A stretch of 64,000 nucleotides of DNA from Fibrobacterota bacterium (GTDB taxonomy: Bacteria; Fibrobacterota; Fibrobacteria; UBA11236; JADFYW01): assembly GCA_042567505.1 (NCBI GenBank), contig JBHPJW010000002.1, positions 17,686 to 81,685 of the forward strand, written 5' to 3'. Below the pieces are notes generated by a model. The model saw only the letters and a program-made list of their open reading frames with translations, was not told the DNA's origin and did not search any database. Of the stretch, positions 1 to 64,000 are shown in pieces (position 1 is the first letter of the stretch; the number at the start of each line of letters is the position of its first letter). The position numbers and the translations under genes were made by a program.

Positions 1-143
1 CAGGACGTGTATATCAAGGACATGCCCGGCTCTTAAATGCCTGGGGTCAGCTATAGCGGTATGATAAGAATCCTCAGCAGTGTCCGGTTAATTTCCTCAC
101 AATTTGCGATAGGTCTATGAAATACAGTAGGTTAGCACATTTT

Positions 144-213
144 TTAGACAGGATGGACAGGATGGAATGGATTAAAGAAATAATGTTTTGTTTATCCTGT
201 ACATCCTGTCTAA
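144..213. repeat. Inverted repeat built from 9-bp units (GACAGGATG-like)
   Basis: Left arm TTAGACAGGATGGACAGGAT (144-163) matches the reverse complement of ATCCTGTACATCCTGTCTAA (194-213) at 19/20. Confidence 0.85.
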
Positions 214-376
214 TAAAAACAAGATTTTACCCGGACACTAATGAATAATCCTTTATTCCCTGTCTTAAAAAAACAAGCGCTTTCCGCTGGAGAGTATTGA
301 CACGGAATCAGCCTCCGGCGGGATTACCGATACCTTTTCCATAGGTGTACCGGGTTAAGCTTGTGCCAGGAAACCC

Positions 377-1873
377 CTACAGCTTATACAGTTCAGTGTA
401 CTTTCCCGTGATATAGTCCGCGAAATGCCTGGAGGACGGCGGTTCTCCGGTCACTTTTTCCACCAGCTCCGCGGGACTGTACCTCCTGCCGTGTTTGTGA
501 ACGCGGTCGCGCAGCCACTCCCGCAAAGGATAAAAATCTCCTTTTTCGATGTTCTCATCCAGGTCCTGGATATCTTTCCGGGCCTGGTTGAACAACTGGG
601 CCGAGTACAAATTACCCAGGGAATAGGCGGGAAAATACCCTATGAGGCCGGCACTCCAGTGCACGTCCTGCAGGTATCCATTGCGCGCCTGATCCGGAGA
701 GAGTCCCAGCAGCCTTTTCATTTTCTCGTTCCAGGCCTCTTCCACGTCTTCTATTTTCAGGTTCCCCTCAAACAGGTCTTTTTCTATCTCAAAGCGCAGG
801 ATAATATGCAGGTTATAAGACACTTCGTCGGCCCCCACCCGGATAAAGGAAGGCTTGACCTCGTTCAATGCCAGGTGGAAATCAGCCAGGAACGACTTTG
901 CCAGCTGCTCTGGAAACACTTTTTTCAGCTTGCTGAAATAGTTTTTCCAGAACGGCAGGCCCCTGCCCACCTGGTTTTCCCACAGGCGCGACTGGGATTC
1001 GTGAATTCCCAGGGACACAGCTTCGGCCATGGGCGTGTTGTAATACACTGGTGAAAACCCCTGCTCATACAGCCCGTGACCGCCCTCATGTACCGTGGCG
1101 GATATTGATCCCATCACTTCATGCTCATTGTACCTGGTGGTCAGGCGCACATCCCCCGGGCAGATTCCCTCGGTAAAGGGATGGGCGGAAATATCCAGCC
1201 TGCCCGCCTCCAGCTGAAATCCCAGGTCCCGCAATACCATGTCATTAAACATTTTCTGGGTTTGCACCGGGAAGGACTGGGTCAGCAGATCCCGGTCCGG
1301 CTCCACCGGCGAATGGGTTATCTTCTGCAGCAAGGGCACGGTTTTGTCCTTGAGGTCCGCCAGGATGACCGCTATCTCCTCTGCCGTGGCTTCGGGCTCA
1401 TACTGGTCCAGGAGCGCGTCGTAGGGACACTGCTCATAACCCAGGCACTCGGCGAGTTCCCTGCTCAGATCAAAAACTTTTTTCAACCAGGGATTGAACA
1501 GGCTGGTATCGTTTTTGGGCATGGCCTCCGCCCAGGTCTGCTGGGCCAGGGAGGTGGTCATGGCCAGCTCCTGGGTGAGCCTGGCGGGAATTTTCAACAG
1601 TTTGTCCCGGTCTTTTTTCACTTCCCGCAGGTTGGCCTGTTCCTCTTTGGACAGGTCTTTCGCTTCCTGCAGTGTTTCAATCAGCTCCCCCAGCTCCGGA
1701 TGGCAGTATTTCTCCTGTGCCACCTTGGAGAGCACGGCGCTGCTTTCCGCCCTTGACTTACCCCCCCGGGGAGGCATCATGGTCTCCTGGTCCCAGCCCA
1801 GAAGGGCCTGGGCGGACTTGATTGAGTAGATCTCATTAACCAGGGAAATGAATCGTTGATATTCCTTATTCAT
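377..1873 (-). CDS. Carboxypeptidase, M32 (Taq-like) family
   Basis: 498 aa; LLGWDQETMMP N-terminus, HPF, HEGGH (HEXXH), HESQS, IRVGADE, QDVHW and GYFPAY motifs. Confidence 0.95.
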   Translation of the reverse strand: MNKEYQRFISLVNEIYSIKSAQALLGWDQETMMPPRGGKSRAESSAVLSKVAQEKYCHPELGELIETLQEAKDLSKEEQANLREVKKDRDKLLKIPARLTQELAMTTSLAQQTWAEAMPKNDTSLFNPWLKKVFDLSRELAECLGYEQCPYDALLDQYEPEATAEEIAVILADLKDKTVPLLQKITHSPVEPDRDLLTQSFPVQTQKMFNDMVLRDLGFQLEAGRLDISAHPFTEGICPGDVRLTTRYNEHEVMGSISATVHEGGHGLYEQGFSPVYYNTPMAEAVSLGIHESQSRLWENQVGRGLPFWKNYFSKLKKVFPEQLAKSFLADFHLALNEVKPSFIRVGADEVSYNLHIILRFEIEKDLFEGNLKIEDVEEAWNEKMKRLLGLSPDQARNGYLQDVHWSAGLIGYFPAYSLGNLYSAQLFNQARKDIQDLDENIEKGDFYPLREWLRDRVHKHGRRYSPAELVEKVTGEPPSSRHFADYITGKYTELYKL

Positions 1874-1905
1874 GTGACTTAGTATCCGATAAAGAAGCTT
1901 CTTTA

Positions 1906-2143
1906 CTGTCTTGCCGGGCTAGACCCGGCATCTTTCCCAAGGCAAGATTCCGGCCTTCGAGACTGTGTCATAATTACCATAGCTGTCATTGTCCGGCTTG
2001 ACCGGACAATCTCCCACTATCGATTTGGCCTTTCTCAGATAAAAAGCCACCTCATTAGATGGAGATTCCCTGCATTCGCAGGGAATGACAGATTCTTGTT
2101 TCATTTTACCAATTATGACACAGTCTCCTTTGCCGGAATAACA
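1906..2143. repeat. Cluster of REP-like palindromes containing a 169-bp MITE-like unit with 17-bp terminal inverted repeats
   Basis: GAGACTGTGTCATAATT (1959-1975) and AATTATGACACAGTCTC (2111-2127) are perfect inverted repeats. TGTC(A/T)T...ATCT hairpins lie at about 1906-1933, 1983-2012 and 2063-2090. Confidence 0.75.
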
Positions 2144-2234
2144 ATTTCAAGTTCCCTTTTGCCCAAGAACCGGTTCTGCTTTAATACCTCCGCTAAAAAA
2201 TAGATAATTTATCTTTGCATGGAGGGTGACGTAC

Positions 2235-3110
2235 ATGAAACTCGGACTGGTACAGATAAAAGGAGATTGTCAAAGGCCGGAAAGGTTCCGCCGGCTACTC
2301 TCCCTGGTAAGGAAAGCGGCAGGATCCGGGGCCCGCATTCTGGTCCTGCCCGAATTATTTCTGCACCGCTATTTCTGCCAGGCAGAGGATTCGGGAAACT
2401 TCCTTTTGGCGCATTCACAGCACAGGGATGAAATCAAGCGCCTGCGGGCGCTGGCCAAAGAGTTGGAAATTGTACTCATCGTCCCCTATTTTGAAAAACG
2501 GGAAAAAGACGTTTATCACAATTCCGCAGTGATCTTTGACGCTGACGGCTCCGACCTGGGTACCTACCGCAAGATGCATATACCGGATGATCCGGGCTTT
2601 CACGAAAAGTACTACTTCACTCCCGGCGATCTGGGCTTTAAAACGTTTTCCACCAGATACGGGCGGGTGGGAGTGCTCATATGCTGGGATCAGTGGTTCC
2701 CCGAGGCCGCCCGTCTCACGGCCCTGAGCGGTTGTGACCTGATTGTCTGCCCCACTGCCATCGCCTGGGACCGGCGGGAGCTTAAGGGACTCAGCGCAGA
2801 AGAAGGGAACATGGTTAAAACAGAGCAGCTGGAGGCCTGGAAGACCGTGCAGAGAAGCCATGCCATAGCAAACGGGGTGTTCCTGGCGGCGGTGAACCGG
2901 GTGGGAAGGGAAGACAACCTTGATTTCTGGGGCAGCTCTTTTATCTGCAACACCATGGGAGGGGAACTTGGTTCCCTGAATGTTACTGAAGAAAAGGTAT
3001 TGATCGCCGACTGCGACTTTGGGGAAATTGAAAAAACCCGGAACACCTGGACGTTTTTCAGGGACAGGCGGCCGGAGTGGTATGGTGGGCTTGTGGAGAG
3101 GTTTAATTAG
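2235..3110 (+). CDS. aguB: N-carbamoylputrescine amidase (carbon-nitrogen hydrolase)
   Basis: Nitrilase triad contexts LPELF, YRKMHIPDDPG and ICWDQWFPEAAR; adjacent to agmatine deiminase; GGAGGG RBS supports the ATG at 2235. Confidence 0.92.
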   Translation: MKLGLVQIKGDCQRPERFRRLLSLVRKAAGSGARILVLPELFLHRYFCQAEDSGNFLLAHSQHRDEIKRLRALAKELEIVLIVPYFEKREKDVYHNSAVIFDADGSDLGTYRKMHIPDDPGFHEKYYFTPGDLGFKTFSTRYGRVGVLICWDQWFPEAARLTALSGCDLIVCPTAIAWDRRELKGLSAEEGNMVKTEQLEAWKTVQRSHAIANGVFLAAVNRVGREDNLDFWGSSFICNTMGGELGSLNVTEEKVLIADCDFGEIEKTRNTWTFFRDRRPEWYGGLVERFN

Positions 3111-3278
3111 GTGTGAGGTTTTATTAGTCATTTACGCCTGCCTTTTTCACTTTTTCGTGGGGCATGCAGGCGCGTCATTAGTCATTAGGAGAAAAATCTC
3201 CAATTAATGACTAATGACGCGCCCACGTTAAAAGAAGCGGTGCAATGGGGCGCTAATGACAAATGACACCTCACATCT
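3109..3278. repeat. Nested inverted repeats of the heptamer TCATTAG/CTAATGA between aguB and aguA
   Basis: Perfect 19-bp inverted repeat GGCGCGTCATTAGTCATTA (3169-3187) / 3205-3223; outer arms AGGTGTGAGG (3109-3118) / CCTCACATCT (3269-3278) match at 9/10. Confidence 0.85.
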
Positions 3279-3324
3279 CTTACCTTTTTAAAACCCAACT
3301 ATAACCATCTTCCTCTATGAGCAC

Positions 3325-4347
3325 ATGAACCTAACCCAAAACTACCGACTCCCCGCTGAATGGGAGCCCCAGGAGGCCGTGTGGCTGGTGTGGCCGCAAA
3401 ACCGGGAAACCTGGGGGGCCTTCCTGCCGGAAATTGAAAAAACCTATTACTCAATCTGCCACGCCATATTAGAATATGAACCGGTCTACCTGCTGGGAGA
3501 CAATCAGGCCCTGCTGAATACGGTAGGGCAAAAGATGCAAAAGCGTCATGCTCATGAAAAGCATATCGTGAGAGCGCCCACCAATGACTGCTGGATCCGT
3601 GATTACGGGGGAATGACGGTTATTTCCAAAACAACCGGGGAATCCAGGCGCTCGGTCCTGAACTGGAAATTCAATTCCTGGGGCGGAAAGTACCCGCCCT
3701 GGGATGATGATGACAAAATTCCGGATGTGATGGCAGGTGCCCATCATGCCGAAAGGATTGACATCGATATGGTGATGGAAGGAGGCTCAATCGAGGTAAA
3801 CGGAAAAGGAAAATTGCTGACCACGGAGCAATGCCTTCTGGGCGCCGGAAGAAATCCAGGGATTTCCCGGCCGCAATTAGAGGCTTTGCTCTTCCGGTAC
3901 CTGGGAGCGGAAGAGTTCATCTGGCTGCAAGGAGGCATTGAAGGTGACGACACGGACGGACATGTGGATAACCTGGCCCGGTTCGTCAACGAAACGACCC
4001 TTTTCTGCGCCATCGAAGAGTCAGCCTTCCGGTGCAATTTCCAGGCCCTGAAAAAAAACCAGCGGATCCTGGAGTCCTCTGCTTCCCGCATGGGCATGGA
4101 CCTCATAGAGGTCCCCCTTCCCGCCCCTGTCTTTGTCGATGAGGTCAGGACGCCGGCCTCGTACATGAATTTCCTAATCATAAACGGGGCCGTGCTGGTC
4201 CCCGTGTTCGCCGATGCAAGGGATGAAAAAACTCTCTGCCTGTTTGAACAGCATTTCCCCGGCCGCCGGATCGTCCCCGTCGACTGCCGGTCGTTGTCTT
4301 ACGGATTGGGGGGGCTTCACTGTATCACCATGCAGGTGCCGGCATAA
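3325..4347 (+). CDS. aguA: Agmatine deiminase (peptidyl-arginine deiminase-like family)
   Basis: PAEWEP, WIRDYG, FNSWGGKY, EGGSIE, DTDGHVD, ASYMNF and GGLHCITMQ motifs. Confidence 0.95.
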   Translation: MNLTQNYRLPAEWEPQEAVWLVWPQNRETWGAFLPEIEKTYYSICHAILEYEPVYLLGDNQALLNTVGQKMQKRHAHEKHIVRAPTNDCWIRDYGGMTVISKTTGESRRSVLNWKFNSWGGKYPPWDDDDKIPDVMAGAHHAERIDIDMVMEGGSIEVNGKGKLLTTEQCLLGAGRNPGISRPQLEALLFRYLGAEEFIWLQGGIEGDDTDGHVDNLARFVNETTLFCAIEESAFRCNFQALKKNQRILESSASRMGMDLIEVPLPAPVFVDEVRTPASYMNFLIINGAVLVPVFADARDEKTLCLFEQHFPGRRIVPVDCRSLSYGLGGLHCITMQVPA

Positions 4348-4473
4348 GGCGGAAAAAAATCCTGAAAAAATATGATCCATATCACAATAGGCCCCCTGTA
4401 AAAATCATATATTTGAATAAACCACCCAACTGGGATTAGGTATGCCGGGGTTAATAAAGAACCAAACTGTAAA

Positions 4474-7389
4474 ATGCCTTTTTTAAAAAAAGCCACTTTT
4501 TTTTCCGCCCTTTGCTGGCTATCCCTTTTCTGTTCCTGCTCCACAACCACCGATGCGCCTCCGGCGGAAAGACAGTTGCCGGTGGTTTTTCCCGACTCCA
4601 TCGTGGCGGATATGGACAGTTTTTTGGTACAGATTTTCAATCCGGGAGATGCCCTCAGTCCTGTACAGACGGTATCCGGGAGCGTCGAAGATCTCTCCTC
4701 CGGGTCCCTGACCATCTTATTATCCGAAGTTGTCGCCGACGACTTCCAGGTCTCGGTGCAGGGTTTTAAGGACAATCAGGTTATCATAAACAAGAACGTG
4801 GAGGTGGCACAAGGACAGGATCCAGTGGTGGAAGACGTGCTGGCGGTGGCGACCGGCGATTCCACCTCGGCCCTGAGCTCACTTGCTCTTTCCCCGGGAT
4901 CTCTGAGCCCCTCTTTTGATCCCGATCATATAAGCTACCGGGTGGCCCTGGACAACATCCACTCCCAGGTAACGTTCACCCCGGCCGTGATGGACTCAGG
5001 CGCCACCATCCTTTTGAACGGCGACACGGTGGCGTCCGGCCTGCCCGTCCAGGTTTCCGAACTCGATACCGGAAACACCTACGTATCCTTAAGGGTCATC
5101 TCATTGGCAGGCATATCCCGGAACTACCAGGTAATTATCAACCGGGAGGACTACTCCAAGGTGAAACTTTCCGGCCTCGCCCTTTCCTCAGGGATCCTGA
5201 CCCCGGCCTTTCATCAGGACTCCCTCCAATACCAGGTCCAGCTGTTGTACACGGACTCTGTCTTTCATGTCACCCCCGGCGCCACCGTCCAGGCCTCCAT
5301 CGTGGTGAACGACGCCACCGTCATCCAGGGAACCAGATCGCCCGACATCAACCTGGCCGTGGGTATCAATCCAATCCTGATCCAGGTGATAGGGCAGCAT
5401 GACCTGCAGATGGCCTATACGCTAAACGTCATCAGGGACCCCAGGCCCAGCTCCAGACTGGCGGAAATGTCCGTCTTCCCGGGCGACCTGAGCCCCGTCT
5501 TTCAGCCGGACAGCACGGATTATTCGGTCTTCTTCACCCATTCGGATTCATTAATAAGGATTTTTGGAGCGGTCCTGAATCCCCTGTCCACCATGGCTGT
5601 TAACGGAGTTCCCCTGGCCCCGGGCGATTCCTCGGCCTTCTTGCCGCTTGTGATCGGCGGAAATGTCATCGATGTAAAAGTAACGGCCTATGACAGCTCC
5701 AGCACTCTATACCGGATATCCATCATCCGGGCCGACATGCCAAACGCCGCGTTGTCCGGCCTCACCCTCAGCGAAGGGACCCTGGAGCCGGCTTTTCATC
5801 CCGACAGCACCTCCTACCGGGTATCGCTGCCCCACACCACCACCGCGGTGTTCATGACCCCGGCCCTGGACCCGGGAAACTGGGCCATGGAATATGAGGG
5901 AGCGGCCCTGGGCTATGGATCGTCCACCCCCCCCCTGTCCCTGAAGATAGGCGACACCACGGTCAGCCTCACGGTTTCTGCCGACAGCGGATACTACCCC
6001 ACCACCTACTCGGTTACGTTTACCAGGAACCCGGACACCAACGCCAACCTGGCCCTGCTTTCCCTGTGCAACACCTGCTTTCTCATTCCGGCCTTTGACA
6101 AGAACACCCTGGATTATTTCTATAACGGCATCATGGGGGACCTGAGCGTCCGGGCCGTCACCGAGGGAAACGCCACCGTTACCATCAACGGCGACACCAT
6201 CGTGCCCGGCAGCACTTATCCCATGACCGGATTGGCTCCCGGTCCCCACCGGATACAAATAGAAGTCACGGCCCAGGACACTGTCACCAAAAAGCTCTAC
6301 ACCGCCACAGCGGTGATAAACGGACAGGGTGATCTGCCTCCCTTCACTGAATGCACGGACACCAGGGTGGTGGCCACCCGGCTCCACAAGGGAATTCCCC
6401 ATGTGATGTATCCCGATTGCGAAGTGGGAAACCGGCTCACCGTCAAGCGGTACGCAGGGGGGGAATGGGAAACCCTGGGCGCGCCCGGCATATCAACCGG
6501 CGAGGCCGGCTCCATGGATTACGCGGGAGTTATCTTCACCGAAATGGAGCTGGAAGCCGACGATGAAGCCGTGTACGCGGCCTATCGCGACTCCCGGGGA
6601 AAGGCCACGGTCAAAAAATTCGACAGCGCCTGGAGCGTGCTGGGAACCGAAAGTTTCAGTGTGGACCAGATAACCAGTCTTGTCCTGGATGTGGACGCCG
6701 GAGTGCCTTATGCCGGCTACCTCGACGGCTCCGATTATGTCATTCAGAAATACCTGGGATTGTCCTGGGAGCCTGCCGGACTCGCCCCGCCCGGGCTCTC
6801 CGGCATGGAAGTCAGAGGCGGCGAGATGTATGCGGCTTACCTGAGCGGCGGAAAGGCCTCCGTCTCCGTCTCCACCGGAGCGTCCTGGGACTCAGTGGGA
6901 ACAGGGGAATTTTCCGGCAACGTGGGCGGCGCCCTGAAGTTCGGACTGAGCGGTGAAACTCCCCACGTGGGATACTTAGACTCGGACCAGGGCGATCCGG
7001 TTATCATGAATTACTCCGCCGGCGCCTGGCAGGTGATAAAGAACTTCAATCCGCTGATCATTCCCCTGCCCCCCGGCCCTCTGGTAAAAGCAAGCACCTC
7101 ATCAGTGATTTATTTTCCTGAATATGAATTCACCGTAGATGATCAGGGATCCATGTTCACGGCCTACCGGGACACCACGGATTACGCGTCCGGCATGGGG
7201 ATTTACGCTTATAATCCCAACACCTGGCTGGATTGGGAACTGGTGGACAGGCGAAACGGAATATACCGGAAGTCTTTTTCCTCCTATGAGGGAGATCTGA
7301 TTGCCGCGTACCACCCGGACGGGGGCGCGCCGCTTATTTACGGCTACTGGCACCTGAGGCCCGTTGTCATGAAACGTTCGGCGCGATGA
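4474..7389 (+). CDS. Large surface lipoprotein with five cadherin-like beta-sandwich repeats and a C-terminal beta-propeller-like region
   Basis: Lipobox (FCSC); five repeats of LxxLxLSxGxLxPxFxPDxxxY; W-x-x-(L/V)-G repeats in the C-terminal part. Confidence 0.8.
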   Translation: MPFLKKATFFSALCWLSLFCSCSTTTDAPPAERQLPVVFPDSIVADMDSFLVQIFNPGDALSPVQTVSGSVEDLSSGSLTILLSEVVADDFQVSVQGFKDNQVIINKNVEVAQGQDPVVEDVLAVATGDSTSALSSLALSPGSLSPSFDPDHISYRVALDNIHSQVTFTPAVMDSGATILLNGDTVASGLPVQVSELDTGNTYVSLRVISLAGISRNYQVIINREDYSKVKLSGLALSSGILTPAFHQDSLQYQVQLLYTDSVFHVTPGATVQASIVVNDATVIQGTRSPDINLAVGINPILIQVIGQHDLQMAYTLNVIRDPRPSSRLAEMSVFPGDLSPVFQPDSTDYSVFFTHSDSLIRIFGAVLNPLSTMAVNGVPLAPGDSSAFLPLVIGGNVIDVKVTAYDSSSTLYRISIIRADMPNAALSGLTLSEGTLEPAFHPDSTSYRVSLPHTTTAVFMTPALDPGNWAMEYEGAALGYGSSTPPLSLKIGDTTVSLTVSADSGYYPTTYSVTFTRNPDTNANLALLSLCNTCFLIPAFDKNTLDYFYNGIMGDLSVRAVTEGNATVTINGDTIVPGSTYPMTGLAPGPHRIQIEVTAQDTVTKKLYTATAVINGQGDLPPFTECTDTRVVATRLHKGIPHVMYPDCEVGNRLTVKRYAGGEWETLGAPGISTGEAGSMDYAGVIFTEMELEADDEAVYAAYRDSRGKATVKKFDSAWSVLGTESFSVDQITSLVLDVDAGVPYAGYLDGSDYVIQKYLGLSWEPAGLAPPGLSGMEVRGGEMYAAYLSGGKASVSVSTGASWDSVGTGEFSGNVGGALKFGLSGETPHVGYLDSDQGDPVIMNYSAGAWQVIKNFNPLIIPLPPGPLVKASTSSVIYFPEYEFTVDDQGSMFTAYRDTTDYASGMGIYAYNPNTWLDWELVDRRNGIYRKSFSSYEGDLIAAYHPDGGAPLIYGYWHLRPVVMKRSAR

Positions 7390-7997
7390 GGCATAACCAT
7401 GGAGACCGCATGTTGTTAACATCAAGAGCTAGGACCTGCTGGACGCTGGTGGGGATAGTAATCCTCTGCCAGGGCTATTCCCTGCAGGGGATCAGGAAGG
7501 ACGGCAGCCTGGATAAGGACGCCCTGAAAAAATATTACTTCGAGGGAGAATTTGACAAGGTCCTGGAGGTTCTGGAGATCTACCGCAAGGAAAAAATCTT
7601 GAAGCCCAAAGAGGACCGGATATTCACTTATAAATACCTGGGCGTGATTTACGCCGCCAAACCCGAAACCAGGGAAAAAGCCGAGAGCTACATGTATCAG
7701 ATGTTGAAACTCGACCCCGGCGCGGATTTGTCGGACATGTATATCTCAGAAAGCATTGAGACTATTTTCCTCAATGTCAGGGAACGGTACGTCCGCCTGA
7801 AGGTCAAGGAATCCCCGCCGAAAAAGGCCCCTGAACCGGAAGATGACGATTCCAAAAAAATCGGGAAATGGGTGTGGTGGACCGCCGGAGGACTTGCCGT
7901 GACCGGAGTGGTGGCAGCCTTTGTCCTGATGTCCGGTGAAGACGAACCTGCTGCGCAGGATACGGTTGCGCTTGCTCCGATTGTGCTGGGATTTTAG
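7386..7997 (+). CDS. Hypothetical membrane protein (TPR-like helical domain, C-terminal TM segment)
   Basis: ATGA overlap with the upstream gene; YKYLGVIYA...AESY..QML.LDP TPR-like segment; WVWWTAGGLAVTGVVAAFVLM hydrophobic stretch. Confidence 0.65.
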   Translation: MRHNHGDRMLLTSRARTCWTLVGIVILCQGYSLQGIRKDGSLDKDALKKYYFEGEFDKVLEVLEIYRKEKILKPKEDRIFTYKYLGVIYAAKPETREKAESYMYQMLKLDPGADLSDMYISESIETIFLNVRERYVRLKVKESPPKKAPEPEDDDSKKIGKWVWWTAGGLAVTGVVAAFVLMSGEDEPAAQDTVALAPIVLGF

Positions 7998-8121
7998 TCA
8001 AGTTCAGCAGTGTCCGGCTAAATCCCATGCGAAGCCAAAAAAAAATGGGCCGGGTTACGGGTTTCCAGAGAGGCATGGCCTTTGGCAGGGAATCCAACCG
8101 GGCACTCTTGAGCCAGAACAC

Positions 8122-9930
8122 ATGACGCTGAAAAACCGACTTAAGCGGATTCCCGCCGGCCCCGGGGTCTATATCATGAAAGGGGCCGGGGGCGGGATCA
8201 TATACATCGGGAAGGCCGTCAACCTCAAAAACCGCGTGCGCAGCTATTTCACGGAGAAGGCCTCCGCTTCCCATTTTGCCGGCTATGTTCTGAAAGAAAA
8301 GACCCGGGACATCGACTGGATCATCACCAGCAACGAGCTGGAGGCGCTCATTCTGGAGGCCAACCTGGTGCGCAAGCACCGGCCCAGGTACAATGTGATG
8401 CTCAAGGATGACAAGCATTTTCCCTACATAAAGCTGACCGCCTCCGAGCTCTTCCCAAGGATCATCGTCACCAGGAAGGTGGCCAGGGGAGCCGATCTTT
8501 ATTTCGGCCCCTACACGGACGCGCGAGCCATGCGCGGCACCATCGAGATGATCTATAAGGTCTTCCGCATACGCGATTGCAGCCTGGACCTGCCCTTAAA
8601 AAAGCCCATCAGGCCCTGCCTCACGTATCACATCAAGCGTTGCGACGCCCCCTGCGCGAACCTGTGCTCTGTGGAAGAATACGGAAGGCTGGTGGATGAA
8701 ACCGCCCTGCTTTTAAACGGCCGGAACCGGGAACTGGTAACCATCCTGAAAAACAGCATGAAAGAGGCCTCTCAAAGCCGGAGGTATGAGGACGCGGCCA
8801 GGATAAGGGACCAAATCAATGACCTTGAACTCATCCTGGAAAAACAGAAAATGGATCTGGGCAAGGACGATGTCCCCCGCGATCTGGTCGCCGTGGCCCG
8901 GCAGGGGCGCATTGGCTGCGCGGTACTTCTTCGCATCCGGGGCGGGATAGTTATAGACAAGAAAACCTTTGAACTGTCCTGTCCCCTGGAACAGGACGGT
9001 CCGGAACTGATAACCCACTTCATCAAGGGCTACTACCAGGAACAAAAACTGATCCCCAGGGAATTGATAGTTTCCCATCCCCTTGTCCGGGAAGAAAACA
9101 TGGGGCCTGTGTTACGGGCCTTGCGGGGCGCGCCGGTCACTGTCATCGCGCCGGCCAGGGGAGCCAGGAAACGCCAGATCGAACTGGCCGTAAAAAACGC
9201 CCGCATGAACGTGGTGGAATTCGTTGCCCGGCAGGAAAAAAAGGAACGCCTGGCATACTCGGTGTCTGCCCTGCGGCAGGACCTGGGCCTGAAGGCCCCT
9301 CCCCGCCGGATTGAGGCCTTTGACATCTCACACCTTTCCGGCACCGACACCGTGGCCTCCCTGGTGGTGTTCGTGGACGGGAAACCAAAAAAGAGCCGGT
9401 ACCGCAAGTACAAGCTCACCACAGTGGAGGGCGTGGATGACTTCGCCGGCATGCGCGAAGTGGCGGGCAGGAGAATCAGGCGCCTGATGGAAGAGAACAA
9501 ACCATTTCCGGACCTGTTCCTGGTGGACGGCGGCAAGGGACAGCTGGGGGCCGTGGCCGAGGCCCTCAGAGAGGCCGGAAAGGACGGACAGGAGGTCATC
9601 GGCCTGGCAAAAAAACTTGAAGAGGTATTCAAGCCTGGAGAAGGCGCTCCCCTCATGATCCCCAGGACATCAGCCGGCCTTCGGCTCTTAAAGCACATCC
9701 GGGACGAATCCCATCGCTTTGCCATCGCCTTTCAGCGCTCCCGTCGGAAAAAATATCATGTCCGTTCCTGGCTGGACGATATCCCCGGAGTAGGACCCAA
9801 AACCCGGCAAAAGCTGCTGAGGGCCTTCAAGTCGCCGGAAACCATCCGTTCCCTGCCGGAAGAAGCGCTGGCCGAATGCGTTGGTCCCGCCTTGGCAGAT
9901 AAAATTCTTCGTTGGAATCCGCCAGTCTAA
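8122..9930 (+). CDS. uvrC: Excinuclease ABC subunit C
   Basis: GIY-YIG N-terminus (PGVYIM...IYIGKAVNL.NRV.SYF), UVR domain, RIEAFDISH, LVDGGKGQ, RDESHRFA and HhH C-terminus. Start set at MTLKNRL (8122). Confidence 0.97.
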   Translation: MTLKNRLKRIPAGPGVYIMKGAGGGIIYIGKAVNLKNRVRSYFTEKASASHFAGYVLKEKTRDIDWIITSNELEALILEANLVRKHRPRYNVMLKDDKHFPYIKLTASELFPRIIVTRKVARGADLYFGPYTDARAMRGTIEMIYKVFRIRDCSLDLPLKKPIRPCLTYHIKRCDAPCANLCSVEEYGRLVDETALLLNGRNRELVTILKNSMKEASQSRRYEDAARIRDQINDLELILEKQKMDLGKDDVPRDLVAVARQGRIGCAVLLRIRGGIVIDKKTFELSCPLEQDGPELITHFIKGYYQEQKLIPRELIVSHPLVREENMGPVLRALRGAPVTVIAPARGARKRQIELAVKNARMNVVEFVARQEKKERLAYSVSALRQDLGLKAPPRRIEAFDISHLSGTDTVASLVVFVDGKPKKSRYRKYKLTTVEGVDDFAGMREVAGRRIRRLMEENKPFPDLFLVDGGKGQLGAVAEALREAGKDGQEVIGLAKKLEEVFKPGEGAPLMIPRTSAGLRLLKHIRDESHRFAIAFQRSRRKKYHVRSWLDDIPGVGPKTRQKLLRAFKSPETIRSLPEEALAECVGPALADKILRWNPPV

Positions 9931-9941
9931 AGCGCCCTTTA

Positions 9942-9998
9942 TTTTAGAAGGATAACAGGATAAACAGGATTGATTATAATTGTGTTATCTGTCTAAAA
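9942..9998. repeat. Degenerate copy of the ACAGGAT 9-bp-unit inverted repeat between convergent genes
   Basis: TTTTAGAAGGATAACAGGATAAACAGGATT...TTATCTGTCTAAAA resembles the element at 144-213. Confidence 0.55.
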
Positions 9999-10005
9999 AA
10001 ATGCG

Positions 10006-10812
10006 CTACGCCCTGCAGCAGGACTCGTCCGTGTCAAAACCCGGACGGACAAATGCCCTGGCCTCGGGAAAGTGGGACTCCGTTTTCCGGCGCAGCCGCT
10101 CAAGGTGCACGAGTATGTCGAGGATCTCATCTTCCTGCTCAGGGAAGTGTTTATACAGCTGGCCCCACGCGGCCATGGACCGGTCCATCCCGATGAGGGC
10201 TACTTTTACCGAGCCGTCGGAGTCTTTGGGATAGTCCTCCATTCCATCCAGCGGATCTTCCAGAGAACTGGAAACGCCCCGCACCATCTTGACATAGATT
10301 TGATACTGGTACCAGTGAATAATTTCCGTGGAGTCCTTGATGGTGTTGGCTTCGTCTTCGGGATTGACGCCTGTGAGTTCAAGCTTGTGCTTTAACATCA
10401 ATTCCTTTTCTTTCTCCTTGAACAGGTCCCTGTTTTTTTCAAACCACTCTTTTACCATCTTGGCGTAACAGTCGCCCGCCCGGGAACATTCATGGTTCTG
10501 AGCGGTTTCCCTCTGCCGTTCCATGTCCCTCTCTATTTCCTCTGCATCAACGGCATCCAGATCTATGCCCTCTTCCTCAGCGGTATCCTTTATCATTTCC
10601 ATGGTAAGCCGGAAGGTTTCCCCGAGTTTGTCCCAGAACGTGTCGTTATTAAGGTCGCGCGAGTCCTGGTCCGGAAACTGCTCTTCGCCGGTAAGGTAAT
10701 TCAGGCAGCGGACGGTAAAGGCGCAACGCTCGCACCATCTGTCACAGTAATTATAGATTCCGGATATGAGGTTGGGGTTCTGTGCCAGCTTCAACAGCCT
10801 GTCTTTATCCAT
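10006..10812 (-). CDS. Conserved hypothetical protein with N-terminal Cys cluster
   Basis: 268 aa ORF with YNYCDRWCERC..TVRC; the C-terminus FPEARAFVRPGFD looks like a conserved family end. Confidence 0.7.
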   Translation of the reverse strand: MDKDRLLKLAQNPNLISGIYNYCDRWCERCAFTVRCLNYLTGEEQFPDQDSRDLNNDTFWDKLGETFRLTMEMIKDTAEEEGIDLDAVDAEEIERDMERQRETAQNHECSRAGDCYAKMVKEWFEKNRDLFKEKEKELMLKHKLELTGVNPEDEANTIKDSTEIIHWYQYQIYVKMVRGVSSSLEDPLDGMEDYPKDSDGSVKVALIGMDRSMAAWGQLYKHFPEQEDEILDILVHLERLRRKTESHFPEARAFVRPGFDTDESCCRA

Positions 10813-11070
10813 ATACCATTAATCTAACTAAAAAACCAAAGAAACCACCACTAAATATAGGGGCCCTTTCCGCCCCGGACAAGGGTTGTTTTCATTTCCA
10901 CCAAACATAGTCCGGAACGGCTCTAATCCTGTAAGCCATTTAATAATATGATGTTAAAAACAAATACTCTCCGGGGCTATCTGATGACCGCAGAGGCCCA
11001 AAAACATGGAATCAACACGAAAGGGCCGGGGGCCGGTATCGCCCGGGCGGTATAGCTATCTTTTACCTTG

Positions 11071-11922
11071 ATGAAAACAGTAAACAACGGCACTCCGCCG
11101 GCGTCATCCTCCTGTCCCTATGAGACCCTTTATATCTACGAGATGCGCGGATCTTTCACCGCTCCGGACGACCTTTTTAAAACCGGTTTCCTCGGATCAT
11201 GGGAAGAGGGCGAAGAGTATTCATTCCTGTTTTTCACCGTACACAACAGGGACGAGGTGAAGAAGGCGGCGGCCGACCATGGCCTTGAATACCGCTCCGA
11301 GACCGTGATGCCCTATTCACAATGGGAGGCAGGGGACAAGATCAGGCCCCTGACCGCGGGCCGTTTTTTCATCTGCCCCGCATGGCTGGAGAAGCCTGAA
11401 CCGGAAAACACCGTTCCCGTCATCCTCGATCCCGGGGTGGCCTTTGGCTCGGGTTACCACTCCACCACCAGGGATTGCCTGGAGCTGATGAGCCAGGGTT
11501 TCGGGCACCAGGAATTTCCCGCCCGAGTGCTCGACCTGGGATCCGGGACCGGAATCCTGGCCATTTCCGCGGCCAGGGCCGGCGCCCGTGAAGTGCTGGC
11601 CGTGGAAATGAACAACCTATCAGCCAGGACCGCGGCCCGGAACGCGGTGCTCAACGGACTGGAAGATACAGTAACTATAATCCAGGCCAGGGCCGAAGAC
11701 CATGTATCGGGCTCATGGGACCTGGTGCTGGCCAACCTGACCTATCCGGTATTGTCTGAACTCCTCAACACGCCCGCGTTCCGGAAGTCACCATCCCTCA
11801 TCCTCTCCGGCCTGAGGCCCCCGGAACTGGAAAGCATGATGCCGGAACTGCTCCGCAGCGGCCTCAAACTCATGGCCCGGCGGGAACATGATGATTGGTC
11901 AACGGTTCTCCTCAAACGCTAG
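11071..11922 (+). CDS. prmA: Ribosomal protein L11 methyltransferase-like SAM-dependent methyltransferase
   Basis: LDPGVAFGSGYHSTT, VLDLGSGTGILAI and DLVLANL motifs; the N-terminus is divergent from canonical PrmA. Confidence 0.75.
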   Translation: MKTVNNGTPPASSSCPYETLYIYEMRGSFTAPDDLFKTGFLGSWEEGEEYSFLFFTVHNRDEVKKAAADHGLEYRSETVMPYSQWEAGDKIRPLTAGRFFICPAWLEKPEPENTVPVILDPGVAFGSGYHSTTRDCLELMSQGFGHQEFPARVLDLGSGTGILAISAARAGAREVLAVEMNNLSARTAARNAVLNGLEDTVTIIQARAEDHVSGSWDLVLANLTYPVLSELLNTPAFRKSPSLILSGLRPPELESMMPELLRSGLKLMARREHDDWSTVLLKR

Positions 11923-11930
11923 AGCGAAGA

Positions 11931-11965
11931 TAACGGCGTGCCAGCCCGCCTGAGGCGGGCTACAA
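11931..11965. repeat. REP-like palindrome (TAACGGCGTGCC...CTACAA)
   Basis: Has the same flanks as the copy at 51721-51750; internal hairpin AGCCCGCC-TGA-GGCGGGCT. Confidence 0.6.
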
Positions 11966-11996
11966 AGCTCCTGCTATTACCATATAATAGGGGGAG

Positions 11997-12054
11997 GAGA
12001 GATGGCGCGCCTGCCGGTGCTTCTATACAGACGCCTGCAGGCACGCCATCTCTC
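11997..12054. terminator. GC-rich hairpin between convergent genes (possible terminator or REP)
   Basis: GAGAGATGGCGCGCCTGC / GCAGGCACGCCATCTCTC (17/18), followed by a short T run. Confidence 0.5.
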
Positions 12055-12114
12055 TTTTCCAGAATATGTCTAAAATGTTTTGGACAGCAATGATCTAGAA
12101 TTTAGAATTCATAA

Positions 12115-12603
12115 TTATTTTTCCGCCACCGTTATCCTTATCTGTGTCGCGCCCTCGATGGAAATGGCCATCACATTAATCCTGCGCGAGCCCTTTTCAG
12201 CCATATATATATTCTGATCGCCCCTGTCCATGCCCCCTGTTTTTACCCAGCCCTTTGCCGTCAGTTCTTTTTTATAGCTGTCCATGACTGTCTTTGCATC
12301 ATCCCCGGTGCTGAGGGTAACCAGGTTCCCCCCGGGGATATCCATGGACATTACGACCTCGGCACCTTTATATACATACACGTCTGGGGAGAATCCATCG
12401 GGGAGCCTGGCGCCTTTACCGGTATTGATGGATACGGATCCGTCTTCCGTCTCTATATTGATGTTTCCCTCACTCAGGTCAATATCGGCTTTGCCTCCGC
12501 TCTTTTTCTCAATTGCCCTTTCCAGAGCATCCTCCTGTGCTTTCTTTCCACAGCCAAAAAAGGCCAGAAGGAGCATAAGCATCATCAGGTTTATCTTGCT
12601 CAT
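12115..12603 (-). CDS. Hypothetical lipoprotein
   Basis: Signal peptide with lipobox FFGC; LPDGFSPDVYVY segment; AGGAG RBS. Confidence 0.75.
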   Translation of the reverse strand: MSKINLMMLMLLLAFFGCGKKAQEDALERAIEKKSGGKADIDLSEGNINIETEDGSVSINTGKGARLPDGFSPDVYVYKGAEVVMSMDIPGGNLVTLSTGDDAKTVMDSYKKELTAKGWVKTGGMDRGDQNIYMAEKGSRRINVMAISIEGATQIRITVAEK

Positions 12604-12817
12604 ATTTACTTTCTCCTTATCTTCATGTTAGTTTCTATCCAAAATAGCTTCTTTTTTATCATGGCGGACGTGCTTGCCCTGCATGGCCTTGCCGAAGCAG
12701 GGATCCGGCATCTTTCCCCCCTCTGTCACGCCGGGCCACGACCCGGCGTCCTACGAGAGCATGTTCCCACAAGTGCCGGAACGACAGTTTCAAAATATAA
12801 TTTTGGGTCGCTTCCTT

Positions 12818-14320
12818 CTATTTCAGAGCCTCATAGGCATCGTACTGTTCTATTTGCCAGTCCCAGTCCACTATTTCAAAATCATTCCAATCCAGGGTGA
12901 CGATGCCGTTGGAGGTGAGGGCGAAGAAATTATGGGTGATGCTGGCGTCCATGGGCGCCGAATCGGACATGTAGTCCTCTCCCCAGAGGTCCGCCCATTT
13001 GAGCTGGGTGTGATCGTCCCGTTCTGCCATCAGGTAACTGTTCCAGTTGGATCCGGCGTTATCCGTGACTATCATGCCGTACTTCTGCAGGGCCCGCAGG
13101 ATGATGCGGGAGGCCCGGGAGGCCTTGTACAGGTCGGTGCCCGGGTCACCCTGCTGCGGGGCCTCGGAATCAATGTCATAACTGCTCTTGAGCCGGATGC
13201 GCAGGCCCATGGGCGCGGCCTCCTGGTTGCTGGAACCGGCGCGATGGGAGCCGGGAAACACGTAATCGTTATAACTCCTGTCCACTGTGGTGCGCAGGGC
13301 ATGGTGAATTTCCCCTTCCTCTATCTCATGGAGGAGGATGCATCCTGGAGTGACCGACAGGCCCGAAGCGTCGGAAGATGTCCAGCCTATGGGCCGGTAA
13401 GACATGGCCCTGCTTGGGGCGCCGTAAGGAGACCTGTTTTGGGAATACTCATAGGATTCCGCTTTGAAATCAAAATAGGCCTCGCACATCGCGCGCCAGT
13501 CCTGGGGGTCGTCTACTTTGCTGCTGCTGTACGTGGTCCAGTAAACCCAGTTCTCCACGTCCACTACTTCCACGTGCCTGTCCCCGTTGCCGGTATTGGG
13601 AAATCCTTCCGCATAGGCGTCGGCCGGGTCGCCCAGGGAAGTATGGGGAAAGGGCATGGGAACGATATCGCTCTCGCTCGGATAACCGTCTATGCTTGGA
13701 GTTTCTTTGGGATGGTCGCCCATCACCCGAAAAACCGGAAACTCCACCATCACCGAAAGGAACCAGTCCTCCTGGCTTTCCTGGCCTGATATATGGTTGA
13801 TGTAATTGGAGGACCTGCTGCTGATCTCGCCCTTGCGCACATCCATGGCCCAGTGGTGGTGCCGCGGATTAAAGGGCTGGTTGGGCCAGGGCGGCCAGCC
13901 CTCCCGGTCCCAGGCCGTGACCTTAACCCTGACCTGGTCGAATTCTCCGGCCGTATCAGTAACCGTGAAGGTGATGGTATGGCCGATACCCGGGGATACC
14001 TCCAGGTCTCCGGCCAGGTTTTTGTAAAAGAGATACGGGCCCTCACCTTCCAGTACAGGATCCAGCTCTACTCCCCGGACGCCCGCCCAGATGCGGCAAT
14101 CGTCGCCGTCGTCATCAGCCAGATCAAAGGTCACCCGGAAGGTGCGCGTCTTCATGCCGCGGCCGTTATCCGAAATGTCAATAATCTTGGCCTGCACTGC
14201 CGATACCACCGGCTCCGCGGCCGGCAGGCTTTTAAAAGACCCAGCCGCCGGCAGAAAGGCGATTGCCGCAAGGCTTATCAACCGAAGGCGTCTCGTGTTA
14301 CGTCCAATTGATTTTTTCAT
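12818..14320 (-). CDS. Secreted protein of unknown function (N-terminal Ig-like region, conserved C-terminal domain)
   Basis: Signal peptide; conserved-looking motifs GDRH, WTSSDASGL, EIHHALR, APMGLRIRL and ALQKYGMIVTDN. Confidence 0.7.
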   Translation of the reverse strand: MKKSIGRNTRRLRLISLAAIAFLPAAGSFKSLPAAEPVVSAVQAKIIDISDNGRGMKTRTFRVTFDLADDDGDDCRIWAGVRGVELDPVLEGEGPYLFYKNLAGDLEVSPGIGHTITFTVTDTAGEFDQVRVKVTAWDREGWPPWPNQPFNPRHHHWAMDVRKGEISSRSSNYINHISGQESQEDWFLSVMVEFPVFRVMGDHPKETPSIDGYPSESDIVPMPFPHTSLGDPADAYAEGFPNTGNGDRHVEVVDVENWVYWTTYSSSKVDDPQDWRAMCEAYFDFKAESYEYSQNRSPYGAPSRAMSYRPIGWTSSDASGLSVTPGCILLHEIEEGEIHHALRTTVDRSYNDYVFPGSHRAGSSNQEAAPMGLRIRLKSSYDIDSEAPQQGDPGTDLYKASRASRIILRALQKYGMIVTDNAGSNWNSYLMAERDDHTQLKWADLWGEDYMSDSAPMDASITHNFFALTSNGIVTLDWNDFEIVDWDWQIEQYDAYEALK

Positions 14321-14442
14321 ATTCTTCCTGGTTCCGGATCAGTCCCTTCGGCCCTTGGCAAGCAAGCCGGAATGACGTTTCCAGGGCACATTACATGAAA
14401 AAACTTATGGGATAGTTCACTAGGCACAGGCTTTCCCTCTCC

Positions 14443-14865
14443 CTATCTCAACAACATGAATTTCTTTTCAAATGACTGGTTTTCCACCGCCAGGCGGACC
14501 AGGTACAGGCCGGGGCCAAGGGGCCGCCCTCCGGTATCTTTTCTGTCCCAGGACACCACTCCGCTCCCGCCCCAATGGGAAGCGTCAAACGCCTTGATCA
14601 ATCTGCCGGCGGGGGAATAAATCTTCAGGCCGGCTTTCAGGCCTTTGGACAGTTCCCCCTCCAGCACAAAGAGGACGGCTTCTTCCCCCCGGACGGAATG
14701 GTTCAGCACGGAAAACCCGCCGGCATTTCCGGAAGCGACAGGGGCTTCATGCTTTACCAGCGTTACACCATCCCAGCCCATCATGCTGCTCCAGGCCGAA
14801 TGGGTCCCGGCAAAAACGTCTGGAAAAAGCACTGTCATCAAGATTAACAAAAGCAAAATTCTCAT
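14443..14865 (-). CDS. Small secreted protein consisting mostly of a FlgD-Ig/T9SS-CTD-like domain
   Basis: AGGAGG RBS before the ATG at 14865; signal peptide; KIYSPAGRLIK...VSWDRKD..GR.LGPGLYLVRL motif. Confidence 0.7.
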   Translation of the reverse strand: MRILLLLILMTVLFPDVFAGTHSAWSSMMGWDGVTLVKHEAPVASGNAGGFSVLNHSVRGEEAVLFVLEGELSKGLKAGLKIYSPAGRLIKAFDASHWGGSGVVSWDRKDTGGRPLGPGLYLVRLAVENQSFEKKFMLLR

Positions 14866-15061
14866 TATTCCTCCTGTTTTGGCGAAAGCAATTTCACCCT
14901 GCGTAACTCCTTGCGTATGTTTACCTGATGGATGAAACCGGGTTGTGCTACAAAAGCGGACTGCTTCCATGAACTGCTGAAACCAGTTTCATTACCGGGG
15001 CTTCAAACTCTCTTCATTAAGATATGCCCTTTTTCTTATTTTAGCAGATAGTTTTTTTTCC

Positions 15062-16108
15062 TCAAAACCCTGATTTACCGAGTTTTTGCAGCAATTCCAA
15101 TACCTTCTCCGCTTCTTCCAGGGACAGGTTACCCATGCCGCAGGCAGGGGTTAAAAGTTTTCGTTCCTGTATGAGGGCTGAGGGAATTCCCTTATTTTCG
15201 AACAAAGTTATTAACTCTTTCATTCTTTCACTCAAAGTCTCCAGGGCAGCTTGTGAAACCACATCCGATCCGCTGGTGGGAACTATCCCCCAGGCCAGGT
15301 ATCCGCCCCGCTCCAGAAAACCGCTTATGGCCTCGGGATAAAGCGCCAGTTTTTCTCCATAGGAGAAGGCGTCAAAAGAAATGATGTCAATTGAAGTCCG
15401 GGCCAGCAGCCCCCAGTCCATGTTCCCGCAGCAATGCACGCCCACGGCCGCGCCCGCGTTCCGTACTTCTTCGGCCGCCTCATCCAATACCTGGATTACG
15501 TCCTCATCTGAAATGCCCATGTAGGCTGGCGTACCCAGGGCAGAGAGAATCGGCTCGTCAAAAAAGATGATGATGTTTTCGGCATACTGTTTCAGTTTTT
15601 CAATCTGCCAGAGCGCCTTCTTGGTAAGGCCCTTGATGATTACATCGCGGTACTGTTCGTCAAACCAGACCGCCCGGCCCTGGTTGTCATTGACTCCCAG
15701 TCCCAGGGAAAACGGTCCCACCACCTGCCCCTTGGCCAGGGGAATTTTGCCAGGCAGACTCTTCAATTGATCCAGAAAAGCATCCAGCCCTTCCGCGTAT
15801 TCAGCGGTAATCGCAAAAGGATCCACTACCCCGGCCAACACCTCCTCATAGAATCTAGACATGGCATTCAGCAGGTCATCGTCTTTCTCAACCCAGATCC
15901 GCTTTTCCTCTTCATCAACGCGTACTCCGGGCAGGCCCTGGCTGTACTGCGCCAGCATCCCCTCTTTAAAGGAGCGCCTTGGCACCTGGGGCCAGGCCGG
16001 TACGGAAAGCGGAAAAACCTTTAGTGCTTCCAGCGCTTCCTCAGCTGTTGCCTGCGGCAGGCTGCCGATCATGGTGGTCTGGTTGGGAGGAATATCAAAC
16101 ATGGGCAA
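15062..16108 (-). CDS. Short (core) cobalamin-independent methionine synthase, MesB-like
   Basis: Single MetE-like barrel with Zn ligand contexts VHCCG and TPACG; WPQVPRRS..E.M..Q...G.PG N-terminus; lacks the N-terminal MetE domain. Confidence 0.75.
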   Translation of the reverse strand: MPMFDIPPNQTTMIGSLPQATAEEALEALKVFPLSVPAWPQVPRRSFKEGMLAQYSQGLPGVRVDEEEKRIWVEKDDDLLNAMSRFYEEVLAGVVDPFAITAEYAEGLDAFLDQLKSLPGKIPLAKGQVVGPFSLGLGVNDNQGRAVWFDEQYRDVIIKGLTKKALWQIEKLKQYAENIIIFFDEPILSALGTPAYMGISDEDVIQVLDEAAEEVRNAGAAVGVHCCGNMDWGLLARTSIDIISFDAFSYGEKLALYPEAISGFLERGGYLAWGIVPTSGSDVVSQAALETLSERMKELITLFENKGIPSALIQERKLLTPACGMGNLSLEEAEKVLELLQKLGKSGF

Positions 16109-16269
16109 GTTCCTTTTTAACGGTCTATAGTTTTATGACTAGTTCACAAATATACCCAAAAATTATGGAGCATGCGGTGATAAAAAAAGCAAGTTTTATA
16201 AATGGCAAAATATCCACCATAGTACCACCTTCATTGCCATGGGATTTTAGTTTTGGTAATTTAGAATCT

Positions 16270-16470
16270 ATGGCTGCAGCAATTTCACATGACAGGAAAG
16301 ATGAGACCATTGAGAATAAAACACTTTGGTTTCGTTCTTTAACCATGTCGGAAAGGATGGAAATGCTGTGTTCATTTACAGACCTGGCGCTCACAGTAAA
16401 TCCAAAACTAAAGGACATTCATCGTGCTCAACAAACTTCAGGACGTATTCAAGTCATTTCAAAAGCATGA
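16270..16470 (+). CDS. Small hypothetical protein, probable partner of the downstream nucleotidyltransferase
   Basis: 66 aa MAAAISHDRKDETIENKTLWFRSL...; overlaps the downstream gene; lies in an AT-rich segment. Confidence 0.55.
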   Translation: MAAAISHDRKDETIENKTLWFRSLTMSERMEMLCSFTDLALTVNPKLKDIHRAQQTSGRIQVISKA

Positions 16471-16879
16471 AGTAAGATATGTTGTCATTGGAGGAATTGC
16501 CTCTATTTTACATGGAGTGCCAAGAGCAACCTTTGATCTTGATCTTCTGATAGAAGCGTCTCCGGACAATGCTCAAAAATTACTAGACGCCTTGCTGTCC
16601 GCAGGTTTTGGAACTGCTTCATTAACCAATAAGGACGATGTGCTTTCAAATGAAATTACCATTTTTAAAGACAAAGTCCGAATTGATGTACAAACATCCA
16701 CTCCTGGCATAACATTTGAAAATGCATGGAAAAACAAAAATATCATGAAATATCAGGACCAGGACTTCTTTGTTCTCTCAAGAGAAGATTTGATCCATTC
16801 TAAAAAAGCTGCCGGAAGGGATGTCGATCTTGAGGACGTTCGATTACTTGAACTTCCCGGGACTGATCAAAATTCCTGA
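16424..16879 (+). CDS. Nucleotidyltransferase-fold protein (DUF6036-like)
   Basis: YVVIGG.A...HG.PRAT.DLD and C-terminal KKAAGR.VDLEDV motifs; GTG start. Confidence 0.8.
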   Translation: MLNKLQDVFKSFQKHEVRYVVIGGIASILHGVPRATFDLDLLIEASPDNAQKLLDALLSAGFGTASLTNKDDVLSNEITIFKDKVRIDVQTSTPGITFENAWKNKNIMKYQDQDFFVLSREDLIHSKKAAGRDVDLEDVRLLELPGTDQNS

Positions 16880-16989
16880 ATTATCCGCTCTCCCACAAGT
16901 TTAAATCACGCCGAAAAAAGATATTACAGTCATCTCTACGGATTGTGCCATGAGTATGGCTACCTTATTTAGTCTATCTTTGACATGGT

Positions 16990-18168
16990 ATGGCAACGTT
17001 ACTCAAGCACAAAAACCTGACCAAGCTGACCATCCTCATGTCCAGCATGATGACCATGATGGCGGGAGCGGTGGTCGCCCCTTCGCTTCCCAATATCACC
17101 TCGGTGTTTCAGCAGGTCCCCCATGCCGGATTGCTGACCCGCTTGATAATCACCCTTCCCGCGCTGTTCATGGCTCTGATGTCGCCCCTGGCCGGGTGGT
17201 TTATAGACAGGTTCGGCAGGAAAAATCTGATCCTCTGCAGTTACCTTCTCTACGCAGCGGCCGGCACTTCGGGATATTATCTCCATGATTTATACCCCAT
17301 CCTGGCGGGAAGGGCCTTTCTGGGCATAGCAGTGGCCGGCATCATGACCACCGGCATAACCCTTGTGGGTGATTATTTCCAAGGCGGAGAGAGAACGGCC
17401 TTCCTTGGATTTCAGGGCACCTTTATCGCCCTGGGGGGAGTTGTCTTCATCTCCCTGGCGGGATTTCTGGCGGACATACACTGGCAGCTTCCCTTTCTCA
17501 TCTATCTCTTTTCCCTGCTTGTGTTCTGCATGGCCATTCCCTTTATCACCGAGCCGGTACGGAAAGGACCGGAACGGCCGGCCGGTACGGGGCCGTCAGC
17601 GGGAGCGGCCGCACCATACAACAGGGGCATGATCTATCTGCTTTACGGGCTCGTTTTCCTGGGAATCGTTTTTTTCTACATGGTACCGGTGCAGATCCCC
17701 TATATGCTGAGAACCATTGGCGTGAGCAACACCCTCACGGGCCTTTCCATCAGCTCCATGACCCTGGCCTCAGCATGTATATCCTACAATTATCATCGAA
17801 TCAAAAGGCGGCTTTCCTTTCCCGCAGTGTATGCAACGGCGTTCGCTGTCATTGCCTGCGGTTATTGCATCATTGCGCTTGGCTCCGTCCTGCCGCATTT
17901 CATCACCGGCCTCGTCATCAGTGGATTGGGCATAGGCCTCTTAATGCCTTCGGGAAACCTCTGGGCTATGGAACTCGTCCCCATGGAAATCAGGGGCAGA
18001 ATTGTAGGCCGGGTTTCCTCTTCAATGTTTCTGGGGATGTTTCTCTCACCGGTCCTGCTGCAGCCGGTGGTCGACAGGTTCAGCCTTCCCGGAGCATTCC
18101 TGTGCGCCTCGGTGATGATGAGCGGCATGTGCCTCGCATTGATTTTATTAAAAGGAAAAATGCGGTAA
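16990..18168 (+). CDS. MFS transporter
   Basis: About 12 hydrophobic segments; MFS motif A GWFIDRFGRK. Confidence 0.92.
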   Translation: MATLLKHKNLTKLTILMSSMMTMMAGAVVAPSLPNITSVFQQVPHAGLLTRLIITLPALFMALMSPLAGWFIDRFGRKNLILCSYLLYAAAGTSGYYLHDLYPILAGRAFLGIAVAGIMTTGITLVGDYFQGGERTAFLGFQGTFIALGGVVFISLAGFLADIHWQLPFLIYLFSLLVFCMAIPFITEPVRKGPERPAGTGPSAGAAAPYNRGMIYLLYGLVFLGIVFFYMVPVQIPYMLRTIGVSNTLTGLSISSMTLASACISYNYHRIKRRLSFPAVYATAFAVIACGYCIIALGSVLPHFITGLVISGLGIGLLMPSGNLWAMELVPMEIRGRIVGRVSSSMFLGMFLSPVLLQPVVDRFSLPGAFLCASVMMSGMCLALILLKGKMR

Positions 18169-18217
18169 TTCGCACCGGATTTGTATTTCTGTCTGTTAGG
18201 GGTTTAGGGTTCTTCGA

Positions 18218-18241
18218 CCCCTCTCCTGGAAGGGAGAGGGG
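18218..18241. repeat. REP-like/terminator hairpin CCCCTCTCC-N6-GGAGAGGGG
   Basis: Perfect 9-bp stem 50 bp downstream of the MFS stop codon. Confidence 0.5.
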
Positions 18242-18924
18242 CCAAAGAGAGGGAGGGATAAAAAAAGTCTTTTTAAAAATTCGCTCTTGGTTCTCAACTG
18301 ATATATTAATGTAGGAGAAAATATCCCTTTTTTAAAGGCGTTTTTATTTTAATCAAGCTAAAAATTAAATAAAATGAGGCGCTAGATACTGCCAAAGTAA
18401 GATTTCATATCATTTGAACATTTTGAATTTAAAATAACAGTTTGGTTATTTTTTGAAAATTTCCACACTTATACCATCTCGTAAAATTTACCCCTTATTC
18501 TTCTTCTGATAAAAGTGTTTGTCAAAAAAAATCCCCGGCAGGAAAGCATCCGCCGTAGATAACAATCCCGCAAGAAAAAGGGCATAAGACGTTCCTGGGT
18601 AGCACAGGATCATCCCCCGCGGCAACCGCAATTCTCCTGGACAAAACCTGGATGGAGCCAATTATAATACCGGCTGAACCGGCGGGCCATTTACCCTTCC
18701 AAAACAGATGTATTCAGCCTGGCATACATAACCGGTTCAGTTCCTTCCCCAGGTCTTTCCGGTTGCAGGGTAGTTGTAAGATTACTTGGGGAATGTTTAG
18801 AACGGATCTATTATTACCGGAGCATGTACGTTATGCGTTGAAGCAAACAAGCCTGGGATCCATGCCTGACGCTTTGAAGGAGCATGCCATGAATATGTAA
18901 AACCGGAAGGAAAGGAGAAACGTT

Positions 18925-20004
18925 ATGATTATTAAACCCGGGAAAGACTGCGCCTATTCCCTGCTTGTTCCCACCAGCATGGGAGTCCGTATCACTCCCG
19001 CGAACGGGCAACCCGTGCATTGCAGCGATACCTTTTTTATGCAGGCCACCAGCGCAGAGTCCAACGTCGCCTCCGTTTCCTCCTATCTCGGTCTTCCGGT
19101 TAAAGTGCTCACGGCATTTGTCAAGGGAAGCCCCATCGCCCGCTTCATCAAAGACAACCTCGCGCACCGGCACATGGATTATGAGGGCAGGGAACTGGAA
19201 CAGGATGGGCCCTGGGGATACCGGCACCAGTTCAACATAGCCGACAGCGGCTGCGGTTCCCGCGGCCCCCGCGTCCAGAATGATCGCGCCGGAGAAGTAG
19301 GCCGTACCCTGAATGTAGAGGACTTTGATCTGGACCGGATTTTCGGCAAAGAGGGGGTGCAGATGGTCCATTTATCCGGCTTGATAGGCGCCCTGTCTCC
19401 TGAAACCGGAAAGTTCTGCCTGGAACTCGCCAGAATCGCCAAGAAATACGGCACCTGCATTTCCTTTGATCTCAACTACCGGGCCTCATTCTGGAAAAAC
19501 CGGGAAGATGAGCTTAGCCAACTCTTTATGGAAATTGCGGGAATCTCCGACATCCTGGTGGGAAATGAAGAGGATTTCCAGCTCTCACTGGGAATAGAAG
19601 GCCCTGAAGAGGGAGGAAAAAACCTGGCGGCTAAAATCGACAGCTTCAAGGGCATGATCGAGAGGGCAAGCCAGGCTCTTCCCAAAGTGGCCGTCTTCGG
19701 CACCACCCTGCGTGAGGTGGTGAGCACCAATTGCCACCTCTGGGGCGCCATTATGTCTGAAAACGGAAACTGGCATGTGGTTGAGCCCCGTGAAATCACG
19801 GTGCTGGATAGAATCGGCGGCGGAGATGGTTTCGTGGGCGGAATGCTTTATGCCATCCTGAAAGGCTGGGAACCGGAAACATGGGCCCAGTTCGGCTGGG
19901 CAAACGGAGCCCTGACCACCACGCTTTTAACTGATTACTCTCAACCTGCTGATGAAGAGCAGATCTGGAGCGTCTGGCAGGGAAACGCGCGGGTGCGCCG
20001 CTGA
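18925..20004 (+). CDS. PfkB-family sugar kinase (2-keto-3-deoxygluconate kinase-like)
   Basis: SAESNVA, SFDLNYRASFW, GNEEDF and DRIGGGDGF (PfkB signature); AAGGAG RBS. Confidence 0.88.
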   Translation: MIIKPGKDCAYSLLVPTSMGVRITPANGQPVHCSDTFFMQATSAESNVASVSSYLGLPVKVLTAFVKGSPIARFIKDNLAHRHMDYEGRELEQDGPWGYRHQFNIADSGCGSRGPRVQNDRAGEVGRTLNVEDFDLDRIFGKEGVQMVHLSGLIGALSPETGKFCLELARIAKKYGTCISFDLNYRASFWKNREDELSQLFMEIAGISDILVGNEEDFQLSLGIEGPEEGGKNLAAKIDSFKGMIERASQALPKVAVFGTTLREVVSTNCHLWGAIMSENGNWHVVEPREITVLDRIGGGDGFVGGMLYAILKGWEPETWAQFGWANGALTTTLLTDYSQPADEEQIWSVWQGNARVRR

Positions 20005-20100
20005 CCCCGGTTTCGGCAGGACCGTTCCCCTTTTTTTAGTAAAATTTCCCTTATTTTTGTGGTATAATCAAAGTATGATGTCCGGTAAAAGGAGGCTGCC

Positions 20101-20472
20101 ATGCCAGGAAAAAAGCTGAACCAGGAAAAAACTTACCAGGGAGCGGAACGGAGAAGAGCAGCGCGCCTGACCCTTACCACCTTCTGTCCGTCCACGTTCA
20201 AGCATACCAGGAAAGAATACCCGGCGCTCATGGTCGATCTCAGCGAATACGGGGCCCAGTTCAAAGCCCTAAGCAGCAATGAAACCATGAAATTGGAAAA
20301 AGGCATGGAATTGGAGTTTTCCGTAAACACTCCTTATGGAACATCTAACTGCAAAGGCAGAGTCGCATGGCATAAAAAAATCGATGACTTCTACAGCTGG
20401 GGGGTTGAGTTCACCAATTTTTCCAAAGACGAGAAGGACCCGCTGAGGTGTTTTATCGACTCACCGTTTTAG
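20101..20472 (+). CDS. Stand-alone PilZ domain protein
   Basis: RxxxR (ERRRAAR) and DxSxxG (DLSEYG) c-di-GMP-binding motifs are intact; the end matches the WGVEF pattern. Confidence 0.85.
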   Translation: MPGKKLNQEKTYQGAERRRAARLTLTTFCPSTFKHTRKEYPALMVDLSEYGAQFKALSSNETMKLEKGMELEFSVNTPYGTSNCKGRVAWHKKIDDFYSWGVEFTNFSKDEKDPLRCFIDSPF

Positions 20473-20477
20473 GGGCA

Positions 20478-20690
20478 AGTGAAGTTGAGTTGTGAGTAAG
20501 GAGTGGGGAGTAGGGAGAAAGGAGTGAAGCTAAGAAAAAATAGAGTAACAAACTCATAATTCAGAATTGTTTGAACTGTAATCATTACTTCATCCTTCAT
20601 AAATCGTTCATCTTTGTTCGTAAATCAAATGCCCAGATTTTGAACACCCCACTCTCCCCACTCCCCACTCCCTACTTTTCACACTTCAGC
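20478..20690. repeat. Inverted arrays of purine-rich heptamers (GAGTGGG/CCCCACT-like) between convergent genes
   Basis: AGTTGTG-AGTAAGG-AGTGGGG-AGTAGGG-AGAAAGG-AGTGAAG on the left; CCCCACT-CTCCCCACT-CCCCACT-CCCTACT on the right. Confidence 0.75.
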
Positions 20691-21457
20691 CCTGCCAATA
20701 TCTCCCTCTGAATCTTCACCGCCTCATGGGTGATGGAATCATTGAACTCCCTGTCCACCGCGTGGTCGGCGGTGCAGGGATAGGCGCTCAGGCGGTTGTC
20801 TATGATAAAGGTGAGGTCATCATCGACTTCCTTGCCCGTAAGGCCCCGGCAAGTGTAATAGGTGGCGCCGCAGGGCGCGCTCACCTTCACCCTGGCCTCC
20901 GCGATAAAACCGTACTGTATATCATACTCCACTTCCGGCCTGCCAATCCTGAATTTCTCCCGGAACTCCTTCAGGATCCCGCCGGCCGGATTAAAGGAGC
21001 AGAAGGGCTTGGGAAAAGATGTCTCCACCCCGTTTTTATCACACACCCGGGTTATTTTGGCAATGAAGTTCGGGCTGATCCAGTCGCTGCCCTCGATGGG
21101 CACAATCATTCCCTTGTAGCTGGAAAACCTTTCGGCAAAGCCCAGCAACAGTTCCTCATTCACAGAGACCGCCACCACCACATCACAGGCCGGGATGTTC
21201 TTGGGCAAGTATGTGCCGGCATCATCTATCATTACCGGAAGCACTGCGGGAAGCTCTATCACTCCGGCCAGACGCTCGGAGAAATCCAGCCCGTATTTCC
21301 CGCGGCAGGCCACGCACTTGTCCTGGCAGGCTCTGCAGTAATCTCCCCGGTCGGTGAGGTGGCCGATAAACCGGCCGGCGTAGTGGGTATCCATCTTCAC
21401 CGCATAGGGGTCCTGCCCCGCCCGGTTGGGCACGCTCCTAAGTATCAGGATTCTCAT
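20672..21457 (-). CDS. DUF166-family protein
   Basis: PKPFCS, FRIGRP, SAPCGATYY and AYPCTA motifs typical of DUF166; N-terminal CxxCxxxCxxC. Confidence 0.75.
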   Translation of the reverse strand: MRILILRSVPNRAGQDPYAVKMDTHYAGRFIGHLTDRGDYCRACQDKCVACRGKYGLDFSERLAGVIELPAVLPVMIDDAGTYLPKNIPACDVVVAVSVNEELLLGFAERFSSYKGMIVPIEGSDWISPNFIAKITRVCDKNGVETSFPKPFCSFNPAGGILKEFREKFRIGRPEVEYDIQYGFIAEARVKVSAPCGATYYTCRGLTGKEVDDDLTFIIDNRLSAYPCTADHAVDREFNDSITHEAVKIQREILAGLKCEK

Positions 21458-21604
21458 AACATCAACCCGGTAAGGCCCTTTTTTCTCCTTTCATCCGGCC
21501 CGCCGGCCGGGATGCTTCCTGGAACGGCCTTGCCGGTTTTTGCCTGCTAATATAAAAAAACTGAGGTTGTGGAATTCGATGCGGAAATGATGCCGGTTTT
21601 ACTA

Positions 21605-22081
21605 TCAATCCGCCCAGGTAAAAGAAAATGAGAAGACTTTTTCGTTGCTCAGGAAAAGCCCGTAACGGCACGATTTAAAATCAAGGGCCACGGTATTGCA
21701 TACAAGCTCAAGATACTCATAATCTATTAAGCGGTTTTTCAAAACCCTCTTGTCAAAGTTGACAAACAGTTCTCTCCGTGTAATGGCAAGAGAAAACACA
21801 TATTCAATCGGACTCAGAGGATTGTTCTTATGCTTAATGGAATTATCCAGTTCTATTCCGCTCTTTAACCTTCCGCAGAGGGTCTTGACCAGCTCGAGGG
21901 TATCTATACCGAACCAGTTTCGGTTATGGAATGACCATTTCACCGCGAATTCAGGTGATACTGAAATGGAAAAATCTTCCCCCAGCTCATGGCGGGAAAG
22001 CTCCTTAATGTTATCTATAGCAGCGTAATCCACACCTGTTACAGAGTGGATGTTATTGTCAATTTTTATTTTTTCAGGCAT
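21605..22081 (-). CDS. Hypothetical protein
   Basis: 158 aa ORF in an AT-rich segment; no recognised motif. Confidence 0.55.
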   Translation of the reverse strand: MPEKIKIDNNIHSVTGVDYAAIDNIKELSRHELGEDFSISVSPEFAVKWSFHNRNWFGIDTLELVKTLCGRLKSGIELDNSIKHKNNPLSPIEYVFSLAITRRELFVNFDKRVLKNRLIDYEYLELVCNTVALDFKSCRYGLFLSNEKVFSFSFTWAD

Positions 22082-22371
22082 ATGTGCGTCTCTTTTCTAA
22101 GTATATCAGAAACCGGGAAAAATTCAGTGACTCCTGTCACGTACGGGGCAAATAACATTCGTCCACTGATGCCAAACAGTGCTAACTGTTTGTTAAAACC
22201 ATGGTAACCGGGAACAGATATTTGAGTCCAAAAAATCAACCATTTTAGAGGGCGAGGACAAAAAAAGCCAACAAAAAAACACATTTCACTATATATTATA
22301 ATGGGGCGAATAAAATGCTTTCTCACTATTCTGCTACTGTTATTTAGACCAAATACTTTTAAGGAGGAATT

Positions 22372-24036
22372 ATGAAATATTTACTATCATCTCTGGCGTT
22401 TCTGATGGTGTATACATACAGCCAGGAGCCGGTTCTGCAGGACCTTACCTTTGTGGAATCATCAGAAACCTTTGTAAATCCTGAGCGGGGATTCCACCGG
22501 TTCCAGACCCTGACCTCGGGAAATTTCAGCTCGCTCAGAGGTTCGGGCAATACCCTTATCTACGGAAGAATAGATGCCTCCGGTTACCGCAACGGCCCCT
22601 TTCCCGATTCTTTTCTGGAGCAAATAAGACAGGGATTTGCCAATGTCCGCAGCGCAGGCATCAAGGTTAACCCAAGAGTGGTGTACACTGAATCCATAGG
22701 AAACCCGGACGCCCCGATTGACGTGGTGTTAAACCATATAGAACAGCTGGGTCCCATATGGCAGGAAAACGTGGATGTGATCAATGTGCTGGACCCGGGT
22801 TTTATCGGGGCCTGGGGGGAATGGCACAGCTCCACCAACAACCTCAATAGCGAGGAGAACATGAATGCCATCATCGAAGCCCTGCTGGAAAATCTTCCTG
22901 AGGAACGGATGATGCTGGTGCGTCAGCCCCATTTCAAACGGCGCTACGTGTCCGGCGACTCATGGGACGAAAACGCCGTGCTGTCAGAGGCTGAGGCCTT
23001 TAGCGGCACTCCCATCGCGCGGATCGGTCATCTCAATGACTGTTTCCTCTCCTCGGACAACGATGTAGGCACCTATACCAACTGGAACCTGCAGGAAGAA
23101 CTGGCTTACCTGGAACAGGAGTCCCGGTACGTGACCTGGGGAGGAGAGACCTGCAGCACTCATGAACGCAATGACTGCGACAACACCCTGACGGAGATGG
23201 CCATCATCCATGTGAATTACTTGAACAGGGACTATAACGGCAGCGTCATCAGCAAATGGGAAAGCCAGGGCTGTTACGACGAAATCGAACGCAGGCTGGG
23301 CTACCGGTTTGTGCTGACGGGCGCCCGCATCGCCGACGCGGTAAAACCCGGCGGGACCATGCAGCTCTCCTTTACCATAAACAACGTGGGCTTTGGCGAA
23401 TTGTTCAATCCCCGATATGCGGAGGTGGTACTCAGCAACGGCTCCGCAGAACATGTGGCTGTTCTCGACACCGACCCCAGGTTCTGGAGCGCCGGACAGG
23501 AAAGTACCGTGAACGTCTCCCTGAGCATACCAACCACCATGGCGGAGGGCACCTATTCCGTGGGCCTGCGTATGCCTGATCTGTCGGCATCCATACATGA
23601 TGACCCCAGATACGCCATCCGCTTCGCCAACCAGGGCGTGTGGGACGACGCCACCGGCATCAACACCCTCAAGTCCGACTTTTCCATTTCCAGCTCGGCC
23701 CCGGGCGCCGTAGATCCGAGCTTTACAGATTTCGCCCAGATCGGCGGGACCGTGCCGGTCGGCCGCAACCAGCCGAGCCGTTCCCCTGTCCACACGGCCG
23801 TGTCGGGAAACGAACTCATTCATGGTTACAGCCTGGACAAGCCTTCCCTGGTATCCGTCGCGGTCCTTTCCGTGAATGGAAAACGGTTGTCCCAACTCTG
23901 GTCCGGCCGCCGGGAAGCAGGCGATCACAGCCACGCCTTTTCCCTGCAAGGGCTCACGCCGGGCCTGCATGTGCTGGAAACAAAGATTGGCGGGAAAGCC
24001 ATCCTGAGCAAGTTTGTAGTAGTTGACGGCAAGTAA
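22372..24036 (+). CDS. Secreted DUF4874/DUF4832-domain protein (putative glycoside-hydrolase-like) with C-terminal secretion-type domain
   Basis: AAGGAGG RBS, signal peptide, NPERGF, GFIGAWGEWH, RIGHLNDCFL, GGETC and RLGYRFVL motifs. Confidence 0.85.
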   Translation: MKYLLSSLAFLMVYTYSQEPVLQDLTFVESSETFVNPERGFHRFQTLTSGNFSSLRGSGNTLIYGRIDASGYRNGPFPDSFLEQIRQGFANVRSAGIKVNPRVVYTESIGNPDAPIDVVLNHIEQLGPIWQENVDVINVLDPGFIGAWGEWHSSTNNLNSEENMNAIIEALLENLPEERMMLVRQPHFKRRYVSGDSWDENAVLSEAEAFSGTPIARIGHLNDCFLSSDNDVGTYTNWNLQEELAYLEQESRYVTWGGETCSTHERNDCDNTLTEMAIIHVNYLNRDYNGSVISKWESQGCYDEIERRLGYRFVLTGARIADAVKPGGTMQLSFTINNVGFGELFNPRYAEVVLSNGSAEHVAVLDTDPRFWSAGQESTVNVSLSIPTTMAEGTYSVGLRMPDLSASIHDDPRYAIRFANQGVWDDATGINTLKSDFSISSSAPGAVDPSFTDFAQIGGTVPVGRNQPSRSPVHTAVSGNELIHGYSLDKPSLVSVAVLSVNGKRLSQLWSGRREAGDHSHAFSLQGLTPGLHVLETKIGGKAILSKFVVVDGK

Positions 24037-24075
24037 GGTGCGGCAGAGTATCTATCCGAAAATATAATCAGAAGG

Positions 24076-24121
24076 AGCGCACCAGTAGGCGGGATTCATG
24101 AATCCCGCCTACTGGTGCGCT
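24076..24121. repeat. Perfect 46-bp palindrome (GTAG-type REP-like / bidirectional terminator)
   Basis: AGCGCACCAGTAGGCGGGATTCATGAATCCCGCCTACTGGTGCGCT is self-complementary and lies between convergent genes. Confidence 0.85.
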
Positions 24122-24155
24122 TCCGTTTTTCTTAATTATGCTTCAACCACCACCC

Positions 24156-25882
24156 TCATTGCTGCCGGGAAAGTTGCAGGACGGTCCTGAATCCCACGAA
24201 ATTGCTCTTCCAGCCAGCTCCCCCAAAACCCCGCTTGGCTGACCTCAATTCCGAGATGTCATCGGTCCAGCTTCCCCCCCTGATGACCCTCACCTCCGTT
24301 ACCACGCTTTCCGGGCCGGTGGGATTGTTCTGCGGACTGTTGCCGTAATAAGTGGCGTCATACCAGTCGTTGCACCATTCCCACACATTGCCCGCCATGT
24401 CATGGAGATTATACGCGTTGGGAAGCTTGGTGGCGGCAGTTTTCGTGCCTCCGTTGGAAGTGCTGTCATACCAGGCGTAAGAGCTGTGGGTGGTGTCTTC
24501 CCAGTAATAGGCCGAAGTGGTCCGGGCCCGGCAGGCGTATTCCCATTCCGCCTCAGTGGGCAGACGGTATCCCATCACATTATAATCCATGGCCAGGTCC
24601 TGCAGGTTTGTGCAGCCTTTGCCTGGATGGCCTTCAATTTCTGAATAACCATACACCGTATCCAGGCCGTGAAGCACGCTGAGTTTATTGCAGTACAGGA
24701 CCGCATCAAACCAGGTCACCGACTCCACCGGGTACTCTGCCCCGGTGAAGTAAGACGGATTTTCGTACGACTCAAATTCAAAAACATCGAGGTATTCTCT
24801 CTGGAAGACCTCGGCACTGTCTATCATGAAACCATTTATAAACACCGAGTGCGCAGGGGCTTCATCCGCGTCTCCAGTATCTGATCCCATAACGAAGGTA
24901 TACGGCGGCAATTCTTTTAATTTGGGATTTATTGAGTAAACCTTGACCATGTCTGTGGCCTGGTTTCCATCATCATCCGTAACACGCAGAATACATTCGT
25001 AAATCATGCTGGAATCAACGGCAAAAGAGAATAGGCTCGTATCGCTCTCCACAAAATTTCCGTTATTCATGATATCCCATTCCCATCTGACTATCGCCCC
25101 TCTTTCCTCCCTGACAACTCCCTGTAAATGAGCTGTTTCTCCCGGAGGAACGACCTGGTCTTTCCCCGCGTCAATCACAGGCACGTCCGCCAACACCTCG
25201 ATAAGCACGTCTTCCGCGACTTTCTCCCCGCCGGACAGGGTGATTCTCAAGATACAGGTGTAATGCAAGTCCTCTGTGGAGGGAACCGTGATCTGAGTGT
25301 CCGGGCCGGAGGTCTGCACAAATTCACCTGTCATGCCTATGTCCCATTCATACATAATGATGGAATCAGCGATGACTTCGATATGAGGGACCAGTTGCAC
25401 CACATCCTTTATGGTTACCGTGGTGTCCTCCCCCGCGCTGAACGCCAGCAGGTTCCGGTGCAGCACCTGCACGGCCCAGAAGAGCTCGTCCGTGGCATTG
25501 GAGTCATCCTTCACCTGGACCGTAAAAAAATGCAGGCCCACGTCTTCCTCCGTGGGCGCCCACTGCAGGGCGCCGGTCATGACCTCCACAGACATGGTGT
25601 CACGGCCCTCAATCATCTCATACTGCAGGCCCAACTCCTGGTCGAGGTCGGATGCCCGCACCGTATCGGTGTAGACATCGCCCAGGAGAACCGAATCGAG
25701 AAGCTCCTGTCTCCGGGTCAGGAATTCAGGCGCCACATTATACCGCGAGTCAAGCACTTCAAGATACCAGGACAGGGTGTCGGCCGCCCCGTCCTGATCA
25801 AGGACGTAAGCGTACAAGGGCAGCATGCCGGTATCGGCAAGGGAGGGGATGAAGGAGATGGTGGAGTCATCTATCATCTGCA
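24156..25882 (-). CDS. C-terminal part of a split lipoprotein gene: Ig/PKD-like repeats plus formylglycine-generating enzyme (FGE/SUMF1) domain
   Basis: FVMGS, PVESVTWFDA..YCN, YRLPTEAEWEYACRA, PNAYNLHDMAGNVWEW, RGGSW and GFR motifs. Confidence 0.85.
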
Positions 25883-27216
25883 GGGGGGGGGCTCGCTGTA
25901 AAATAAACAATATTGGATGAGTCGTTGTCATCGGCCCGAAGCACTTTTGCATATGTCTGCCCGGCCTTTATCCTCCCTTCCAGGTTTTCGGTGACGGTGA
26001 GGAAATAGGGAGGATGATTGGAAATGTCCACATATTGCGGGTCGTAGAAAAGCACCAGGGTATCGGAACCGGTATTCTCATACCCGCTGCTGTCAACAGC
26101 CGTAATGACTATCGTATTTTCGTTGGAGTCCAGGAAGAAGCCCTCCTTTTCCCAGTAACCGCCCGTCACTTCAACCGCATGCAGTCCCACGGAAAACTGT
26201 TTAACACCGCTGGTATCGTGTACCATCCCAAAGAGCTTGATGACCTTCAGGTTTACCGTGTCCGGATTGCTGTGGGACAGGACGGAGACAACCGGCGGCT
26301 CCCTGTCAGGTCTATGGTCGTAGAACACCACCAGTTCCACATCAACGGCATTCCGGTGTTCGCTGCCGTCAACGGCGGTGAGGACGATGGTGTTCAGGCC
26401 AGAGTCGAGCGCAAAGCCGCTTTTCTCCCAGTACTGCTCCTGGAGATCAACCGGGACGGAATCCACAAAAAACTCCAGCACGCCATTAGTGTCGTTCACC
26501 GTTCCGAAGATATCTATGGTCCCGGAGGTCACCGTGTCGGGATTGGCATGGGACCGGATGCTTATGGAGGGGGGTATGCTGTCGTAGGGATGGGTGACGG
26601 CATGGGCGTACAAGCCGTAAGCGGAGTTGCCGCCATCGTTTGCAGCGCACACCCGGTACTGGTAGAAAGATTCCGGCGCCAGGTTCGAGTCAATGAACGA
26701 TGTTTCTGAGGTGCGGCCCGTTTCCTCAAAGCCCGAAGAAGAGTCCGGCCTTCGCTCTACGACGAACAGATCATGGAAGTCCGACTCCAATTCCCATTTC
26801 AGTTCAACCTTGTCATGGGAAACGGCCAGGGCCGAAAGGTGGCCGGGAACGGGAGGAGGAAGCAGGCAGGCCTGGATCTCCACGGAACTGTTTTCATCGG
26901 ACAGCTCTTCCAGGTTGAGGCTGCCGGAATAGACCACCCTGCCCTGCCCGTCAATGCCTTCCACCACGATAGTGAGGCTAATGCCCTGAGGAAGGGCTTT
27001 TATGCTCCCTTTCCCGGCGGAATAGTTAAAAGTTTTAACCCAGTCGGAAGAAAATCCGGGCGATTGCAGAGTTATCCTGACGCTGTCCACCGCTCCCGGA
27101 GTAACGGCCTGGTCCCCGTTCATCCAGACGATCCTGGGGATTATCTGTACGCGATCAGGCTCCGGTTTGTTAAATAAACACCCAAAAAACATCATAAACA
27201 GGATAATAAGGCGCAT
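25867..27216 (-). CDS. N-terminal part of the split lipoprotein gene (lipobox, FN3 domain, two Ig-like repeats)
   Basis: MRLIILFMMFFGC lipobox; FN3 motif (L.W......F.VER...F.D..L.P...Y.YRV.A.N); repeated PP.I...SH.NPDTV units. Confidence 0.8.
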   Translation of the reverse strand: MRLIILFMMFFGCLFNKPEPDRVQIIPRIVWMNGDQAVTPGAVDSVRITLQSPGFSSDWVKTFNYSAGKGSIKALPQGISLTIVVEGIDGQGRVVYSGSLNLEELSDENSSVEIQACLLPPPVPGHLSALAVSHDKVELKWELESDFHDLFVVERRPDSSSGFEETGRTSETSFIDSNLAPESFYQYRVCAANDGGNSAYGLYAHAVTHPYDSIPPSISIRSHANPDTVTSGTIDIFGTVNDTNGVLEFFVDSVPVDLQEQYWEKSGFALDSGLNTIVLTAVDGSEHRNAVDVELVVFYDHRPDREPPVVSVLSHSNPDTVNLKVIKLFGMVHDTSGVKQFSVGLHAVEVTGGYWEKEGFFLDSNENTIVITAVDSSGYENTGSDTLVLFYDPQYVDISNHPPYFLTVTENLEGRIKAGQTYAKVLRADDNDSSNIVYFTASPPPADDR

Positions 27217-27229
27217 GCAGGTCCTTCTG

Positions 27230-27568
27230 TCACCATTCCATCTCAATGTCCACCGGTGACGATTCCTCTTTATTGTAATATTTGGAAAACAAATAAAAGG
27301 CGGTGATAGTGGCCGCAAAAACACTCAGAATAAGCGCTCCCGATAGTTTTGCGGAAATGTTGGGATCAGTTTTTTTCAATTGGCCCGCATTATTTTCCAC
27401 GGGAACAGGCTGGGGTTCGGCCTCCGGCGCTTCCTTCTCCTTGGGAGCGTCTTCAACCACCGAATCCTCTTTGAGCTCGCTCCCATAGCCGTATCCGATA
27501 ATGAGGATCGGTATCAGGATAAGTGACACCGCTTTCAGGCCAAGCCTCGGCGTATGGAAAAAGGCCAT
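27230..27568 (-). CDS. Small hypothetical membrane protein
   Basis: 112 aa with two hydrophobic segments; 13 bp upstream of the lipoprotein start. Confidence 0.6.
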   Translation of the reverse strand: MAFFHTPRLGLKAVSLILIPILIIGYGYGSELKEDSVVEDAPKEKEAPEAEPQPVPVENNAGQLKKTDPNISAKLSGALILSVFAATITAFYLFSKYYNKEESSPVDIEMEW

Positions 27569-27978
27569 GGTATTTGTTTTACTACGGCTTTGAAAAGCTA
27601 TTTAATTATCTAATTATATGGGAAGGAGCCCGAAAGAGTCAAGATCTTTCCTTTTGGCCATCTACCCTCCCGGGAAGAATAACAGGGCGAAAATCTTTAT
27701 CAACAGGAAGAAAGGAAACAGTATGTGCGGAGGCCTCCGTTTGCTTTTCCACCATGGGTCAGATCTGTATTAACTTCTGAATGACTTTCCGGATGAATCA
27801 GCTCAAATGGGCCGGACCCTCTGCTGTTCTCTGAACGGTTCATAATTGCATACCTGTTTTTCTGTTCAACCTCTTTTCAAACGTCAACAAGGCATCCTTG
27901 TAATGGTAAAAAACCGTCCTGTATTGAAAGTGTTTTTTCATCCTTACCCTGTTCCTTGATGCCTGTAGAATTGCTATC

Positions 27979-29724
27979 TTGACTGCATACATGCTTAACC
28001 AGAATGTGAAAACCTCCCAGATAATCTCAGCGCCGGAATCGCTGACCAATGTACTTGGCGTGGTTTATATTCATAAAAAAGCCAGGGACGGAGGGGATCT
28101 CTACCTCACCCGCTTTGGCATTCAAAGGGCCGGCCTGCTTGAAATTGAAAACTGGTATGACAAAACATGGTTTTATTCCCGCGGGGAACAGCTGGAAGGC
28201 ACAAGCTCGGTATTCCGGGTGCCCACTAAGGAAGTAAAAGGAAAAAGCATCGAGCTGGTCGTTAAAAACTGCCGTGTGGGTGAAGACGTTCCCCTCGAGA
28301 CCAAGACCCTCCTCGAATTCATTAACACCGAGTTCAACAGCCCCTGGGAGGAATTCGCCCTGGTCATGGAGATGCGGGACGGAGCATACGGCCCCGGGAA
28401 TTATTCCATAAGAACCCAGGAGCCCCTGGCCATCTATGTTCCTCCGGAGAGGATGCAGCTCTGGCAAAGCGGCAGATCCAAAGATAAAGTCAACCGCATC
28501 AAGTCCAGGCACCCCGGCATAGAGCTGGACATCCTGCGGCAATACAAACTAATATACGGATGGATCAAAGGAAAAAATATCATTGAGGTCTTTGAGCTAA
28601 TGGGACTGAAAGGCGCGGCTCTAAAAAAAAACCTCAGGCCGATTACCCTGCGCGCTATTGCAGATCTTGACCGGAAAGGCTACGCGGTTGCGGACATGAA
28701 ACCCGAACACATCATCATCGCTGAAAATGACTTGAAGCCTGTTGAGCAAGAACCGGACGCGGCAAACGGCGCCGGCAATCAGAAGGACATTGAATACCTG
28801 CATTCCCTCATCGAGCAGTACCGTTATTCCGTTGTAGATTATGAACTGCTCGTACGTACGCCGGACCATGAAAAAGAAGTAAAGGCGGCCCGCCGTCATT
28901 CATATCTATTAGATCAACGCGACCGTTACGTCGCCACGGACACTCCATCCCACCTTCGGAAAATGGACATCTTCGGCGTCCCCTATGTATACGGCAAGGC
29001 CGAAAGCACGGACGGAAGGCTCTGGGTAGTAGGCGCCAACTCCCGTTTGTTCGATTATTTCCTGCCGGAGCGGTGGCGTAATACGGAAGGCTGGAAGCTT
29101 TCAGACAGGAATGATATTTTTTATTCACATACAAAAGACGATTTGCACATTGTTTGGAAAACTTCCCTGGTAGGAGACATCCCTTCCCCCGGTTTATGGT
29201 ATAAAGCCTGGGACAATGTGGCGCTCTACGGTTTCAACAGTCCCTTTGAGGAATTCGCAATTGCTGACTACCTCAACAAATGCGGCATACAAACCGTATA
29301 CACCAGGGCCATCTATATGACCGGCAGTAAAAAACTAAACCAACCGCTTGACTTGTCTAGATACGAAACACATAGGCTTTTTACTTGCCCCGACGGTTTC
29401 CCGGTGCTCTCCAAGGACCATAATTATATAACCATCCGTGGTTACTTCAACGGGCCTGACGAATGGGTGGCTCTCCAGAAGGGGAAATTATACCGGCCCA
29501 TAAGTCTTTCCAGAGCGCTTGTCAACCATGCAATATCACAAGAAGAATACAATTCCATTTTCAATACCCTGCTGGAAAAATTAAATGACGCCGGCGTCGA
29601 TGGGTCGCTCCTGAAAGGCAATGATGTCCTTCTGGCTTTTGACCCGGCTCATAGACTTGTCCGGGACAAACAGGAAAAGCCCGAAGCCAGGATATGCAAC
29701 TTTGAGAGGCTGTACCGGAGGTAA
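27979..29724 (+). CDS. Hypothetical protein with two tandem protein-kinase-like (Kdo/RIO-like) domains
   Basis: Internal duplication FNSPWEEF / FNSPFEEF; VVK/VWK lysine; ADMKPEH catalytic-loop-like motif and VDYE. The start may be the ATG at 27991. Confidence 0.65.
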   Translation: MTAYMLNQNVKTSQIISAPESLTNVLGVVYIHKKARDGGDLYLTRFGIQRAGLLEIENWYDKTWFYSRGEQLEGTSSVFRVPTKEVKGKSIELVVKNCRVGEDVPLETKTLLEFINTEFNSPWEEFALVMEMRDGAYGPGNYSIRTQEPLAIYVPPERMQLWQSGRSKDKVNRIKSRHPGIELDILRQYKLIYGWIKGKNIIEVFELMGLKGAALKKNLRPITLRAIADLDRKGYAVADMKPEHIIIAENDLKPVEQEPDAANGAGNQKDIEYLHSLIEQYRYSVVDYELLVRTPDHEKEVKAARRHSYLLDQRDRYVATDTPSHLRKMDIFGVPYVYGKAESTDGRLWVVGANSRLFDYFLPERWRNTEGWKLSDRNDIFYSHTKDDLHIVWKTSLVGDIPSPGLWYKAWDNVALYGFNSPFEEFAIADYLNKCGIQTVYTRAIYMTGSKKLNQPLDLSRYETHRLFTCPDGFPVLSKDHNYITIRGYFNGPDEWVALQKGKLYRPISLSRALVNHAISQEEYNSIFNTLLEKLNDAGVDGSLLKGNDVLLAFDPAHRLVRDKQEKPEARICNFERLYRR

Positions 29725-29843
29725 GCGGCTGATATCCCCTTAAGCGCCCATGCGCAGCACGAACTCCTGAACACTCCGATGCATGAATCCGCTCAGATGG
29801 GACCGGTGTGCAGCTTCTGTTCTCCGAACGGGGCCGATTTGCA

Positions 29844-31553
29844 TCAATCCACGTCTACCAGAAATTTGGTGGTAAAGGATTTCCCTTTAGCCTGAAACCT
29901 GAACAGGTAGAGTCCCGGACTGAAGGCGGGAACCGCAAGCCTGGCATGGTGCCTGCCCCGGATTTTTTCCCTGGTGGCGGGAAGTTTGCTCTGGTACACC
30001 TTCCGGCCGCCGGTAGTATATATATGGCAGGCGTAATCCCCGGACATGGGAAACGCCGCGGATATATCCAAGTATGTTCCGGCATGTTTTACGCTCCAGA
30101 TTTGGCCTCTTCCCGCAAAAACACCGGCTTGAACAGGGACGGAACCGTCCACCAGCTCGAAGGCCGTGAAATCAGCATTCGCTTCTCCCGGCGCCGAAGC
30201 TGATAGCTCCAGGGAGTTAGTGAGCCAGTTCACTCCGCTTTCTTCGTCCCATACATCAGCATTGGCAAAACGTATCGCATACCTGATGTCATCGGCGATG
30301 GATGGGGACTTGTCCCGCAGGCGCAGGCCCAGGGAATAGGTTCCCTCCGCCAGCTGAGCGGGGATTTTCAGACGTACATTGATGGGAGCAGTTGTGCCGC
30401 CCCGCCACCACCTGGGATCAACACCCAGCACCGCGGCAGACAGGCTCCCGTCCGGAGAGCGAAGCACGGCTTCCACGTCTCTCGGATTAAAGAGCTCGCC
30501 CCAGCCCACATTGGCAATGTTCACATTCAGGTCCAAAATCCCGCCGGGCGGCACAGGGCTGTTCAGGGAGGCGTCCTGCAATACATAGCGGTATCCCATT
30601 TTCAGAGTGATCTCATCATAACACCCATCATCCTGCCACCTTCCGATTACCCCCCCATGGTAATCGTGATTTAAATGGTTGATGTGAAGTTTTTCCATTT
30701 CATAGAGGGTGTTTGGGCACTCACCCATGGCATGGACCGCGCAGGTTTCTCCTCCAAAAGGGGAAAAAGCGGATTCTGTCCCGATGTAATCCAGGTTCTG
30801 CTCCCGGCTCCAGCCATACTGGTACGTGCCCACATCGATATCACTGGAGAGAAAGCAGTCATTAAGATGGCCCACACGCGATAAATTGGAACCGTCAAAA
30901 GCCACGCTGGAATCCAAAATGGGCTCGGTAGCGTCATGTGATCCCCCGAACACCCGCCGTTTGAGGGCGGGATACCTCACGTACACCATTCTATCCTGGG
31001 GGAGGGCGTCCAGGATGGCAAAAAGTATTGCCTTTTCGTTTTCCGGCGTATTGAGTCCGTTGGAAGACGTATGCCATTCCCCCCATCCCCCGATAAAACC
31101 CGGATCTAATACACTAATGACGTCCATATTCTGCTCCCAGAGCGGCCTTAACTGTTCAATATGATTCATCACTATGTCCAGGGGAGCGTCGCACCCGTAT
31201 CGGGCTTCGCAACCGTCTTCGGGACCATTATTGTAAGCCACCCTTGGGTTTACCTTGATGCCGTTTTCCCTGGCCAGGTCAAAACCCGCTTGTATCCGGT
31301 CCAGAAAATCCTGGGGAAAGGGGCCGTCCCGAAAATCATCAGCGGAGATTCGGCCGTATATCAGGGTCTTATTCTCTCCCCGTATGTTGAAATTACCCGC
31401 ATTGGGAAGCTCACGGGCCCTGAACCAGCCCCTTTCGGGATTGGGGAAATCATCAAAGGACTCTTCATAGCTGAGCTGAAGAAGGCCCTGGGCCGTCAGG
31501 AATGATGTTGCTGCCATCAGGAACCCCGAGATGACCATGGCGGAACGTTTCAT
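29844..31553 (-). CDS. Second secreted DUF4874/DUF4832-domain protein
   Basis: Same motifs as 22372-24036 (NPERGW, GFIGGWGEWH, RVGHLNDCFL, GGETC, MGYRYVL); AAGGAGG RBS. Confidence 0.85.
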   Translation of the reverse strand: MKRSAMVISGFLMAATSFLTAQGLLQLSYEESFDDFPNPERGWFRARELPNAGNFNIRGENKTLIYGRISADDFRDGPFPQDFLDRIQAGFDLARENGIKVNPRVAYNNGPEDGCEARYGCDAPLDIVMNHIEQLRPLWEQNMDVISVLDPGFIGGWGEWHTSSNGLNTPENEKAILFAILDALPQDRMVYVRYPALKRRVFGGSHDATEPILDSSVAFDGSNLSRVGHLNDCFLSSDIDVGTYQYGWSREQNLDYIGTESAFSPFGGETCAVHAMGECPNTLYEMEKLHINHLNHDYHGGVIGRWQDDGCYDEITLKMGYRYVLQDASLNSPVPPGGILDLNVNIANVGWGELFNPRDVEAVLRSPDGSLSAAVLGVDPRWWRGGTTAPINVRLKIPAQLAEGTYSLGLRLRDKSPSIADDIRYAIRFANADVWDEESGVNWLTNSLELSASAPGEANADFTAFELVDGSVPVQAGVFAGRGQIWSVKHAGTYLDISAAFPMSGDYACHIYTTGGRKVYQSKLPATREKIRGRHHARLAVPAFSPGLYLFRFQAKGKSFTTKFLVDVD

Positions 31554-31582
31554 ATTTGCTCCTCCTTTCCAACACCGGTAAG

Positions 31583-31688
31583 GTGATGACTAAAATTACC
31601 ATAGATTTTTATAAAATTTACTTGGAAAATCCAAAAAATACTGGGTATAATTAAGTAAGCAAGCGTAAAAGTGATGACTAATTAGTCA
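31583..31688. promoter_or_regulatory. Putative operator sites in a divergent promoter
   Basis: GTGATGACTAA occurs twice (31583-31593, 31671-31681); perfect palindrome TGACTAATTAGTCA at 31675-31688; TATAAT at 31646-31651. Confidence 0.5.
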
Positions 31689-31730
31689 CCAGATTTAATA
31701 TTTTTTTTACTTTTCAGCATCTGGGGCATT

Positions 31731-32561
31731 ATGGAACAACCAAGAAACATCATGGAATTCAACGATTACCGGGATTATTTGTCTCATTACTACCGGGTGA
31801 TGAAACATCAGAACGCCCGTTTTTCCTATCGATATATAGCGGGCAAAATCGGTATGGATTCCAGCTTTCTGATTCGGGTGATGCAGAAGAAGACTCATTT
31901 ACCGGCGAACCTGGTCGCGAGCCTGGATAAGTTCCTGGGATTAAAAAAGCGCGAGAGCCAATACCTTAAACAATTAGTACTCTACAACCGGTCTAAAACC
32001 GAGGCCGAAGCCAAAACTCATCTTGAGGCACTTATCGCTTTGCAGAAACCAACCTACCAGAGTGTGAATCCATACCAGTATGACTATTACAAAACCTGGT
32101 ACCATTCCGCGGTCCGCCTCCTCCTGGACTATTATCCCTTCGATGGAGACTTTGAAAAATTGGGTAAGCAGCTCAATCCTGCCATTTCGGGCTATGAGGC
32201 GAAAAAATCAGTGGAACTCCTGGAAAAACTCAACCTCATCAAGAAATCACCATCCGGCAGATACAAGGTGCTGGACGACAACCTCACATCGGGCAGGCAC
32301 TGGACTGATGTAGCCGTGGGCCAGTATCAGATGGAAGTATTGAATCTGGCGAAAAAATCCCTGCAAAAAACTCCCAAGCGTCAGAGAAATATTTCTACCC
32401 TTACTCTGAATATCAGTCAAAATGACCTACCCGAGATTGACAGGATAACTTCGGAATATCGCCGAAACCTTGCTCGTTACATCAATTCCAGAACTCAAAT
32501 GGACTCTGTTTATCAGATTAACATCCAGATCTTTCCCTTGACCCAGCTTAAAAACCATTAA
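31731..32561 (+). CDS. TIGR02147-family protein (N-terminal HTH, DUF4423-like C-terminus)
   Basis: EFNDYRDYL..YY...K......SYR.IA.K.G, YDYYKTWYHSAVR and RNISTLT...YQINIQIFPL motifs. Confidence 0.9.
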   Translation: MEQPRNIMEFNDYRDYLSHYYRVMKHQNARFSYRYIAGKIGMDSSFLIRVMQKKTHLPANLVASLDKFLGLKKRESQYLKQLVLYNRSKTEAEAKTHLEALIALQKPTYQSVNPYQYDYYKTWYHSAVRLLLDYYPFDGDFEKLGKQLNPAISGYEAKKSVELLEKLNLIKKSPSGRYKVLDDNLTSGRHWTDVAVGQYQMEVLNLAKKSLQKTPKRQRNISTLTLNISQNDLPEIDRITSEYRRNLARYINSRTQMDSVYQINIQIFPLTQLKNH

Positions 32562-33826
32562 TGTTTTTGAGAAACCTTTTCACGTACCGCATTCTCAAGG
32601 ACCTTCGGGTTCCGGAGGCCGTCTATCTCTGGGTCATATCAGCCGTCCTGGGAGGAGCTGTCCTGCAGGGATGCCTTAATTCCCTGGATCCACAGGCAGG
32701 TAAAACTTCTGAGACCACCAATGGGGTTTCTGTTTCCGTGGTGGATACGGCAGGCGCCCCCCTTCCCGGGGCTGTGTTAACCAGGATAGCCGTGAGGGAT
32801 TGGGCAGAAAGAATACGGTCCAATCTGCCGGTCTCCTCAGATACCCTGGAAGCTAATTCCGAGGGCCGGATTTTTATAGACAGTTCCCTCCTGGAAGAGG
32901 GAAATTTCGAGGTGACCGCAGGAACTTTGGGCGCTCACCGTGAGCTACTCACCCTGGCGCCGGGAGACACCTCAGTCACCCTGACGCTCCGCCCGCTCAA
33001 GCCCTATTCCCTGGTGCTGAGTTCTGATTCCATGAACATCGAACGCGTCAGGTTTGCCGGAAGCTCCTACGCAGGGACCAGGGACTCAAGCGGACTCAAT
33101 GTATATACCATCCCCCGGGCGGCCGCAGGACAATACGCTCTGGTAGGGCAATTCCAGAGCGGAACGGCATCCACGCTCTCCCCCTTGAAGTCAGTGGCTT
33201 TCTCCGGCAGCCAATCGGCATTGGATAGTATCAGATTTAACGCCCATGAAATCTTACTGGAGGATTTCGGGGACAACAATAACCGCCCGGTTATTTCAAG
33301 CATTTGGGAGGACTCCCGTTGGATGCTGAATACCGATACCAGCGAAGGCGGAAATTCCCAGATCCTTTCACCGGTCTCACAGTCTCCGGAAGACTTTTCC
33401 AATGCCGTATCAGCAACGGAGGCCTATAGAGAACGTTCTCTAAGAGTGGATTATTCCCTTGACGACAACCATCAATATCCCTTTGTGGAAACAATCATGT
33501 CCCTGGGCGGAACCGTTTATGACATGACCTCAGTAACCTCTCTGGAATTTGCCGCCAGGGGAGACGGCATTCTTGAAGTAGTATTTTCCGTGAGGCCCGG
33601 CAGCGGTGGAACCTGGGCCAATTACCAGGTTTCCCTCACAGACACCTGGCAGACCTTCCAGGTTCCCACAGATTCCCTGCTGACCCCTCAGGGCCTACCG
33701 GTAGACTGGCAGGACCAGGGACGTTATGTCACCAGTTTAAGCTTCAGTGCGCTAAGCGGAAGTTTTTTCGCATTGGATGATATCAGACTGTCGGGCGCGG
33801 GAATTCAGGGAATTTCTTCCCAGTAA
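32561..33826 (+). CDS. Lipoprotein with C-terminal carbohydrate-binding-like (CBM11/CIA30-like) domain
   Basis: TAATG overlap with the TIGR02147 gene; lipobox LQGC; LLEDF.D...W...D...GG.S and L..W....V motifs. Confidence 0.75.
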   Translation: MFLRNLFTYRILKDLRVPEAVYLWVISAVLGGAVLQGCLNSLDPQAGKTSETTNGVSVSVVDTAGAPLPGAVLTRIAVRDWAERIRSNLPVSSDTLEANSEGRIFIDSSLLEEGNFEVTAGTLGAHRELLTLAPGDTSVTLTLRPLKPYSLVLSSDSMNIERVRFAGSSYAGTRDSSGLNVYTIPRAAAGQYALVGQFQSGTASTLSPLKSVAFSGSQSALDSIRFNAHEILLEDFGDNNNRPVISSIWEDSRWMLNTDTSEGGNSQILSPVSQSPEDFSNAVSATEAYRERSLRVDYSLDDNHQYPFVETIMSLGGTVYDMTSVTSLEFAARGDGILEVVFSVRPGSGGTWANYQVSLTDTWQTFQVPTDSLLTPQGLPVDWQDQGRYVTSLSFSALSGSFFALDDIRLSGAGIQGISSQ

Positions 33827-34039
33827 CAGCTCCTCCGGCCTTCCCTTCAGCATTTATGGCGGGGACTCCCGGAATGAGATATCAATCCGGCAACCCATAC
33901 CCAGGATTCCGTCCTGCTTCAAGGGAGCCCATTACCTGGCCTCTGACCAGCTCTTTCTTTTTCCTCTTATTGCCCCAGGGGGTAATCCCGGTAAGGCCCG
34001 TATCCTTCAATAACTATCGGGACGCAACTCCGGACGGCA

Positions 34040-34822
34040 TTAACTCCTGAACGCCTCGATGTACGAGTCCGCGTAGATGGAGCGGTTCATCATGAGTTCG
34101 GCCGTGAGAATGGCATTGACCATTTCATCATCCATCATGTCCAGAATGGCCGCGTCAGCTCCGTTTGCGATAAGCATAGTGATAAAGGTCCTGTCTATCA
34201 GGTGCTTTTGTTTGGTGCCGTTGGAGATATTACTCAGGCCGCACACGATGTGAGGGGGCGGATCGTTGAACAACGTGAATTGATTGGCCGCCTTTAAAAT
34301 CTCAGGAGACTGTTCCTGCATGAACTTGAGGGGCATCACAATCGGATCCAGAAAGAGCTGGTCCGCCTCAAGTCCATATTCCATGGCCTTGGCAAACAGC
34401 ATTCCGGCGTTTTCCACCCGCTTGTCGGCGGTCTTGGGACTGCCTTTGGCGTCCATAGCCAGCCCTATGATGGAGGCGTTGTATTCGGCCACCACCGGAA
34501 ACAGAGCGTCCATGCGCTCGTCAATGGCGGCTACGGAGTTCACCAGGGGAGGTTTCTTGCAGACCGGGATGGCCTCTTTCTGCATAACGATTTTGTTGTT
34601 GTCGATGCTGATGGGGGTTTCCACCTCATTCTGCACGGTCTCTATCATCCAGCACAGATCTTCGGGCTTGTTTGACGCCGTTCCCATGTTCACGTCCAGG
34701 TAGGTGGCGCCCTTGTCAGTCTGTTTTTTTGCCCACTCCCTGATGGGATCCGGGTCTTTGTTGACGATTGCTTCCTTGATGTCCTTAAAGCCGGCGTTAA
34801 TTCTTTCACCGATAAAAATCAT
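34040..34822 (-). CDS. acsE: Methyltetrahydrofolate:corrinoid/Fe-S protein methyltransferase
   Basis: IGERING-like start, LDVNMG, ISID, NSV, DPIVMP and CGLSNISNG pterin-binding barrel; last gene of the acs cluster. Confidence 0.92.
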   Translation of the reverse strand: MIFIGERINAGFKDIKEAIVNKDPDPIREWAKKQTDKGATYLDVNMGTASNKPEDLCWMIETVQNEVETPISIDNNKIVMQKEAIPVCKKPPLVNSVAAIDERMDALFPVVAEYNASIIGLAMDAKGSPKTADKRVENAGMLFAKAMEYGLEADQLFLDPIVMPLKFMQEQSPEILKAANQFTLFNDPPPHIVCGLSNISNGTKQKHLIDRTFITMLIANGADAAILDMMDDEMVNAILTAELMMNRSIYADSYIEAFRS

Positions 34823-34838
34823 TTTTTGTCTCCTTTCC

Positions 34839-35795
34839 TTATGATAATCTCTCTATGGTCTGTCGCATTGTCTTAATGGCTACAGGATGGGCCATCACCA
34901 AGATGTCGGTCCCCGCCTGGAGATAATCCGCCGCGCAGGCGGCTTCCCACATCGGCCCCCTTCTTTCAGGGTCTCCCCAGCCCGGTAGCACGTCTTCTCC
35001 GGCGCTGGCGTCTTTTATTCTCCACACTTCGCCGCCCACATCGGCCAGCTGCGGGGCCGCCATGAGCTTGTCTCCCTTGAGTCCCGTGGTCCGGGCCCTT
35101 TCCAGGATAGTATATACATAGTCAAGGCCGTACCCCAGGGCGGCGGTGGTTTGGAACATGACAACGTCCTTGAGATCATAACCGGCGTCCTGCAGGAGTA
35201 TATTCACCTGCTTGCCGATGTTAATGTCCACCGGAGCCTCTGAGATAATTTTGTGCTTGTCGGCTTTGCAGATGGCGACCACGGTCTTGTAATTGCTCTC
35301 TTTGGCGGAGCCTATCAGGCAGTTCTCGCCCCTGGCCGCGGCCGAGCATTCCTGCAGCACGGAAGCGTCCTTGTCATCGTCTCCGCAGCCCCAGATTATC
35401 AGGGGAACATCCACCGCCTTCAGCACGTCCTGCACCACTTTAGCGCAGTCGGAGGCCGAATTATTTTTTCCCGAAGGATCGGCCCCTATCATGCTCAGGC
35501 TTATCAGGTCGCAGCCGAACTCGCTCACGCATTTCTTCGCCCAGTCGGCCGGGGAATTTATCTCATCGCCTATGGCTTTCTTTAAAAAACCAGGCCAATC
35601 AGGAGGAATGTCGGCTACATATCCGGCTATCACCGGCGGATTGGCTATTTCCCCCTCAAATGTCATGGAGGGCAGGGTGGTGTGTCCGCCCACAGTCACG
35701 GTCTTTCCCCGTGTACCGCCCTGCTCCGAAGCAGCGCCCAGCGTTACCTCATTTATTTTGCTTGTCCATCTCTCATTTACCTTGGGTATTTCCAT
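34839..35795 (-). CDS. acsD: Corrinoid Fe-S protein small (delta) subunit
   Basis: VTLGA...GGTR...VTVGG, TAALGYGLDY, RGPMWE and GTDILVMAHP motifs. Confidence 0.95.
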   Translation of the reverse strand: MEIPKVNERWTSKINEVTLGAASEQGGTRGKTVTVGGHTTLPSMTFEGEIANPPVIAGYVADIPPDWPGFLKKAIGDEINSPADWAKKCVSEFGCDLISLSMIGADPSGKNNSASDCAKVVQDVLKAVDVPLIIWGCGDDDKDASVLQECSAAARGENCLIGSAKESNYKTVVAICKADKHKIISEAPVDINIGKQVNILLQDAGYDLKDVVMFQTTAALGYGLDYVYTILERARTTGLKGDKLMAAPQLADVGGEVWRIKDASAGEDVLPGWGDPERRGPMWEAACAADYLQAGTDILVMAHPVAIKTMRQTIERLS

Positions 35796-36546
35796 TTTTT
35801 CCTCCTATTTTTTCCATCATAAAAAAGATACCTTCCTTTGCCGGAGAGTTCAATTTCCGAAGGGACTCGCTGTTGAAAATCGCCTCCTCAACGGCTTCAT
35901 CTTCCGGCACATCAAATAAATATTCCATCTGTGTTTCCTCAGCCAATTTCTTTATGCTTTCCCTTCGACCCTCCTTGAGCATGTTAGTGACCAGGTATTT
36001 TTTTCCCACCGGATTTTTCAGCTTCCTAGTTATCTGCTCGATGTTCTTAGCGGTATTCAGGGAAATGGGGTTGTTGTTCACCACCACTACCAAGATGTCA
36101 ATGTTCGAGGTCGTCCGGCGGCTGATGTGCTCAAGCCCGGCCTCATTATCGATGACCACCCATTTATAGGATGGCGTGAGATCCGCGTGGAACTTCCTTA
36201 TCAGGTTGTTGAGCGCGCAATAACACCCCGAACCCTCTCCCCTGCCCATGGTGATGAGATCAAAGCCTTCGGCCTCCTCCACTATTCCGTGCAGGCCGGC
36301 CTCCATGTAGTTTGCCTTGGTCATGCCGGGGGGAAAGTCCTTCATCTCTTCCAGGACCTCGTTGCGCAGGTCCCCGATGGACTGCCCTGTGGTGATGCCA
36401 AGCAGGGTGCCCAGGTTCGAGTCCGGGTCGGCGTCAATGGCCAGCACCGGCCCCATGTTTTTGGTGATGAGGTAATCGACGATCAACGCGGCAATGGTAG
36501 TCTTGCCTGTGCCGCCTTTGCCTGCTACGGCTAGTGTTTTGGCCAA
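35773..36546 (-). CDS. cooC: CooC/AcsF nickel-insertion ATPase
   Basis: GKGGTGKTT, DADPDSNL, GSGCYC and DNEAGLEHISR motifs. Confidence 0.92.
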   Translation of the reverse strand: MAKTLAVAGKGGTGKTTIAALIVDYLITKNMGPVLAIDADPDSNLGTLLGITTGQSIGDLRNEVLEEMKDFPPGMTKANYMEAGLHGIVEEAEGFDLITMGRGEGSGCYCALNNLIRKFHADLTPSYKWVVIDNEAGLEHISRRTTSNIDILVVVVNNNPISLNTAKNIEQITRKLKNPVGKKYLVTNMLKEGRRESIKKLAEETQMEYLFDVPEDEAVEEAIFNSESLRKLNSPAKEGIFFMMEKIGGKNGNTQGK

Positions 36547-36570
36547 GGTAAAGGCCTCCCTGGGAATAGG

Positions 36571-36607
36571 TTGGAGTAATGGAGTACTGGAGTGATGGAG
36601 TATTGGG
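36571..36607. repeat. Left arm: 9-bp tandem repeat (TGGAGTNNT) inverted relative to 37081-37117
   Basis: TTGGAGTAATGGAGTACTGGAGTGATGGAGTATTGGG; 33/37 match to the reverse complement of the other arm. Confidence 0.92.
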
Positions 36608-36631
36608 TTCTTTTTTGGGGTGATGACGTCC

Positions 36632-37093
36632 TCATTTCATACCGCTTTCATATGAGTAAACATCATCACGCTCTTTTTCTGTAAGGGAGTCTACCCAATC
36701 TCCATGATTCCTTTTATGTTCCAGGCTCTCAACCAATTTGAGCAAACCGTTTTCCAATTTATATGCTAGTGCATCTAATTTTTCATAATCTTCGTCTGTA
36801 ATCTGCTCGGCTTTCTTATAGGCAATATTACCTGATACAGATTCACCCAGAGAACCCAAGGCAATATTCAAGAACTGAAGATATTCCCGTATTGACTTTC
36901 TACAGTATCCTTCAGCGATATTCCCGTGGATGGAATCGCTGGATACAATAGCCTGAGAGGCAATCCGTTTTAAATGATAAGTAAATTTGCTGTACACTTT
37001 ACTTGATGATACATAGTAGTCCACTGCATCCCGCCATACCCGCAGCTTCTGATATCCACGATTCTTGTTTCTGTTCTTCCCCCAATACTCCAT
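36632..37093 (-). CDS. Four-helix-bundle protein (23S rRNA intervening sequence protein / Avd-like family)
   Basis: GYQKLRVWRDA, Q...SS.SI.GNIAEGYCR...EYLQFLNIALGSL.E motifs; AT-richer than its neighbours. Start is the ATG at 37093 or the TTG at 37117. Confidence 0.9.
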   Translation of the reverse strand: MEYWGKNRNKNRGYQKLRVWRDAVDYYVSSSKVYSKFTYHLKRIASQAIVSSDSIHGNIAEGYCRKSIREYLQFLNIALGSLGESVSGNIAYKKAEQITDEDYEKLDALAYKLENGLLKLVESLEHKRNHGDWVDSLTEKERDDVYSYESGMK

Positions 37094-37117
37094 TACTCCA
37101 ACACTCCAGTACTCCAA
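37081..37117. repeat. Right arm of the 9-bp-unit inverted repeat
   Basis: CCCAATACTCCATTACTCCAACACTCCAGTACTCCAA; begins a few bp after the acsV stop codon on the coding strand. Confidence 0.92.
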
Positions 37118-37121
37118 AGGG

Positions 37122-39008
37122 TTAAGCTTCTGCTCCAGAAAAGTATTCTATATCCGTATGCGGCAAAAACATCGCCTTCTGAAACTCCTCCACGTAGTCA
37201 TCCGCGCCCATCAGGTCATAGTAGGTGGTGTTCTCCTCTATTTCCCTGGTCTTTTTAAATCCCTCCCGGTGCAGCGCGGCAATTTTGGCTCCCATCAGGG
37301 ACGTATTCCCCGCAAACTTCACCCTCTCCCGGGGTATGTTTGGAATGAGCCCGATGTTGATTGCGTTATTTATGTTTATGTGTTTGCCAAAGGCTCCCGC
37401 CAGGAAAAACACATCTATGTCTGAAAATTGCATGTCGAGCCGGTGCAGCATGATTTTCATAGCCGCGAAAATCGCCGCCTTGGCCGTTATGATATTTTCA
37501 ATATCAGCTTCTGAAATAAATATCATTGACTTGTTGCGCTTCTCGTTTCTCTTTAACAATACATATTGCCTGATGCCATCCTTTTTCTTAATCCTGTCAG
37601 GCGGGCCGTCTACGATTTTCCCGGAACGGTTGATGATTTTCCGCTCAAGCATGACGCTGATGAGATCGATGATGCCGGAGCCGCAGATTCCCCGGGGAGG
37701 GACATTTCCAATGGTCTCGAAACAAAGCCTGCCTCTCTTTACGGACACTTTTTCTATGGCCCCTTCTTCAGCCCGCATGCCGCATTCCACGCTGGCGCCT
37801 TCCAGCGCCGGACCGGCCGAGGCGGAACAGGACATCATCCACTCCCGGTTGCCCACGATTATCTCGCCATTAGTGCCGATGTCAACCAGCAGCGACATTT
37901 TTTCGCTGTTATACATGCCGGTGGCCAGGATGCCGGCGGTCAAGTCGCTGCCCACCCAGCCGCTGATGCCCGGCAGGCAGTAGAGGAGGCCCGTGGGATT
38001 GATTCTGAGCCCTACTTCCCCGGCCCTCAGCACCGGAGGTTCAACCGACGACGATACATAGGGCGTACGACGGATGTTCCTGGTGGGCAGGTCGAGCAGA
38101 AAGTGGGTCATGGGAGTGTTTCCCGCGCATACAACCGCGTTCACATCCCGTATCTTAACGCCGCTTTGCTTGAGCAGGCCCTTAATGAGCCTGTTGATGT
38201 CCCGGACCAGCGCCTCGTGCAGTTTGTCATCGCCTTTTTTTTCCGCCGCAATCATGCGGGCGGTTACTTCCCTTCCATAAGTCATCTGGGAATTGAAACA
38301 TGCCGCCGCTCCTGCGGTCTTATGCGAGACCGCGTCAATGAGGTGCGCCACCAGGGTGGTGGTCCCCATGTCAACTACTATCAGGTAGTTATCCATTTCC
38401 GTATTCCCGCCTTCCATATTCATCAGGCGCATAGAGTCTCCGTTAACGCCCACGGTGGCGGTCACACGGAATTTGTGCTTGCGGAGCCCGCCGGGAAGGC
38501 ACTTGATGATGGAAAGCGGCGTGGTAATCGTTGAAACTCCGAGTTTCTTCCTGATGGCGGCGCATACCCGTTGATGATCAGCCATGTTTGATGCCAGGGT
38601 CGGTTCCTCCAGTTCCAGATAGATTTTTTTTACTAAAGGTGATGGGATGAATTCCAGTTCCCGCAATTTGGTATCAAGCTGTGCAAATCGGCGAAGGTCA
38701 CTGTCCACGGCTGTTTTTTTCCTGACCAGGGATTTTCTGGGGATCTCGACCGTAAGATCGGATTCCGCTTCTGCCAGGCAGGAAAGCACCATGCCCCCGC
38801 CGGCCTCTTCCCGCGTCAACCTTTCCGAGATCCCTCCGGCGGTTTTTCCCTTCTTCACCTTCATCCGGCAACCGCCGCAGGTTCCTTCGCCTCCGCACAG
38901 ACTATTGACCAGGATCCCTGCCCTGGAAGCCGCTTCTAAAAGGGTTGCGCCTTTATCAACCTGAACGGTTTTTTTTTGTGGAAGAAAAGTGACCTTACAT
39001 GAAGGCAT
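37122..39008 (-). CDS. acsV: Reductive activator of CFeSP (RACo/AcsV; 2Fe-2S plus ASKHA ATPase)
   Basis: N-terminal CGGEGTCGGC...C; DMGTTT, DIGTNGEI, SAGPALEG and GICGSG motifs. Confidence 0.92.
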   Translation of the reverse strand: MPSCKVTFLPQKKTVQVDKGATLLEAASRAGILVNSLCGGEGTCGGCRMKVKKGKTAGGISERLTREEAGGGMVLSCLAEAESDLTVEIPRKSLVRKKTAVDSDLRRFAQLDTKLRELEFIPSPLVKKIYLELEEPTLASNMADHQRVCAAIRKKLGVSTITTPLSIIKCLPGGLRKHKFRVTATVGVNGDSMRLMNMEGGNTEMDNYLIVVDMGTTTLVAHLIDAVSHKTAGAAACFNSQMTYGREVTARMIAAEKKGDDKLHEALVRDINRLIKGLLKQSGVKIRDVNAVVCAGNTPMTHFLLDLPTRNIRRTPYVSSSVEPPVLRAGEVGLRINPTGLLYCLPGISGWVGSDLTAGILATGMYNSEKMSLLVDIGTNGEIIVGNREWMMSCSASAGPALEGASVECGMRAEEGAIEKVSVKRGRLCFETIGNVPPRGICGSGIIDLISVMLERKIINRSGKIVDGPPDRIKKKDGIRQYVLLKRNEKRNKSMIFISEADIENIITAKAAIFAAMKIMLHRLDMQFSDIDVFFLAGAFGKHININNAINIGLIPNIPRERVKFAGNTSLMGAKIAALHREGFKKTREIEENTTYYDLMGADDYVEEFQKAMFLPHTDIEYFSGAEA

Positions 39009-39013
39009 CTATT

Positions 39014-40345
39014 TTATTTTTTCCAATTTTCATTCAAAAACGCGGGTATCTTGGATGCCAGTTCAGGCCCGATAATCACTTCTTTCCAGTCTGAAGTGTC
39101 CTCGATTTCCGCCCTGAACACCGGCAGATAGCCCGGAATTATCAGTTTGCGGTGTTTTACCTTATCCGCCACGCCCTGCTCTTGTATGGTCTTCACCACC
39201 TTTTCCACGGAAATTTTGTCCCCCGCGTATGCATTAAGCACTCCCAATCCTTCGGTGTCCACCACGCAGATATAGGCGGGCACCTTGCTCCGTTCCACTT
39301 CCCCTTCCACGCTGAAATAGGTGAGGGAAAAGTTGGTGGTGAAAAGAACTGGCGAATCCTCATTGGGCTGCCCCACTTCGTACAGTTTGGTTTCAACAGT
39401 GTTGGGCTTTTGAGGATCGGTGTAGACATTCTGGACCGTGGTCATGATGGGAAGCAGCTGGCAGGGCTCCACGCCGTTGATAACCACGATACCCGCGTAC
39501 TTAGCCGCGAAGGTGCTGGCTAAGACAGTTTCCACTTCGGGTGAGTCCGCTTCGATATCAACCATGGCGGGAAATCCCAGCTCCCGGAAGTTTTTCTTCA
39601 AGGCCGCTCTTCGGGCAATGGTTATGTTTCTCAGGGTGTCGCCCGCGTTTAGAGAACCAAAGGACAGAACCAGGTCCGTCACGCCCTTGTCCTTGGCCTT
39701 CTTGGCATTGTCAGCCATTTCTTCCAGGTTCGCTCCGCCGATGGCCAGCGGTGCCTTTACGGCAACTGCTACTTCAGCCAGAGCGTCCACGCTGGAAGCG
39801 TCGGCTTTATAAATAAGCGGATTCTGGTCCTTCACGGCCTCCACCGCGGCCTTTAAGGCGTCCGCGGAGCCCATCAGGATCAGGGGAACACTGCTTTTTT
39901 CCGCGGCCAGCTTGGCCCGGCCTGCCGGGTCGCCGCCGTCAACTTCCACAGCGCATAACTCGACTTTGAGTTCTTCGCCAACTCTTATGAATTTGGCATT
40001 ATTGATCTTTTCAATCTTGGCGGCAGCTTCATCATCGGAAAGCGAAGCGGGAACCCGTACCGCAATACCTGTGCCGTGATGAAACTTTTCCTCGTGCCGG
40101 AACATCACTGTTTCCTGACCGAACACAAATTGTTTTCCCTCCGGCCCAATCTTCACCAGCTTCATGGGAGGCGCGGAAGCGTCTGACAATGCTGACTGAG
40201 CGTCATCGGAAATCTCCGGACAGTCGCTTAAAGCTTTCTGCTTGGCCGCGACCTGCATGGCAAAGGCCATACATGTGGGAAAACCGCATTCTTTGCAGTT
40301 AGTTTTGGGTAAACTCTTGTAGATTTGCATTCCTGTTAGTGCCAT
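39014..40345 (-). CDS. acsC: Corrinoid Fe-S protein large (gamma) subunit
   Basis: LPKTNCKECGFPTCMAFA 4Fe-4S motif; YTDPQKP, TTNFSLTY and G.GVL.AYA motifs. Confidence 0.97.
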   Translation of the reverse strand: MALTGMQIYKSLPKTNCKECGFPTCMAFAMQVAAKQKALSDCPEISDDAQSALSDASAPPMKLVKIGPEGKQFVFGQETVMFRHEEKFHHGTGIAVRVPASLSDDEAAAKIEKINNAKFIRVGEELKVELCAVEVDGGDPAGRAKLAAEKSSVPLILMGSADALKAAVEAVKDQNPLIYKADASSVDALAEVAVAVKAPLAIGGANLEEMADNAKKAKDKGVTDLVLSFGSLNAGDTLRNITIARRAALKKNFRELGFPAMVDIEADSPEVETVLASTFAAKYAGIVVINGVEPCQLLPIMTTVQNVYTDPQKPNTVETKLYEVGQPNEDSPVLFTTNFSLTYFSVEGEVERSKVPAYICVVDTEGLGVLNAYAGDKISVEKVVKTIQEQGVADKVKHRKLIIPGYLPVFRAEIEDTSDWKEVIIGPELASKIPAFLNENWKK

Positions 40346-40378
40346 TTGATCCTCCTTAATAAAATCGGTTACGTCTGT

Positions 40379-40697
40379 CGGTGACGGTGACGGTTACGGT
40401 GACGCCTGCCCCCCGCGACGGTTGGGGAATGCCCGTTTCGTCTTTCGGTGATGTTTAGGGTGATACTTCGCCACAAACTGTCATTCCCCGCGAAGGCGGG
40501 GAATCTATAAAGATGGTTGTCCGTGTATAAATTCATTTTGAACAAATCCGAAAAAAAATTACAATTTTTTTTCTGTTTTTGTACTTCCCAATATCTGCTA
40601 TATCTTCTCAACTATTCCCAGATTCCCCGCCTTCGCGGGGAATGACAGGGCGGATTACCTTATTTACTCACTGTCACCGTCACTGTTTCCGTCACAG
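40379..40697. repeat. Nested cassette: hexamer (CGGTGA) tandem arms enclosing a perfect 29-bp REP doublet
   Basis: CGGTGA/CGGTTA x4 at 40379-40404; inverse degenerate array at 40667-40697; CTGTCATTCCCCGCGAAGGCGGGGAATCT at 40478-40506 and its exact reverse complement at 40620-40648. Confidence 0.9.
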
Positions 40698-40698
40698 C

Positions 40699-42918
40699 TT
40701 AAAATAACGGCTCCATCGCCATCACAGGATGTTCCACCTTCTGCAAGTGCTCCATCAGCTTTTCCGGATCTTCCGCGTCTTCTTCGGTGGCTATCTTGTC
40801 AAAGAGGTCCGGCATGCCGGCTTTTTCCAGCTGAGCTTTTAGCCTGTCGCCCACTTCCTCTTTGAGCTGCTTGGGCATCCAGACGATTCTCTGCCATCCG
40901 CCTTCGGCCGATACGAACTTGGGGCTTGAAATATACAGCTTGCCAATCCCGGTAAATCCCGGCATCTGGGCCCCGCCGCCAATTTGGCCTGCCAGGGTGG
41001 AGAATTTCATGCCGATGGGGGTCATGCCGGCAAAGTCCCGGTCTACCACCATGATTCCGGATACTTCGGGAACAACCGCGGCAATGCACTCAAAACAGCC
41101 GCAGGAGGTCATGGGATCTTCCATGATGGAGTAGGCGTTGAACTTCTGCAGGGCGCCGTTGGACTTTACATCGATGTAGTCATTGATGTTCTGCCATGAG
41201 CCCTTTTCCTTGTCCAGTTCCGTGCCCTTTTTCACCGGCTCATTGGGCCCGTGTTCGTCTATCTGAAAGGAGGCCTTGCAATCCAGCCAGGTATAGGCGC
41301 CGCAGAGTCCTAGACGCTGGGGAGTGACAATACAGACATGGTTGGGAGCATATGACTGGCACAGGGTGCATGAGTAAAAATCTTCAACGTCCTCGTCGGT
41401 CATACCGCCGATTTTGTCGTCCCTATCCGAATAAATCGCCCTTGCATTCTCAAGCATTTCCTTGGTCTTGTCCGGGTCAGTGAAAATCTTCACCTGCACG
41501 CGGTCCACAATGGAGGAAAAATCGCCTTTTATCTTGGCCAGCAGTATTTCCCCGAAGTCCTTGATCTTAAAGCCCTTTTCCGCGGCTTCTTTACTGATGC
41601 GCACCCAGATGATATTGCGCTGGCCCATATGGAAAATGCCGTTGGCGCAGGAAATGTATTCATGAATACGCCTCTCCAGCACAGACTCAAAGTCTTCCTG
41701 GAATTCGCGCCCCGCCACCTCTACCAGGATGCCGAAGGGATAGGCCTCTCCCTGTTTCATCTTGTCTATCTCATCACCTATCACTTCTATATTGCCGTCT
41801 TCAATATCATCCATGCCCTTCATGCGCAGCATCTCAAAGGCGTCGGTGTACTTGCCGCCGAACTGCACATGCATGTCTTCTTTCCTGACCCGTTCGCCCT
41901 CAAAACCGGCGCCGTAGGCAACGGGGATGGGGACTTTTTCCACCTTGATGGTCAGCCCGCGCACCTCGATTGCCCTGCTCACCAGGTCTTCGTACTTCAC
42001 TCCTGAAACAACGTGTTCATAAGTGCAGATGCCGGTGGGCAATATCTGGGGAATGTCGGTGTCCGCTATCACGGGGAAACCGTAGTTTATGGCACCCGCG
42101 GCAGTGGCGTATTTCTCGTCGGTGATTATCTGTTCCTTGGTCTCGGCGTTGTCATCGCTGCCCAGCGCCAGCACAAAGGCGAACACGCGCTCCTTGTTGT
42201 ACATCAGGATTTCCTTGGCGGCCTTGAAGCTGCCCGGCTCCACTCCGCCGAAGCTCATGGCGGAACGGGCCGCAAAGTTCAGGGCGTAAATGGCCTGGGT
42301 GATTTCCTTGCCGTAGGGCACCAGGTAGGTGTCCCAGTTCATCTCAAGGCCCTCTGCGGCGGCCTGCTCGGCCACGCATTTGCCGTTGGAGTTGCCTGCC
42401 ATGAACACCAGGATGCTCTTTTCTTGCAGGTCGCGCAGCAGGTCAACCGCTTGCTGGTTGGTCTCGGTGGCGCCTACGATGGCGGCAAAACCCGGCATCC
42501 TGCCGTCCACCAGCTTGATGCCCTGCAGCCGCAGGATGTCGTCTCCGGTAAATCCCAGCCAGATGCCTTCGGCAGTGCCCGGGCCCATCACGTATTTGAG
42601 CGATTCAATTATTTCTTCCGCTATCAGGGTGGCGACGCCGGAATTGAGCGTATCACCCAGGTAGGGAAGCCACAGGCCTTCCGAGGGTATGGGGCCCAGC
42701 AGCTTCTTGGCTTCCTGAAGGGACTCTTCCAAATCACCCAAAGTAGTGACCTTCTGTCCCAGGAACAGGAGCATGATGGGCAGAAAATAGGCGGTGTTGG
42801 GATACTCCACCTTGCATTCCTTGCCTTTGGCTTTAATGGCGGCGGCCAGGTCTTTTTCGGCTCTTGCCACCATGGCATGGGCTCCTCTTATGGCTGCGGT
42901 CGCTATAATCTTTGACAT
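40699..42918 (-). CDS. acsB: Acetyl-CoA synthase (bacterial-type, with N-terminal domain)
   Basis: A-cluster ligands FYSCTLCQS, HVC, RLGLCGA and MTSCGCFEC; PNTAYFLP N-terminus. Confidence 0.98.
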   Translation of the reverse strand: MSKIIATAAIRGAHAMVARAEKDLAAAIKAKGKECKVEYPNTAYFLPIMLLFLGQKVTTLGDLEESLQEAKKLLGPIPSEGLWLPYLGDTLNSGVATLIAEEIIESLKYVMGPGTAEGIWLGFTGDDILRLQGIKLVDGRMPGFAAIVGATETNQQAVDLLRDLQEKSILVFMAGNSNGKCVAEQAAAEGLEMNWDTYLVPYGKEITQAIYALNFAARSAMSFGGVEPGSFKAAKEILMYNKERVFAFVLALGSDDNAETKEQIITDEKYATAAGAINYGFPVIADTDIPQILPTGICTYEHVVSGVKYEDLVSRAIEVRGLTIKVEKVPIPVAYGAGFEGERVRKEDMHVQFGGKYTDAFEMLRMKGMDDIEDGNIEVIGDEIDKMKQGEAYPFGILVEVAGREFQEDFESVLERRIHEYISCANGIFHMGQRNIIWVRISKEAAEKGFKIKDFGEILLAKIKGDFSSIVDRVQVKIFTDPDKTKEMLENARAIYSDRDDKIGGMTDEDVEDFYSCTLCQSYAPNHVCIVTPQRLGLCGAYTWLDCKASFQIDEHGPNEPVKKGTELDKEKGSWQNINDYIDVKSNGALQKFNAYSIMEDPMTSCGCFECIAAVVPEVSGIMVVDRDFAGMTPIGMKFSTLAGQIGGGAQMPGFTGIGKLYISSPKFVSAEGGWQRIVWMPKQLKEEVGDRLKAQLEKAGMPDLFDKIATEEDAEDPEKLMEHLQKVEHPVMAMEPLF

Positions 42919-42973
42919 AGTTGATACTCCTATTTCAATTTTAATGATCCATTGTTTAAATAAAACCTTAGTA

Positions 42974-43110
42974 TGTCATTCCGGCGAATGCCTAATACTG
43001 TCATTCTGACGAAAGTCAGAATCTTTCCATGGTAAAATTTACTCTGGAAAGATGCCGGGTCAGTGCCCGGCATGACAAACTTGAGCTTTTCGGTCAAGTC
43101 CGGAATGACA
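42974..43110. repeat. Mosaic of four REP-like units (BIME-like)
   Basis: TGTCATTCCGGCGAATGCC, TGTCATTCTGACGAAAGTCAGAATCT, AGATGCCGGGTCAGTGCCCGGCATGACA and TCGGTCAAGTCCGGAATGACA. Confidence 0.75.
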
Positions 43111-43131
43111 TTGCTTATCATCTTAAACATC

Positions 43132-43905
43132 TTAATACACCAGTTTAGAAACTCTTCTCCTGCACTCCGGACACTTCTCAAAAATGTCTTCACGCAGGTT
43201 CAGCTTAACCTTCTTCTTAATAGTCTTTAAATGAACTACCGGAGCAAAGGATTTTCCACACTCCGAGCAGGCCTTCATCTCGTGCCAGGTGTCCCAGTTT
43301 TCCATGAACAGGTTTTTCCCATCCTGACTCACTTTAATAGCTCCGGTTGGGCATACATTGGCGCAGGCGTTGCAAGCGATACAGATCTCCTTGGTGACCT
43401 GATACGGCGACACGAGTTTTTTATTGATACCTCTGAATGCTATGCTGATTCCGCCTGTGCACATGACATCGTGACAGGCGCGCACACAAAGCCCGCAAAG
43501 GATACAGTTTGATTCCCCCTTGTCCTTTGTTTCGAATCTTTCTTCCGCTCCGTACTCTTTCGCCATTTCATTTAAAAGGGGAGATTCCGGAGCGCGGGAA
43601 AGCAGCAATTCCAATATTACTTTTCGTTCCTTGCGGACTTTGGGAGTATTCGTCTGAACCACAAGCCCGTCTTCAACCGGATACACACAGGAGGCGTCGA
43701 TCCAGTTATAGGTTTTTCCCCGTTTGGTGACGCTCATCTCCACGATGCAAATACGGCAGGAAGCATACATGGGCAGCGATTCGTGGTAGCACAGTGTCGG
43801 AATAAAAACTCCGAGCTGCTTGGCGGCCTCAATGACCAGAGTGCCTTTGGGAACCTGAGCTTTACGTCCATCTATCTCTATATTCAGCAATTTTTCCTCA
43901 GTCAT
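43132..43905 (-). CDS. NuoG/HydA-like Fe-S subunit (2Fe-2S plus 2x4Fe-4S; no catalytic domain)
   Basis: PTLC...ASCRIC...SC; CILCGLCVRAC; CIACNACANVC; C-terminal CxxC...CxxC; no H-cluster or Mo-binding domain. Confidence 0.88.
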   Translation of the reverse strand: MTEEKLLNIEIDGRKAQVPKGTLVIEAAKQLGVFIPTLCYHESLPMYASCRICIVEMSVTKRGKTYNWIDASCVYPVEDGLVVQTNTPKVRKERKVILELLLSRAPESPLLNEMAKEYGAEERFETKDKGESNCILCGLCVRACHDVMCTGGISIAFRGINKKLVSPYQVTKEICIACNACANVCPTGAIKVSQDGKNLFMENWDTWHEMKACSECGKSFAPVVHLKTIKKKVKLNLREDIFEKCPECRRRVSKLVY

Positions 43906-43909
43906 AGCT

Positions 43910-45802
43910 TCAGACCTTGTTCACAGAATCAAATTTACAGACATCGAAGCAAATCCCGCACTTGGTGCACTTGGCTTTATCCAGCACGGCAATCTCCTTT
44001 TTCTTCCAGCTGATCGCGTCAGCAGGGCACTTTTTATAACAGGCACCGCACATTGACTTTGCACAAGCCTCAGCGTCAATTTCAAATTCAAACAGGGCTT
44101 TGCATACGCCTGCCGGGCACTTCTTTTCCTTCACATGCGTCATATATTCATCACGGAAATACCGTATCGTACTAAGCACTGGGTTAGGGGCGGATTTCCC
44201 CAAAGCGCACAGGGAACAGTGTTTAATTACTTCAGAAAGTTCTTCCAGAAGCTCTACGTCGCCATCCTTGCCTTTCCCCTCTGAAATCCTGTCAACAATT
44301 TTATACAGCTGGTAGGTTCCCTCACGGCAAGGCGTACACTTTCCGCAGGATTCCTCCACCAAAAAAGAGAGAAAGTAGCGGGCCACATCCACCATACAGG
44401 TGTCTTCGTCCATCACGATGATGCCGCCTGAGCCCATCATCGAGCCGACTTTGGTGAGTTCATCGAAATCCACCGGCATGTCGATCTTATCAGCGGGTAT
44501 ACAGCCGCCGGAAGGCCCGCCTGTCTGCACGGCCTTGAATTTTTTGTCTCCCGGGATGCCGCCGCCCACATCGTAAATAATCTCTCTCAGGGACAGTCCC
44601 ATGGGAACTTCCACAAGCCCGTTGTTGTTTATTTTCCCCACCAGAGAAAATACCTTGGTGCCCTTGGAACCTTCTGTTCCAATGCTCGCATACTCTTTCG
44701 CGCCCATTTTAAAGATAATGGGAACATTCGACCAGGTCTCAACGTTATTAAGGGTGGTCGGTTTTTCCCGCAAACCGGCTTCTACCGTATGTATATGCTT
44801 TACCCTCGGCTCCCCTACTTTTCCTTCTATGGAAGCCATCAACGCGGTGGACTCTCCGCACACAAAGGCGCCTCCACCCCTGCTTATCTTTATATCAAAG
44901 GAAAAGTCCGTGCCGAAGATGTTCTTGCCTAATAAGCCGTGCTCACGTGCCACCGCAATGGTCTTCCGCAGGGTTTCCACGGCAAGCGGATATTCAGCGC
45001 GCACATATATATATCCCTCCGTGCTGCCTATCCCGTATGCGCCGATGGCCATTCCCTCGAGAACGCTGAACGGATCGCCTTCCAGCACCGTCCTGTCCAT
45101 ATAGGCCCCCGGGTCGCCTTCATCGGCGTTGCAAATGACATATTTCGGAGATCCCGAAGCCTTGCTGCATGACCTCCACTTCCTTCCCGTGGGAAACCCG
45201 CCTCCTCCGCGGCCCCGCAGGCCGGCTTCCGTAACCGTGTCAACGATATCATCCGGTTTTAATCCGGTGAGGACGTTATACAGGGACCGGTATCCTCCCC
45301 TGGCGATATATTCTGAAATGTCCAGCGGATCTACCAGGCCGCTGTTGCGCAGGGCAATCTTAAACTGCGGCTTGTAGAAAGGAACCTCCTTGTATTCCTT
45401 TATATCCGCGGCTTTTTTGTTATCAACGCCGTCCACCTTGAATCCGCTGTTATTCAGCTGCATGAGAGCATGTTTTCCCGGAGTTTTTCCATCAATCCAT
45501 TCGGGAATGAGCTTTTCCATTTTCTTAGGGGTCAGCTGACTGTAAATAACCGGGGCCAGGCCTGGAACCATTACATTAAGCATGGGCTCAAGCTGACACA
45601 GACCTATGCACCCCGTCCGAGCCAGCACAACGTCAGTTCCCTTGAGGGCCTTCTCCAGCTCGCTATAGAGTTTATCCGCGCCGGATGCGCGGCCGCAGGT
45701 ACCCATCTGAACAGCGATTTTCACTTTTCCAGGGAAAATCCTGGTCTTTCCCTTTTTGCCCAGGCTCTCCAGCTGTTTTAAATCTTTCACTAACGTGGCC
45801 AT
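43910..45802 (-). CDS. NuoF/HydB-like FMN/NADH-binding subunit
   Basis: GLRGRGGGGFPTG, NADEGDPGAYMDR, AFVCGE, ESCGKCTPCREG; N-terminal 2Fe-2S (GCIGLC) and C-terminal 2x4Fe-4S. Confidence 0.93.
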   Translation of the reverse strand: MATLVKDLKQLESLGKKGKTRIFPGKVKIAVQMGTCGRASGADKLYSELEKALKGTDVVLARTGCIGLCQLEPMLNVMVPGLAPVIYSQLTPKKMEKLIPEWIDGKTPGKHALMQLNNSGFKVDGVDNKKAADIKEYKEVPFYKPQFKIALRNSGLVDPLDISEYIARGGYRSLYNVLTGLKPDDIVDTVTEAGLRGRGGGGFPTGRKWRSCSKASGSPKYVICNADEGDPGAYMDRTVLEGDPFSVLEGMAIGAYGIGSTEGYIYVRAEYPLAVETLRKTIAVAREHGLLGKNIFGTDFSFDIKISRGGGAFVCGESTALMASIEGKVGEPRVKHIHTVEAGLREKPTTLNNVETWSNVPIIFKMGAKEYASIGTEGSKGTKVFSLVGKINNNGLVEVPMGLSLREIIYDVGGGIPGDKKFKAVQTGGPSGGCIPADKIDMPVDFDELTKVGSMMGSGGIIVMDEDTCMVDVARYFLSFLVEESCGKCTPCREGTYQLYKIVDRISEGKGKDGDVELLEELSEVIKHCSLCALGKSAPNPVLSTIRYFRDEYMTHVKEKKCPAGVCKALFEFEIDAEACAKSMCGACYKKCPADAISWKKKEIAVLDKAKCTKCGICFDVCKFDSVNKV

Positions 45803-45807
45803 AAACT

Positions 45808-46341
45808 TTAACTCTTATATTGCTTTAAGATTTTCTTGATTTTTTCCGGCTGGAGATTGCCGAAGGTCTTTCCGTTGATCATCAGGACAGGAGCCAAGCT
45901 GCAGCACCCCAGACATCTCACCGTCTCCACTGAAAAGTGCCTGTCTTCGGTTGTTTCCCCGTCTTTAATGCTGAGTTGGTTATAAAGCTCATCCATAAGC
46001 CGGCCGGCGCCCTTGATATGACAGGCGGTGCCGGTGCAGACCTGAATATTATACTTTCCTTTGGGAATCAGCGAGAAAGCGTTATAAAAAGTGGCTACCG
46101 AAAACACCCTGCTTAAAGGAATCTCCAGATGGGAGGCCGTGGACCGCATGCAGTGTTCCGGAAGATAATGTAATTCCTCCTGGACCTCCTGCAGAATGGG
46201 CAGCAGAGATTCGGTATCTATGTCATACCGGTTTATAATTTTCTCAACCGAAGCTTGTTCTTCCTTTATCTCTTCCGGAGACAGCTCTGCTTCCGGAGGG
46301 GAAGCCTCTGCTACCGTGGATACCGTGTCTTTTTCAGCCAT
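45808..46341 (-). CDS. NuoE/HydC-like 2Fe-2S subunit
   Basis: VATFYNAFS, VCTGTACH and VRCLGCCSLAP motifs. Confidence 0.93.
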   Translation of the reverse strand: MAEKDTVSTVAEASPPEAELSPEEIKEEQASVEKIINRYDIDTESLLPILQEVQEELHYLPEHCMRSTASHLEIPLSRVFSVATFYNAFSLIPKGKYNIQVCTGTACHIKGAGRLMDELYNQLSIKDGETTEDRHFSVETVRCLGCCSLAPVLMINGKTFGNLQPEKIKKILKQYKS

Positions 46342-46851
46342 CTACGCTTCGCCCTTCTGAATCTGGACCATGTATTTCTTGCGCTTGAGGGCCGCAGCCT
46401 CATCCGGGGCCGCGTATTTAATGGCGCCGGTGGGACAGCCTTCCACGCAGGCCGGATTTTTACCTTCGGCCAGCCTTTCGTGACAGAGGTCGCACTTGAT
46501 CATGACCCGCTCATTTTTGCCTTTGCGCATCACCCCGAACGGGCAGATGAGGATACACTCATGGCACCCGATACATTTATCGTTATCCACAATCACCGGG
46601 TCATCCACGGATAAACGGGAGATGGCTTTGGTCGGGCACACCGCCATGCAGGGCGCGTCCTCACAGTGCCGGCAGTGCAGCGGCATGGTCATTTCTCCGA
46701 ACTGCTGCAGAATAACCCGGTTCACCGGACTTGGGGACTCCAGCATGGCTTCTTCCAGATTTTTACTCTGGGAGTGGGCAACCGCGCAATGCAGTTCGCA
46801 ACTATGACAGGACATGCATTTTTCAACATCAACTACGATTATTTTTTTCAT
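46342..46851 (-). CDS. cooF: CooF/HydN-like 4x[4Fe-4S] ferredoxin
   Basis: CMSCHSCELHC, CRHCEDAPC..VCPT, CIGCHEC..ICPFG and KCDLC...ACVEGCPT. Confidence 0.9.
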   Translation of the reverse strand: MKKIIVVDVEKCMSCHSCELHCAVAHSQSKNLEEAMLESPSPVNRVILQQFGEMTMPLHCRHCEDAPCMAVCPTKAISRLSVDDPVIVDNDKCIGCHECILICPFGVMRKGKNERVMIKCDLCHERLAEGKNPACVEGCPTGAIKYAAPDEAAALKRKKYMVQIQKGEA

Positions 46852-46862
46852 TGATGGTCTCC

Positions 46863-48788
46863 TTATGCCTGGTAGGGATATGGCTGTTCATACATGGGCG
46901 GCTTCAGTTTTAAAGCCGCGCGCTTTTTATCGATATGGGCTATCATTTTCTGTGCCGCTTTCACGGGGTCCAGCTCAAAGGCCCATTTGCCTCCCGTCTC
47001 CTGCTCAATCTCATCGGTGAGATAGTTGAACAGGTTTTTACTTCCCATCATGGGGAGGGGAGTGCCTATCATGGTATATACTCCGGAAGCGACAACGTAG
47101 AATCCGATGGCCACGGCTTTTTCACTCATCCATTCCGGGGCCGCGCCGGCCACGGGCAAATCAGAAATATCATCACCCAGCCCGCCTTCAGACACGATGT
47201 TGGTCAGGGTGGTGAGAATACGGCTGTTGTCAACACAGGACCCTAAATGCAGTACAGGAGGAATGCCCACCGCCCGGCAGATTTCCTGCAGGCCTTCACC
47301 GGCATATTTCTCCGCGGCCTCGGGCTGCAGTAAACCGTGCTTGGCGCAGGTGACAGCGTTGCATCCGGTAGTAACAACCAGGACATCGTTGGCGATAAGC
47401 TCCTTGACCATCTTCAAATGTCCCTCTTCATAGGGGACATTGGGATTGGAGCAGCCGATAACTCCGGCCGCTCCGCGCAGCCTGCCGGAAATCACCGCGT
47501 CGTTCAAGGGCCGGTACGTGGCCCGGTATTTGCCCCCCAGCATGGTAAAGACGTCTTCAGTGGTAAAGCCCGCAACCAGTTCTTCTTTATCATCGGGGAT
47601 TTGAACGCTTTTTCCCTTGCGGTTGGGGAAATTATCTATGGCTGTTTCCAGAATCTTAGTGGCAATCTCTACGGCCCTGTCTTCAGAAAACTCAATATGC
47701 TCAACACCGGGCATTTTAGCCTTGGGAGACGTGGTGATGAGCTTGGTGTGAAAACATTTACTCACGGTATCGAGAGCGGGCATCAGGCACTGCACATCCA
47801 CCACCATGAGGTCCAGGGCGCCGGTTACCATGGCCAATTCCTGCTGCAGAAAGGTGCCGGCCAGAGGGATGCCGTGCCGCATGAGGATTTCGTTGGCCGT
47901 ACAGCAGATGCCGCCCAGGACTATCCCCTTGGCGCCTTTTTCTTTGGCTTTTGCGATTAATTTTTCGTCCTGCGATACTATTGCTATGATGTCTGACAAG
48001 GTGGGTTCATGGCCATGTACGATAACATTTACATGGTCTTCTTTCATTATGCCGAGGTTGGCTTCGGACCGGATATTCTGTGGACGTTTGAAAATAATAT
48101 CAGATAATTCAGTCGCCACCATGGAACCGCCCCAGCCGTCCGCCAGCGCGGCACGCATCCCGTGGTGAATGATATTTTTATAATCACAATCCACCCCCAT
48201 ATTGGTGCGATGCATGGCCTCTACTACTTCCCTGTCTACAGCGCGGGGAAATATGCCCAGTTTATTCCATAAGTCCTTTCTGGCTTTAGGAGCTTTTTCG
48301 GCGATTCTCATTTGCCCCTCATAACGCCCAAATTCTTCAAGACCGGCAATGGCCACATCTTTGGCAATATCTTTTACCTCACGGCCTTCAGTCTTGATTT
48401 TGTATGCCTCTGCTACCTGCATTAATTTTGTCTCATCCTTTATCTTATAGTCACAATTTGGATCTGTAGCCGCCATGAGAAGAGTATGGGCGATGTCCCG
48501 GCCATGGTCCGAGTGAGCCGAAGTTCCTGCAGCTATCATTCGAATAATATTTCTGGCCGCAATAGTATCAGCGTTTGCGCCACACACACCCTCTTTAGGG
48601 CCCTCTCCAAAAGGATCAATCCTGCATGGACCCATGTTACATATTTTACAACACAAACCGGTGGATCCGAACCCGCATTGAGGCTGCATGCCTTCATACC
48701 GGTCCCATACAGTTTCTATATTTTCAGACTCTGCCCGCTTCACCATTTCCTTTGAAGCGTTATCAGCATATTTTAATTCTTTAGCCAT
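46863..48788 (-). CDS. cooS: Ni,Fe CO dehydrogenase catalytic subunit (CooS/AcsA)
   Basis: D/B cluster QCGFG..GLCCKICNMGPC; C-cluster ligand contexts HGHEP, CCTANE, DVQC, GCSN, GCNA and GSCVDN; WMSEKA lysine. Confidence 0.98.
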   Translation of the reverse strand: MAKELKYADNASKEMVKRAESENIETVWDRYEGMQPQCGFGSTGLCCKICNMGPCRIDPFGEGPKEGVCGANADTIAARNIIRMIAAGTSAHSDHGRDIAHTLLMAATDPNCDYKIKDETKLMQVAEAYKIKTEGREVKDIAKDVAIAGLEEFGRYEGQMRIAEKAPKARKDLWNKLGIFPRAVDREVVEAMHRTNMGVDCDYKNIIHHGMRAALADGWGGSMVATELSDIIFKRPQNIRSEANLGIMKEDHVNVIVHGHEPTLSDIIAIVSQDEKLIAKAKEKGAKGIVLGGICCTANEILMRHGIPLAGTFLQQELAMVTGALDLMVVDVQCLMPALDTVSKCFHTKLITTSPKAKMPGVEHIEFSEDRAVEIATKILETAIDNFPNRKGKSVQIPDDKEELVAGFTTEDVFTMLGGKYRATYRPLNDAVISGRLRGAAGVIGCSNPNVPYEEGHLKMVKELIANDVLVVTTGCNAVTCAKHGLLQPEAAEKYAGEGLQEICRAVGIPPVLHLGSCVDNSRILTTLTNIVSEGGLGDDISDLPVAGAAPEWMSEKAVAIGFYVVASGVYTMIGTPLPMMGSKNLFNYLTDEIEQETGGKWAFELDPVKAAQKMIAHIDKKRAALKLKPPMYEQPYPYQA

Positions 48789-49539
48789 GTGTCAGCTCCT
48801 GTTCTAGTTTATTCTTTACTTTATAAATCTCTTCTTTAGTTTCCCCATTAATGGAAAATCCACGATAATCGAGAAGCGTTTCATCATAGGGAACAGCGCT
48901 TAAAACCTCAGCGCCGGTCTCACTGATAATCCTTTCAAGATCTTCCGGTTTTCGTACTTTGTTGGCAATCACTGCTATCTGTTTTATGTTCAGGTCCCCG
49001 GCCAGTTTTTTTATCCGGTCAAAAGTCTGCAGGCTGCTGGTAGTGGCTTCAACCACAACCAGGAGCAGATCCACAAACTGGGCTGTGCCTCTGCCCAAGT
49101 GCTCAATGCCTGCCTCCATGTCAATAATAACTATTTCGTCCCTGGCCACCAGCAAGTGGCTGAGCAGCTGCTTAACCATCACGTTTTCAGGACAGACGCA
49201 ACCACCGCCGCCCCTGCGCACTGTACCCATAACCATGTGCTTGATTCCGTCCTTTTCCACAGAAAACCTGTCAGGGATATCATCAACCTTGGGATTCATG
49301 GTGAAATAAACGGTGGATTTTCCTGGTTCAGCTCCCACCCTTTCCTTTATCAGTTCCTTCATCTCCGCCAATGGAGTGATTTCCTGTTCCTCAGAAAAGC
49401 CCAAGGCATTGGCCAGGTTGGCGTCAGGATCGGCATCTATGGTAAAGACCTTCGCCCCCTCATCGCTGAAAGCGCGCGCCAGCATGGCCGCTATGGTGGT
49501 CTTGCCCACTCCTCCCTTACCTGAGATGGCTATTTTCAA
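48781..49539 (-). CDS. cooC: CooC nickel-insertion ATPase
   Basis: KIAISGKGGVGKTT, DADPDANL, GGGCVCPEN and DMEAGIEHLGRG. TTG at 49539 preferred over GTG at 49572, which lies inside a REP. Confidence 0.92.
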   Translation of the reverse strand: MKIAISGKGGVGKTTIAAMLARAFSDEGAKVFTIDADPDANLANALGFSEEQEITPLAEMKELIKERVGAEPGKSTVYFTMNPKVDDIPDRFSVEKDGIKHMVMGTVRRGGGGCVCPENVMVKQLLSHLLVARDEIVIIDMEAGIEHLGRGTAQFVDLLLVVVEATTSSLQTFDRIKKLAGDLNIKQIAVIANKVRKPEDLERIISETGAEVLSAVPYDETLLDYRGFSINGETKEEIYKVKNKLEQELTHG

Positions 49540-49567
49540 TGTCTCTCTTCCTTTTTCTTCTGCTTTT

Positions 49568-49631
49568 GTCACACTTCGACAAGCTCAGTGTGACGCTTCC
49601 CCGTCATCCTGAACCTGTCGAAGGATGACGG
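49568..49631. repeat. Pair of REP-like hairpins (CTTCGACAAGCTCAG family)
   Basis: GTCACACTTCGACAAGCTCAGTGTGAC and CCGTCATCCTGAACCTGTCGAAGGATGACGG, in opposite orientation. Confidence 0.75.
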
Positions 49632-49648
49632 TAATCTAATTCTCCTGT

Positions 49649-50602
49649 TCAAACCTCCGGCCTCGGCAATAATCCAGCTTTTTCCGCAAATCCCATAACT
49701 GTCTTTTCCGCTTCTATAGCCATGAAATGAACACCGCGCACCCCCTCTATTTCCTTCATTTCCTGCACCTGCTCGATGGCGATCTGCTGTCCTTCCTCTT
49801 TGGGGTCTTCGGCCTTTTTCATCCTCTCTATCATATGGTCCGGAACCGTCATGCCGGCCACATTGTCCCGCATGTATTCAGCCATCCTGACTGATTTTAA
49901 AGGCGTCACACCGGCCAGGATAGCGGTCTTCTCATGCAGCCCCTTGTTGACTACTTCCTTCATCCACTTCTTAAAACGGTCCATATCATAAATGCACTGG
50001 GTCTGAATAAAATCAGCACCGGCATTGACTTTCTTGGCAAGTCTGGTGGGCCGATAATCAATGGGTCCCCCAAACGGATTGGCGGCAGCGCCTATAAAAA
50101 TTCTTGGTTCCACCACCGGGCCCTTTTTGCCCTGTTTAATTTCATCTCCGCAGGCGAACTGCTTTTCGTCGCGCATTTTTTTCAGCATGGCTATCAGCTG
50201 CATGGAATCCAGATCATAGACGTTTTTGGCGGTGGGATGGTTGCCGAAACACTGATGATCGCCGCTCAGGCAGAGGATATTGTGCACCCCGAGAGCATAT
50301 GCTCCCAGCACGTCCGCCTGAATGGCCAGCCGGTTGCGATCCCGGCAGGTTATCTGCATGACCGGTTCCAGACCGCATTCAATAGCAATCACACTGGCGG
50401 TCAACGAGGACATCCTGACGATGGCGGTCTGGTTGTCGGTGATATTCACCGCATCCACAGCGCCTTTTAAGAACTCAGCTTTTTTCTGGACATGCTCCTT
50501 GTCCGCACTCTTGGGAGGGCCCAACTCGCCGGTGAAGACAAATTCAACCTTGGCCAGGAGTTTCTCCAGCCTGCCTCCGGATTTTAACGCAGTCTCATGC
50601 AT
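49649..50602 (-). CDS. metF: Methylenetetrahydrofolate reductase catalytic subunit
   Basis: ELGPPKS, AVNITDNQ, QITCRDRN, LCLSGD and GADFIQTQ motifs. Confidence 0.96.
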   Translation of the reverse strand: MHETALKSGGRLEKLLAKVEFVFTGELGPPKSADKEHVQKKAEFLKGAVDAVNITDNQTAIVRMSSLTASVIAIECGLEPVMQITCRDRNRLAIQADVLGAYALGVHNILCLSGDHQCFGNHPTAKNVYDLDSMQLIAMLKKMRDEKQFACGDEIKQGKKGPVVEPRIFIGAAANPFGGPIDYRPTRLAKKVNAGADFIQTQCIYDMDRFKKWMKEVVNKGLHEKTAILAGVTPLKSVRMAEYMRDNVAGMTVPDHMIERMKKAEDPKEEGQQIAIEQVQEMKEIEGVRGVHFMAIEAEKTVMGFAEKAGLLPRPEV

Positions 50603-50636
50603 CGTTTATCTCATTTAATCAACATAGCCCATGGGT

Positions 50637-50752
50637 TGTCATTCCCCGCGAAGGCGGGGAATCTGCCCGCTTATGTTTTCCTCAAGATTATAATAGCTGT
50701 ATTCCTCATGTTTAAACTATCAGGAGTTTCCCCGCCTTCGCGGGGAATGACA
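50637..50752. repeat. REP doublet in inverted orientation between metV and metF
   Basis: TGTCATTCCCCGCGAAGGCGGGGAATCT at 50637-50664 and an inverted copy with one mismatch at 50725-50752; the first copy is identical to the core of the unit at 40478. Confidence 0.9.
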
Positions 50753-50754
50753 TG

Positions 50755-51429
50755 CTATAGCATTACGTCCTCTCTCTTAACCGTCCTCGGGCCGCCGTCA
50801 CGCGCAGTCGACCAGTCCTTTAAAGGTTGATTGGCTTCAAGTTCATCCAACCTCCCCAGCTTTTCCATCCGATCATATATCAGCTGCCAGGCGCAATCGA
50901 TGTTTTCCGTGTCCACCTCGCATTTGCCATTGGTAGAGCCCCCGCAGGGCCCGTTCATGATGCTCTTGGAACACCGGGCAATGGGACAGATGCCGCCGTA
51001 CTGCTCCAGAATGCACTGCCCGCATCCCGCGCAGCGCTCCGCCCACACACCCTGTTGCAGGTTCGTGCCAAAAAATTTGGTATCCAGGCCTGGATACACG
51101 ACCATTTCCGGAACAACTTCTATCCCGTATTGAACCCCCACTCCACATGCAGTTGAGATGACCGCGTCAACTTCGCCTATCTTTCTGACCGTTTCCTCAT
51201 CAAAAAATTCCCGATCGCACTGGCGGGTTATGGTATGTTCTTCAACCGTGATATCGTCGCCTTTTTCCCTGGCCGCCAGCTTTATCTGAGACGCTAAAAC
51301 ACCAACTTCCTTTTCTCCACCGGCCATGCAAACAGTTACGCAGGTCCCGCACCCGAGGATTAGCACCTTCTTATGCCTTTTGGCATAATCGTATACTTCA
51401 TCAAAAGGTTTTCTTTCTGCGACAATCAT
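50755..51429 (-). CDS. metV: MetV (methylenetetrahydrofolate reductase Zn/Fe-S subunit)
   Basis: MIVAERKP, GCGTCVTVC, ACGVG, CAGCGQC, CPIARCSKS..NGPCGG and CAW motifs; GGAGG RBS. Confidence 0.93.
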   Translation of the reverse strand: MIVAERKPFDEVYDYAKRHKKVLILGCGTCVTVCMAGGEKEVGVLASQIKLAAREKGDDITVEEHTITRQCDREFFDEETVRKIGEVDAVISTACGVGVQYGIEVVPEMVVYPGLDTKFFGTNLQQGVWAERCAGCGQCILEQYGGICPIARCSKSIMNGPCGGSTNGKCEVDTENIDCAWQLIYDRMEKLGRLDELEANQPLKDWSTARDGGPRTVKREDVML

Positions 51430-51677
51430 AGGTAGCCTCCAAAAAGGAGTCCGGCTCCGCCAAGGGCGAAAAATTCTGTTACTTCAATCGCGCTTTTATT
51501 AATTGCAGTTTCCATAAGCACTGCGGTTTTTTAAGGACTTCATCAATTTTTTCCCGTTTTTGATGAGAATCCCCGCAGTCAATACAATCCCTAAAAAAAC
51601 CAGTAAATCGGAAATAATTTCCCATTTTCTAAGAATAAATAATAACTATTCAAAAATGTGATTAACCAGGTTTCTTT

Positions 51678-51704
51678 TTGCCATTTAGGCAAGGGCTAGC
51701 TCAT
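51678..51704. promoter_or_regulatory. Putative regulator site upstream of the Wood-Ljungdahl cluster
   Basis: TTGCCATTTAGGCAA (TTGCC-N5-GGCAA) plus GCTAGCTCAT; both motifs recur at 61021-61071. Confidence 0.45.
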
Positions 51705-51718
51705 TATTCAATGATCTT

Positions 51719-51750
51719 TGTAACGGCGTGCCGTCGGCGCGCCGCTACAA
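51719..51750. repeat. GTAG-type REP-like palindrome
   Basis: TGTAACGGCGTGCCGTCGGCGCGCCGCTACAA; shares flanks with 11931-11965. Confidence 0.6.
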
Positions 51751-51782
51751 TTGCAAAGAATGTGATATTGTAAATGGAGCTT

Positions 51783-51813
51783 AAAAAAGGAGGGGAAAAC
51801 CCTCCTTTTTTTT
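51783..51813 (-). terminator. Rho-independent (bidirectional) terminator after the cytochrome cluster
   Basis: AAAAAAGGAGGG-GAAAA-CCCTCCTTTTTT with A/T runs on both sides. Confidence 0.85.
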
Positions 51814-51837
51814 ATGCAGTTTTTTTTGAATTAACTC

Positions 51838-52557
51838 TTAAAACTCTACCGTTACCTTTGCTTCCGCGCCGGCTTTGACTTCTACGTCCACGGTCTTTTC
51901 GCCCAGTTTTTCATGCCAGACTTTGAGTTTGTGCTTGCCGGCAGGTACATTTTCAATCTTAAACGTTCCTTTGGCATCTGTGACCGCGCCGTATGGATGG
52001 GGAAGTACCCAGATCCAGCCCTCTTCCCAGTCATGGGGATCACATCCAATAAAAACCAATCCTTCTTTTCTCAAAGGTTTTTTGTGTTTGGCGACCATAT
52101 CCTTTTTAGGCAAAGCCTGGTTGATGAGGCTCTGCTTTTTGTCGCCTTTCATCAAATAATAATGAGCGGTGTGGTTGATGGGATCGCTGTTTTTATAGGT
52201 CATGGTCCCGCCTTTGGGGGCAATAATCACCCTGGGTTCGTTCCGGCAGGCAACGTTATCGATAAAAGCCGGGGTAGCCTTGTCGAGCTTGGCGCCTTCT
52301 TTTATTCCCTCGATAAAGGCGGCCGCGTATTTGATCTCACCTGCGGCTGAGATCACATAATGCTCGGCAGCTATCTCCTCGCCACAAAACTCCTGATCCG
52401 CAGTTACTTTCAGCATGGGATCCTTGGGGATTTCCCCCTTTTTCTTTACCACACCTGAAATTGTGCCGCCGTCCTTAACCTCAATTTCCTTATATTGGGC
52501 AACGGCAGCCAGTGCCAGACAAACCAGGAGAGCCATAGTGATTTGAAACATCTTCAT
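51838..52557 (-). CDS. Periplasmic cupredoxin-like / carboxypeptidase-regulatory-like domain protein
   Basis: Signal peptide; GGTISGVV, N.DPINHTAH, GCDPHDW...HPYGAVTD..G.F.IENVPAG.H.L.VWHE motifs. Confidence 0.75.
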   Translation of the reverse strand: MKMFQITMALLVCLALAAVAQYKEIEVKDGGTISGVVKKKGEIPKDPMLKVTADQEFCGEEIAAEHYVISAAGEIKYAAAFIEGIKEGAKLDKATPAFIDNVACRNEPRVIIAPKGGTMTYKNSDPINHTAHYYLMKGDKKQSLINQALPKKDMVAKHKKPLRKEGLVFIGCDPHDWEEGWIWVLPHPYGAVTDAKGTFKIENVPAGKHKLKVWHEKLGEKTVDVEVKAGAEAKVTVEF

Positions 52558-52619
52558 TGAAAACCTCCTCTTTTATGTTATTCTATTTAATATCCTTATT
52601 TTTTTTAAAATTTTCCAAT

Positions 52620-53783
52620 TTAGAAGAAACCAACAAACCTCAGGATGACCTGGTCCTGGTTCTCAAATTGAGCCTGGGGAATGAAGCGGTTCATCCGGTA
52701 AAAAAGAGCCAGCTCGGTGAATTGGGTGACAAAAGCCTCCACTCCCACAGTCAGGCGGTCCTGGCCGTCCCTATTCCAGGCTAAGCCGGCCTCATTTCCC
52801 ATAATAGTGGTGTTTCTGTCAAAAAACTCATAGGTGGTTTTGTAATTCAAGCCGTCCATGATATGATAATTGAGTTCCAGAAACCCCGCGAACTGGTCCC
52901 TGTTTTCTTTGGTGATGATGTCACCCTCACCCATAAGAGTGAATTTACCGAAGTTAGTCCCGGCAAAGACTCCCCAACGGTAATCATCTCCCCAGAAATT
53001 AGTTCCTTCCAAACCGGGGTGGTCCTCGGTCCAACGCTGGAATGATCCCCCTACCCTCCACCTGCGGTATACCACTGTAGCCACCGTAGAAAACCTGGCG
53101 TCGGTCAGGTTGGCGATGAGGGAAAAAGGGCCCGGCTCAAATCCAATTTCACCGGCCATGTCCCGGGTAAAATAGGTGTACCCTGTTTTTGCGCGGATAA
53201 AGGCGTCATCATCATACAGGCGCAAACCATAGGGAAGCAGCATGTATCCGATTTTCACATAAGAATTCAGGGGAAACTTCATCATGGTCCAGTATTCACG
53301 CCAGCCGTTCTGCATCATGTCCGCGTCCGCGTAAAACAGGACAAAATCCTGAATCAGGTCCATCTGAAAATAAAGGTCGGCCTCTTTAATATTGGTCTTA
53401 TTATCTCCCAGGACTTTGGGAAGGGTGTCGAGTCCGGTTATGGGATCAGTGGGCTGGTAATCAAGGGAAGTGGCATTATCCACTCTCAAGTTTGCGCCGA
53501 CGGAAAGCATTTCGCTTATCTGTCCGCCAAAAAACGCCGGTTTTTTAGATGGCCGAATGGATTTCATTTTAAGCTTGTAATGACCGTACTGCACTCCGAA
53601 ATCAGTACGCTTCCCCCCGCCTGATGCGTTCACATGGCAAACCACGCACTTGAGCCCGGTGCGCACAGCCATGTAGGGCTCTCCGTACGCTGAAAAACCG
53701 AAAAAAAACAGGACAAAAAGGGACACTAAGGGGAAAGCATTCCTCCATCCCGTGAACATGAGTTTTGTTATCCGGTTATTCAT
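52620..53783 (-). CDS. Mono-haem cytochrome fused to a beta-barrel (Cyc2-like cytochrome-porin)
   Basis: Signal peptide, then EPYMAVRTGLKCVVCH...GGGKRTDFG; remainder is alternating amphipathic strands ending in Phe (VILRFVGFF). Confidence 0.7.
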   Translation of the reverse strand: MNNRITKLMFTGWRNAFPLVSLFVLFFFGFSAYGEPYMAVRTGLKCVVCHVNASGGGKRTDFGVQYGHYKLKMKSIRPSKKPAFFGGQISEMLSVGANLRVDNATSLDYQPTDPITGLDTLPKVLGDNKTNIKEADLYFQMDLIQDFVLFYADADMMQNGWREYWTMMKFPLNSYVKIGYMLLPYGLRLYDDDAFIRAKTGYTYFTRDMAGEIGFEPGPFSLIANLTDARFSTVATVVYRRWRVGGSFQRWTEDHPGLEGTNFWGDDYRWGVFAGTNFGKFTLMGEGDIITKENRDQFAGFLELNYHIMDGLNYKTTYEFFDRNTTIMGNEAGLAWNRDGQDRLTVGVEAFVTQFTELALFYRMNRFIPQAQFENQDQVILRFVGFF

Positions 53784-54540
53784 TTATACTTGCCCTGGCT
53801 CCTTCCCAGATCCATAATGAGCAGAGAGCTATCTTGTCATCCGGCACGGGAGCAAGGGTCCCGGCATACGGCATGGCCTCCCCCCCTGTTTTCGGTGTCG
53901 CCTGACCGGTCCAGGCCTTCAACACGGTCAACAGATAACTGCTGTCCGGTTCAAACGGTAAAACCCTCCACCTGGGTTGTTCATCCGGCAGCAGGTAAGT
54001 GGGCTGGTTCACCAGCAGGCCAATGATAGTATCCTGAGTCGCCTGAGAATTATCCAGCACCAGGCCGGCGACGTCAAATATGGGCGGCCCGACACTCCCG
54101 GTATTCTGCCAGCCAGTGGCTCCCAGCAGATGGCATCCCACGTCACATCCATACTGGGTCCAGAGTGGATGTATTTCTGAGAGATAATCAACAGTGGGCT
54201 CGAAGCAGGAGTCTCTGGGGTCCTCACAGGCTGCGCCCGCACCGCAGGTATCTACAACACACTGAGTTGTGATATCCGTACATGTGTCCGACGCCATCAT
54301 ACAGCTGTCATAACAAACCTTCAGACTATCGGTGACATCACAGAAACAGGGGTGTGTCGGATTGGTGGAATCACACGCAAAGCAGGCATCATCCATGGGC
54401 CAGGGAAAATCAGGATCACAGTTCCCGTCGGGCAGGAGCCCTGCACCGCCTCCGCAGTTTTTCATATTGGCAGTGCACAACAGCAAAACTCCGGCCAGCA
54501 ACAGCAGCAACTTAATGTTCTTCTTCGTCACCCTGTCCAT
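53776..54540 (-). CDS. Cys-rich exported protein with planctomycete-type cytochrome c-like C-terminal domain
   Basis: About 14 Cys in the N-terminal half; CDVGCH (CX3CH); P..PD.SYL....K...MP......I....WI.EGA C-terminus. Confidence 0.6.
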   Translation of the reverse strand: MDRVTKKNIKLLLLLAGVLLLCTANMKNCGGGAGLLPDGNCDPDFPWPMDDACFACDSTNPTHPCFCDVTDSLKVCYDSCMMASDTCTDITTQCVVDTCGAGAACEDPRDSCFEPTVDYLSEIHPLWTQYGCDVGCHLLGATGWQNTGSVGPPIFDVAGLVLDNSQATQDTIIGLLVNQPTYLLPDEQPRWRVLPFEPDSSYLLTVLKAWTGQATPKTGGEAMPYAGTLAPVPDDKIALCSLWIWEGARASINE

Positions 54541-54542
54541 GC

Positions 54543-55628
54543 CTATTTCCTGGTTCCTTTGGTCACCTCAGTATCCTGACCGAAGAGCTGGTAGAAGAAC
54601 CCCGGTTTTGTGGTAAGCGACTTGAGGTAATGCACTAGGGCCCATTTCCTGCGCACCGCAACCTCATCCTTGGTGCCCTCCTCGGACATGCTCTTTATCT
54701 CTTCCTCACTGGGCTGCAACGAGAGATATTCCTTGAGCCCGTCCACATCGCTTTCCGGGAAATCATTAAAATACTGTTCCAGATCTACATTGTTGCCATA
54801 CAGGAACAGGTCCGCGTAGGCGGCCATGGGTGTGCCGTCCATCCCGGTATTCATGGTTTTGTAGATGCTTTTGTTGTCCGCCCCCCCTCTGTAAACGCCC
54901 CGGGTAAAATCAAAGGCCTCTATGGAAAAACCATCATCATCCTTGAGCGTGGGAGCCGAAGGCCCGTCTCCCTTACCGCGGGTGCCGTGGCAGGTCCAGC
55001 AACCCAGTATCATGTATATATATTTCCCCTCTTTGAGGATGTTCTCATCAGCGGGAAGTTCCTGGGGAATATCAATGGGTTCACCCGCCCCGTATTCCTG
55101 GAAATCACCGCAGAAAGCCTTTGTATAGGCCAGCACGTCCCTCAGTTCCTGCTCGCTCAGCAGCTCATTGTAGGCCGGCATAGTAGTTTCCTGTATGCCT
55201 TCGGCGATAGCGAGGTAAAGGTCCTCATCCGTGGGCAACTCTCCCGAAGGGGTGGAACGGAATTTATAGACGCCTTTGGTAAAATCCCGGGGACGGGGAT
55301 TGAGGTACTGCCCGGCCACGCCGTTGCCGTCACCCGCACGCCCGTGGCAGCCTGCGCAGGCATCATTATAAACCCTCTTGCCGCGGATGAGTTCGGCGCC
55401 CTGTCCGCTGGTTTTAGCCGCTTCAGCGCGAAGTTCGGATTTGCTCGCCTCTATGGCCTTAGAGATTTCTTCCCTTACGTCAACCTGGCTTGGTTGCGGT
55501 TTGTCGGCTTCAAGGGCTGATTCTTCACTGTAGGAAGCAACAACCCCAGCCAGAATAAAAACCCGGAAAAAAGAGGCATAGCGCAACAGCCTGTAAATTC
55601 CGTACCGGTTTATGAGGTTACTAGGCAT
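54543..55628 (-). CDS. Di-haem c-type cytochrome
   Basis: CAGCH and CWTCH, each followed by PRDFT/AFDFT...TPM/TTMP class I motifs. Confidence 0.9.
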   Translation of the reverse strand: MPSNLINRYGIYRLLRYASFFRVFILAGVVASYSEESALEADKPQPSQVDVREEISKAIEASKSELRAEAAKTSGQGAELIRGKRVYNDACAGCHGRAGDGNGVAGQYLNPRPRDFTKGVYKFRSTPSGELPTDEDLYLAIAEGIQETTMPAYNELLSEQELRDVLAYTKAFCGDFQEYGAGEPIDIPQELPADENILKEGKYIYMILGCWTCHGTRGKGDGPSAPTLKDDDGFSIEAFDFTRGVYRGGADNKSIYKTMNTGMDGTPMAAYADLFLYGNNVDLEQYFNDFPESDVDGLKEYLSLQPSEEEIKSMSEEGTKDEVAVRRKWALVHYLKSLTTKPGFFYQLFGQDTEVTKGTRK

Positions 55629-55766
55629 CTAAAAAAATGGCTTTTTTTCGTCCCCTGTCCCAACCCACAGGGACCTAAATTTCCCGTAAAAATCTTCAAA
55701 AAAAACAAAAAATAATATATAAAAAAAACAAACGGATTTTAAACATCTAAAACCATTTGAAAAACT

Positions 55767-57488
55767 TTAAATTATGCGATTCTTTGTGACAATTAGACAA
55801 AAAAACGGTTGTCTTAATTCCGGACTAGGCGTTTTTTTTCTTACCGCATATACTAGCAGAAGCTCAAGCAAGAGAACCCCCAGCGCGCATTTGATTGCGG
55901 TGATCAGAGGAGCGGCAGGAACCGGGGGCTGCATGTAGAGAGAATACCAGGAAGTTATCCCCCTGGTGTTGCCTCGTTCCTTGCTGAATCCGTCCCATAC
56001 GGAAAAAGCAACAGGAATGAATTCATCCTCTTGAAAAGTCTTTTCACCGGTTCTTTTCCTGGGCCCTTTAAAAATCACCTGCCATTCCCCATCTTTATAA
56101 TTGGAAACGACTTCGATTTCGCCATCTTCCCTTGTTATATTATCACTTCCCTTACCCAGGAAAAAACCGGCGCTTTGTTCTGCCAGATCGGCAAACCATA
56201 TGTCAACCGACCGTCCGCTATCCCCAAAAAGGAAATAAGGCTTTCGAAAACCTTGCGGCAGCCTGGAAGGAAACTGTACCGCTACCGCGTCCGAGAACAA
56301 TTCCGACGGCTTCTCAGCATCAGGGTCAAACCTGGGCACCTCCACGGCCGGGCTGTTCTTTCCCTCCTTTTCGGCGCTCATGTCGTGCCAGGACAGCATA
56401 AGCGCGATATGACTGCCATTATATACCGCTTTGACTTCAATGGTATGCACACCTGGAAAAAAGGTCCGGCCTGGCTCAATGATCTGGCCCACTACCGGAA
56501 GACGGGCGGCCACTGCGTTTTTAAAAATCGACTGTCCCCGGCTTAGATCAATCACTCCCCCGACAGGATGGGCGTTAACCTGGGTTACATACGCGGTATC
56601 ATTATCACCCATGGAATAGATGTAGTTCACTAGATGCCACAGGTCCGCGGTAACTATGAGTTCACCATAAGCGGCCATGGGCGTTCCATCCATGCCCGCG
56701 TAAATTGTCCTAAAAATATCCCTGCGGTTGCCCCCGCCTCTAAAGGTCCAGAGCCTGGTCAGATCCGCGGGCCTTATCATTTTTCCCGAAGCATCTTCAG
56801 AAGTGGGCGCCGACAGCCCGTCCCCTTTCCCGAAAACCCCGTGACAGCTGGCACAGCCGTTCTTCTCATATATTTTCAGACCCTTTTCTGCAGATCCCTG
56901 GCTGAAAGGCGGAGCATCCGGAATGGGGAAAGGATCTACCAATACTTCTGAATCAGCGAAGACTTCGTCAAATGTTTTCATATAGTACACCACTTCGGAA
57001 AGCTCGCGGTCCGATAAACGGGACCAGGGAGTCATTCCGGTAAACGGCATTCCCCTTCTGGTTATTTCTATCAAATCCTGAGTGGTGGGCATCTCTCCGG
57101 AAGGAGTAGTGCGGATTTTAAACGAACCGGAAGTTAGGTCCCTGGGCATGGGTATGAGAAAAGGGGTGGCCGGGCCCTGTCCGTCCCCGGCTTCCCCATG
57201 ACAGCCCGCGCATTTTTTCTGGTATAGTTTTTTACCTGATTCCCGCTGAGCGACGGTACCTGTGTCAGGTGCAACAGCATGCACCAGACCGCAGAAGCAC
57301 AGAGCTAAGGTTAAGCATGCATTTCTAAATAATATATACCAAACACTTGCCATTGCGGCCGGAGCCCGGCCAGTCCCATGATCCGGGCATTCAGAATAAA
57401 AGCGCTTAAGACTCCGGGTCCCGGCCGTGGCCTTGGCAGGCAAGCCCGGAGTTCCAGAACATATTTTTTTAAGATACCTAACAGTCAC
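55767..57488 (-). CDS. Di-haem cytochrome c fused to an EB_dh (DMSO-reductase-type haem b) domain with C-terminal TM anchor
   Basis: CAGCH and CASCH; WHDMS...SDAVAVQF, W.V.F..PR and PVAFSVWDG...ERG motifs. The start may be downstream (about 57353). Confidence 0.85.
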   Translation of the reverse strand: MTVRYLKKICSGTPGLPAKATAGTRSLKRFYSECPDHGTGRAPAAMASVWYILFRNACLTLALCFCGLVHAVAPDTGTVAQRESGKKLYQKKCAGCHGEAGDGQGPATPFLIPMPRDLTSGSFKIRTTPSGEMPTTQDLIEITRRGMPFTGMTPWSRLSDRELSEVVYYMKTFDEVFADSEVLVDPFPIPDAPPFSQGSAEKGLKIYEKNGCASCHGVFGKGDGLSAPTSEDASGKMIRPADLTRLWTFRGGGNRRDIFRTIYAGMDGTPMAAYGELIVTADLWHLVNYIYSMGDNDTAYVTQVNAHPVGGVIDLSRGQSIFKNAVAARLPVVGQIIEPGRTFFPGVHTIEVKAVYNGSHIALMLSWHDMSAEKEGKNSPAVEVPRFDPDAEKPSELFSDAVAVQFPSRLPQGFRKPYFLFGDSGRSVDIWFADLAEQSAGFFLGKGSDNITREDGEIEVVSNYKDGEWQVIFKGPRKRTGEKTFQEDEFIPVAFSVWDGFSKERGNTRGITSWYSLYMQPPVPAAPLITAIKCALGVLLLELLLVYAVRKKTPSPELRQPFFCLIVTKNRII

Positions 57489-58288
57489 TTGGACCCCTCA
57501 GGCCTGAAGCCGGTAAAATCATACAGGTAGATAATAGCATCCCATATTTCTTCTTCAGATAAAAAAGTTTCCCAGGCCGGCATGGCAGAGGCCCAGGGAG
57601 CGGCTTCCTCGGGTATTTGCGGTCCTTTGGATATCCGCCAGAACAGGTACGGCTCGCTCAGGCCTTTGAGGACGGAAGGATCGGCAAGGCTGGCCGGACG
57701 GGGATAAAAGCCGTGGGAAAAGTTTCCCTGCCCCCGGAGGTCAGGCCCATGACAGAACACGCAGTTTTCATAATAAACCCGGACCCCGTTGGCTATATGT
57801 TCCTTGAATTCTTCCGGCTTGTCTTTTTCCAGTTTCCGGAAGGGATTATCTCCTTTTTTCAGGTGTACCGTTTTTCCCCTGAAAATGATACTGTCCGGAG
57901 AAGCCGGATGAATGGTCCGGTCAAAGACCGGCGCCCGGCCCCTGGCTGATTGGCTCACATACACCCTTAATCCTATCAGAACAGGAAGGGCGATGAGAAG
58001 TATTGTCATCATGAACGGGTGTTTGTTCCAGCTGAGGAAACCGGCTGCGGTCTTTGATACCGCTTTCAGCTCCTCAGATTCAATTGCCGTACCGTACACC
58101 CCAAGGCAGGCCGTGACCACCAGCATGAAGAGGCTGATGACGGACCCGGGCAGGGCCGGAGAGAACCCGAACCTGAACATGACGAAAGCGGCCAGCAGCC
58201 ACAGCAAAAGCCTTGAAAGGAGGCTTAGCCGGGTAAACTTCAGGGCTGCAAGCGCTGCGATCACGGCAAAAACGACCAGCAGGTTCAT
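57485..58288 (-). CDS. Membrane-anchored mono-haem cytochrome c
   Basis: About four TM segments, then RTIHPA, YYENCVFCHG, YLFWRISKG and PWASAMPAW motifs. Confidence 0.88.
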   Translation of the reverse strand: MNLLVVFAVIAALAALKFTRLSLLSRLLLWLLAAFVMFRFGFSPALPGSVISLFMLVVTACLGVYGTAIESEELKAVSKTAAGFLSWNKHPFMMTILLIALPVLIGLRVYVSQSARGRAPVFDRTIHPASPDSIIFRGKTVHLKKGDNPFRKLEKDKPEEFKEHIANGVRVYYENCVFCHGPDLRGQGNFSHGFYPRPASLADPSVLKGLSEPYLFWRISKGPQIPEEAAPWASAMPAWETFLSEEEIWDAIIYLYDFTGFRPEGSK

Positions 58289-58827
58289 TGGCCGGTTCCT
58301 TTCCGCGACACCAGAAAATCAACTATGGCCTTGATCTCCCGGACCGTGGCCTGCTGATAAAACTCAGTTGGAACCAGGCTGTCGCCCGTCACCCGGACCG
58401 GACATCCGGGAACAGTTGGCTCGCCGGGAGTTACTATCGCTTGATACAGCCCTGCGGCCCCAAGTCTTTTGCCCACATCATAAAAACCAGGTCCTTTCAG
58501 TGTCTTGTCTTGTTCCAGACTATGACACGTGAGGCATTGATACTTGGCCAGTACGGCTCCGCCTAAGGAATCCCGGACAGCGGCAGCTTCCGCCAACACG
58601 CCTGAATCCGCAGGCGGAGAAGTATCCGGTTGAGCTGACTGTACTGTATCCGACTGAGTTTCTTCCCGAGGCGATTCAAGGGTCTTCCCAGATTTTTTCT
58701 CAGGAGATTTTCCGGAGGGGCCCGGACCGGCCATGGGCGTATCGCTCTGGGGTACTAAAGTAGCCAGGCATACATAGGAAAATGTCACGGCCAGGACAAG
58801 GAAGGTTATCTGCACAAGGATTCTCAT
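58285..58827 (-). CDS. Mono-haem cytochrome c
   Basis: N-terminal TM/signal segment, VPQ motif, CLTCH, KGP....VG.R. Confidence 0.8.
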   Translation of the reverse strand: MRILVQITFLVLAVTFSYVCLATLVPQSDTPMAGPGPSGKSPEKKSGKTLESPREETQSDTVQSAQPDTSPPADSGVLAEAAAVRDSLGGAVLAKYQCLTCHSLEQDKTLKGPGFYDVGKRLGAAGLYQAIVTPGEPTVPGCPVRVTGDSLVPTEFYQQATVREIKAIVDFLVSRKGTGQ

Positions 58828-58828
58828 T

Positions 58829-60898
58829 CTATGTGCTCCTGCCGGATTGTTTCATGTTCTCGGGTGATAGATATGACAACCACAGGATAAAAGCCATAAC
58901 AGCGAAAAAAGCCAATGAGGCAATTGCCGTCACTTTTCCCGCATAACCCAGGGCAGGGAGGGAACCCACCGCCGACAGATCTCCGACAATGCCCGCAACG
59001 TGCCACCCCTGCCGCAGGACATGACGCGCGTAGGCTGTCATTCCCAGGGCCCATGCCAGAGTGGCCGCCAAAATAAAAATCATGTACTGGGCCCGTGCAG
59101 GGGCTTCTCCCCATTTTACTTCCCGGTTTGTCTCCGCGTCTTTATACATCAAGGCATTGACCGTGAAGGTGACCGCTACCGCCAGAACCAGGATGGAAAG
59201 TTGGGCAGCCAGAATACAACCGCAGACTTCCGGTGCGGCATAATACTGATAGACACTCAGGCCCGTCACCACGGCAGCACAGATCCCCAGAACCGAGATT
59301 TGGGTGATGAGGCCAATCCTTGCCCAGGAAACCACCGGTTTTTTGTTGATGTTCCAATACATAAGAATGCTGATGAGCGTACCGATGACTAAGATTATGC
59401 CTGCCGCGTTTTTAAACGGCATATGTCCCATCGCTTCCAAAAAAGGATGAACCTTCGCACCGGTATCGTGCAGTTCCTGAACTGTATAGGCTGCCACGCC
59501 GGGAGTCACCCGCACCGCCAGACATACTGCCATCATGGCCATCATGTTTTTAAGATGTTTCCTCAGACGTTCTGTCCCTCCCGTCCTTTCCAAACATGCC
59601 CATAAATAAAAGTTGGCTGCCAGGAAAACCGCCCCTGTCAGGATTGCCAGCATGAACACCGCATCTGACAGGGTTTTCTGGCTGTCCCCGCCAGCTACGG
59701 TTTGCGTAAACATGGTAATACCTGCGTTCTGCCAGCCCCCGGTAAGGAATAAAAGCAGGAAAGCACCGCCAGAGGTAAAAGCCCCGGCACAGGCGGCCCA
59801 GTCATAATAGCAACGCTCTTCTTTCTCTTCCGTCCTTAAGAACCTGTATGCGCCACAGGCTCCCGCCACCGCACCGGCAAAAGCAATATTGGCGATGAAA
59901 CTGTTTACATTGAGATACATCCACCCGGGATCGACCATGGCCTTCAACAGGCCGATTGTCTTTCCTGGAGCCGCGCCTCCCTCGGGGCTGTTCATAAACG
60001 AAAGCCAGCTGTTTATGACGCCCAGTATTCCCAGCCCGGCCAAAGTCAATCCCAAACCTGTGAGCAAATGCGCTCGCGGAGATAACGTTTCCCACCCGTA
60101 GTGATACAGAAACAGGCACGCCATTTCCGCCAGGATAAAAACGGCCAGCGGGAGGATGGTCCAGCCCAGCACATACATCAGGTAATTGGAGAAATCCGGG
60201 TACAGAAAAAAAACAGCCAGCAACAGCAGCATGCCCGAGGCCAGCGCAAACATACATCCTGAAAACAAAAGCCGACCGCCCTCAAAGGCCAGTCTGAGAA
60301 ATCTCTGGTCACCCGATTTGGCCCCTAAAAACTCTGCGCCCATTATGACAAAAGACATGCCGGACACAAACGCCAGGAACAACAAGAACAGCTGCGCTGC
60401 AATCCATAAGGGAGCCCTGGCCCCGATTACCGGAAAACTGCGGCTCCCGGACCGGCAGTCCTTATATTTTAATGAAGCGGGATCCTCGGCCAGCATTGCC
60501 AGAAGCATTTTTTCAATGTTTGCATCATCCAGGTCAGGAGAGGGCTCTTTGGGCAGGGTTCCCCAGACACCGCTTCCGCCCTTTTTTATCCGCTCACTCA
60601 AATAAGGGAGGTTCTCAACATCATACTTGTGCGATATCTCAGCGTAAGAGGGACCCTTTCCAGGCTGATCTTGGAAATGACAGGTGTTGCAGTTGCTTTG
60701 TTCCATCAGGACCATGCCCTCTTCCGCCAGGGCGATTTGTTCCCCAGATAAGCGGGATGGGGAAATCCGCTTTTCATATAACTGAAAACCGAGCAGAAAC
60801 ATACCATAGGCAAGAAATACAAGAAGAGCAAGCACAGATAAATAGGTGAGGCTTGTGGTCCAGAGTGAAAAAGGGCCTTGTTTGCTTTGGGTACTCAA
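58829..60898 (-). CDS. Cytochrome bd subunit I-like (CydA-like) polytopic protein with an N-terminal cytochrome c domain
   Basis: CNTCH domain; WIAAQL, E..CLFLYHYGW, INSWLSFMNSP, FIANIAFAG and ARHVLRQGWHV motifs of bd-like proteins. Start is TTG at 60898 (AGGAG RBS) or TTG at 60982. Confidence 0.75.
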   Translation of the reverse strand: MSTQSKQGPFSLWTTSLTYLSVLALLVFLAYGMFLLGFQLYEKRISPSRLSGEQIALAEEGMVLMEQSNCNTCHFQDQPGKGPSYAEISHKYDVENLPYLSERIKKGGSGVWGTLPKEPSPDLDDANIEKMLLAMLAEDPASLKYKDCRSGSRSFPVIGARAPLWIAAQLFLLFLAFVSGMSFVIMGAEFLGAKSGDQRFLRLAFEGGRLLFSGCMFALASGMLLLLAVFFLYPDFSNYLMYVLGWTILPLAVFILAEMACLFLYHYGWETLSPRAHLLTGLGLTLAGLGILGVINSWLSFMNSPEGGAAPGKTIGLLKAMVDPGWMYLNVNSFIANIAFAGAVAGACGAYRFLRTEEKEERCYYDWAACAGAFTSGGAFLLLFLTGGWQNAGITMFTQTVAGGDSQKTLSDAVFMLAILTGAVFLAANFYLWACLERTGGTERLRKHLKNMMAMMAVCLAVRVTPGVAAYTVQELHDTGAKVHPFLEAMGHMPFKNAAGIILVIGTLISILMYWNINKKPVVSWARIGLITQISVLGICAAVVTGLSVYQYYAAPEVCGCILAAQLSILVLAVAVTFTVNALMYKDAETNREVKWGEAPARAQYMIFILAATLAWALGMTAYARHVLRQGWHVAGIVGDLSAVGSLPALGYAGKVTAIASLAFFAVMAFILWLSYLSPENMKQSGRST

Positions 60899-61020
60899 AC
60901 TCTCAGTTTCTCCTGATTTTGTAACCTCTAACCCCGGCCTTCCCGCAAAGGCCTGACCACACACACACTTTTTATCGTGCAATAATTAATCCAGGGGACT
61001 GGAAATAACCGGTAAAAAAG

Positions 61021-61071
61021 CTAGCTCATATTATAGTAAATTCAATTGCTTCCATTTGCCATTTAGACAAC
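61021..61071 (-). promoter_or_regulatory. Putative promoter of the cytochrome cluster with upstream palindrome
   Basis: Minus-strand TATAAT at 61036-61031; TTGCCATTTAGACAA at 61057-61071 (14/15 match to 51678-51692). Confidence 0.45.
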
Positions 61072-61267
61072 TTTTTCAAGGCTTCTTTAAATTACCCCTC
61101 ATCAAGTCATGATGCCCCATCAGCACCTTCATACCCGGCAAGTCCCCTGCTTATTATCATCGCCTTTTAAAAACGAAAAATTTTGGTCCGCGAATTAACT
61201 ACTATTCTTCAGACCAGCCGACAAGCTGCTTACTATTGAGGAAAAAAATCAATTCGTATCAGGTCTC

Positions 61268-61900
61268 ATGCAGTTTTTTTCAATCCAACTCATCCTTCTT
61301 TCAATTATCCTGGGACTGGCAGGCTGTAAACAAAAGGAGGAGCACAGACACTACCGGGAAATAAATATCAGTGAGACAAAAAAAGTCTCTCCTCATTCCC
61401 TTGAATCATCAGCAGACCAGTCATTTTCCTCTCCCGTTTTTGCCGGGGACATGCCCGATCTCCGCATAAAATGGGACGTTCCCCAAGGCTGGTCTGAAAA
61501 ACCCGGCAGGGGCATGCGCCTGGCTGTCTTTGATGTGAAAAGCGGGACCCTTTCCGCACAATGCGTGGTGGTTCAACTCCCCGATTCCGGAGGGGGACTG
61601 GTCAGCAATGTGAAACGGTGGATGCAGCAGCTGAAGCTGGTAATCTTATCTGAAGAATCTCTTCAGGATTTTTTATCCCGCCAGCAGCGGTATAAAACCA
61701 TGGGCGGATTCAACGCCATCATGATTGATATGACCGATTTGTTAAGCGGAGACATCACCTCGGACCTGTCCGGCCTGATGGCGGTGATACCGGTGAAGGG
61801 CCAGACATTATACATAACCCTGTTCGGCGCCAGGAGACTGCTTTTGGAAAACAAAAGAAAATTCCTGTCCCTGATCCGTTCCCTGAGAATTGCCGGATAA
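61268..61900 (+). CDS. Lipoprotein of the type found upstream of System II cytochrome c biogenesis genes
   Basis: Lipobox LAGC; W.VPQGW....G.GMRLA, GGGLVSNVKRW..QL motifs. Confidence 0.7.
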   Translation: MQFFSIQLILLSIILGLAGCKQKEEHRHYREINISETKKVSPHSLESSADQSFSSPVFAGDMPDLRIKWDVPQGWSEKPGRGMRLAVFDVKSGTLSAQCVVVQLPDSGGGLVSNVKRWMQQLKLVILSEESLQDFLSRQQRYKTMGGFNAIMIDMTDLLSGDITSDLSGLMAVIPVKGQTLYITLFGARRLLLENKRKFLSLIRSLRIAG

Positions 61901-61903
61901 ATC

Positions 61904-63085
61904 ATGTGGAAGGCCGCCGCCAAACATAACGTCATCCGGACGCTGATCTCTTACCACCTGACCACGGCCTGTCTGCTGCTGCTGCTGGCGCTCACCTTCT
62001 GGGGAACGCTGTACCAGGTTGATCATGGCCTGTACGCCGCCAAGCAGAGGTTTTTCAATTCCTGGTTTTTTTTGATCCGGGATGTTCTTCCCTTTCCCGG
62101 GGGCAGGCTGGTTTTATGGATAGGGTTTATCAATCTGACGGCCGTCACTTTGTTCCGGTTTTCCTACAGGTGGTCCAAGGCGGGACTAATCCTCACGCAT
62201 CTGGGCTTATTGGTGCTTCTGGCCGGGGCCAGCGTAACGTTTCACTTCTCCGAGGAATCCAGCCTTACTTTCGAAGAAGGAGAAGGCGCCAATGTATCCT
62301 ATGATTACCACGAGTGGGAATTGGCCGTCTGGAAGCAGGAAATAAGAGGCGACACCACCATCAAATATACAGAAGCCCACAGCATCACCAACCTTATTGC
62401 CGGCGATAAAATTTCTTTCAGCGAAGTCGGAGCGGAGGTGGAGGTACGGGAAGTCCACCAAAACTGCCGGGCCTTAAAGGGAGGGACGCCCCCCCAGGTA
62501 AGCGGCGTCTTGAGCCCGTCGGGCATCACAGGGTTGGAGCCGGAGAAAGTTTCATCAACCCAGCCCCATAATCTGCCCGGCCTTATCATTGCAACGGCCT
62601 TCGCGGAAGGCGACATCCAAACGGTAAAACTAATTATCCTCTACGCGGCGGATTTTCGCCCGGCTCCGGTAATCATCCGGAACGCCCCGGTGTATTTTAT
62701 GCTGAGGCGGAAAGCATACATTCTGCCCATCACCTTAACCCTGCTGGACTTTAAGAAAACCGAGTATCCCGGGACCATGATACCGAAAAGTTTTGAAAGC
62801 AGGGTAGTGATGCGAAAGCCTGAACTGGAACGGGAAGTGTTAATTTCCATGAACAAGCCCCTGCGCCATCATAATTACACATTTTATCAGTCGTCCTATT
62901 CACAATCTGAACACGGAGAAGTCTCCACCCTTTCGGTGGTACGCAATCCCGGACGGCTGTTGCCTTACATCGGCAGCCTGATAATTTCACTTGGCCTGTT
63001 TATTCATTTCTGCCTGATGTTGTGGAAATACGCAAGGCGTAAAACCATGCAAACTCATCACCCTGAACCAAGCGCGAATGACTAA
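61904..63085 (+). CDS. resB: ResB/Ccs1-like cytochrome c biogenesis protein (System II)
   Basis: GTLYQ...G, FFNSWF, G..L.HLGL..LL, ISMNKPLR...Y.FYQSSY and LSVV.NPG..LPY motifs. Confidence 0.82.
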   Translation: MWKAAAKHNVIRTLISYHLTTACLLLLLALTFWGTLYQVDHGLYAAKQRFFNSWFFLIRDVLPFPGGRLVLWIGFINLTAVTLFRFSYRWSKAGLILTHLGLLVLLAGASVTFHFSEESSLTFEEGEGANVSYDYHEWELAVWKQEIRGDTTIKYTEAHSITNLIAGDKISFSEVGAEVEVREVHQNCRALKGGTPPQVSGVLSPSGITGLEPEKVSSTQPHNLPGLIIATAFAEGDIQTVKLIILYAADFRPAPVIIRNAPVYFMLRRKAYILPITLTLLDFKKTEYPGTMIPKSFESRVVMRKPELEREVLISMNKPLRHHNYTFYQSSYSQSEHGEVSTLSVVRNPGRLLPYIGSLIISLGLFIHFCLMLWKYARRKTMQTHHPEPSAND

Positions 63086-64000
63086 CACTCCCAACAAAAA
63101 ACCCGGTTTGAAAAATGCCATGATTTGTGCATTAAAAACCGCACAAAGACATTGTATAAGCGTGCCGATTCATCCTCTGAAACACCGCCATGGCGCGGCA
63201 ACGCGAAACCGGGCGGAACAAAGGGGGATGGCACGCAGTTACTTTATGGCTCTGGTCCTCTGTGGTCTCAGCTATTCATTCGCCCAACACCAAACAGGGG
63301 TATCCAGCCTGGAAAACTTCGGCCGAATCATCATCCTGGAAAATGGCAGGAAAAAGCCCCTTGATACCTATGCCCGCAGCACTCTGCTGCGTTTTTCCGG
63401 CAGAAGCTCCTATGGAGGAGAACCTGCCGTAAACTGGCTGGCAAGGGCGATATTTACTCCCGAACAAACACAGCAGGACGAGATCTTCATGGTGAATAAC
63501 ATGGAGGTTATCCATGCCATGGGGCTTCCACTGGAACCAGCCCGGCGCTTCAGCTACCGGCAACTGGAAAAGGGACTCGACAAACTCAGAGAGCTGGTTA
63601 CGCAGGTAAGCAGGATAGGCATGAAAAACCAGTCCATTGTCCAAAAGGAAATGCTGAGGCTGTTTCATAATATAAGCGCTTATATCAATCTGGCCTCCAG
63701 TTTCCAGTTCGCGGTCCCGGTGGAGGCGTTTACTATTCATGACTCCACTCTGGCCCAGGTGCTGGGACTGGAACCCGCTCCCGGCCTTCACTCCTTTTAC
63801 GAATTGTTTCTGAAAGCAGGGGACCTGCACGCCATCTTAAGTACGGTCAATGAACAGGACCCGAAAGACGCGGACCCCTTTCAGAAAGAGGTGCTCCGTC
63901 TGACCAGCACCATGTTTCAATGGTCCCGGTACTATAAAGACATGCCCCTGCACATAATTCCCGCCACTGGCCACAGCCGCGAAAACTGGTCCAGTCCCTG
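63078..64000 (+). CDS. ccsA: CcsA/ResC-type cytochrome c biogenesis protein, 5' part (truncated by the window end)
   Basis: Read manually and absent from the ORF track because it has no stop codon: frame read open from the ATG at 63078 (or 63228) through ENGRKKPLDTYAR...WLARAIF, the N-terminus I associate with large CcsA proteins. Confidence 0.7.
   Translation, partial: MTNTPNKKPGLKNAMICALKTAQRHCISVPIHPLKHRHGAATRNRAEQRGMARSYFMALVLCGLSYSFAQHQTGVSSLENFGRIIILENGRKKPLDTYARSTLLRFSGRSSYGGEPAVNWLARAIFTPEQTQQDEIFMVNNMEVIHAMGLPLEPARRFSYRQLEKGLDKLRELVTQVSRIGMKNQSIVQKEMLRLFHNISAYINLASSFQFAVPVEAFTIHDSTLAQVLGLEPAPGLHSFYELFLKAGDLHAILSTVNEQDPKDADPFQKEVLRLTSTMFQWSRYYKDMPLHIIPATGHSRENWSSP

Follow-up and report, generated by a model that had tools for sequence, protein, structure and literature searches.

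A probable host-encoded Wood-Ljungdahl gene cluster in an uncultured Fibrobacterota bacterium

Does an uncultured member of the Fibrobacterota carry its own Wood-Ljungdahl (reductive acetyl-CoA) pathway, and in which direction would it run? The question is raised by a 64,000-nucleotide stretch of DNA (the window) assigned to a MAG of this phylum. An initial annotation of the letters alone had placed a CODH/ACS-CFeSP-MetVF cluster at 34040-51429 and had read the flanking genes as Fibrobacterota. As judged from sequence, we consider it highly probable that the locus is a genuine, host-encoded cluster of the bacterial type.

Gene families were assigned by NCBIfam and Pfam profile matches, with each bit score weighed against the family cut-off. 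All 15 ORFs lie on the minus strand where they were first placed, and the matches confirm the cluster. The operon opens with MetV (50755..51429), the Fe-S/zinc-ribbon partner of methylene-THF reductase (Pfam DUF5981, MTHFR C-terminal, 123 bits), followed by that reductase, MetF (49649..50602; Pfam MTHFR, 149 bits; MTHFR part of NF006396, 220 bits). A first CooC-type nickel-insertion ATPase (48781..49572; MinD/ParA-type P-loop matches) stands upstream of cooS, a position kept in related loci. CooS/AcsA, the Ni-Fe CO dehydrogenase catalytic subunit (46863..48788), scores 667 bits with TIGR01702 (cut-off 478), and the 16 cysteines of the CooF-type 4x[4Fe-4S] electron-transfer protein (46342..46851; Pfam Fer4_11) fall into four CxxCxxCxxxC-type motifs. 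Beyond NuoE-, NuoF- and HoxU-like genes come a full-length, bacterial-type AcsB, the A-cluster subunit of acetyl-CoA synthase (40699..42918; NF040764, 1010 bits, cut-off 800), and AcsC, the large subunit of the corrinoid Fe-S protein (39014..40345; NF003195, 512 bits, cut-off 306; Pfam CdhD and FeS). AcsV/RACo, the reductive activase of the corrinoid protein (37122..39008), has all four RACo Pfam domains (Fer2, RACo_linker, Raco_middle and RACo_C_ter); its 590 bits with NF040756 fall below an exception-level cut-off of 800. A second ATPase, of the CooC/AcsF type (35773..36546), lies between acsV and acsD, again as in related loci. AcsD, the small corrinoid protein subunit (34839..35795; NF003376, 359 bits, cut-off 280), and AcsE, the methyl-THF:corrinoid Fe-S protein methyltransferase (34040..34822; NF005719, 266 bits, cut-off 259), complete the operon.

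Are the metal sites intact? This had been claimed for CooS and AcsB, and every position checked by motif comparison or alignment is present. CooS retains the D- and B-cluster cysteines (C38, C46, C47, C50, C55 and C69) and the C-cluster ligand and catalytic motifs (AHSDH, HGHEP, CCTANE, DVQC, GCSNP, TGC, GSCVD and SEKA). In AcsB, C517, C520, C529 and C539 align with C506, C509, C518 and C528 of Moorella thermoacetica ACS, and C606-G-C608 with C595-G-C597. Each CooC protein combines a P-loop with a CxC nickel motif (GKGGVGKT and CVC in the first, GKGGTGKT and CYC in the second), which together with the RACo domains bears out the maturases, two cooC and acsV, that had been listed.

The same AcsA/CooS, AcsB-E, AcsV and CooC families make up the acs clusters of the bacterial acetogens M. 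thermoacetica, Clostridium autoethanogenum and Carboxydothermus hydrogenoformans. The A-cluster motifs are identical to those of the M. thermoacetica alpha subunit (655 bits), and the best solved relatives of CooS are the ACS-associated CODHs of the other two species (about 687 bits). Unlike these clusters, the window's has a Fibrobacterota MAG as host, metVF joined to the operon front, CooF and a three-subunit Bfu-like module between cooS and acsB, and a four-helix-bundle gene between acsV and cooC. Its AcsB is only about 49% identical to those of Desulfobacterota clusters.

The Bfu-like module consists of a BfuC/NuoE-like [2Fe-2S] subunit (45808..46341; Pfam 2Fe-2S_thioredx, 178 bits; TIGR01958, 144 bits, above cut-off), a 630-residue BfuB/NuoF-like flavoprotein (43910..45802; Pfam Complex1_51K, SLBB, NADH_4Fe-4S and Fer4) and a 257-residue BfuA-like/HoxU-like Fe-S protein (43132..43905; Pfam Fer2_4 and Fer4 dicluster domains), all on the minus strand. 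The flavoprotein ends in a 2x[4Fe-4S] domain with the motifs GRGGGGFPTGRKW and ESCGKCTPCREG. The cysteines of the BfuA-like protein suit one [2Fe-2S] cluster, two [4Fe-4S] clusters and a C-terminal CxxC..CxxC pair, and the protein has no catalytic domain. A similar association is Codh-Bfu, a predicted electron-bifurcating CO dehydrogenase (Schut et al. 2022, PMC9304861), none of which has been purified. There too the genes for a CODH and its Fe-S subunits accompany those of a BfuABC (HydABC-like, NuoEF-type) core, and BfuB has a C-terminal two-cluster ferredoxin domain. In that survey Codh-Bfu was confined to four Firmicutes sequences, all of them stand-alone CODHs (PMC9304861), whereas the module described here forms part of a CODH/ACS operon from another phylum; its BfuA-like protein adds the C-terminal four-cysteine motif, and motif inspection revealed no His-ligated [4Fe-4S] motif. 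CooF and this module would provide an electron path to or from CO dehydrogenase, and such a route would couple CO2/CO to NAD(H) as well as to ferredoxin.

The 23S-rRNA-IVS-type four-helix-bundle gene (ORF 36632-37117, minus strand; TIGR02436, PF05635) is an insertion between acsV and cooC. The element (36571..37117) is bounded by 37-nucleotide inverted repeats (36571-36607 and 37081-37117, 89% complementary), and none of roughly 80 related clusters has a homologue.

Three genes of the pathway, fhs, folD and fdh, are absent from the window, as had been reported. A search of the MAG located both fhs and folD on contig C233 (1121 and 578 bits, respectively), in a housekeeping serA-folD-purH-folE-fhs context. 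Contig C170 encodes an NAD-linked formate dehydrogenase, whose FdhA is a 1115-residue fusion (880 bits) accompanied by NuoF-like and GltD-like partners. The MAG therefore encodes the whole route from CO2 to acetyl-CoA, and the pathway is complete on paper.

Which way does it run? A reductive direction has, in our judgement, little better than an even chance. Acetate kinase beside phosphoketolase, PFOR, a group-3c-like [NiFe] hydrogenase large subunit with HypFDE on one contig, and polysaccharide-related genes in the window's flank support a reductive, fermentative role. The flux would serve as an electron sink and for CO2 assimilation during polysaccharide fermentation and use of H2 or formate. 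A serious alternative, though we rate it as rather unlikely, is that the pathway runs in reverse during anaerobic respiration, as in complete-oxidising Desulfobacterota: CODH/ACS would cleave sugar-derived acetyl-CoA for oxidation to CO2, and NADH and ferredoxin generated via the Bfu module would feed nitrite ammonification or extracellular or periplasmic cytochrome chains. The MAG encodes NrfH (160 bits, above cut-off) and an NrfA-like pentahaem protein, two HmcC-like cytochrome-fused membrane subunits, an HmcB/C/E-like set adjoining the formate dehydrogenase, and about 20 ORFs with at least two haem c CxxCH motifs (as many as 16 in one ORF); a bd-like oxidase and cytochrome c operon sits directly beside the cluster. 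These genes fit a respirer able to reverse the pathway and so count against the reductive reading. RnfC and Pta were not detected in the MAG, so that the usual energy-conserving and acetate-forming steps of acetogens were not found; with the MAG only 66% complete, every such absence is weak evidence. Reversal is less well matched by a MetVF lacking an Hdr partner in the cluster, by a soluble NAD-linked formate dehydrogenase of a kind typical of acetogens too, by the fermenter-like genes listed above and by a MAG in which Nrf is the only terminal reductase identified among those for sulfate, nitrate, nitrite or metals.

Two genes to the left of acsE are associated with acs clusters. One encodes a DUF166 protein, an acs-cluster companion (20672..21457, minus strand; Pfam DUF166), with 12.6 kb of host-type genes between it and acsE. 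In the same-family relative G004 it follows acsE directly (65% identity), and it is also found downstream of acsE in KSB1, Spirochaetota, Planctomycetales, Kiritimatiellae and Lentisphaerota loci. The other, of 348 residues (15062..16108, minus strand), is a candidate MesB-like core methionine synthase (for the MesB concept, see PMC7857596). It matches no Pfam or NCBIfam family. Some of its 1114 homologues carry the JGI name 'methionine synthase II (cobalamin-independent)', one has PF01717, the protein shows an H225-x-C227 ... C323 pattern, and the gene adjoins acs genes in G004, Prolixibacteraceae and Hydrogenedentota. The corrinoid protein probably also supplies this candidate. Might C1 assimilation, methyl supply for methionine or the scavenging or detoxification of trace CO be all that the cluster does? 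The linked synthase candidate, the housekeeping setting of fhs and folD, and the proposal that Codh-Bfu enzymes permit use of very low CO (PMC9304861) would suit such a role. We think it distinctly less likely than reversal, given the large investment in a 15-gene operon with two maturases, an activase and a dedicated formate dehydrogenase complex, and the retention of the trait in several genera of the family.

Does the cluster belong to its host? In an RpoB tree the MAG groups with its GTDB family and order, sister to MAGs named Chitinispirillaceae or Fibrobacterota at NCBI. The AcsB proteins of two GTDB genomes of the phylum are identical to those of MAGs with NCBI names 'Fibrobacterota' and 'Chitinispirillaceae', and the G004 contig was deposited as 'Fibrobacteria bacterium'. 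UvrC, a housekeeping marker on the cluster's own contig (7936..9930, plus strand; TIGR00194, 550 bits), follows the genome phylogeny, sharing 54-59% identity with relatives from its family and order, 40-41% with other Fibrobacterota and 35-40% with Spirochaetota. By these sequence comparisons the host belongs to class Fibrobacteria of the Fibrobacterota, and its family is the sister of a large ACS-free one; the reading of the flanks thus held, and the RpoB tree and named relatives place the host there and not in a known Wood-Ljungdahl lineage.

The junction at 33.8-34.0 kb appears free of chimerism on four counts: composition, UvrC, synteny with G004 and the bracketing genes. Tetranucleotide distances of the cluster chunks rank at the 83rd and 53rd percentiles among the MAG's own chunks, normal for the MAG, although the test discriminates poorly (two foreign control loci rank at the 83rd-88th). 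The operon of G004 is collinear, with 75-86% identity for MetV (75%), MetF (86%), AcsB, AcsC, AcsD and AcsE, and runs on through DUF166 and the 348-residue gene to fhs-folE-purH-folD-serA. Because both companions are associated with acs genes in other phyla as well, pathway genes bracket the host-type genes at 21.6-33.8 kb. The right flank shares no synteny with G004, and the bd-like oxidase gene there has only 35-41% identity with relatives. A chimeric assembly, or a mis-binned Spirochaetota, KSB1 or PVC contig from the same sample, could account for the nearest extra-family relatives of AcsB and CooS (KSB1, Spirochaetota and PVC MAGs, 71-79% identity) and of CooF and the Bfu genes (Spirochaetota loci L006 and L015, 56-66%), but is very improbable for a cluster in mid-position on a 114.6-kb contig with host-type UvrC and composition, whose operon, sister AcsB and downstream companions recur in an independent MAG of the family and whose phylum has ACS of this or a second type in five other families.

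How old is the host-encoded cluster in this lineage? It is common to at least two other genera of the family. AcsB is present in G000, G004 and, as a fragment, G001, and absent from G002, G003 and G005; none of 33 sampled genomes of the sister family has ACS. The AcsB proteins of the window and G004 are sisters with 100% SH-aLRT support, and within the family AcsB has diverged much as RpoB has (80% and 78% identity). The family ancestor probably already had the cluster, and some genera lost it afterwards. The history of the CooS/CooF/Bfu segment differs from that of the ACS segment, and modules would have been swapped with Spirochaetota, PVC and KSB1 clusters. The order cooC-cooS-cooF-nuoE-nuoF-hoxU-acsB-acsC-acsV-cooC-acsD-acsE is identical in about 20 uncultured MAG loci from Spirochaetota, KSB1, Fibrobacterota (Chitinispirillia-like), Kiritimatiellae, Verrucomicrobiota and Planctomycetota. 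These unannotated loci, known from genes alone, share AcsB and CooS clades with the window (AcsB 71-79%, CooS 68-76% identity). What sets the window apart is the four-helix-bundle insertion and metVF directly upstream, where among these loci only KSB1 L004 has metF.

The novelty of the finding is limited. Of 296 species genomes from the phylum, 26 (about one in eleven) carry AcsB, which comes in two types, the operon layout recurs elsewhere, and a 2020 survey had already reported cooSF/acsB in 'Fibrobacteres' MAGs from Shark Bay microbial mats (Wong et al. 2020, PMC7495880). That report made the same inference, a putative Wood-Ljungdahl pathway in FCB-group MAGs including Fibrobacteres, as a one-sentence statement of gene presence without cluster anatomy, phylogeny, family placement or pathway completeness (PMC7495880). 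Because of this frequency and this precedent, the trait is too common to surprise much. The cluster nonetheless broadens the known metabolism of the Fibrobacterota.

The stretch from 34040 to 51429 is filled by 15 collinear open reading frames, all on the minus strand. It lies on a 114,653-bp contig (C112) of a metagenome-assembled genome (G000) of 3.23 Mb in 235 contigs, with 48.5% GC, 66% completeness and 0.9% contamination. We assigned the genes with NCBIfam and Pfam. In the direction of transcription, they encode MetV (DUF5981); MetF; a first copy of CooC; CooS, the Ni-CODH catalytic subunit (TIGR01702, 667 bits against a cut-off of 478); CooF; a NuoE-like [2Fe-2S] protein that resembles BfuC (Pfam 2Fe-2S_thioredx, 178 bits); a BfuB-like, NuoF-like protein of 630 amino acids (Pfam Complex1_51K, SLBB, NADH_4Fe-4S and Fer4); a 257-residue Fe-S protein like HoxU and the NuoG N-terminus, and like BfuA; full-length AcsB (NF040764, 1010 bits, cut-off 800); AcsC (512 bits, cut-off 306); AcsV/RACo, which has all four RACo Pfam domains and scores 590 bits with NF040756, below the exception cut-off of 800; a four-helix-bundle protein of the 23S-IVS type; a second CooC; AcsD (359 bits, cut-off 280); and AcsE (266 bits, cut-off 259). 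Both CooC copies carry a P-loop and a CxC motif.

The initial annotation described this region as a CODH/ACS-CFeSP-MetVF cluster with intact metal ligands and with its maturases, two cooC and acsV, in place. All the details that we checked proved correct. Cysteines 517, 520, 529 and 539 of AcsB, together with C606-G-C608, fall at the A-cluster ligand positions of Moorella thermoacetica ACS, in agreement with the motif check. CooS retains every ligand motif of its D-, B- and C-clusters, and among solved structures it comes closest to the ACS-associated CODHs from C. autoethanogenum and C. hydrogenoformans. Counts of sigma-70 promoters and intrinsic terminators between 33.5 and 52.2 kb do not rise above those in shuffled sequence and so define no operon boundaries. 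An Rfam scan of the whole window returned no riboswitch or other RNA match at gathering thresholds.

One gene stands apart from the rest. The four-helix-bundle gene (36571-37117), between acsV and the second cooC, is flanked by 37-nt inverted repeats (36571-36607 and 37081-37117) that are 89% complementary and built of units of about nine nucleotides. It looks like a small element inserted within the operon: we extracted roughly 80 related acs clusters, and the gene is missing from every one.

Which organism carries this cluster? In an RpoB tree the genome groups with GTDB family f1 (78-79% identity) and next with f3, the large family of the same order (about 73%). The class is sister to Chitinispirillaceae and 'Fibrobacterota bacterium' genomes as named by NCBI (about 62%), with Spirochaetota at about 54%. 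Two genomes of the same GTDB phylum link it to named organisms: G122 has the same AcsB sequence as NCBI 'uncultured Fibrobacterota bacterium binchicken_co256_1030', and G061 the same as 'Chitinispirillaceae SPRUCE 591'. From a third genome, the family member G004, a protein on its 48,447-bp contig is on record as '[Fibrobacteria bacterium]'. By the RpoB tree, the AcsB identities and the G004 deposit, the host belongs to Fibrobacterota, class Fibrobacteria, and the earlier guess at the phylum was right. An origin in Desulfobacterota is rejected: AcsB from that phylum is only about 49% identical and falls in a separate clade. A search for the exact AcsB sequence, aimed at the sample it came from, yielded no record. 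Another member of f1, G005, is a single contig of 1.6 Mb, 98% complete, with a long RpoB branch and neither ACS nor fhs; it looks like a reduced lineage, possibly a host-associated one.

Could the contig be a chimera joined beside the cluster? UvrC, encoded on the same contig at 7936-9930, 24 kb from the cluster, is 54-59% identical to its counterparts in relatives of the family and order, 44-48% in the class, 40-41% in other Fibrobacterota and 35-40% in Spirochaetota. In tetranucleotide distance to the genome centroid, the two 10-kb chunks that contain the cluster rank at the 83rd and 53rd percentiles, within the range of the genome. Homologous clusters from other phyla, used as a control, mostly lie at or beyond the 95th percentile; two exceptions make composition only a soft test.

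Synteny with G004 bears on the same question. That genome carries a collinear operon, with identities to the window of 75% for MetV, 86% for MetF, 60% for the first CooC, 56% for CooS, 44% for CooF, 80% for AcsB, 82% for AcsC, 65% for AcsV, 74% for the second CooC and 82% for both AcsD and AcsE. Downstream of acsE it has a DUF166 gene, a gene for a 341-residue protein and then fhs-folE-purH-folD-serA. The window has homologues of the first two at 20672-21457 and 15062-16108, the latter encoding 348 residues, and here a 12.6-kb insertion of polysaccharide-related genes separates DUF166 from acsE. Relative to G004, the inserted block (21605-33826) encodes two paralogous DUF4874/DUF4832 proteins, FGE-sulfatase/PKD, glucodextranase-B/fn3 and DUF4423 proteins, and others. 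We dropped the DUF166 and 348-residue genes as markers of the host flank because both adjoin acs clusters in KSB1, Spirochaetota, PVC, Prolixibacteraceae and Hydrogenedentota. As companions of the pathway, they mean that the host-type genes at 21.6-33.8 kb are bracketed by pathway-linked genes, a pattern of insertion in situ that argues against a chimeric join. The UvrC gradient, the composition and the synteny agree that the contig shares the placement of its genome.

Two further flank probes told us little. Relatives give only paralogue-type matches of 24-29% to a 421-residue protein on the left, which is uninformative, and a bd-like oxidase on the right, found in 14 of 40 relatives at 35-41% identity, lends weak support. 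This oxidase, a 717-residue cytochrome bd-I-like protein whose homologues occur in relatives devoid of ACS, belongs to a c-type cytochrome operon at 51838-60982 that abuts metV and includes a protein with an ethylbenzene-dehydrogenase-like haem domain. Its position beside the cluster looks incidental.

The DUF166 protein has a CxxCxxxCxxC motif, and its gene lies immediately 3' of acsE in G004 and in loci from KSB1, Spirochaetota, Planctomycetales, Kiritimatiellae and Lentisphaerota. Judged by this recurrence, it is a conserved companion of this type of acs operon. The 348-residue protein matches no Pfam or NCBIfam model, and it has more than 1100 homologues, some of which JGI calls 'methionine synthase II (cobalamin-independent)' and one of which contains PF01717. 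Its gene occurs in a cluster with acs genes in four lineages; G004, Prolixibacteraceae and Hydrogenedentota have it next to such genes. Core methionine synthases of the MesB type, of which the D. mccartyi enzyme has been characterised, are defined by zinc ligands in the pattern HxC...D/E...C and by occurrence only with the Wood-Ljungdahl pathway (WLP). The 348-residue protein has an HxC...C zinc-ligand pattern in H225-x-C227 and C323, and it probably acts as a core methionine synthase of this type, with the corrinoid Fe-S protein as its methyl donor.

Three enzymes of the pathway had been reported missing from the window, and all three are encoded elsewhere in the genome. The genes fhs (1121 bits, cut-off 938) and folD (578 bits, cut-off 501) lie on a 7.9-kb contig, C233, in the group serA-folD-purH-folE-fhs that in G004 follows the acs operon. 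Contig C170 encodes a formate dehydrogenase of 1115 amino acids (G000:C170:79731-86165, L156) in which a HoxU-like N-terminus and a NuoE-like C-terminus enclose an FdhA part; this catalytic part scores 880 bits against a cut-off of 666 and has no in-frame stop. Its neighbours are a 2Fe-2S ferredoxin, a NuoF-like protein and a GltD-like NAD(P)-binding protein. A membrane complex like HmcB/HmcC/HmcE also adjoins it, and the HmcC of this complex has five haem c motifs. Binning, composition and synteny with G004 join the three contigs as one genome. With formate dehydrogenase, fhs and folD added to the genes of the window, every step from CO2 to acetyl-CoA is encoded.

How widespread is the cluster, and how was it inherited? 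Among 40 close GTDB relatives, AcsB is confined to family f1, where it occurs in G000, in G004 and as a fragment at a contig end in G001. To our knowledge, cultured Fibrobacterota (Fibrobacter, Chitinivibrio and Chitinispirillum) are fermentative polymer degraders devoid of the WLP; consistent with this, none of the 33 sampled genomes of f3, which probably contains Fibrobacter, has AcsB. Across the phylum it is found in 26 of 296 species genomes (about 9%), 18 of 70 genera and 13 of 172 high-quality genomes. These comprise two unrelated types of ACS. In the first, that of the window, G000 and G004 form a sister pair (SH-aLRT 100%) in a clade that also holds KSB1, four other Fibrobacterota and 17 Spirochaetota genomes, with PVC sequences sister to the clade. 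The second type, 53-56% identical, is one that Fibrobacterota share with Hydrogenedentota and Prolixibacteraceae. Its acsB and acsD share one open frame of about 1160-1216 codons (L124 1474-4974; L040 10001-13477; L120-L133), which indicates an AcsB-AcsD fusion protein.

Within f1, AcsB identity (80%) is on a par with that of RpoB (78%). The distribution of AcsB over the RpoB tree, with G001, G000 and G004 positive, would be explained most simply by a cluster in the ancestor of the family and two later losses. The individual modules tell a different story. CooS of the window groups with locus L030, KSB1 and Spirochaetota (73-76%), whereas CooS of G004 (G004:C110 8715-10640, L157) belongs to another clade, where its partner is a Lentisphaerota sequence, and shares 56% identity with CooS of the window. 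G004 has no NuoE, NuoF or HoxU genes at all, though its AcsB is the sister of the window's. The window's own CooF, NuoE, NuoF and HoxU are nearest to those of two Spirochaetota loci (56-66%), with other Fibrobacterota at 34-56%. By these groupings the cluster is a mosaic, its operon modules apparently swapped between phyla.

About 20 loci share the order cooC-cooS-cooF-nuoE-nuoF-hoxU-acsB-acsC-acsV-cooC-acsD-acsE; they belong to Spirochaetota, KSB1, Fibrobacterota, Kiritimatiellae, Verrucomicrobiota and Planctomycetota. The three genes after cooF resemble a bifurcating module of the HydABC type (Bfu). The NuoE-like protein matches BfuC. The NuoF-like protein has the architecture of HydB/BfuB: an FMN/NADH motif, an N3 cluster motif and a C-terminal ferredoxin domain with two [4Fe-4S] clusters; its N-terminal domain has just three cysteines (C36, C65 and C69). 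BfuA is defined by an N-terminal [2Fe-2S] cluster, a His-ligated [4Fe-4S] cluster and two further [4Fe-4S] clusters. The 257-residue protein resembles this Fe-S N-terminus of HydA/BfuA in its [2Fe-2S] motif and two [4Fe-4S] motifs. Unlike BfuA, it has no recognisable motif for the His-ligated cluster and no match to Pfam NADH-G_4Fe-4S_3, and it has an additional C-terminal CxxC..CxxC pair, a tail of four cysteines. A 'Codh-Bfu' class was predicted earlier from four Firmicutes sequences and noted as uncharacterised (Schut et al. 2022, PMC9304861).

Most related loci lack an adjacent metVF, which argues that the module belongs with CODH and not with MetVF. Gene order by itself suggests that CooS-CooF would trade electrons with the Bfu-type module and that the carbonyl branch would thereby be linked with NAD(H) as well as with ferredoxin. 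It is conceivable, though we think it improbable, that in f1 and in the Spirochaetota, PVC and KSB1 with the same operon, CODH is hard-wired through CooF to a Bfu without a catalytic domain. Confurcation of electrons from NADH and reduced ferredoxin would then drive CO2 reduction at the C-cluster. In the reverse direction, electrons from CO oxidation would be bifurcated between NAD+ and ferredoxin. Such wiring would cut by half the ferredoxin that the carbonyl branch needs and would make possible an acetyl-CoA pathway free of Rnf in cytochrome-rich, nitrite-respiring polysaccharide degraders, a new bioenergetic type of WLP organism.

In which direction does the pathway run? We lean slightly toward a reductive role, in a fermenter that would dispose of electrons through it and assimilate CO2. 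The polysaccharide-related proteins encoded in the flank fit this role. So do an acetate kinase (350 bits, cut-off 293) adjoining a phosphoketolase on contig C42, a candidate PFOR on C182 known from a motif match only, and a [NiFe] hydrogenase. The large subunit of the last is group-3c-like (Vhu/Mvh-like) and is encoded with HypF, HypD and HypE outside the window, at the far end of the contig that bears the acs operon (G000:C112:107625-114318, L160); a small subunit, and an Hdr partner if there is one, would be encoded past the contig end. Regex screens found no [FeFe]-hydrogenase H-cluster motifs. An acetogen would be expected to turn acetyl-CoA into acetate with a gain of ATP, as by Pta and acetate kinase, and to conserve energy from ferredoxin through Rnf or Ech. 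Neither Pta nor RnfC was detected in G000, where absence is weak evidence at 66% completeness; RnfC was likewise not detected in G004 and is present in G001 and G003.

The other direction, oxidation through a reversed pathway during anaerobic respiration, seems to us a good deal less probable, and several features of the genome speak for it. NrfH exceeds its cut-off at 160 bits, and an NrfA-like protein is encoded as well; about 20 open reading frames carry at least two CxxCH motifs, with the highest haem counts at 16, 12 and 10 (these and the Nrf genes lie at G000:C158:185-2082 and on C163, C126, C221 and C24). The genome also encodes Hmc-like complexes, and an operon for cytochrome c and a bd-like oxidase adjoins the cluster. 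Such a cytochrome-rich complement of putative respiratory genes is unexpected for a relative of Fibrobacter. The electron-sink reading remains the one we prefer.

A literature search turned up no study devoted to the WLP in Fibrobacterota, only a passing mention: cooSF and cdhDE/acsB were reported in genomes of the FCB group, including Fibrobacteres (Wong et al. 2020, PMC7495880). In its accessible part, a 2026 termite-gut preprint describes a complete WLP in one Breznakiellaceae spirochaete genome and attributes none to its three Fibrobacterota genomes. Given this prior mention, the presence of AcsB in about 9% of species genomes and its two types, our findings extend known biology and are no surprise. 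They place the WLP in class Fibrobacteria, show that the pathway is complete, and indicate its inheritance at the level of the family and the exchange of modules. The CODH/ACS-Bfu operon type, as recognised from gene content and order, gains one further phylum. The module is widespread in CODH/ACS operons and offers a handle on how low-potential electrons are supplied for CO2 reduction without Rnf.

For the organism itself, a complete WLP occurs in a family sister to the large, ACS-free f3, in the same genome as a hydrogenase, a nitrite reductase and many cytochromes. This combination suggests that in anoxic sediments uncultured Fibrobacteria may either fix or recycle CO2 or carry the oxidation of acetyl-CoA to completion. 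Either activity, if true, would alter models of carbon turnover.

Follow-up and report, generated by a model that had tools for sequence, protein, structure and literature searches.

An IVS-type repeat-armed cassette with a four-helix-bundle gene between acsV and cooC of a Fibrobacterota acs operon

Between acsV and cooC in the acs operon of a Fibrobacterota MAG lies a cassette of about 547 bp, made up of an arm of tandem short repeats, a small gene of the PF05635 family and an inverted arm. This unit is best described as a repeat-armed cassette of the intervening-sequence (IVS) type, located in an operon mRNA instead of 23S rRNA. We consider it fairly probable that it is a portable, repeat-armed four-helix-bundle cassette with the design of the ORF-bearing 23S rRNA IVSs, here in mRNA. 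With a normally abutting gene pair split by the cassette and relatives empty at the same site, the locus ties the S23p family to the STRR-type repeats, tandem heptamers and octamers that have been without an explanation since 1990. Should RNase III cut the arms in mRNA, "intervening sequences" would extend from rRNA to operon transcripts. Such cassettes would then represent a new way in which selfish elements reshape operon expression, here that of the Wood-Ljungdahl genes of an unusual Fibrobacterota lineage. In the literature, we found no paper that generalizes the cassette design or links the PF05635 family to tandem-repeat arrays, and no description of the design outside ribosomal RNA. To our knowledge, the S23p/IVS-protein family, with thousands of members and three crystal structures, has no known function. 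Coordinates below refer to the 64,000-nucleotide stretch of DNA that was analyzed, called the window (Table 1); the assembly that contains it measures 3.2 Mb and is 66% complete.

Table 1. Genes of the acs locus, the cassette and the gene-less inverted arrays in the window.
Feature	Position	Strand	Basis or remark
acsB	42918-40699	minus	
Inverted GTGACN hexamer arrays, gene-less	40376-40404 / 40668-40695	minus	353-bp acsB-acsC spacer
acsC	40345-39014	minus	
acsV/RACo (reductive activator of corrinoid protein), upstream neighbor	37122-39008	minus	Pfam RACo_C_ter, Raco_middle, RACo_linker, Fer2
Upstream arm, gene sense T-(TGGAGTNN)x4-TGGG	37081..37117	minus	TRF, 33/37 match to partner
Four-helix-bundle gene, PF05635 / TIGR02436 family	36632..37093 (ORF 37093/37117-36632)	minus	153 aa from ATG inside arm (ORF 153/161 aa)
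Downstream arm, gene sense CCCA-(NNACTCCA)x4-A	36571..36607	minus	TRF, 33/37 match to partner
cooC (CODH nickel-insertion ATPase), downstream neighbor	35773-36546	minus	Pfam
acsD	35795-34839	minus	
acsE	34822-34040	minus	
Inverted GGAGTRG heptamer arrays, gene-less	20495-20526 / 20645-20676	.	32 nt, 84% complementary, between convergent genes

The initial annotation had described inverted 37-nt arms that enclose an AT-rich four-helix-bundle gene within the acs operon, and this description holds. The arms, 37 nt each and 473 nt apart, are complementary at 33/37 positions (89%), the gene matches PF05635 with E=1.3e-17, and the GC content of the cassette is 39-43% vs 48-60% in its flanks. The upstream arm begins 4 nt past the acsV stop codon. 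The downstream arm finishes 24 nt ahead of the cooC TTG start, and these remaining 24 nt hold cooC's own GGGAGG Shine-Dalgarno (SD) sequence. Two details of the earlier description had to be revised. The repeat unit had been given as 9 bp, but TRF returned a period of 8 for both arms (4.4 and 4.5 copies), and the unit is therefore the octamer T-GGAGT-R-N. The AGG at either outer end, read as a 3-bp duplication, is at chance level: across 15 family members, the distribution of candidate target-site duplications equals that of a mismatched-pair null, and none was found. Where 0.2 matches to the unit pattern would be expected, the window has 7, a number reached by 0 of 100 shuffles, and the exact TGGAGTNN unit is confined within the window to the cassette arms. 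Genome-wide, TGGAGTNNx3 gave 49 matches vs 0 for a reversed control; among relatives, it gave 5 in G004, one long array in G005 and 0 in 38 others.

The product of the enclosed gene scores 64.4 bits against PF05635 (23S_rRNA_IVP) over residues 23-123, with a cut-off of 33.8 bits (65.2 bits in the genome scan), and matches the crystallized XCC0516 (2gsc) in sequence with E=2.4e-6. An AlphaFold monomer model, computed with 24 homologues in the alignment, has a pLDDT of 85 and places helices at residues 18-34, 39-63, 68-94 and 100-130. It superposes on a subunit of the XCC0516 pentamer at 0.7 Å rmsd (TM 0.93-0.96 on target length), as well as on BT_0352 (2rld) and bAvd (4dwl, 8ub7). The solved members 2gsc, 2rld and 4dwl contain five chains each. 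As had been proposed, the arm itself supplies the start of the gene. The ATG at 37093-37091, which falls within the final unit of the 5' arm, is the only in-frame ATG ahead of the conserved core, and a GGAG that is the likely SD lies 10 nt before it, also within the upstream arm. In homologues, the ATG is likewise located about 9 nt past the last GGAG.

The gene is intact and keeps every clade-invariant residue. Comparison of the window copy with those of the metagenome loci L017, L018 and L019 gave dN of 0.15-0.26 with saturated dS, so that dN/dS can be stated only as a bound. Low dN at saturated dS indicates that the protein is maintained; the gene is thus under strong purifying selection, and functional. 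Because the GGAGT core outlasts the same comparisons, the arm unit is conserved too, or at least co-maintained. This clade of the gene is single-copy in the genome, and a second PF05635 gene, on contig C153, has arms of the AATCRN type.

Comparison of acsV-cooC junctions supports the earlier proposal that a transposase-less cassette was inserted into the operon. The spacing of the two genes in relatives is 0-12 bp. In the same-family genome G001, they are 12 bp apart and the site is empty; in the metagenome relatives L057/L058, stop and start abut (TAAATG), and in L059 and L061, the gap is 2-3 nt. In total, five junctions are empty, and arms of three different families, that of the window cassette included, occupy three more. 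The second occupied junction, in G004 (labelled a Fibrobacteria MAG), measures 227 bp and contains, without a gene, two inverted AT-rich arrays of heptamer type, and the third, in L060, has an AGTTACT-type array against cooC, at a contig end, with no gene visible. These comparisons drew on a genome set without a congener and on a metagenome scan that gave 5 cooC loci at 40-65% identity. Rather than showing syntenic vertical inheritance with armless homologues, the gene clade is present in 1/41 relatives, namely this genome (G000), and absent from the other 40, and its homologues are armed. The cassette was thus inserted as one unit between normally abutting acsV and cooC, and its sequence relationships indicate horizontal acquisition.

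Homologues from elsewhere carry the same arrangement. About 4000 were retrieved; the best of them share 63-73% identity and derive from unrelated assemblies, of which some bear the label Deltaproteobacteria or Desulfobacterales. Called proteins often begin with MEYWSNGV-, MEWWSNGVM- or the like, which are in-frame translations of ATGGAGTA.NTGGAGTA arrays, three arm units making 8 codons of these N-terminal extensions; some end in -TPILQHSKVLP, the translation of an inverted arm. GGAGT-type arms likewise flank close homologues, at 65-73% identity, on unrelated contigs. At the DNA level, L017, L018 and L019 have GGAGTNNN arrays upstream and ACTCCNNN arrays downstream of the gene, in three different contexts (acyl-CoA dehydrogenase/FAD oxidase, BrkB/AlaDH and ABC ATPase/acyl-CoA dehydrogenase, respectively). 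A 46%-identical copy from WOR-3 is flanked by TGGAR-type octamers, and a 34%-identical copy from Anaerolineales by GGAAGAA-type heptamers. When the flanks of PF05635 genes were surveyed for inverted short tandem repeats, as the initial annotation had suggested, inverted 7-8-mer arrays were found at 29/34 loci, with scores of 12-33; 60 control positions shifted by +/-900 bp had a median of 8 and a maximum of 12. The 34 loci were mostly from the 41 relatives, and failures were mostly at contig ends. The arm period is 7 in most lineages and 8 in the clade of the window gene. The small gene is co-oriented with its upstream gene in 17 cases vs 7, a bias that counts as a tendency only because the ORF calls are crude and the downstream gene of L018, at least, is miscalled. 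Judged from these flanks, the gene-plus-arms design is general and widespread.

The arms had also been proposed to form a long stem in the polycistronic RNA, and folding is consistent with this. In the sense RNA of 36540-37140, the MFE and centroid structures alike have the arms forming a predicted closing stem of about 39 bp with single mismatches along it (z=-6.7). No terminator-like site was found in the cassette, where promoter-like matches do not exceed chance expectation; without a promoter or terminator of its own, the cassette would therefore be transcribed within the acs mRNA. There, the arms would pair into the stem of about 39 bp with regularly spaced mismatches, which RNase III may cut, as it does in the rRNA versions; an RNase III gene is present in the genome (G000:C203:9270-9653). 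By the same analogy, the cut would free the RNA of the small gene and part acsB-acsC-acsV from cooC-acsD-acsE, with cooC retaining its own ribosome-binding site. The small gene would be translated from the SD/ATG in the 5' arm. Because these lie inside the arm, translation would compete with stem formation, and it would require either that the 3' arm has yet to be made or that ribosomes hold the stem open. The stem would bury the SD/ATG of the gene, yet the protein is clearly under selection.

The closest relatives of this arrangement are the 23S rRNA IVSs, such as the helix-45 IVS of Coxiella burnetii and those of Leptospira, Brucella and Xanthomonas (PMC4990558). Both have a PF05635/S23p gene in a stem-bounded insert of about 0.4-0.55 kb, variable-copy tandem 7-8-nt repeats directly upstream of the ORF, no transposase, a sporadic, horizontal-looking distribution, and an insert transcribed within the host RNA. 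In the cassette, the S23p ORF is enclosed by the 33/37 arms as inverted repeats, which are predicted to close the stem (fold z of -6.7). In Coxiella, 3-4 tandem GACAGAT heptamers lie just upstream of the S23p ORF and vary among strains, and the IVS is excised by RNase III (PMC4990558). Excision is demonstrated there, whereas for the cassette we infer it. The host RNA here is an operon mRNA, unlike in the rRNA IVSs, and each arm is clearly an array of 4-5 octamers. The two ORFs also differ, the window gene being intact and under purifying selection and the Coxiella ORF decaying and probably untranslated, its S23p protein being thought not to be produced (PMC4990558). The cassette is not a 23S rRNA IVS in the strict sense, as it lies between the protein-coding acsV and cooC and not in 23S helix 25 or 45. 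Rfam gave no family match to the cassette or the gene-less elements and no rRNA match on the locus.

For an intervening sequence of mRNA, the closest precedent is provided by the Correia elements/NEMIS of Neisseria, which are likewise small inverted-repeat elements in intercistronic spacers, co-transcribed with operons (PMC2649163; PMC10969869). CREE hairpins in Neisseria mRNAs are bound or cleaved by RNase III (PMC2649163), and this binding or cleavage alters the expression of neighboring genes (PMC2649163; review PMC10969869). The terminal inverted repeats of CREE are unique 26-bp sequences, and these elements show a TA target duplication and lack a gene, whereas the cassette has tandem-array arms, no target-site duplication and a conserved gene. 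By analogy with rRNA IVSs and Correia elements, the stem of the cassette is a plausible RNase III substrate.

The composition of the arms qualifies the role of the stem. Among 15 TGGAGTNN pairs of this genome, partner arms agree at 43/88 variable positions (0.49) and non-partner arms at 0.54 (permutation p=0.87, 15 pairs). Because partners match no better than non-partners, the 33/37 complementarity is what is expected of any two arrays with the T-GGAGT-R-N unit. The cassette carries two independent arrays that share a unit type, neither being a copy of the other; exact pairing between partner arms is not under selection, and a conserved 6-7-nt core with a free spacer is all that produces the "stem". 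If a perfect stem were simply selected for, compensatory matching at the variable positions would be predicted instead. Of the 128 units compared, 96% have T at position 1; the seventh position is A in 81% and G in 18% of them, and the eighth is A, C or T in roughly equal shares, with G at 3%. Spacers of adjacent units are identical at a rate of 0.22 vs 0.24 by chance, and the arrays are therefore not products of recent slippage. GGAGT-type arrays contain 3-5 units each. A core under constraint beside a freely varying spacer, in 3-5 tandem copies, points to repeated sequence-specific recognition. A telomerase-like or RT-templated origin of the arms is not proposed, as the variable positions do not fit adenine-specific mutagenesis. 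Written as ssRNA, a four-unit array of the arm repeat is (UGGAGUNN)4.

These features raise a different reading of the arms, which we regard as possible but hold only tentatively. The arms may be mainly tandem binding sites for their own pentameric protein, with one unit per subunit and with inversion and stem secondary. The protein would then autoregulate, or protect or package unit-bearing RNAs (or ssDNA), and the gene-less arrays would be further targets. TRAP, for comparison, binds spaced triplets on single-stranded RNA. The conserved 6-7-nt core with its free spacer, the 3-5 units per array, and the lack of both a slippage signature and compensatory pairing between partners all fit binding sites. 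So does the persistence of the core across orthologues with saturated synonymous sites, together with its drift to TGGAR in the 46%-identical copy. The family members are homopentameric toroids (2gsc, 2rld, 4dwl), and the homologue Avd contacts nucleic acid and RT in the DGR RNP (8ub7). The only one of the 41 relatives with the gene clade is also the richest in TGGAGTNN arrays, but this correlation is partly explained by co-inheritance of gene and arms. Moreover, for most array families here the 66%-complete assembly contains no cognate PF05635 gene. A few TGGAGTNN arrays occur in G004, which lacks the gene, and in the WOR-3 genome, which has it, the arm unit is present at the cassette only, with no extra arrays. 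Under the main reading too, the most likely ligand of the pentameric protein would be its own arms, because these are conserved-core/free-spacer arrays of 3-5 units. A broader proposal, speculative and as a whole rather doubtful, is that the PF05635 pentamer reads tandem 7-8-nt units on ssRNA/ssDNA with one core (here TGGAGT) per subunit and free spacers in between, that gene and arms make up a self-contained module that moves horizontally, that 23S rRNA IVSs are its rRNA members, and that the STRR-type arrays dispersed in many bacterial genomes are the footprint or targets of such proteins.

Arms similar to those of the cassette but without a gene had been reported elsewhere in the window, and they are indeed present at 20495-20676 and 40376-40695. 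The assembly contains about 85 GGAGT-type arrays, which include about 19 gene-less inverted pairs and about 47 solo arrays, and most GGAGT-type inverted pairs enclose just 70-130 bp. At eight loci, the arms enclose, in either orientation, a module of about 55 nt with two short GC hairpins, which is confined to GGAGT-type arms. When the module copies are aligned, 93% of cells are paired vs 26-56% when slid, and 4/11 pairs show compensatory changes. Four module copies carry a mini-element of 33-40 nt in the loop of hairpin 1. The gene-bearing cassette has the arms in common with these gene-less elements but not the two-hairpin module. New here are the finding that partner arms are no more complementary than non-partners, the 3-5-unit arrays, the roughly 19 gene-less pairs and the two-hairpin module.

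One gene copy against so many gene-less pairs and solo arrays of the same unit could suggest a DNA mobile element of the MITE or REPIN-RAYT type, which we judge unlikely. The arrays would then be terminal repeats, mobilized by an enzyme acting in trans or by the four-helix-bundle protein, and gene-less pairs would be non-autonomous derivatives. Variable occupation of one junction by different arm families and mini-insertions nested in gene-less copies are in keeping with such an element, as is a layout that resembles RAYT genes flanked by REP sequences (PMC3116915). In both systems, a gene lies between inverted short repeats that are also dispersed in spacers as hairpin-forming doublets (PMC3116915). 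However, RAYT proteins belong to the Y1 (IS200-like) transposases and each REP is a single palindrome, whereas the cassette gene encodes a four-helix bundle without a known catalytic or nuclease fold and its repeats are tandem. The gene flanked here is PF05635, the 66%-complete assembly gave no match to the Y1/RAYT transposase (PF01797), and the cassette was accordingly not classed as REPIN-RAYT. A MITE was rejected as well, given the lack of a target-site duplication, the conserved gene that is carried, and arms that are tandem arrays and not mutual copies. Gene-less copies share the arms alone, their interior being the unrelated two-hairpin module. The initial annotation had suggested spread via the repeats, for which we found no positive evidence: the arms are not copies, no Y1/RAYT was matched, the gene is single-copy, and the WOR-3 genome has arms without dispersed arrays.

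STRR-type tandem heptamers occur in cyanobacteria, and Elhai et al. (2008, Genome Res) reportedly described nested "small dispersed repeats" of Nostoc. This genome likewise holds short, intergenic, imperfect 7-8-nt arrays of many families, with about 200 arrays of period 7 and about 75 of period 8 in at least 8 unit families. Described examples are the GGGAATC/GGGGAYT repeats of Xanthomonas and Nostoc (PMC4692102) and the TAACTGA repeats of Beggiatoaceae (PMC4679880). The arrays analyzed here resemble STRR-type repeats in being intergenic runs of 2-6 imperfect 7-8-nt units, often in convergent pairs and with nested mini-elements; they differ in bracketing a PF05635 gene and in a unit core that is conserved with the gene across hosts. 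One of the two reports speculates that an unidentified repeat-binding protein is the mobile agent, and neither connects the arrays to PF05635 genes (PMC4692102; PMC4679880).

With so many arrays filling the spacers of this genome, two could flank an ordinary small gene by coincidence. This is very improbable, as the same arms surround homologues in unrelated genomes, flanking inverted arrays were found at 29/34 PF05635 loci with 0/60 shifted controls above score 12, and genomes without dispersed arrays still carry arms at the gene. Finally, we give next to no credence to the gene being an Avd accessory protein of a diversity-generating retroelement: PF05635 covers Avd proteins (PMC10053308), the pentameric four-helix-bundle fold is homologous to that of bAvd (4dwl, 8ub7; TM ~0.85 on target length) and Avd acts in an RNP with structured RNA, but sequence identity to bAvd is 7-8%, the neighbors are acsV and cooC in a different genomic packaging, template/variable repeats are absent, and the single RVT_1 gene of the assembly is on another contig (C176).

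Besides the IVS-type cassette, the operon contains an array pair without a gene. The acsB-acsC junction has no arrays in G001 and G004, and in the window it holds the GTGACN pair, which encloses a perfect 29-nt inverted repeat (40376..40695; fold z=-7.5).

Within the complete acs/CODH operon of the window, which represents the carbonyl branch of the Wood–Ljungdahl pathway, the spacer between acsB and acsC carries a second inverted array pair, built of GTGACN hexamers. Between these arrays lies a perfect 29-nt inverted repeat (CTGTCATTCCCCGCGAAGGCGGGGAATCT), and the predicted fold of the spacer RNA is closed by the arrays themselves (z=-7.5). The corresponding spacers of two relatives, G001 (97-bp) and G004 (~170-bp), lack arrays. 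A complete operon of this kind is unusual for the phylum as cultures show it; the relatives of the genome carrying it are labelled Fibrobacteria. At the acsV–cooC junction, an AGTTACT-type tandem array adjoins the cooC start in metagenome locus L060, at the exact site of the acsV stop in the related contig L061. The junction has thus probably been occupied independently for a third time, although the contig ends at this array.

Elsewhere in the window, a pair of GGAGTRG-heptamer arrays (32 nt each, 118 nt apart) shows 84% complementarity. In the source genome (G000), a module of two hairpins, ~55 nt long, lies between the arms of gene-less TGGAGTNN pairs; it occurs in both orientations and is confined to the interior of these arms. 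Compensatory changes are found at 4 of its 11 base pairs, and no Rfam family matched it. Four module copies carry a 33-40-nt mini-element (CCTTCTTGCTCTCCGAAGCATACTTGAGAAGGATGGG) at an identical position in the loop of hairpin 1; outside these copies, it is absent from the assembly. The mini-element is a nested insertion, recalling the small dispersed repeats of cyanobacteria.

Locations of repeat arrays, modules and associated genes
Feature	Location	Context
acs/CODH operon	window 34040-42918	
Gene-less inverted GTGACN pair	window 40376-40695	acsB-acsC spacer
Gene-less inverted GGAGTRG pair	window 20495-20676	between convergent genes
AGTTACT-type array	L060 (Ga0136653_10068209) 1-62	cooC start
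TGGAGTNN pairs with module (others exist)	G000 C13:24309-24460; C13:39139-39292; C35:34872-35019; C46:10819-10959; C207:467-587	
Mini-element copies	G000 C1:137790; C80:347; C180:4208; C203:4676	hairpin 1 loop
Second PF05635 gene	G000 C153:18431-19274	inverted AATCRN-type arms
Weak PF05635 match	G004 C110:5205-5426	
Long perfect (TGGAGTGC)n array	G005 C1:1364891-1364944	

The second PF05635 gene of the source genome is wedged between tandem paralogues, whose near-identical gene ends (...NPYYGAAML.CGEIKEEIGGQ*) flank it on both sides. The 1.6-Mb complete genome G005, of the same family, has a long, perfect (TGGAGTGC)n array and lacks the clade of the PF05635 gene found between acsV and cooC. 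The G004 contig that carries the acs operon also has, ~9 kb away from it, a weak PF05635 match (E=3e-11) covering only profile positions 8-80.

What the first reader, a model, noticed from the sequence alone, without database searches (positions are those of the whole stretch)
43132..48788. CODH wired to a catalytic-domain-less HydABC/Bfu-type module inserted between cooS and acsB
The order is cooS-cooF-nuoE-nuoF-nuoG-like with 0-11 bp gaps. The F subunit has the extra N-terminal 2Fe-2S and C-terminal 2x4Fe-4S domains and the GDPGAxM motif I associate with electron-bifurcating HydB. The G-like subunit has no H-cluster, no Mo domain and no His-ligated 4Fe-4S motif. The only adjacent catalytic partners are CODH (via CooF) or MetVF. 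This predicts an NADH/ferredoxin-bifurcating CODH(/ACS) complex, or an electron supply for MetVF, which lacks hdr/mvhD/rnfC2 partners here.
Basis: partly seen in the sequence, partly recalled or inferred. Interest (0 to 1): 0.7.

Follow-up and report, generated by a model that had tools for sequence, protein, structure and literature searches.

The report
NADH/ferredoxin module wired into CODH/ACS
The acetyl-CoA synthase operon carries, between the CO dehydrogenase and the synthase genes, a complete three-subunit flavin/iron-sulfur module of the electron-bifurcating Bfu (HydABC-like) family; this class was predicted in the literature but never purified, and here it probably lets CO2 reduction in the Wood-Ljungdahl pathway run on NADH plus ferredoxin together.

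Summary
On the minus strand the genes run metV-metF-cooC-cooS-cooF-nuoE-like-nuoF-like-short nuoG-like-acsB-acsC-RACo-(IVP)-cooC-acsD-acsE, with 0-11 bp gaps from cooS to the G-like gene.

The trio is a Type 2 BfuABC module. BfuB has the FMN domain and all B1-B4 ligands. BfuA is a full-length homologue of WorA from the solved bifurcating aldehyde oxidoreductase WorABCSL (9MQX; fold TM 0.84/0.88). CooF is a full-length homologue of its partner WorS.

The same cooF-bfuCBA unit sits in CODH/ACS operons of at least seven phyla, in several gene orders. CooS lineage co-varies with its presence. A same-family genome has the same operon without bfuCBA. One metagenome contig shows a clean in-frame deletion that fuses cooF to the last 64 codons of bfuB.

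The MetVF alternative is disfavoured. The genome's formate dehydrogenase and [NiFe] hydrogenase have their own flavoprotein modules.

"Codh-Bfu/CodhABCSF" was already predicted (Schut 2022; PNAS 2025), but only for stand-alone CODHs in Firmicutes. I found no description of the ACS-embedded, multi-phylum form. No activity has been shown. I rate it a new variant of a known, predicted kind, of moderate to high interest.

The parts
50755..51429 (-). metV (MTHFR small Fe-S subunit, 224 aa), first gene of the cluster
   Evidence: PF12225 DUF5981, E 4.5e-36. 75% identical to the G004 homologue at the same position.
49649..50602 (-). metF (methylene-THF reductase, 317 aa)
   Evidence: PF02219, E 2.8e-43. 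86% identical to G004.
48781..49572 (-). cooC (Ni-insertion ATPase for CODH, 263 aa)
   Evidence: PF01656 CbiA/ParA-type. Only 60% identical to G004.
46863..48788 (-). cooS/acsA, Ni-CODH catalytic subunit (641 aa); the only cooS found in the 66%-complete genome
   Evidence: TIGR01702, 667 bits. Best PDB matches are ACS-associated CODHs 6ytt_B and 9fzy_B (E about 2e-205), and 6t7j_B (1.7e-205), whose entry is named only 'carbon monoxide dehydrogenase'. Single genome hit. Falls in a 100%-supported CooS clade of 9 rows: 6 Bfu-linked, 3 on truncated contigs.
46342..46851 (-). cooF, 4 x [4Fe-4S] polyferredoxin (169 aa), a WorS/HycB3 homologue; proposed wire from the CODH D/B clusters to BfuA
   Evidence: PF13247. 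16 Cys in four motifs. Full-length match to WorS 9mqx_E (residues 1-161 against 1-146 of 152, E 1.8e-25) and to HycB3 7qv7_A.
45808..46341 (-). bfuC (NuoE/HydC-like, 177 aa), [2Fe-2S] cluster C1
   Evidence: PF01257, E 1e-52. Cys102, 107, 143 and 147 give the CX4C...CX3C pattern.
43910..45802 (-). bfuB (HydB-like, 630 aa): N-terminal thioredoxin-like domain, FMN/NAD(H) site, B1 [4Fe-4S], B2/Zn site, C-terminal B3/B4 2 x [4Fe-4S]
   Evidence: PDB E-values from 1e-214 to 1e-172 against the B subunits of solved Bfu-type complexes: 9bov, 7q4v, 7t2r, 8oh5, 9mqx, 8a6t, 9n5u, 7p5h. Ligand columns conserved.
43132..43905 (-). bfuA (257 aa), WorA-type 'Type 2' adaptor: [2Fe-2S] A1, [4Fe-4S] A2 and A4, no A3, no A5 domain, C-terminal Cys4 finger plus terminal helix
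   Evidence: phmmer to 9mqx_A full length, E 1.6e-45. AF2 model pLDDT 92. Foldseek top hit 9mqx_A, TM 0.84/0.88, rmsd 2.3 A. Invariant Cys columns in 38 homologues.
42919..43131 (-). 213-nt intergenic spacer between bfuA and acsB that folds into a very stable branched structure closed by 12-nt inverted arms
   Evidence: MFE -69.2 kcal/mol, z = -6.7 against shuffles. Arms ATGTCATTCCGG at 42973-42984 (+) and 43100-43111 (-). The equivalent gap is 11-105 bp in L103, L104, L105 and L015. Function unknown.
40699..42918 (-). acsB, acetyl-CoA synthase (739 aa) with the N-terminal CODH-contacting domain
   Evidence: PF18537, PF03598 and PF19436. 80% identical to G004.
39014..40345 (-). acsC (CoFeSP large subunit)
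   Evidence: PF03599 and PF04060.
37122..39008 (-). RACo/acsV, reductive activator of CoFeSP
   Evidence: PF14574, PF17651, PF17650 and PF00111.
35773..36546 (-). second cooC/acsF-type ATPase
   Evidence: PF01656.
34839..35795 (-). acsD (CoFeSP small subunit)
   Evidence: PF03599.
34040..34822 (-). acsE (methyl-THF:CoFeSP methyltransferase)
   Evidence: PF00809.

Best explanation
cooS-cooF-bfuC-bfuB-bfuA encode one redox machine attached to the CODH of a bifunctional CODH/ACS. It is built like the solved WorABCSL aldehyde oxidoreductase, with CooS in place of the tungsten subunit.

Proposed electron path: CODH C-cluster, then B/D clusters, then the four [4Fe-4S] clusters of CooF (the WorS homologue), then BfuA clusters A4, A2 and A1, then BfuB cluster B1 and FMN. 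At the FMN/B1/C1 site, electrons are shared with NAD(H) bound at FMN and with ferredoxin bound at the C-terminal B3/B4 domain of BfuB. BfuA's C-terminal Cys4 finger and terminal helix would dock on CooF, as WorA docks on WorS.

In the reductive (acetogenic or autotrophic) direction, NADH and reduced ferredoxin together supply mid-potential electrons for CO2 reduction to CO. This works only because ACS consumes the channelled CO and keeps it very low. In the oxidative direction, CO derived from acetyl-CoA or from outside reduces NAD+ and ferredoxin together.

Shown: gene content, cofactor ligands, fold homology, and recurrent synteny with its variants. Inferred: the physical complex, the electron path, bifurcation, and the direction of operation.
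For: 1. Homology to bifurcating enzymes. BfuB matches the B subunits of eight solved Bfu-type complexes at E 1e-214 to 1e-172. It keeps B1 (C486/489/492/532), the B2/Zn site (C469, S507, H556, C562, C567) and B3/B4 (C580/585/588/592; C612/615/618/622). Schut 2022 reports that non-bifurcating homologues lack B2-B5.

2. BfuA is a WorA-type adaptor over its whole length (phmmer E 1.6e-45; Foldseek TM 0.84/0.88, all other hits cover only the N-terminal part). CooF is a full-length WorS homologue. In 9MQX, WorA's Zn finger and C-terminal helix recruit WorS, and the A4 cluster takes electrons from WorS cluster S4 (PMC12318220).

3. Recurrence. 17 of the 80 best genome loci that encode this short BfuA hold CooS and/or AcsB, in Spirochaetota, Chloroflexota, Firestonebacteria, Bacillota, Acidobacteriota, Myxococcota and Planctomycetota. 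The window's exact gene order recurs in L015, L021, L103, L104, L105 and L113. Other orders (cooF-CBA-cooS-acsB; acsB-cooF-CBA-acsC) keep cooF with bfuCBA.

4. CooS co-varies with Bfu. On a 98-row CooS tree the Bfu+ label needs 6 changes against 17.7 in shuffles (0 of 500 as low). The window lies in a 100%-supported clade with no Bfu-minus member. A 72-row clade has none with Bfu.

5. Cassette behaviour. Against same-family G004, MetF, AcsB, AcsC, AcsD and AcsE are 80-86% identical, but CooC is 60%, CooS 56% and CooF 44%, and bfuCBA is absent.

6. Natural deletion. L013 equals L103 minus about 2.3 kb (bfuC plus bfuB codons 1-562). This fuses CooF in frame to the B3/B4 domain, with bfuA kept. 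G004's 218-aa CooF has the same CooF plus BfuB-C-terminal architecture. This ties CooF, the ferredoxin-side domain and BfuA into one wire at the CODH.

7. This CooS is the only one found in the genome, and its best PDB matches include the ACS-associated CODHs 6ytt_B and 9fzy_B.

8. Other possible partners are provided for. The FDH on C170 carries its own NuoE fusion and NuoF-like subunit. The [NiFe] hydrogenase is hdrA-mvhD-mvhG-mvhA.
Against: The N-terminal domain of BfuB has only three Cys (C36, C65, C69), where 66 of 81 homologues have a fourth. Cluster B5 may therefore be bound differently or be absent, although solved 9bov_B shows the same pattern.

The first B3/B4 motif has unusual CX4CX2CX3C spacing.

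Thermodynamically, CO2/CO (-520 mV) lies below the NADH/Fd average of about -390 mV (values from Schut 2022 Table 1). Reductive operation therefore needs CO to be held about 10^4-fold below standard activity.

CODH/ACS-linked BfuB sequences are polyphyletic, with at least 6 origins. The association is convergent rather than one old lineage.

A 213-bp structured gap separates bfuA from acsB, so co-transcription with acsB is unproven.

The genome is 66% complete, so absences are weak evidence.
Confidence: 0.6

Rival explanations
1. The module is a non-bifurcating NAD(H)-linked diaphorase for the CODH. CO is oxidised with NAD+ alone (or CO2 reduced with NADH alone), and the B3/B4 and N-terminal domains act only as wires or vestiges.
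For: Same synteny evidence as the main reading. The N-terminal domain lacks the fourth Cys found in most BfuB. NuoEF-type modules that look HydBC-like can be non-bifurcating; an mBio 2026 title listed reports such a hydrogenase complex.
Against: All features that Schut 2022 reports as missing from non-bifurcating homologues are present: the B2 site His/Cys and B3/B4. NADH alone (-320/-280 mV) cannot reduce CO2 to CO. The natural deletion variants keep precisely the ferredoxin-side B3/B4 domain, which argues that domain is functionally important at the CODH.
Confidence: 0.15
2. BfuABC supplies or accepts electrons for the adjacent MetVF methylene-THF reductase, which lacks Hdr/MvhD/RnfC2 partners in this cluster.
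For: metV-metF lie directly upstream in the same orientation. Bfu modules next to metVF exist elsewhere: L034, L046 and L056. In L056, bfuB ends 3 bp before metV.
Against: G004 has metVF in the same position with no bfuCBA. L015, L021, L104, L105 and the cooF-CBA-cooS-type loci have Bfu in the acs operon but no metVF within 7-10 kb. The MetVF-abutting module in L056 uses a HoxU-like BfuA that has the His-ligated cluster (PF10588), unlike the window's WorA-type BfuA. bfuCBA is separated from metF by cooC, cooS and cooF. The genome holds a second metVF preceded by an MvhD-like gene, and separate hdrA-mvhD genes.
Confidence: 0.07
3. The module serves a catalytic subunit encoded elsewhere (hydrogenase, formate dehydrogenase, WOR or POR), and its position in the acs operon reflects only co-regulation.
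For: The genome is 66% complete. Type 2 BfuA proteins pair with many partners in other genomes: 61 of the 81 BfuB rows in the tree come from loci with no CODH, ACS or MetVF gene in view. A [NiFe] hydrogenase lies on the same contig, and its large subunit is most like that of NiFe-HydABCSL (7t2r_D, E 1e-123).
Against: The hydrogenase operon is hdrA-mvhD-mvhG-mvhA when contig ends C43 and C112 are joined, so it has its own HdrA flavoprotein. The solved NiFe-Bfu feeds electrons through the A3 cluster, which this BfuA lacks. The FDH carries its own NuoE/NuoF parts. No [FeFe] hydrogenase was found. CooS lineage co-varies with Bfu.
Confidence: 0.05
4. BfuABC works without a third substrate as a stand-alone NADH:ferredoxin balancing enzyme, co-expressed with the Wood-Ljungdahl genes. 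CooF and BfuA are then independent ferredoxin-like carriers.
For: The variant with BfuA but no BfuBC (L013) shows that BfuA can persist without the flavoprotein. Rnf is also present in the genome, so the Fd and NADH pools clearly need balancing.
Against: Uphill NADH-to-ferredoxin transfer needs a driving third reaction. Every characterised Bfu enzyme has one (Schut 2022). The cooF-bfuCBA adjacency is conserved next to cooS in all the rearranged gene orders.
Confidence: 0.08

Closest known systems
WorABCSL, the electron-bifurcating tungsten aldehyde oxidoreductase of Acetomicrobium mobile (PDB 9MQX; PMC12318220)
   Same: Same five-part logic: a catalytic subunit, a four-cluster polyferredoxin (WorS ~ CooF), a short BfuA with A1/A2/A4, no A3, a Cys4 finger and a C-terminal helix (WorA ~ window BfuA, TM 0.84/0.88), and a BfuB/BfuC core.
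   Different: The catalytic subunit is a Ni-CODH, not a tungstopterin enzyme. The CODH is in turn the partner of acetyl-CoA synthase. The stoichiometry (WorABC(SL)3, a nanowire) is unknown here.
Codh-Bfu / 'CodhABCSF', a class predicted by bioinformatics only (Schut et al. 2022, PMC9304861; discussion in PMC12318220)
   Same: BfuABC together with CooS and CooF in one gene cluster. Type 2 BfuA. CO/CO2 proposed as the third substrate.
   Different: It was described from 4 sequences, 'only in Firmicutes', with the CODH genes sandwiched between bfuB and bfuA, and was interpreted as CO oxidation or detoxification. Here the order is cooS-cooF-C-B-A. The unit is inside the acs operon, and the CODH groups with ACS-associated CODHs 6ytt_B and 9fzy_B. 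The arrangement occurs in at least 7 other phyla.
Canonical bacterial CODH/ACS (Moorella thermoacetica AcsAB, 1MJG/1OAO; Clostridium autoethanogenum 6YTT)
   Same: acsA/cooS, acsB, acsC, acsD, acsE, RACo and cooC are all present. CooS is most similar to ACS-bound CODHs.
   Different: From my own knowledge, the canonical enzymes exchange electrons directly with free ferredoxin and have no CooF or flavoprotein in the operon. Among the contigs from the metagenome scan, read, 37 loci have cooS abutting acsB with neither.
HydABC / NiFe-HydABCSL / FdhF-HylABC / StnABC(NfnABC), the characterised Bfu-family enzymes
   Same: BfuB and BfuC are close homologues (E down to 1e-214), with FMN and the B1-B4 and C1 ligands.
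   Different: Those BfuA subunits carry a catalytic or A5 domain, and most carry the His-ligated A3 cluster. This BfuA has neither.
CooS-CooF with an FAD/NAD(P) oxidoreductase (the FNOR context of monofunctional CODHs; Inoue 2019 genomic-context groups)
   Same: A CODH linked through CooF to a pyridine-nucleotide-binding flavoprotein.
   Different: FNOR is an unrelated single flavoprotein with no ferredoxin-side module, and it is not found in acs operons. This comparison rests on my own knowledge and was not tested here.

Membership tests
Bfu (BfuABC/HydABC-type) family, as defined by Schut 2022 | BfuB domain set: NuoF FMN domain, SLBB, NADH_4Fe-4S, plus a C-terminal 2 x [4Fe-4S] ferredoxin domain | tested here: met
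   PF01512, PF10531, PF10589 and Fer4 families at residues 575-625. E 1e-214 to 1e-172 against solved BfuB chains.
Bfu (BfuABC/HydABC-type) family, as defined by Schut 2022 | B1 [4Fe-4S] ligands and the FMN/NAD(H) glycine-rich motifs | tested here: met
   C486, C489, C492 and C532. GRGGGGFPTG at 197-206 and EGDPG at 228-232, invariant or nearly so in 81 homologues.
Bfu (BfuABC/HydABC-type) family, as defined by Schut 2022 | B2 (or Zn) site: a conserved His plus Cys residues that non-bifurcating homologues lack | tested here: met
   C469, H556, C562 and C567 are conserved in 78-81 of 81 rows. Position 507 is Ser (Thr in 38, Cys in 24, Ser in 10 of 81), matching the Cys/Thr variability described in the paper.
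Bfu (BfuABC/HydABC-type) family, as defined by Schut 2022 | B3 and B4 [4Fe-4S] clusters (ferredoxin side) | tested here: met
   C580/585/588/592 and C612/615/618/622. The first motif has CX4CX2CX3C spacing because of a 2-residue insertion.
Bfu (BfuABC/HydABC-type) family, as defined by Schut 2022 | B5 [2Fe-2S] in the N-terminal thioredoxin-like domain | tested here: inconclusive
   The domain is present (PF01257 partial, E 2.7e-4), but only C36, C65 and C69 are available. Gln32 stands where 66 of 81 homologues have Cys. The same three-Cys pattern occurs in solved 9bov_B and in L021 and L039.
Bfu (BfuABC/HydABC-type) family, as defined by Schut 2022 | BfuC with the C1 [2Fe-2S] cluster | tested here: met
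   PF01257, E 1e-52. C102, C107, C143 and C147.
Bfu (BfuABC/HydABC-type) family, as defined by Schut 2022 | Tightly coupled three-substrate (NAD, ferredoxin, third substrate) bifurcating activity | not testable with these tools
   Needs an enzyme assay.
Type 2 / WorA-type BfuA | A1 [2Fe-2S], A2 and A4 [4Fe-4S] present; A3 (His-ligated) and the A5/H-cluster domain absent | tested here: met
   C39/50/53/73, C134/137/140/144 and C175/178/181/185 are invariant. No PF10588. Residues 100-112 (LLLSRAPESPLLN) align with the cluster-free stretch of WorA.
Type 2 / WorA-type BfuA | C-terminal Cys4 (zinc) finger followed by a terminal helix that docks the polyferredoxin partner | tested here: met
   C213, C216 and C248 are invariant and C245 is nearly so; R249/R250 are nearly invariant. 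The AF2 model has a helix at 246-256. Full-length superposition on 9mqx_A, TM 0.84/0.88. Actual docking was not tested.
Type 2 / WorA-type BfuA | An adjacent WorS/CooF-type four-cluster polyferredoxin | tested here: met
   CooF matches 9mqx_E over its full length, E 1.8e-25. cooF ends 0 bp before bfuC.
Codh-Bfu / CodhABCSF (predicted class) | cooS and cooF in the same gene cluster as bfuABC | tested here: met
Codh-Bfu / CodhABCSF (predicted class) | As described: stand-alone CODH, Firmicutes only, BfuB in clade 49 | tested here: not met
   Here the unit is inside an acs operon. Homologous arrangements occur in 7 or more other phyla. CODH/ACS-linked BfuB are polyphyletic. Placement in Schut's numbered clades was not tested.
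Bacterial CODH/ACS | AcsB with the N-terminal CODH-binding domain, plus AcsC/D/E, RACo and CooC, and a CODH of the ACS-associated type | tested here: met
   PF18537, PF03598 and PF19436, together with the CdhD, Pterin_bind and RACo families. Best PDB matches of CooS include 6ytt_B and 9fzy_B, both chains of CODH/ACS complexes.

The most novel reading that the evidence does not exclude
In this organism, and in uncultured members of at least seven other phyla, the bifunctional CODH/ACS itself is an electron-confurcating or bifurcating enzyme. Acetyl-CoA synthesis or cleavage would then be coupled to NAD(H) and ferredoxin together through a CooF nanowire plugged into BfuABC. That would halve the ferredoxin demand of the carbonyl branch. 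Lineages would switch between the NADH-coupled and ferredoxin-only forms by simple in-frame deletions that fuse CooF to the ferredoxin-binding domain of BfuB.
Probability: 0.45. Interest if true: 0.75.

Novelty: new variant of a known kind. Interest (0 to 1): 0.55.

Why it matters
Energy budgets of the Wood-Ljungdahl pathway assume that CO2 reduction to CO at CODH/ACS costs two low-potential ferredoxin electrons. If a Bfu module lets NADH provide half of them, the ATP yield and the feasible substrates of many uncultured acetogens, autotrophs and acetate oxidisers change. The lineages concerned include Planctomycetota, Chloroflexota, Myxococcota, Spirochaetota, Acidobacteriota and this reportedly Fibrobacterota genome.

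The finding also gives the still unpurified Codh-Bfu class a much larger, natural and physiologically central set of examples. The natural deletion variants point to which domains contact the CODH.

For CO2-reduction biocatalysis, a CODH that accepts NADH-derived electrons would be of practical interest.

Tried and rejected
- Promoter and terminator scan of 33.5-52 kb: counts were no higher than in shuffles, so it says nothing about operon structure.
- Rfam scan of the cluster: only one sub-threshold chance hit.
- One ancient CODH-Bfu lineage: rejected. CODH/ACS-linked BfuB need at least 6 origins on the BfuB tree.
- The [NiFe] hydrogenase on the same contig as the real partner: rejected after joining contig ends C43 and C112, which gives hdrA-mvhD-mvhG-mvhA.
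- The FDH as partner: rejected, because it carries its own NuoE fusion and NuoF-like subunit.
- Literature: 'Codh-Bfu' occurs in a single paper. The 2026 eLife CODH genomic-context paper does not mention NADH or bifurcation. Inoue 2019 notes only COG1034/1894/1905 in the WLP context group. The NPL-UPA2 paper notes nuoEF near the CODH/ACS genes. I found no description of an ACS-embedded Bfu, but most subscription journals are not in the library.
- The CooS tree has a sampling bias. Bfu+ loci came mainly from a BfuA search and Bfu- loci from a CooS search. G004's CooS sits on a long branch, so its exact placement is unsure.

Full report
**What is there**

On the minus strand of the window there is one tightly packed cluster:
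- metV 50755-51429
- metF 49649-50602
- cooC 48781-49572
- cooS 46863-48788
- cooF 46342-46851
- a NuoE-like gene 45808-46341
- a NuoF-like gene 43910-45802
- a short NuoG-like gene 43132-43905
- acsB 40699-42918
- acsC 39014-40345
- RACo 37122-39008
- a small 23S-IVP-family gene 36632-37117
- a second cooC 35773-36546
- acsD 34839-35795
- acsE 34040-34822

A 213-bp gap follows before acsB.

**What the trio is**

The F-like protein (630 aa) matches the B subunits of eight solved HydABC/Bfu-type complexes at E 1e-214 to 1e-172: 9bov, 7q4v, 7t2r, 8oh5, 9mqx, 8a6t, 9n5u and 7p5h. Complex I NuoF chains score about 1e-100 and cover only the central part.

It keeps these ligands:
- B1: C486/489/492/532.
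- The B2/Zn site: C469, S507, H556, C562, C567. Schut et al. 2022 (PMC9304861) describe this site as conserved in bifurcating BfuB and absent from non-bifurcating homologues.
- The two C-terminal [4Fe-4S] clusters B3/B4: C580/585/588/592 and C612/615/618/622.

One feature is uncertain. The N-terminal thioredoxin-like domain has only three Cys (C36, C65, C69), while 66 of 81 homologues have a fourth. The same three-Cys pattern is present in the solved chain 9bov_B and in two other CODH-linked homologues.

The E-like protein has the four C1 ligands.

The G-like protein (257 aa) has the [2Fe-2S] cluster A1 and two [4Fe-4S] motifs (A2, A4). It has no His-ligated cluster (A3) and no C-terminal catalytic or A5 domain. 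That combination is the definition of a 'Type 2' BfuA in Schut 2022.

Its best PDB match by far is the 247-aa WorA subunit of the bifurcating tungsten aldehyde oxidoreductase WorABCSL (9mqx_A). The match is full length, at E 1.6e-45. An AlphaFold model (pLDDT 92) superposes on WorA with TM 0.84/0.88 and rmsd 2.3 A. All other hits cover only the N-terminal two thirds.

The four C-terminal Cys (C213, C216, C245, C248) are invariant or nearly so in 38 homologues. They correspond to the zinc finger that, together with the terminal helix, recruits the polyferredoxin WorS in the 9MQX structure (PMC12318220). The model has a terminal helix at residues 246-256.

CooF of the window (16 Cys, four clusters) is in turn a full-length homologue of WorS (9mqx_E, E 1.8e-25) and of the nanowire subunit HycB3.

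The anatomy is therefore that of WorABCSL, with CooS in the place of the tungsten subunit.

**Is the link to the CODH real?**

Five lines of comparative evidence say yes.

First, the arrangement recurs widely. The short BfuA family is large (2782 proteins at E <= 1e-3). Of the 80 best loci in species-representative genomes, 17 contain CooS and/or AcsB. By record title they come from Spirochaetota, Chloroflexota, Firestonebacteria, Bacillota, Acidobacteriota, Myxococcota and Planctomycetota.
- The window's exact order, cooC-cooS-cooF-bfuC-bfuB-bfuA-acsB..., recurs in L015, L021, L103, L104, L105 and L113.
- Other lineages have cooF-bfuCBA-cooS-acsB, or acsB-cooF-bfuCBA-acsC.
- Wherever the sequence upstream of bfuC is available, a cooF homologue is there. 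In some Planctomycetota it is separated from bfuC by PAS and SpoIIE regulator genes.

Second, CooS lineage co-varies with Bfu. On a 98-row CooS tree the 'Bfu-linked' label needs 6 changes, against 17.7 in shuffles (0 of 500 shuffles as low).
- The window's CooS lies in a 100%-supported clade of nine: six Bfu-linked and three on truncated contigs.
- A 72-row clade of the common acsD-cooS-acsB type has no Bfu-linked member.
- Caveat: the two label classes came from different searches.

Third, the unit behaves as a cassette. A genome of the same family (G004) has the same operon without bfuCBA. Its MetF, AcsB, AcsC, AcsD and AcsE are 80-86% identical to the window's, but CooC is 60%, CooS 56% and CooF 44%.

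Fourth, there is a natural deletion. Contig L013 is about 90% identical in DNA to L103 on both sides, but lacks about 2.3 kb. The loss removes bfuC and bfuB codons 1-562 and fuses CooF in frame to the last 64 residues of BfuB (the B3/B4 domain). bfuA and acsB follow unchanged. G004's 218-aa CooF has the same CooF plus BfuB-C-terminal architecture. When the NADH/FMN part is lost, the ferredoxin-side domain is kept and tied covalently to CooF. This is what one expects if all these parts form one wire at the CODH.

Fifth, this is the CODH that partners ACS. It is the only cooS found in the (66% complete) genome. Its best PDB matches include the CODH subunits of the CODH/ACS complexes 6ytt_B and 9fzy_B, ahead of the monofunctional CODH-II chains. 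AcsB has its N-terminal CODH-contacting domain.

**Rivals**

MetVF supply is disfavoured for these reasons:
- metVF is in the same place in Bfu-less G004.
- Most Bfu-bearing acs operons have no metVF nearby.
- Bfu modules that abut metVF do exist. In L056, bfuB stops 3 bp before metV. That module, however, has a HoxU-like BfuA with the His-ligated cluster, a different type.

A partner encoded elsewhere is unlikely for these reasons:
- The genome's formate dehydrogenase (contig C170) is a 1115-aa FdhA fused to a NuoE domain, followed by its own split NuoF-like subunit with 2 x [4Fe-4S].
- Its [NiFe] hydrogenase, although most similar to the NiFe-HydABCSL large subunit, reads hdrA-mvhD-mvhG-mvhA once the ends of contigs C43 and C112 are joined.
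- No [FeFe] hydrogenase was found.

Simple non-bifurcating NADH coupling cannot be excluded without an assay.

**How it probably works (inference)**

The proposed electron path is: C-cluster, then B/D clusters of CooS, then the four clusters of CooF, then BfuA A4, A2 and A1, then BfuB B1/FMN. Exchange with NAD(H) occurs at FMN, and with ferredoxin at B3/B4, as proposed for all Bfu enzymes.

Using the potentials tabulated by Schut 2022 (CO2/CO -520 mV; physiological NAD -280 mV and Fd -500 mV), NADH plus reduced ferredoxin deliver electrons at about -390 mV. CO2 reduction is then possible only if CO is held roughly 10^4-fold below standard activity. In a CODH/ACS, CO is channelled and consumed by the exergonic condensation at the A-cluster (my own knowledge, not tested here). 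That makes the ACS-embedded setting a more natural home for a Codh-Bfu than a free CO oxidiser. The enzyme would be reversible.

The genome also has FTHFS, Rnf, the Bfu-like FDH and Hdr-Mvh. That fits an organism using the pathway as an electron sink or for autotrophy, with both CO2-reducing steps driven by NADH plus ferredoxin.

**Comparison with what is known, and novelty**

Prior statements I found:
- Schut 2022 predicted 'Codh-Bfu' from four sequences, 'only in Firmicutes', with the CODH genes sandwiched between bfuB and bfuA. It was read as CO oxidation or detoxification.
- The 2025 WorABCSL paper proposed a 'CodhABCSF' nanowire complex for Sporomusa silvacetica and stated that it has not been purified.
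- Inoue 2019 listed NuoEFG-type COGs among the genes of the WLP context group.
- One MAG paper mentions nuoEF near the CODH/ACS genes.

The idea of a bifurcating CODH is therefore not new. A G-like subunit without the His-ligated cluster is a class feature, not an anomaly.

I could not find the following described:
- the module as an integral insert of the CODH/ACS operon
- its presence in that setting across many phyla and in several gene orders
- the co-variation with CooS lineage
- the deletion/fusion variants

I rate it a new variant of a known (predicted) kind.

**Limits**

- No activity, complex or expression data exist.
- The MAG is 66% complete.
- The phylum label Fibrobacterota comes from other agents' notes and was not checked here.
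- Among 40 relatives, only two same-family genomes have acsB and none has this BfuA.

Noticed in passing
window 42919-43131 (-): The 213-nt spacer between bfuA and acsB folds into a very stable branched structure (MFE -69.2 kcal/mol, z -6.7), closed by perfect 12-nt inverted arms ATGTCATTCCGG. One-mismatch copies of the arm also occur at 14367, 33869 and 46220. The same gap is 11-105 bp in related operons. It could be a small repeat-element insertion or an mRNA processing or stability element.
   Followed up: partly
L013 5635-6336 compared with L103 6072-8995: A natural in-frame deletion of about 2.3 kb removes bfuC and bfuB codons 1-562. It fuses CooF to the C-terminal 2 x [4Fe-4S] domain of BfuB (233-aa product), and bfuA is retained.
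   Followed up: yes
L101 (G004:C110) 10682-11338: The same-family genome has the acs operon without bfuCBA. Its 218-aa CooF ends in a domain 52% identical to the window BfuB C-terminus (motif ...AITWKKKELAV...). This looks like a second CooF::BfuB-tail fusion.
   Followed up: partly
L096 (G000:C170) 7732-12985 (-): A second Bfu-like module in the same genome: a 1115-aa FdhA (2Fe-2S, 4Fe-4S, molybdopterin) fused at its C-terminus to a NuoE domain, then a 127-aa ORF matching the BfuB N-terminal domain, then a 499-aa NuoF-like protein with 2 x [4Fe-4S]. CooF-like, NrfD-like and cytochrome c3-domain genes lie downstream.
   Followed up: partly
L097 (G000:C68) 5553-14967 (+): A second metV-metF pair, preceded by an MvhD-like gene and an NrpR-type regulator. 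It is followed by two giant proteins (1116 aa with a Glu_synthase domain, 867 aa with a GXGXG domain). This is an unusual MTHFR context.
   Followed up: no
L107 (G000:C43) 1-2625 and L106 (G000:C112) 12832-14653: hdrA-mvhD-mvhG is cut at the start of contig C43, and the C-terminal part of mvhG plus mvhA-hypF-hypD-hypE lie at the end of C112. The two contig ends evidently join into one Hdr-Mvh hydrogenase operon about 32 kb beyond the window.
   Followed up: partly
L056 8849-13656 (+): A Dehalococcoidia MAG has bfuA (HoxU-like, with the His-ligated cluster)-bfuC-bfuB-metV-metF, with 3 bp between bfuB and metV. This is a candidate Bfu-linked methylene-THF reductase. L034 and L046 also have metVF near a Bfu module.
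   Followed up: partly
L036 3854-5517 (also L061, L068, L087): In Planctomycetota-type CODH/ACS-Bfu clusters, a PAS-domain gene and a SpoIIE-type phosphatase gene sit between cooF and bfuC. This suggests post-translational or sensory regulation of the module.
   Followed up: no
window 36632-37117 (-): A 23S-rRNA-IVP-family four-helix-bundle gene lies inside the acs operon between RACo and cooC. It is absent at that place in G004, L015, L104 and L105. Another agent has already reported it.
   Followed up: no
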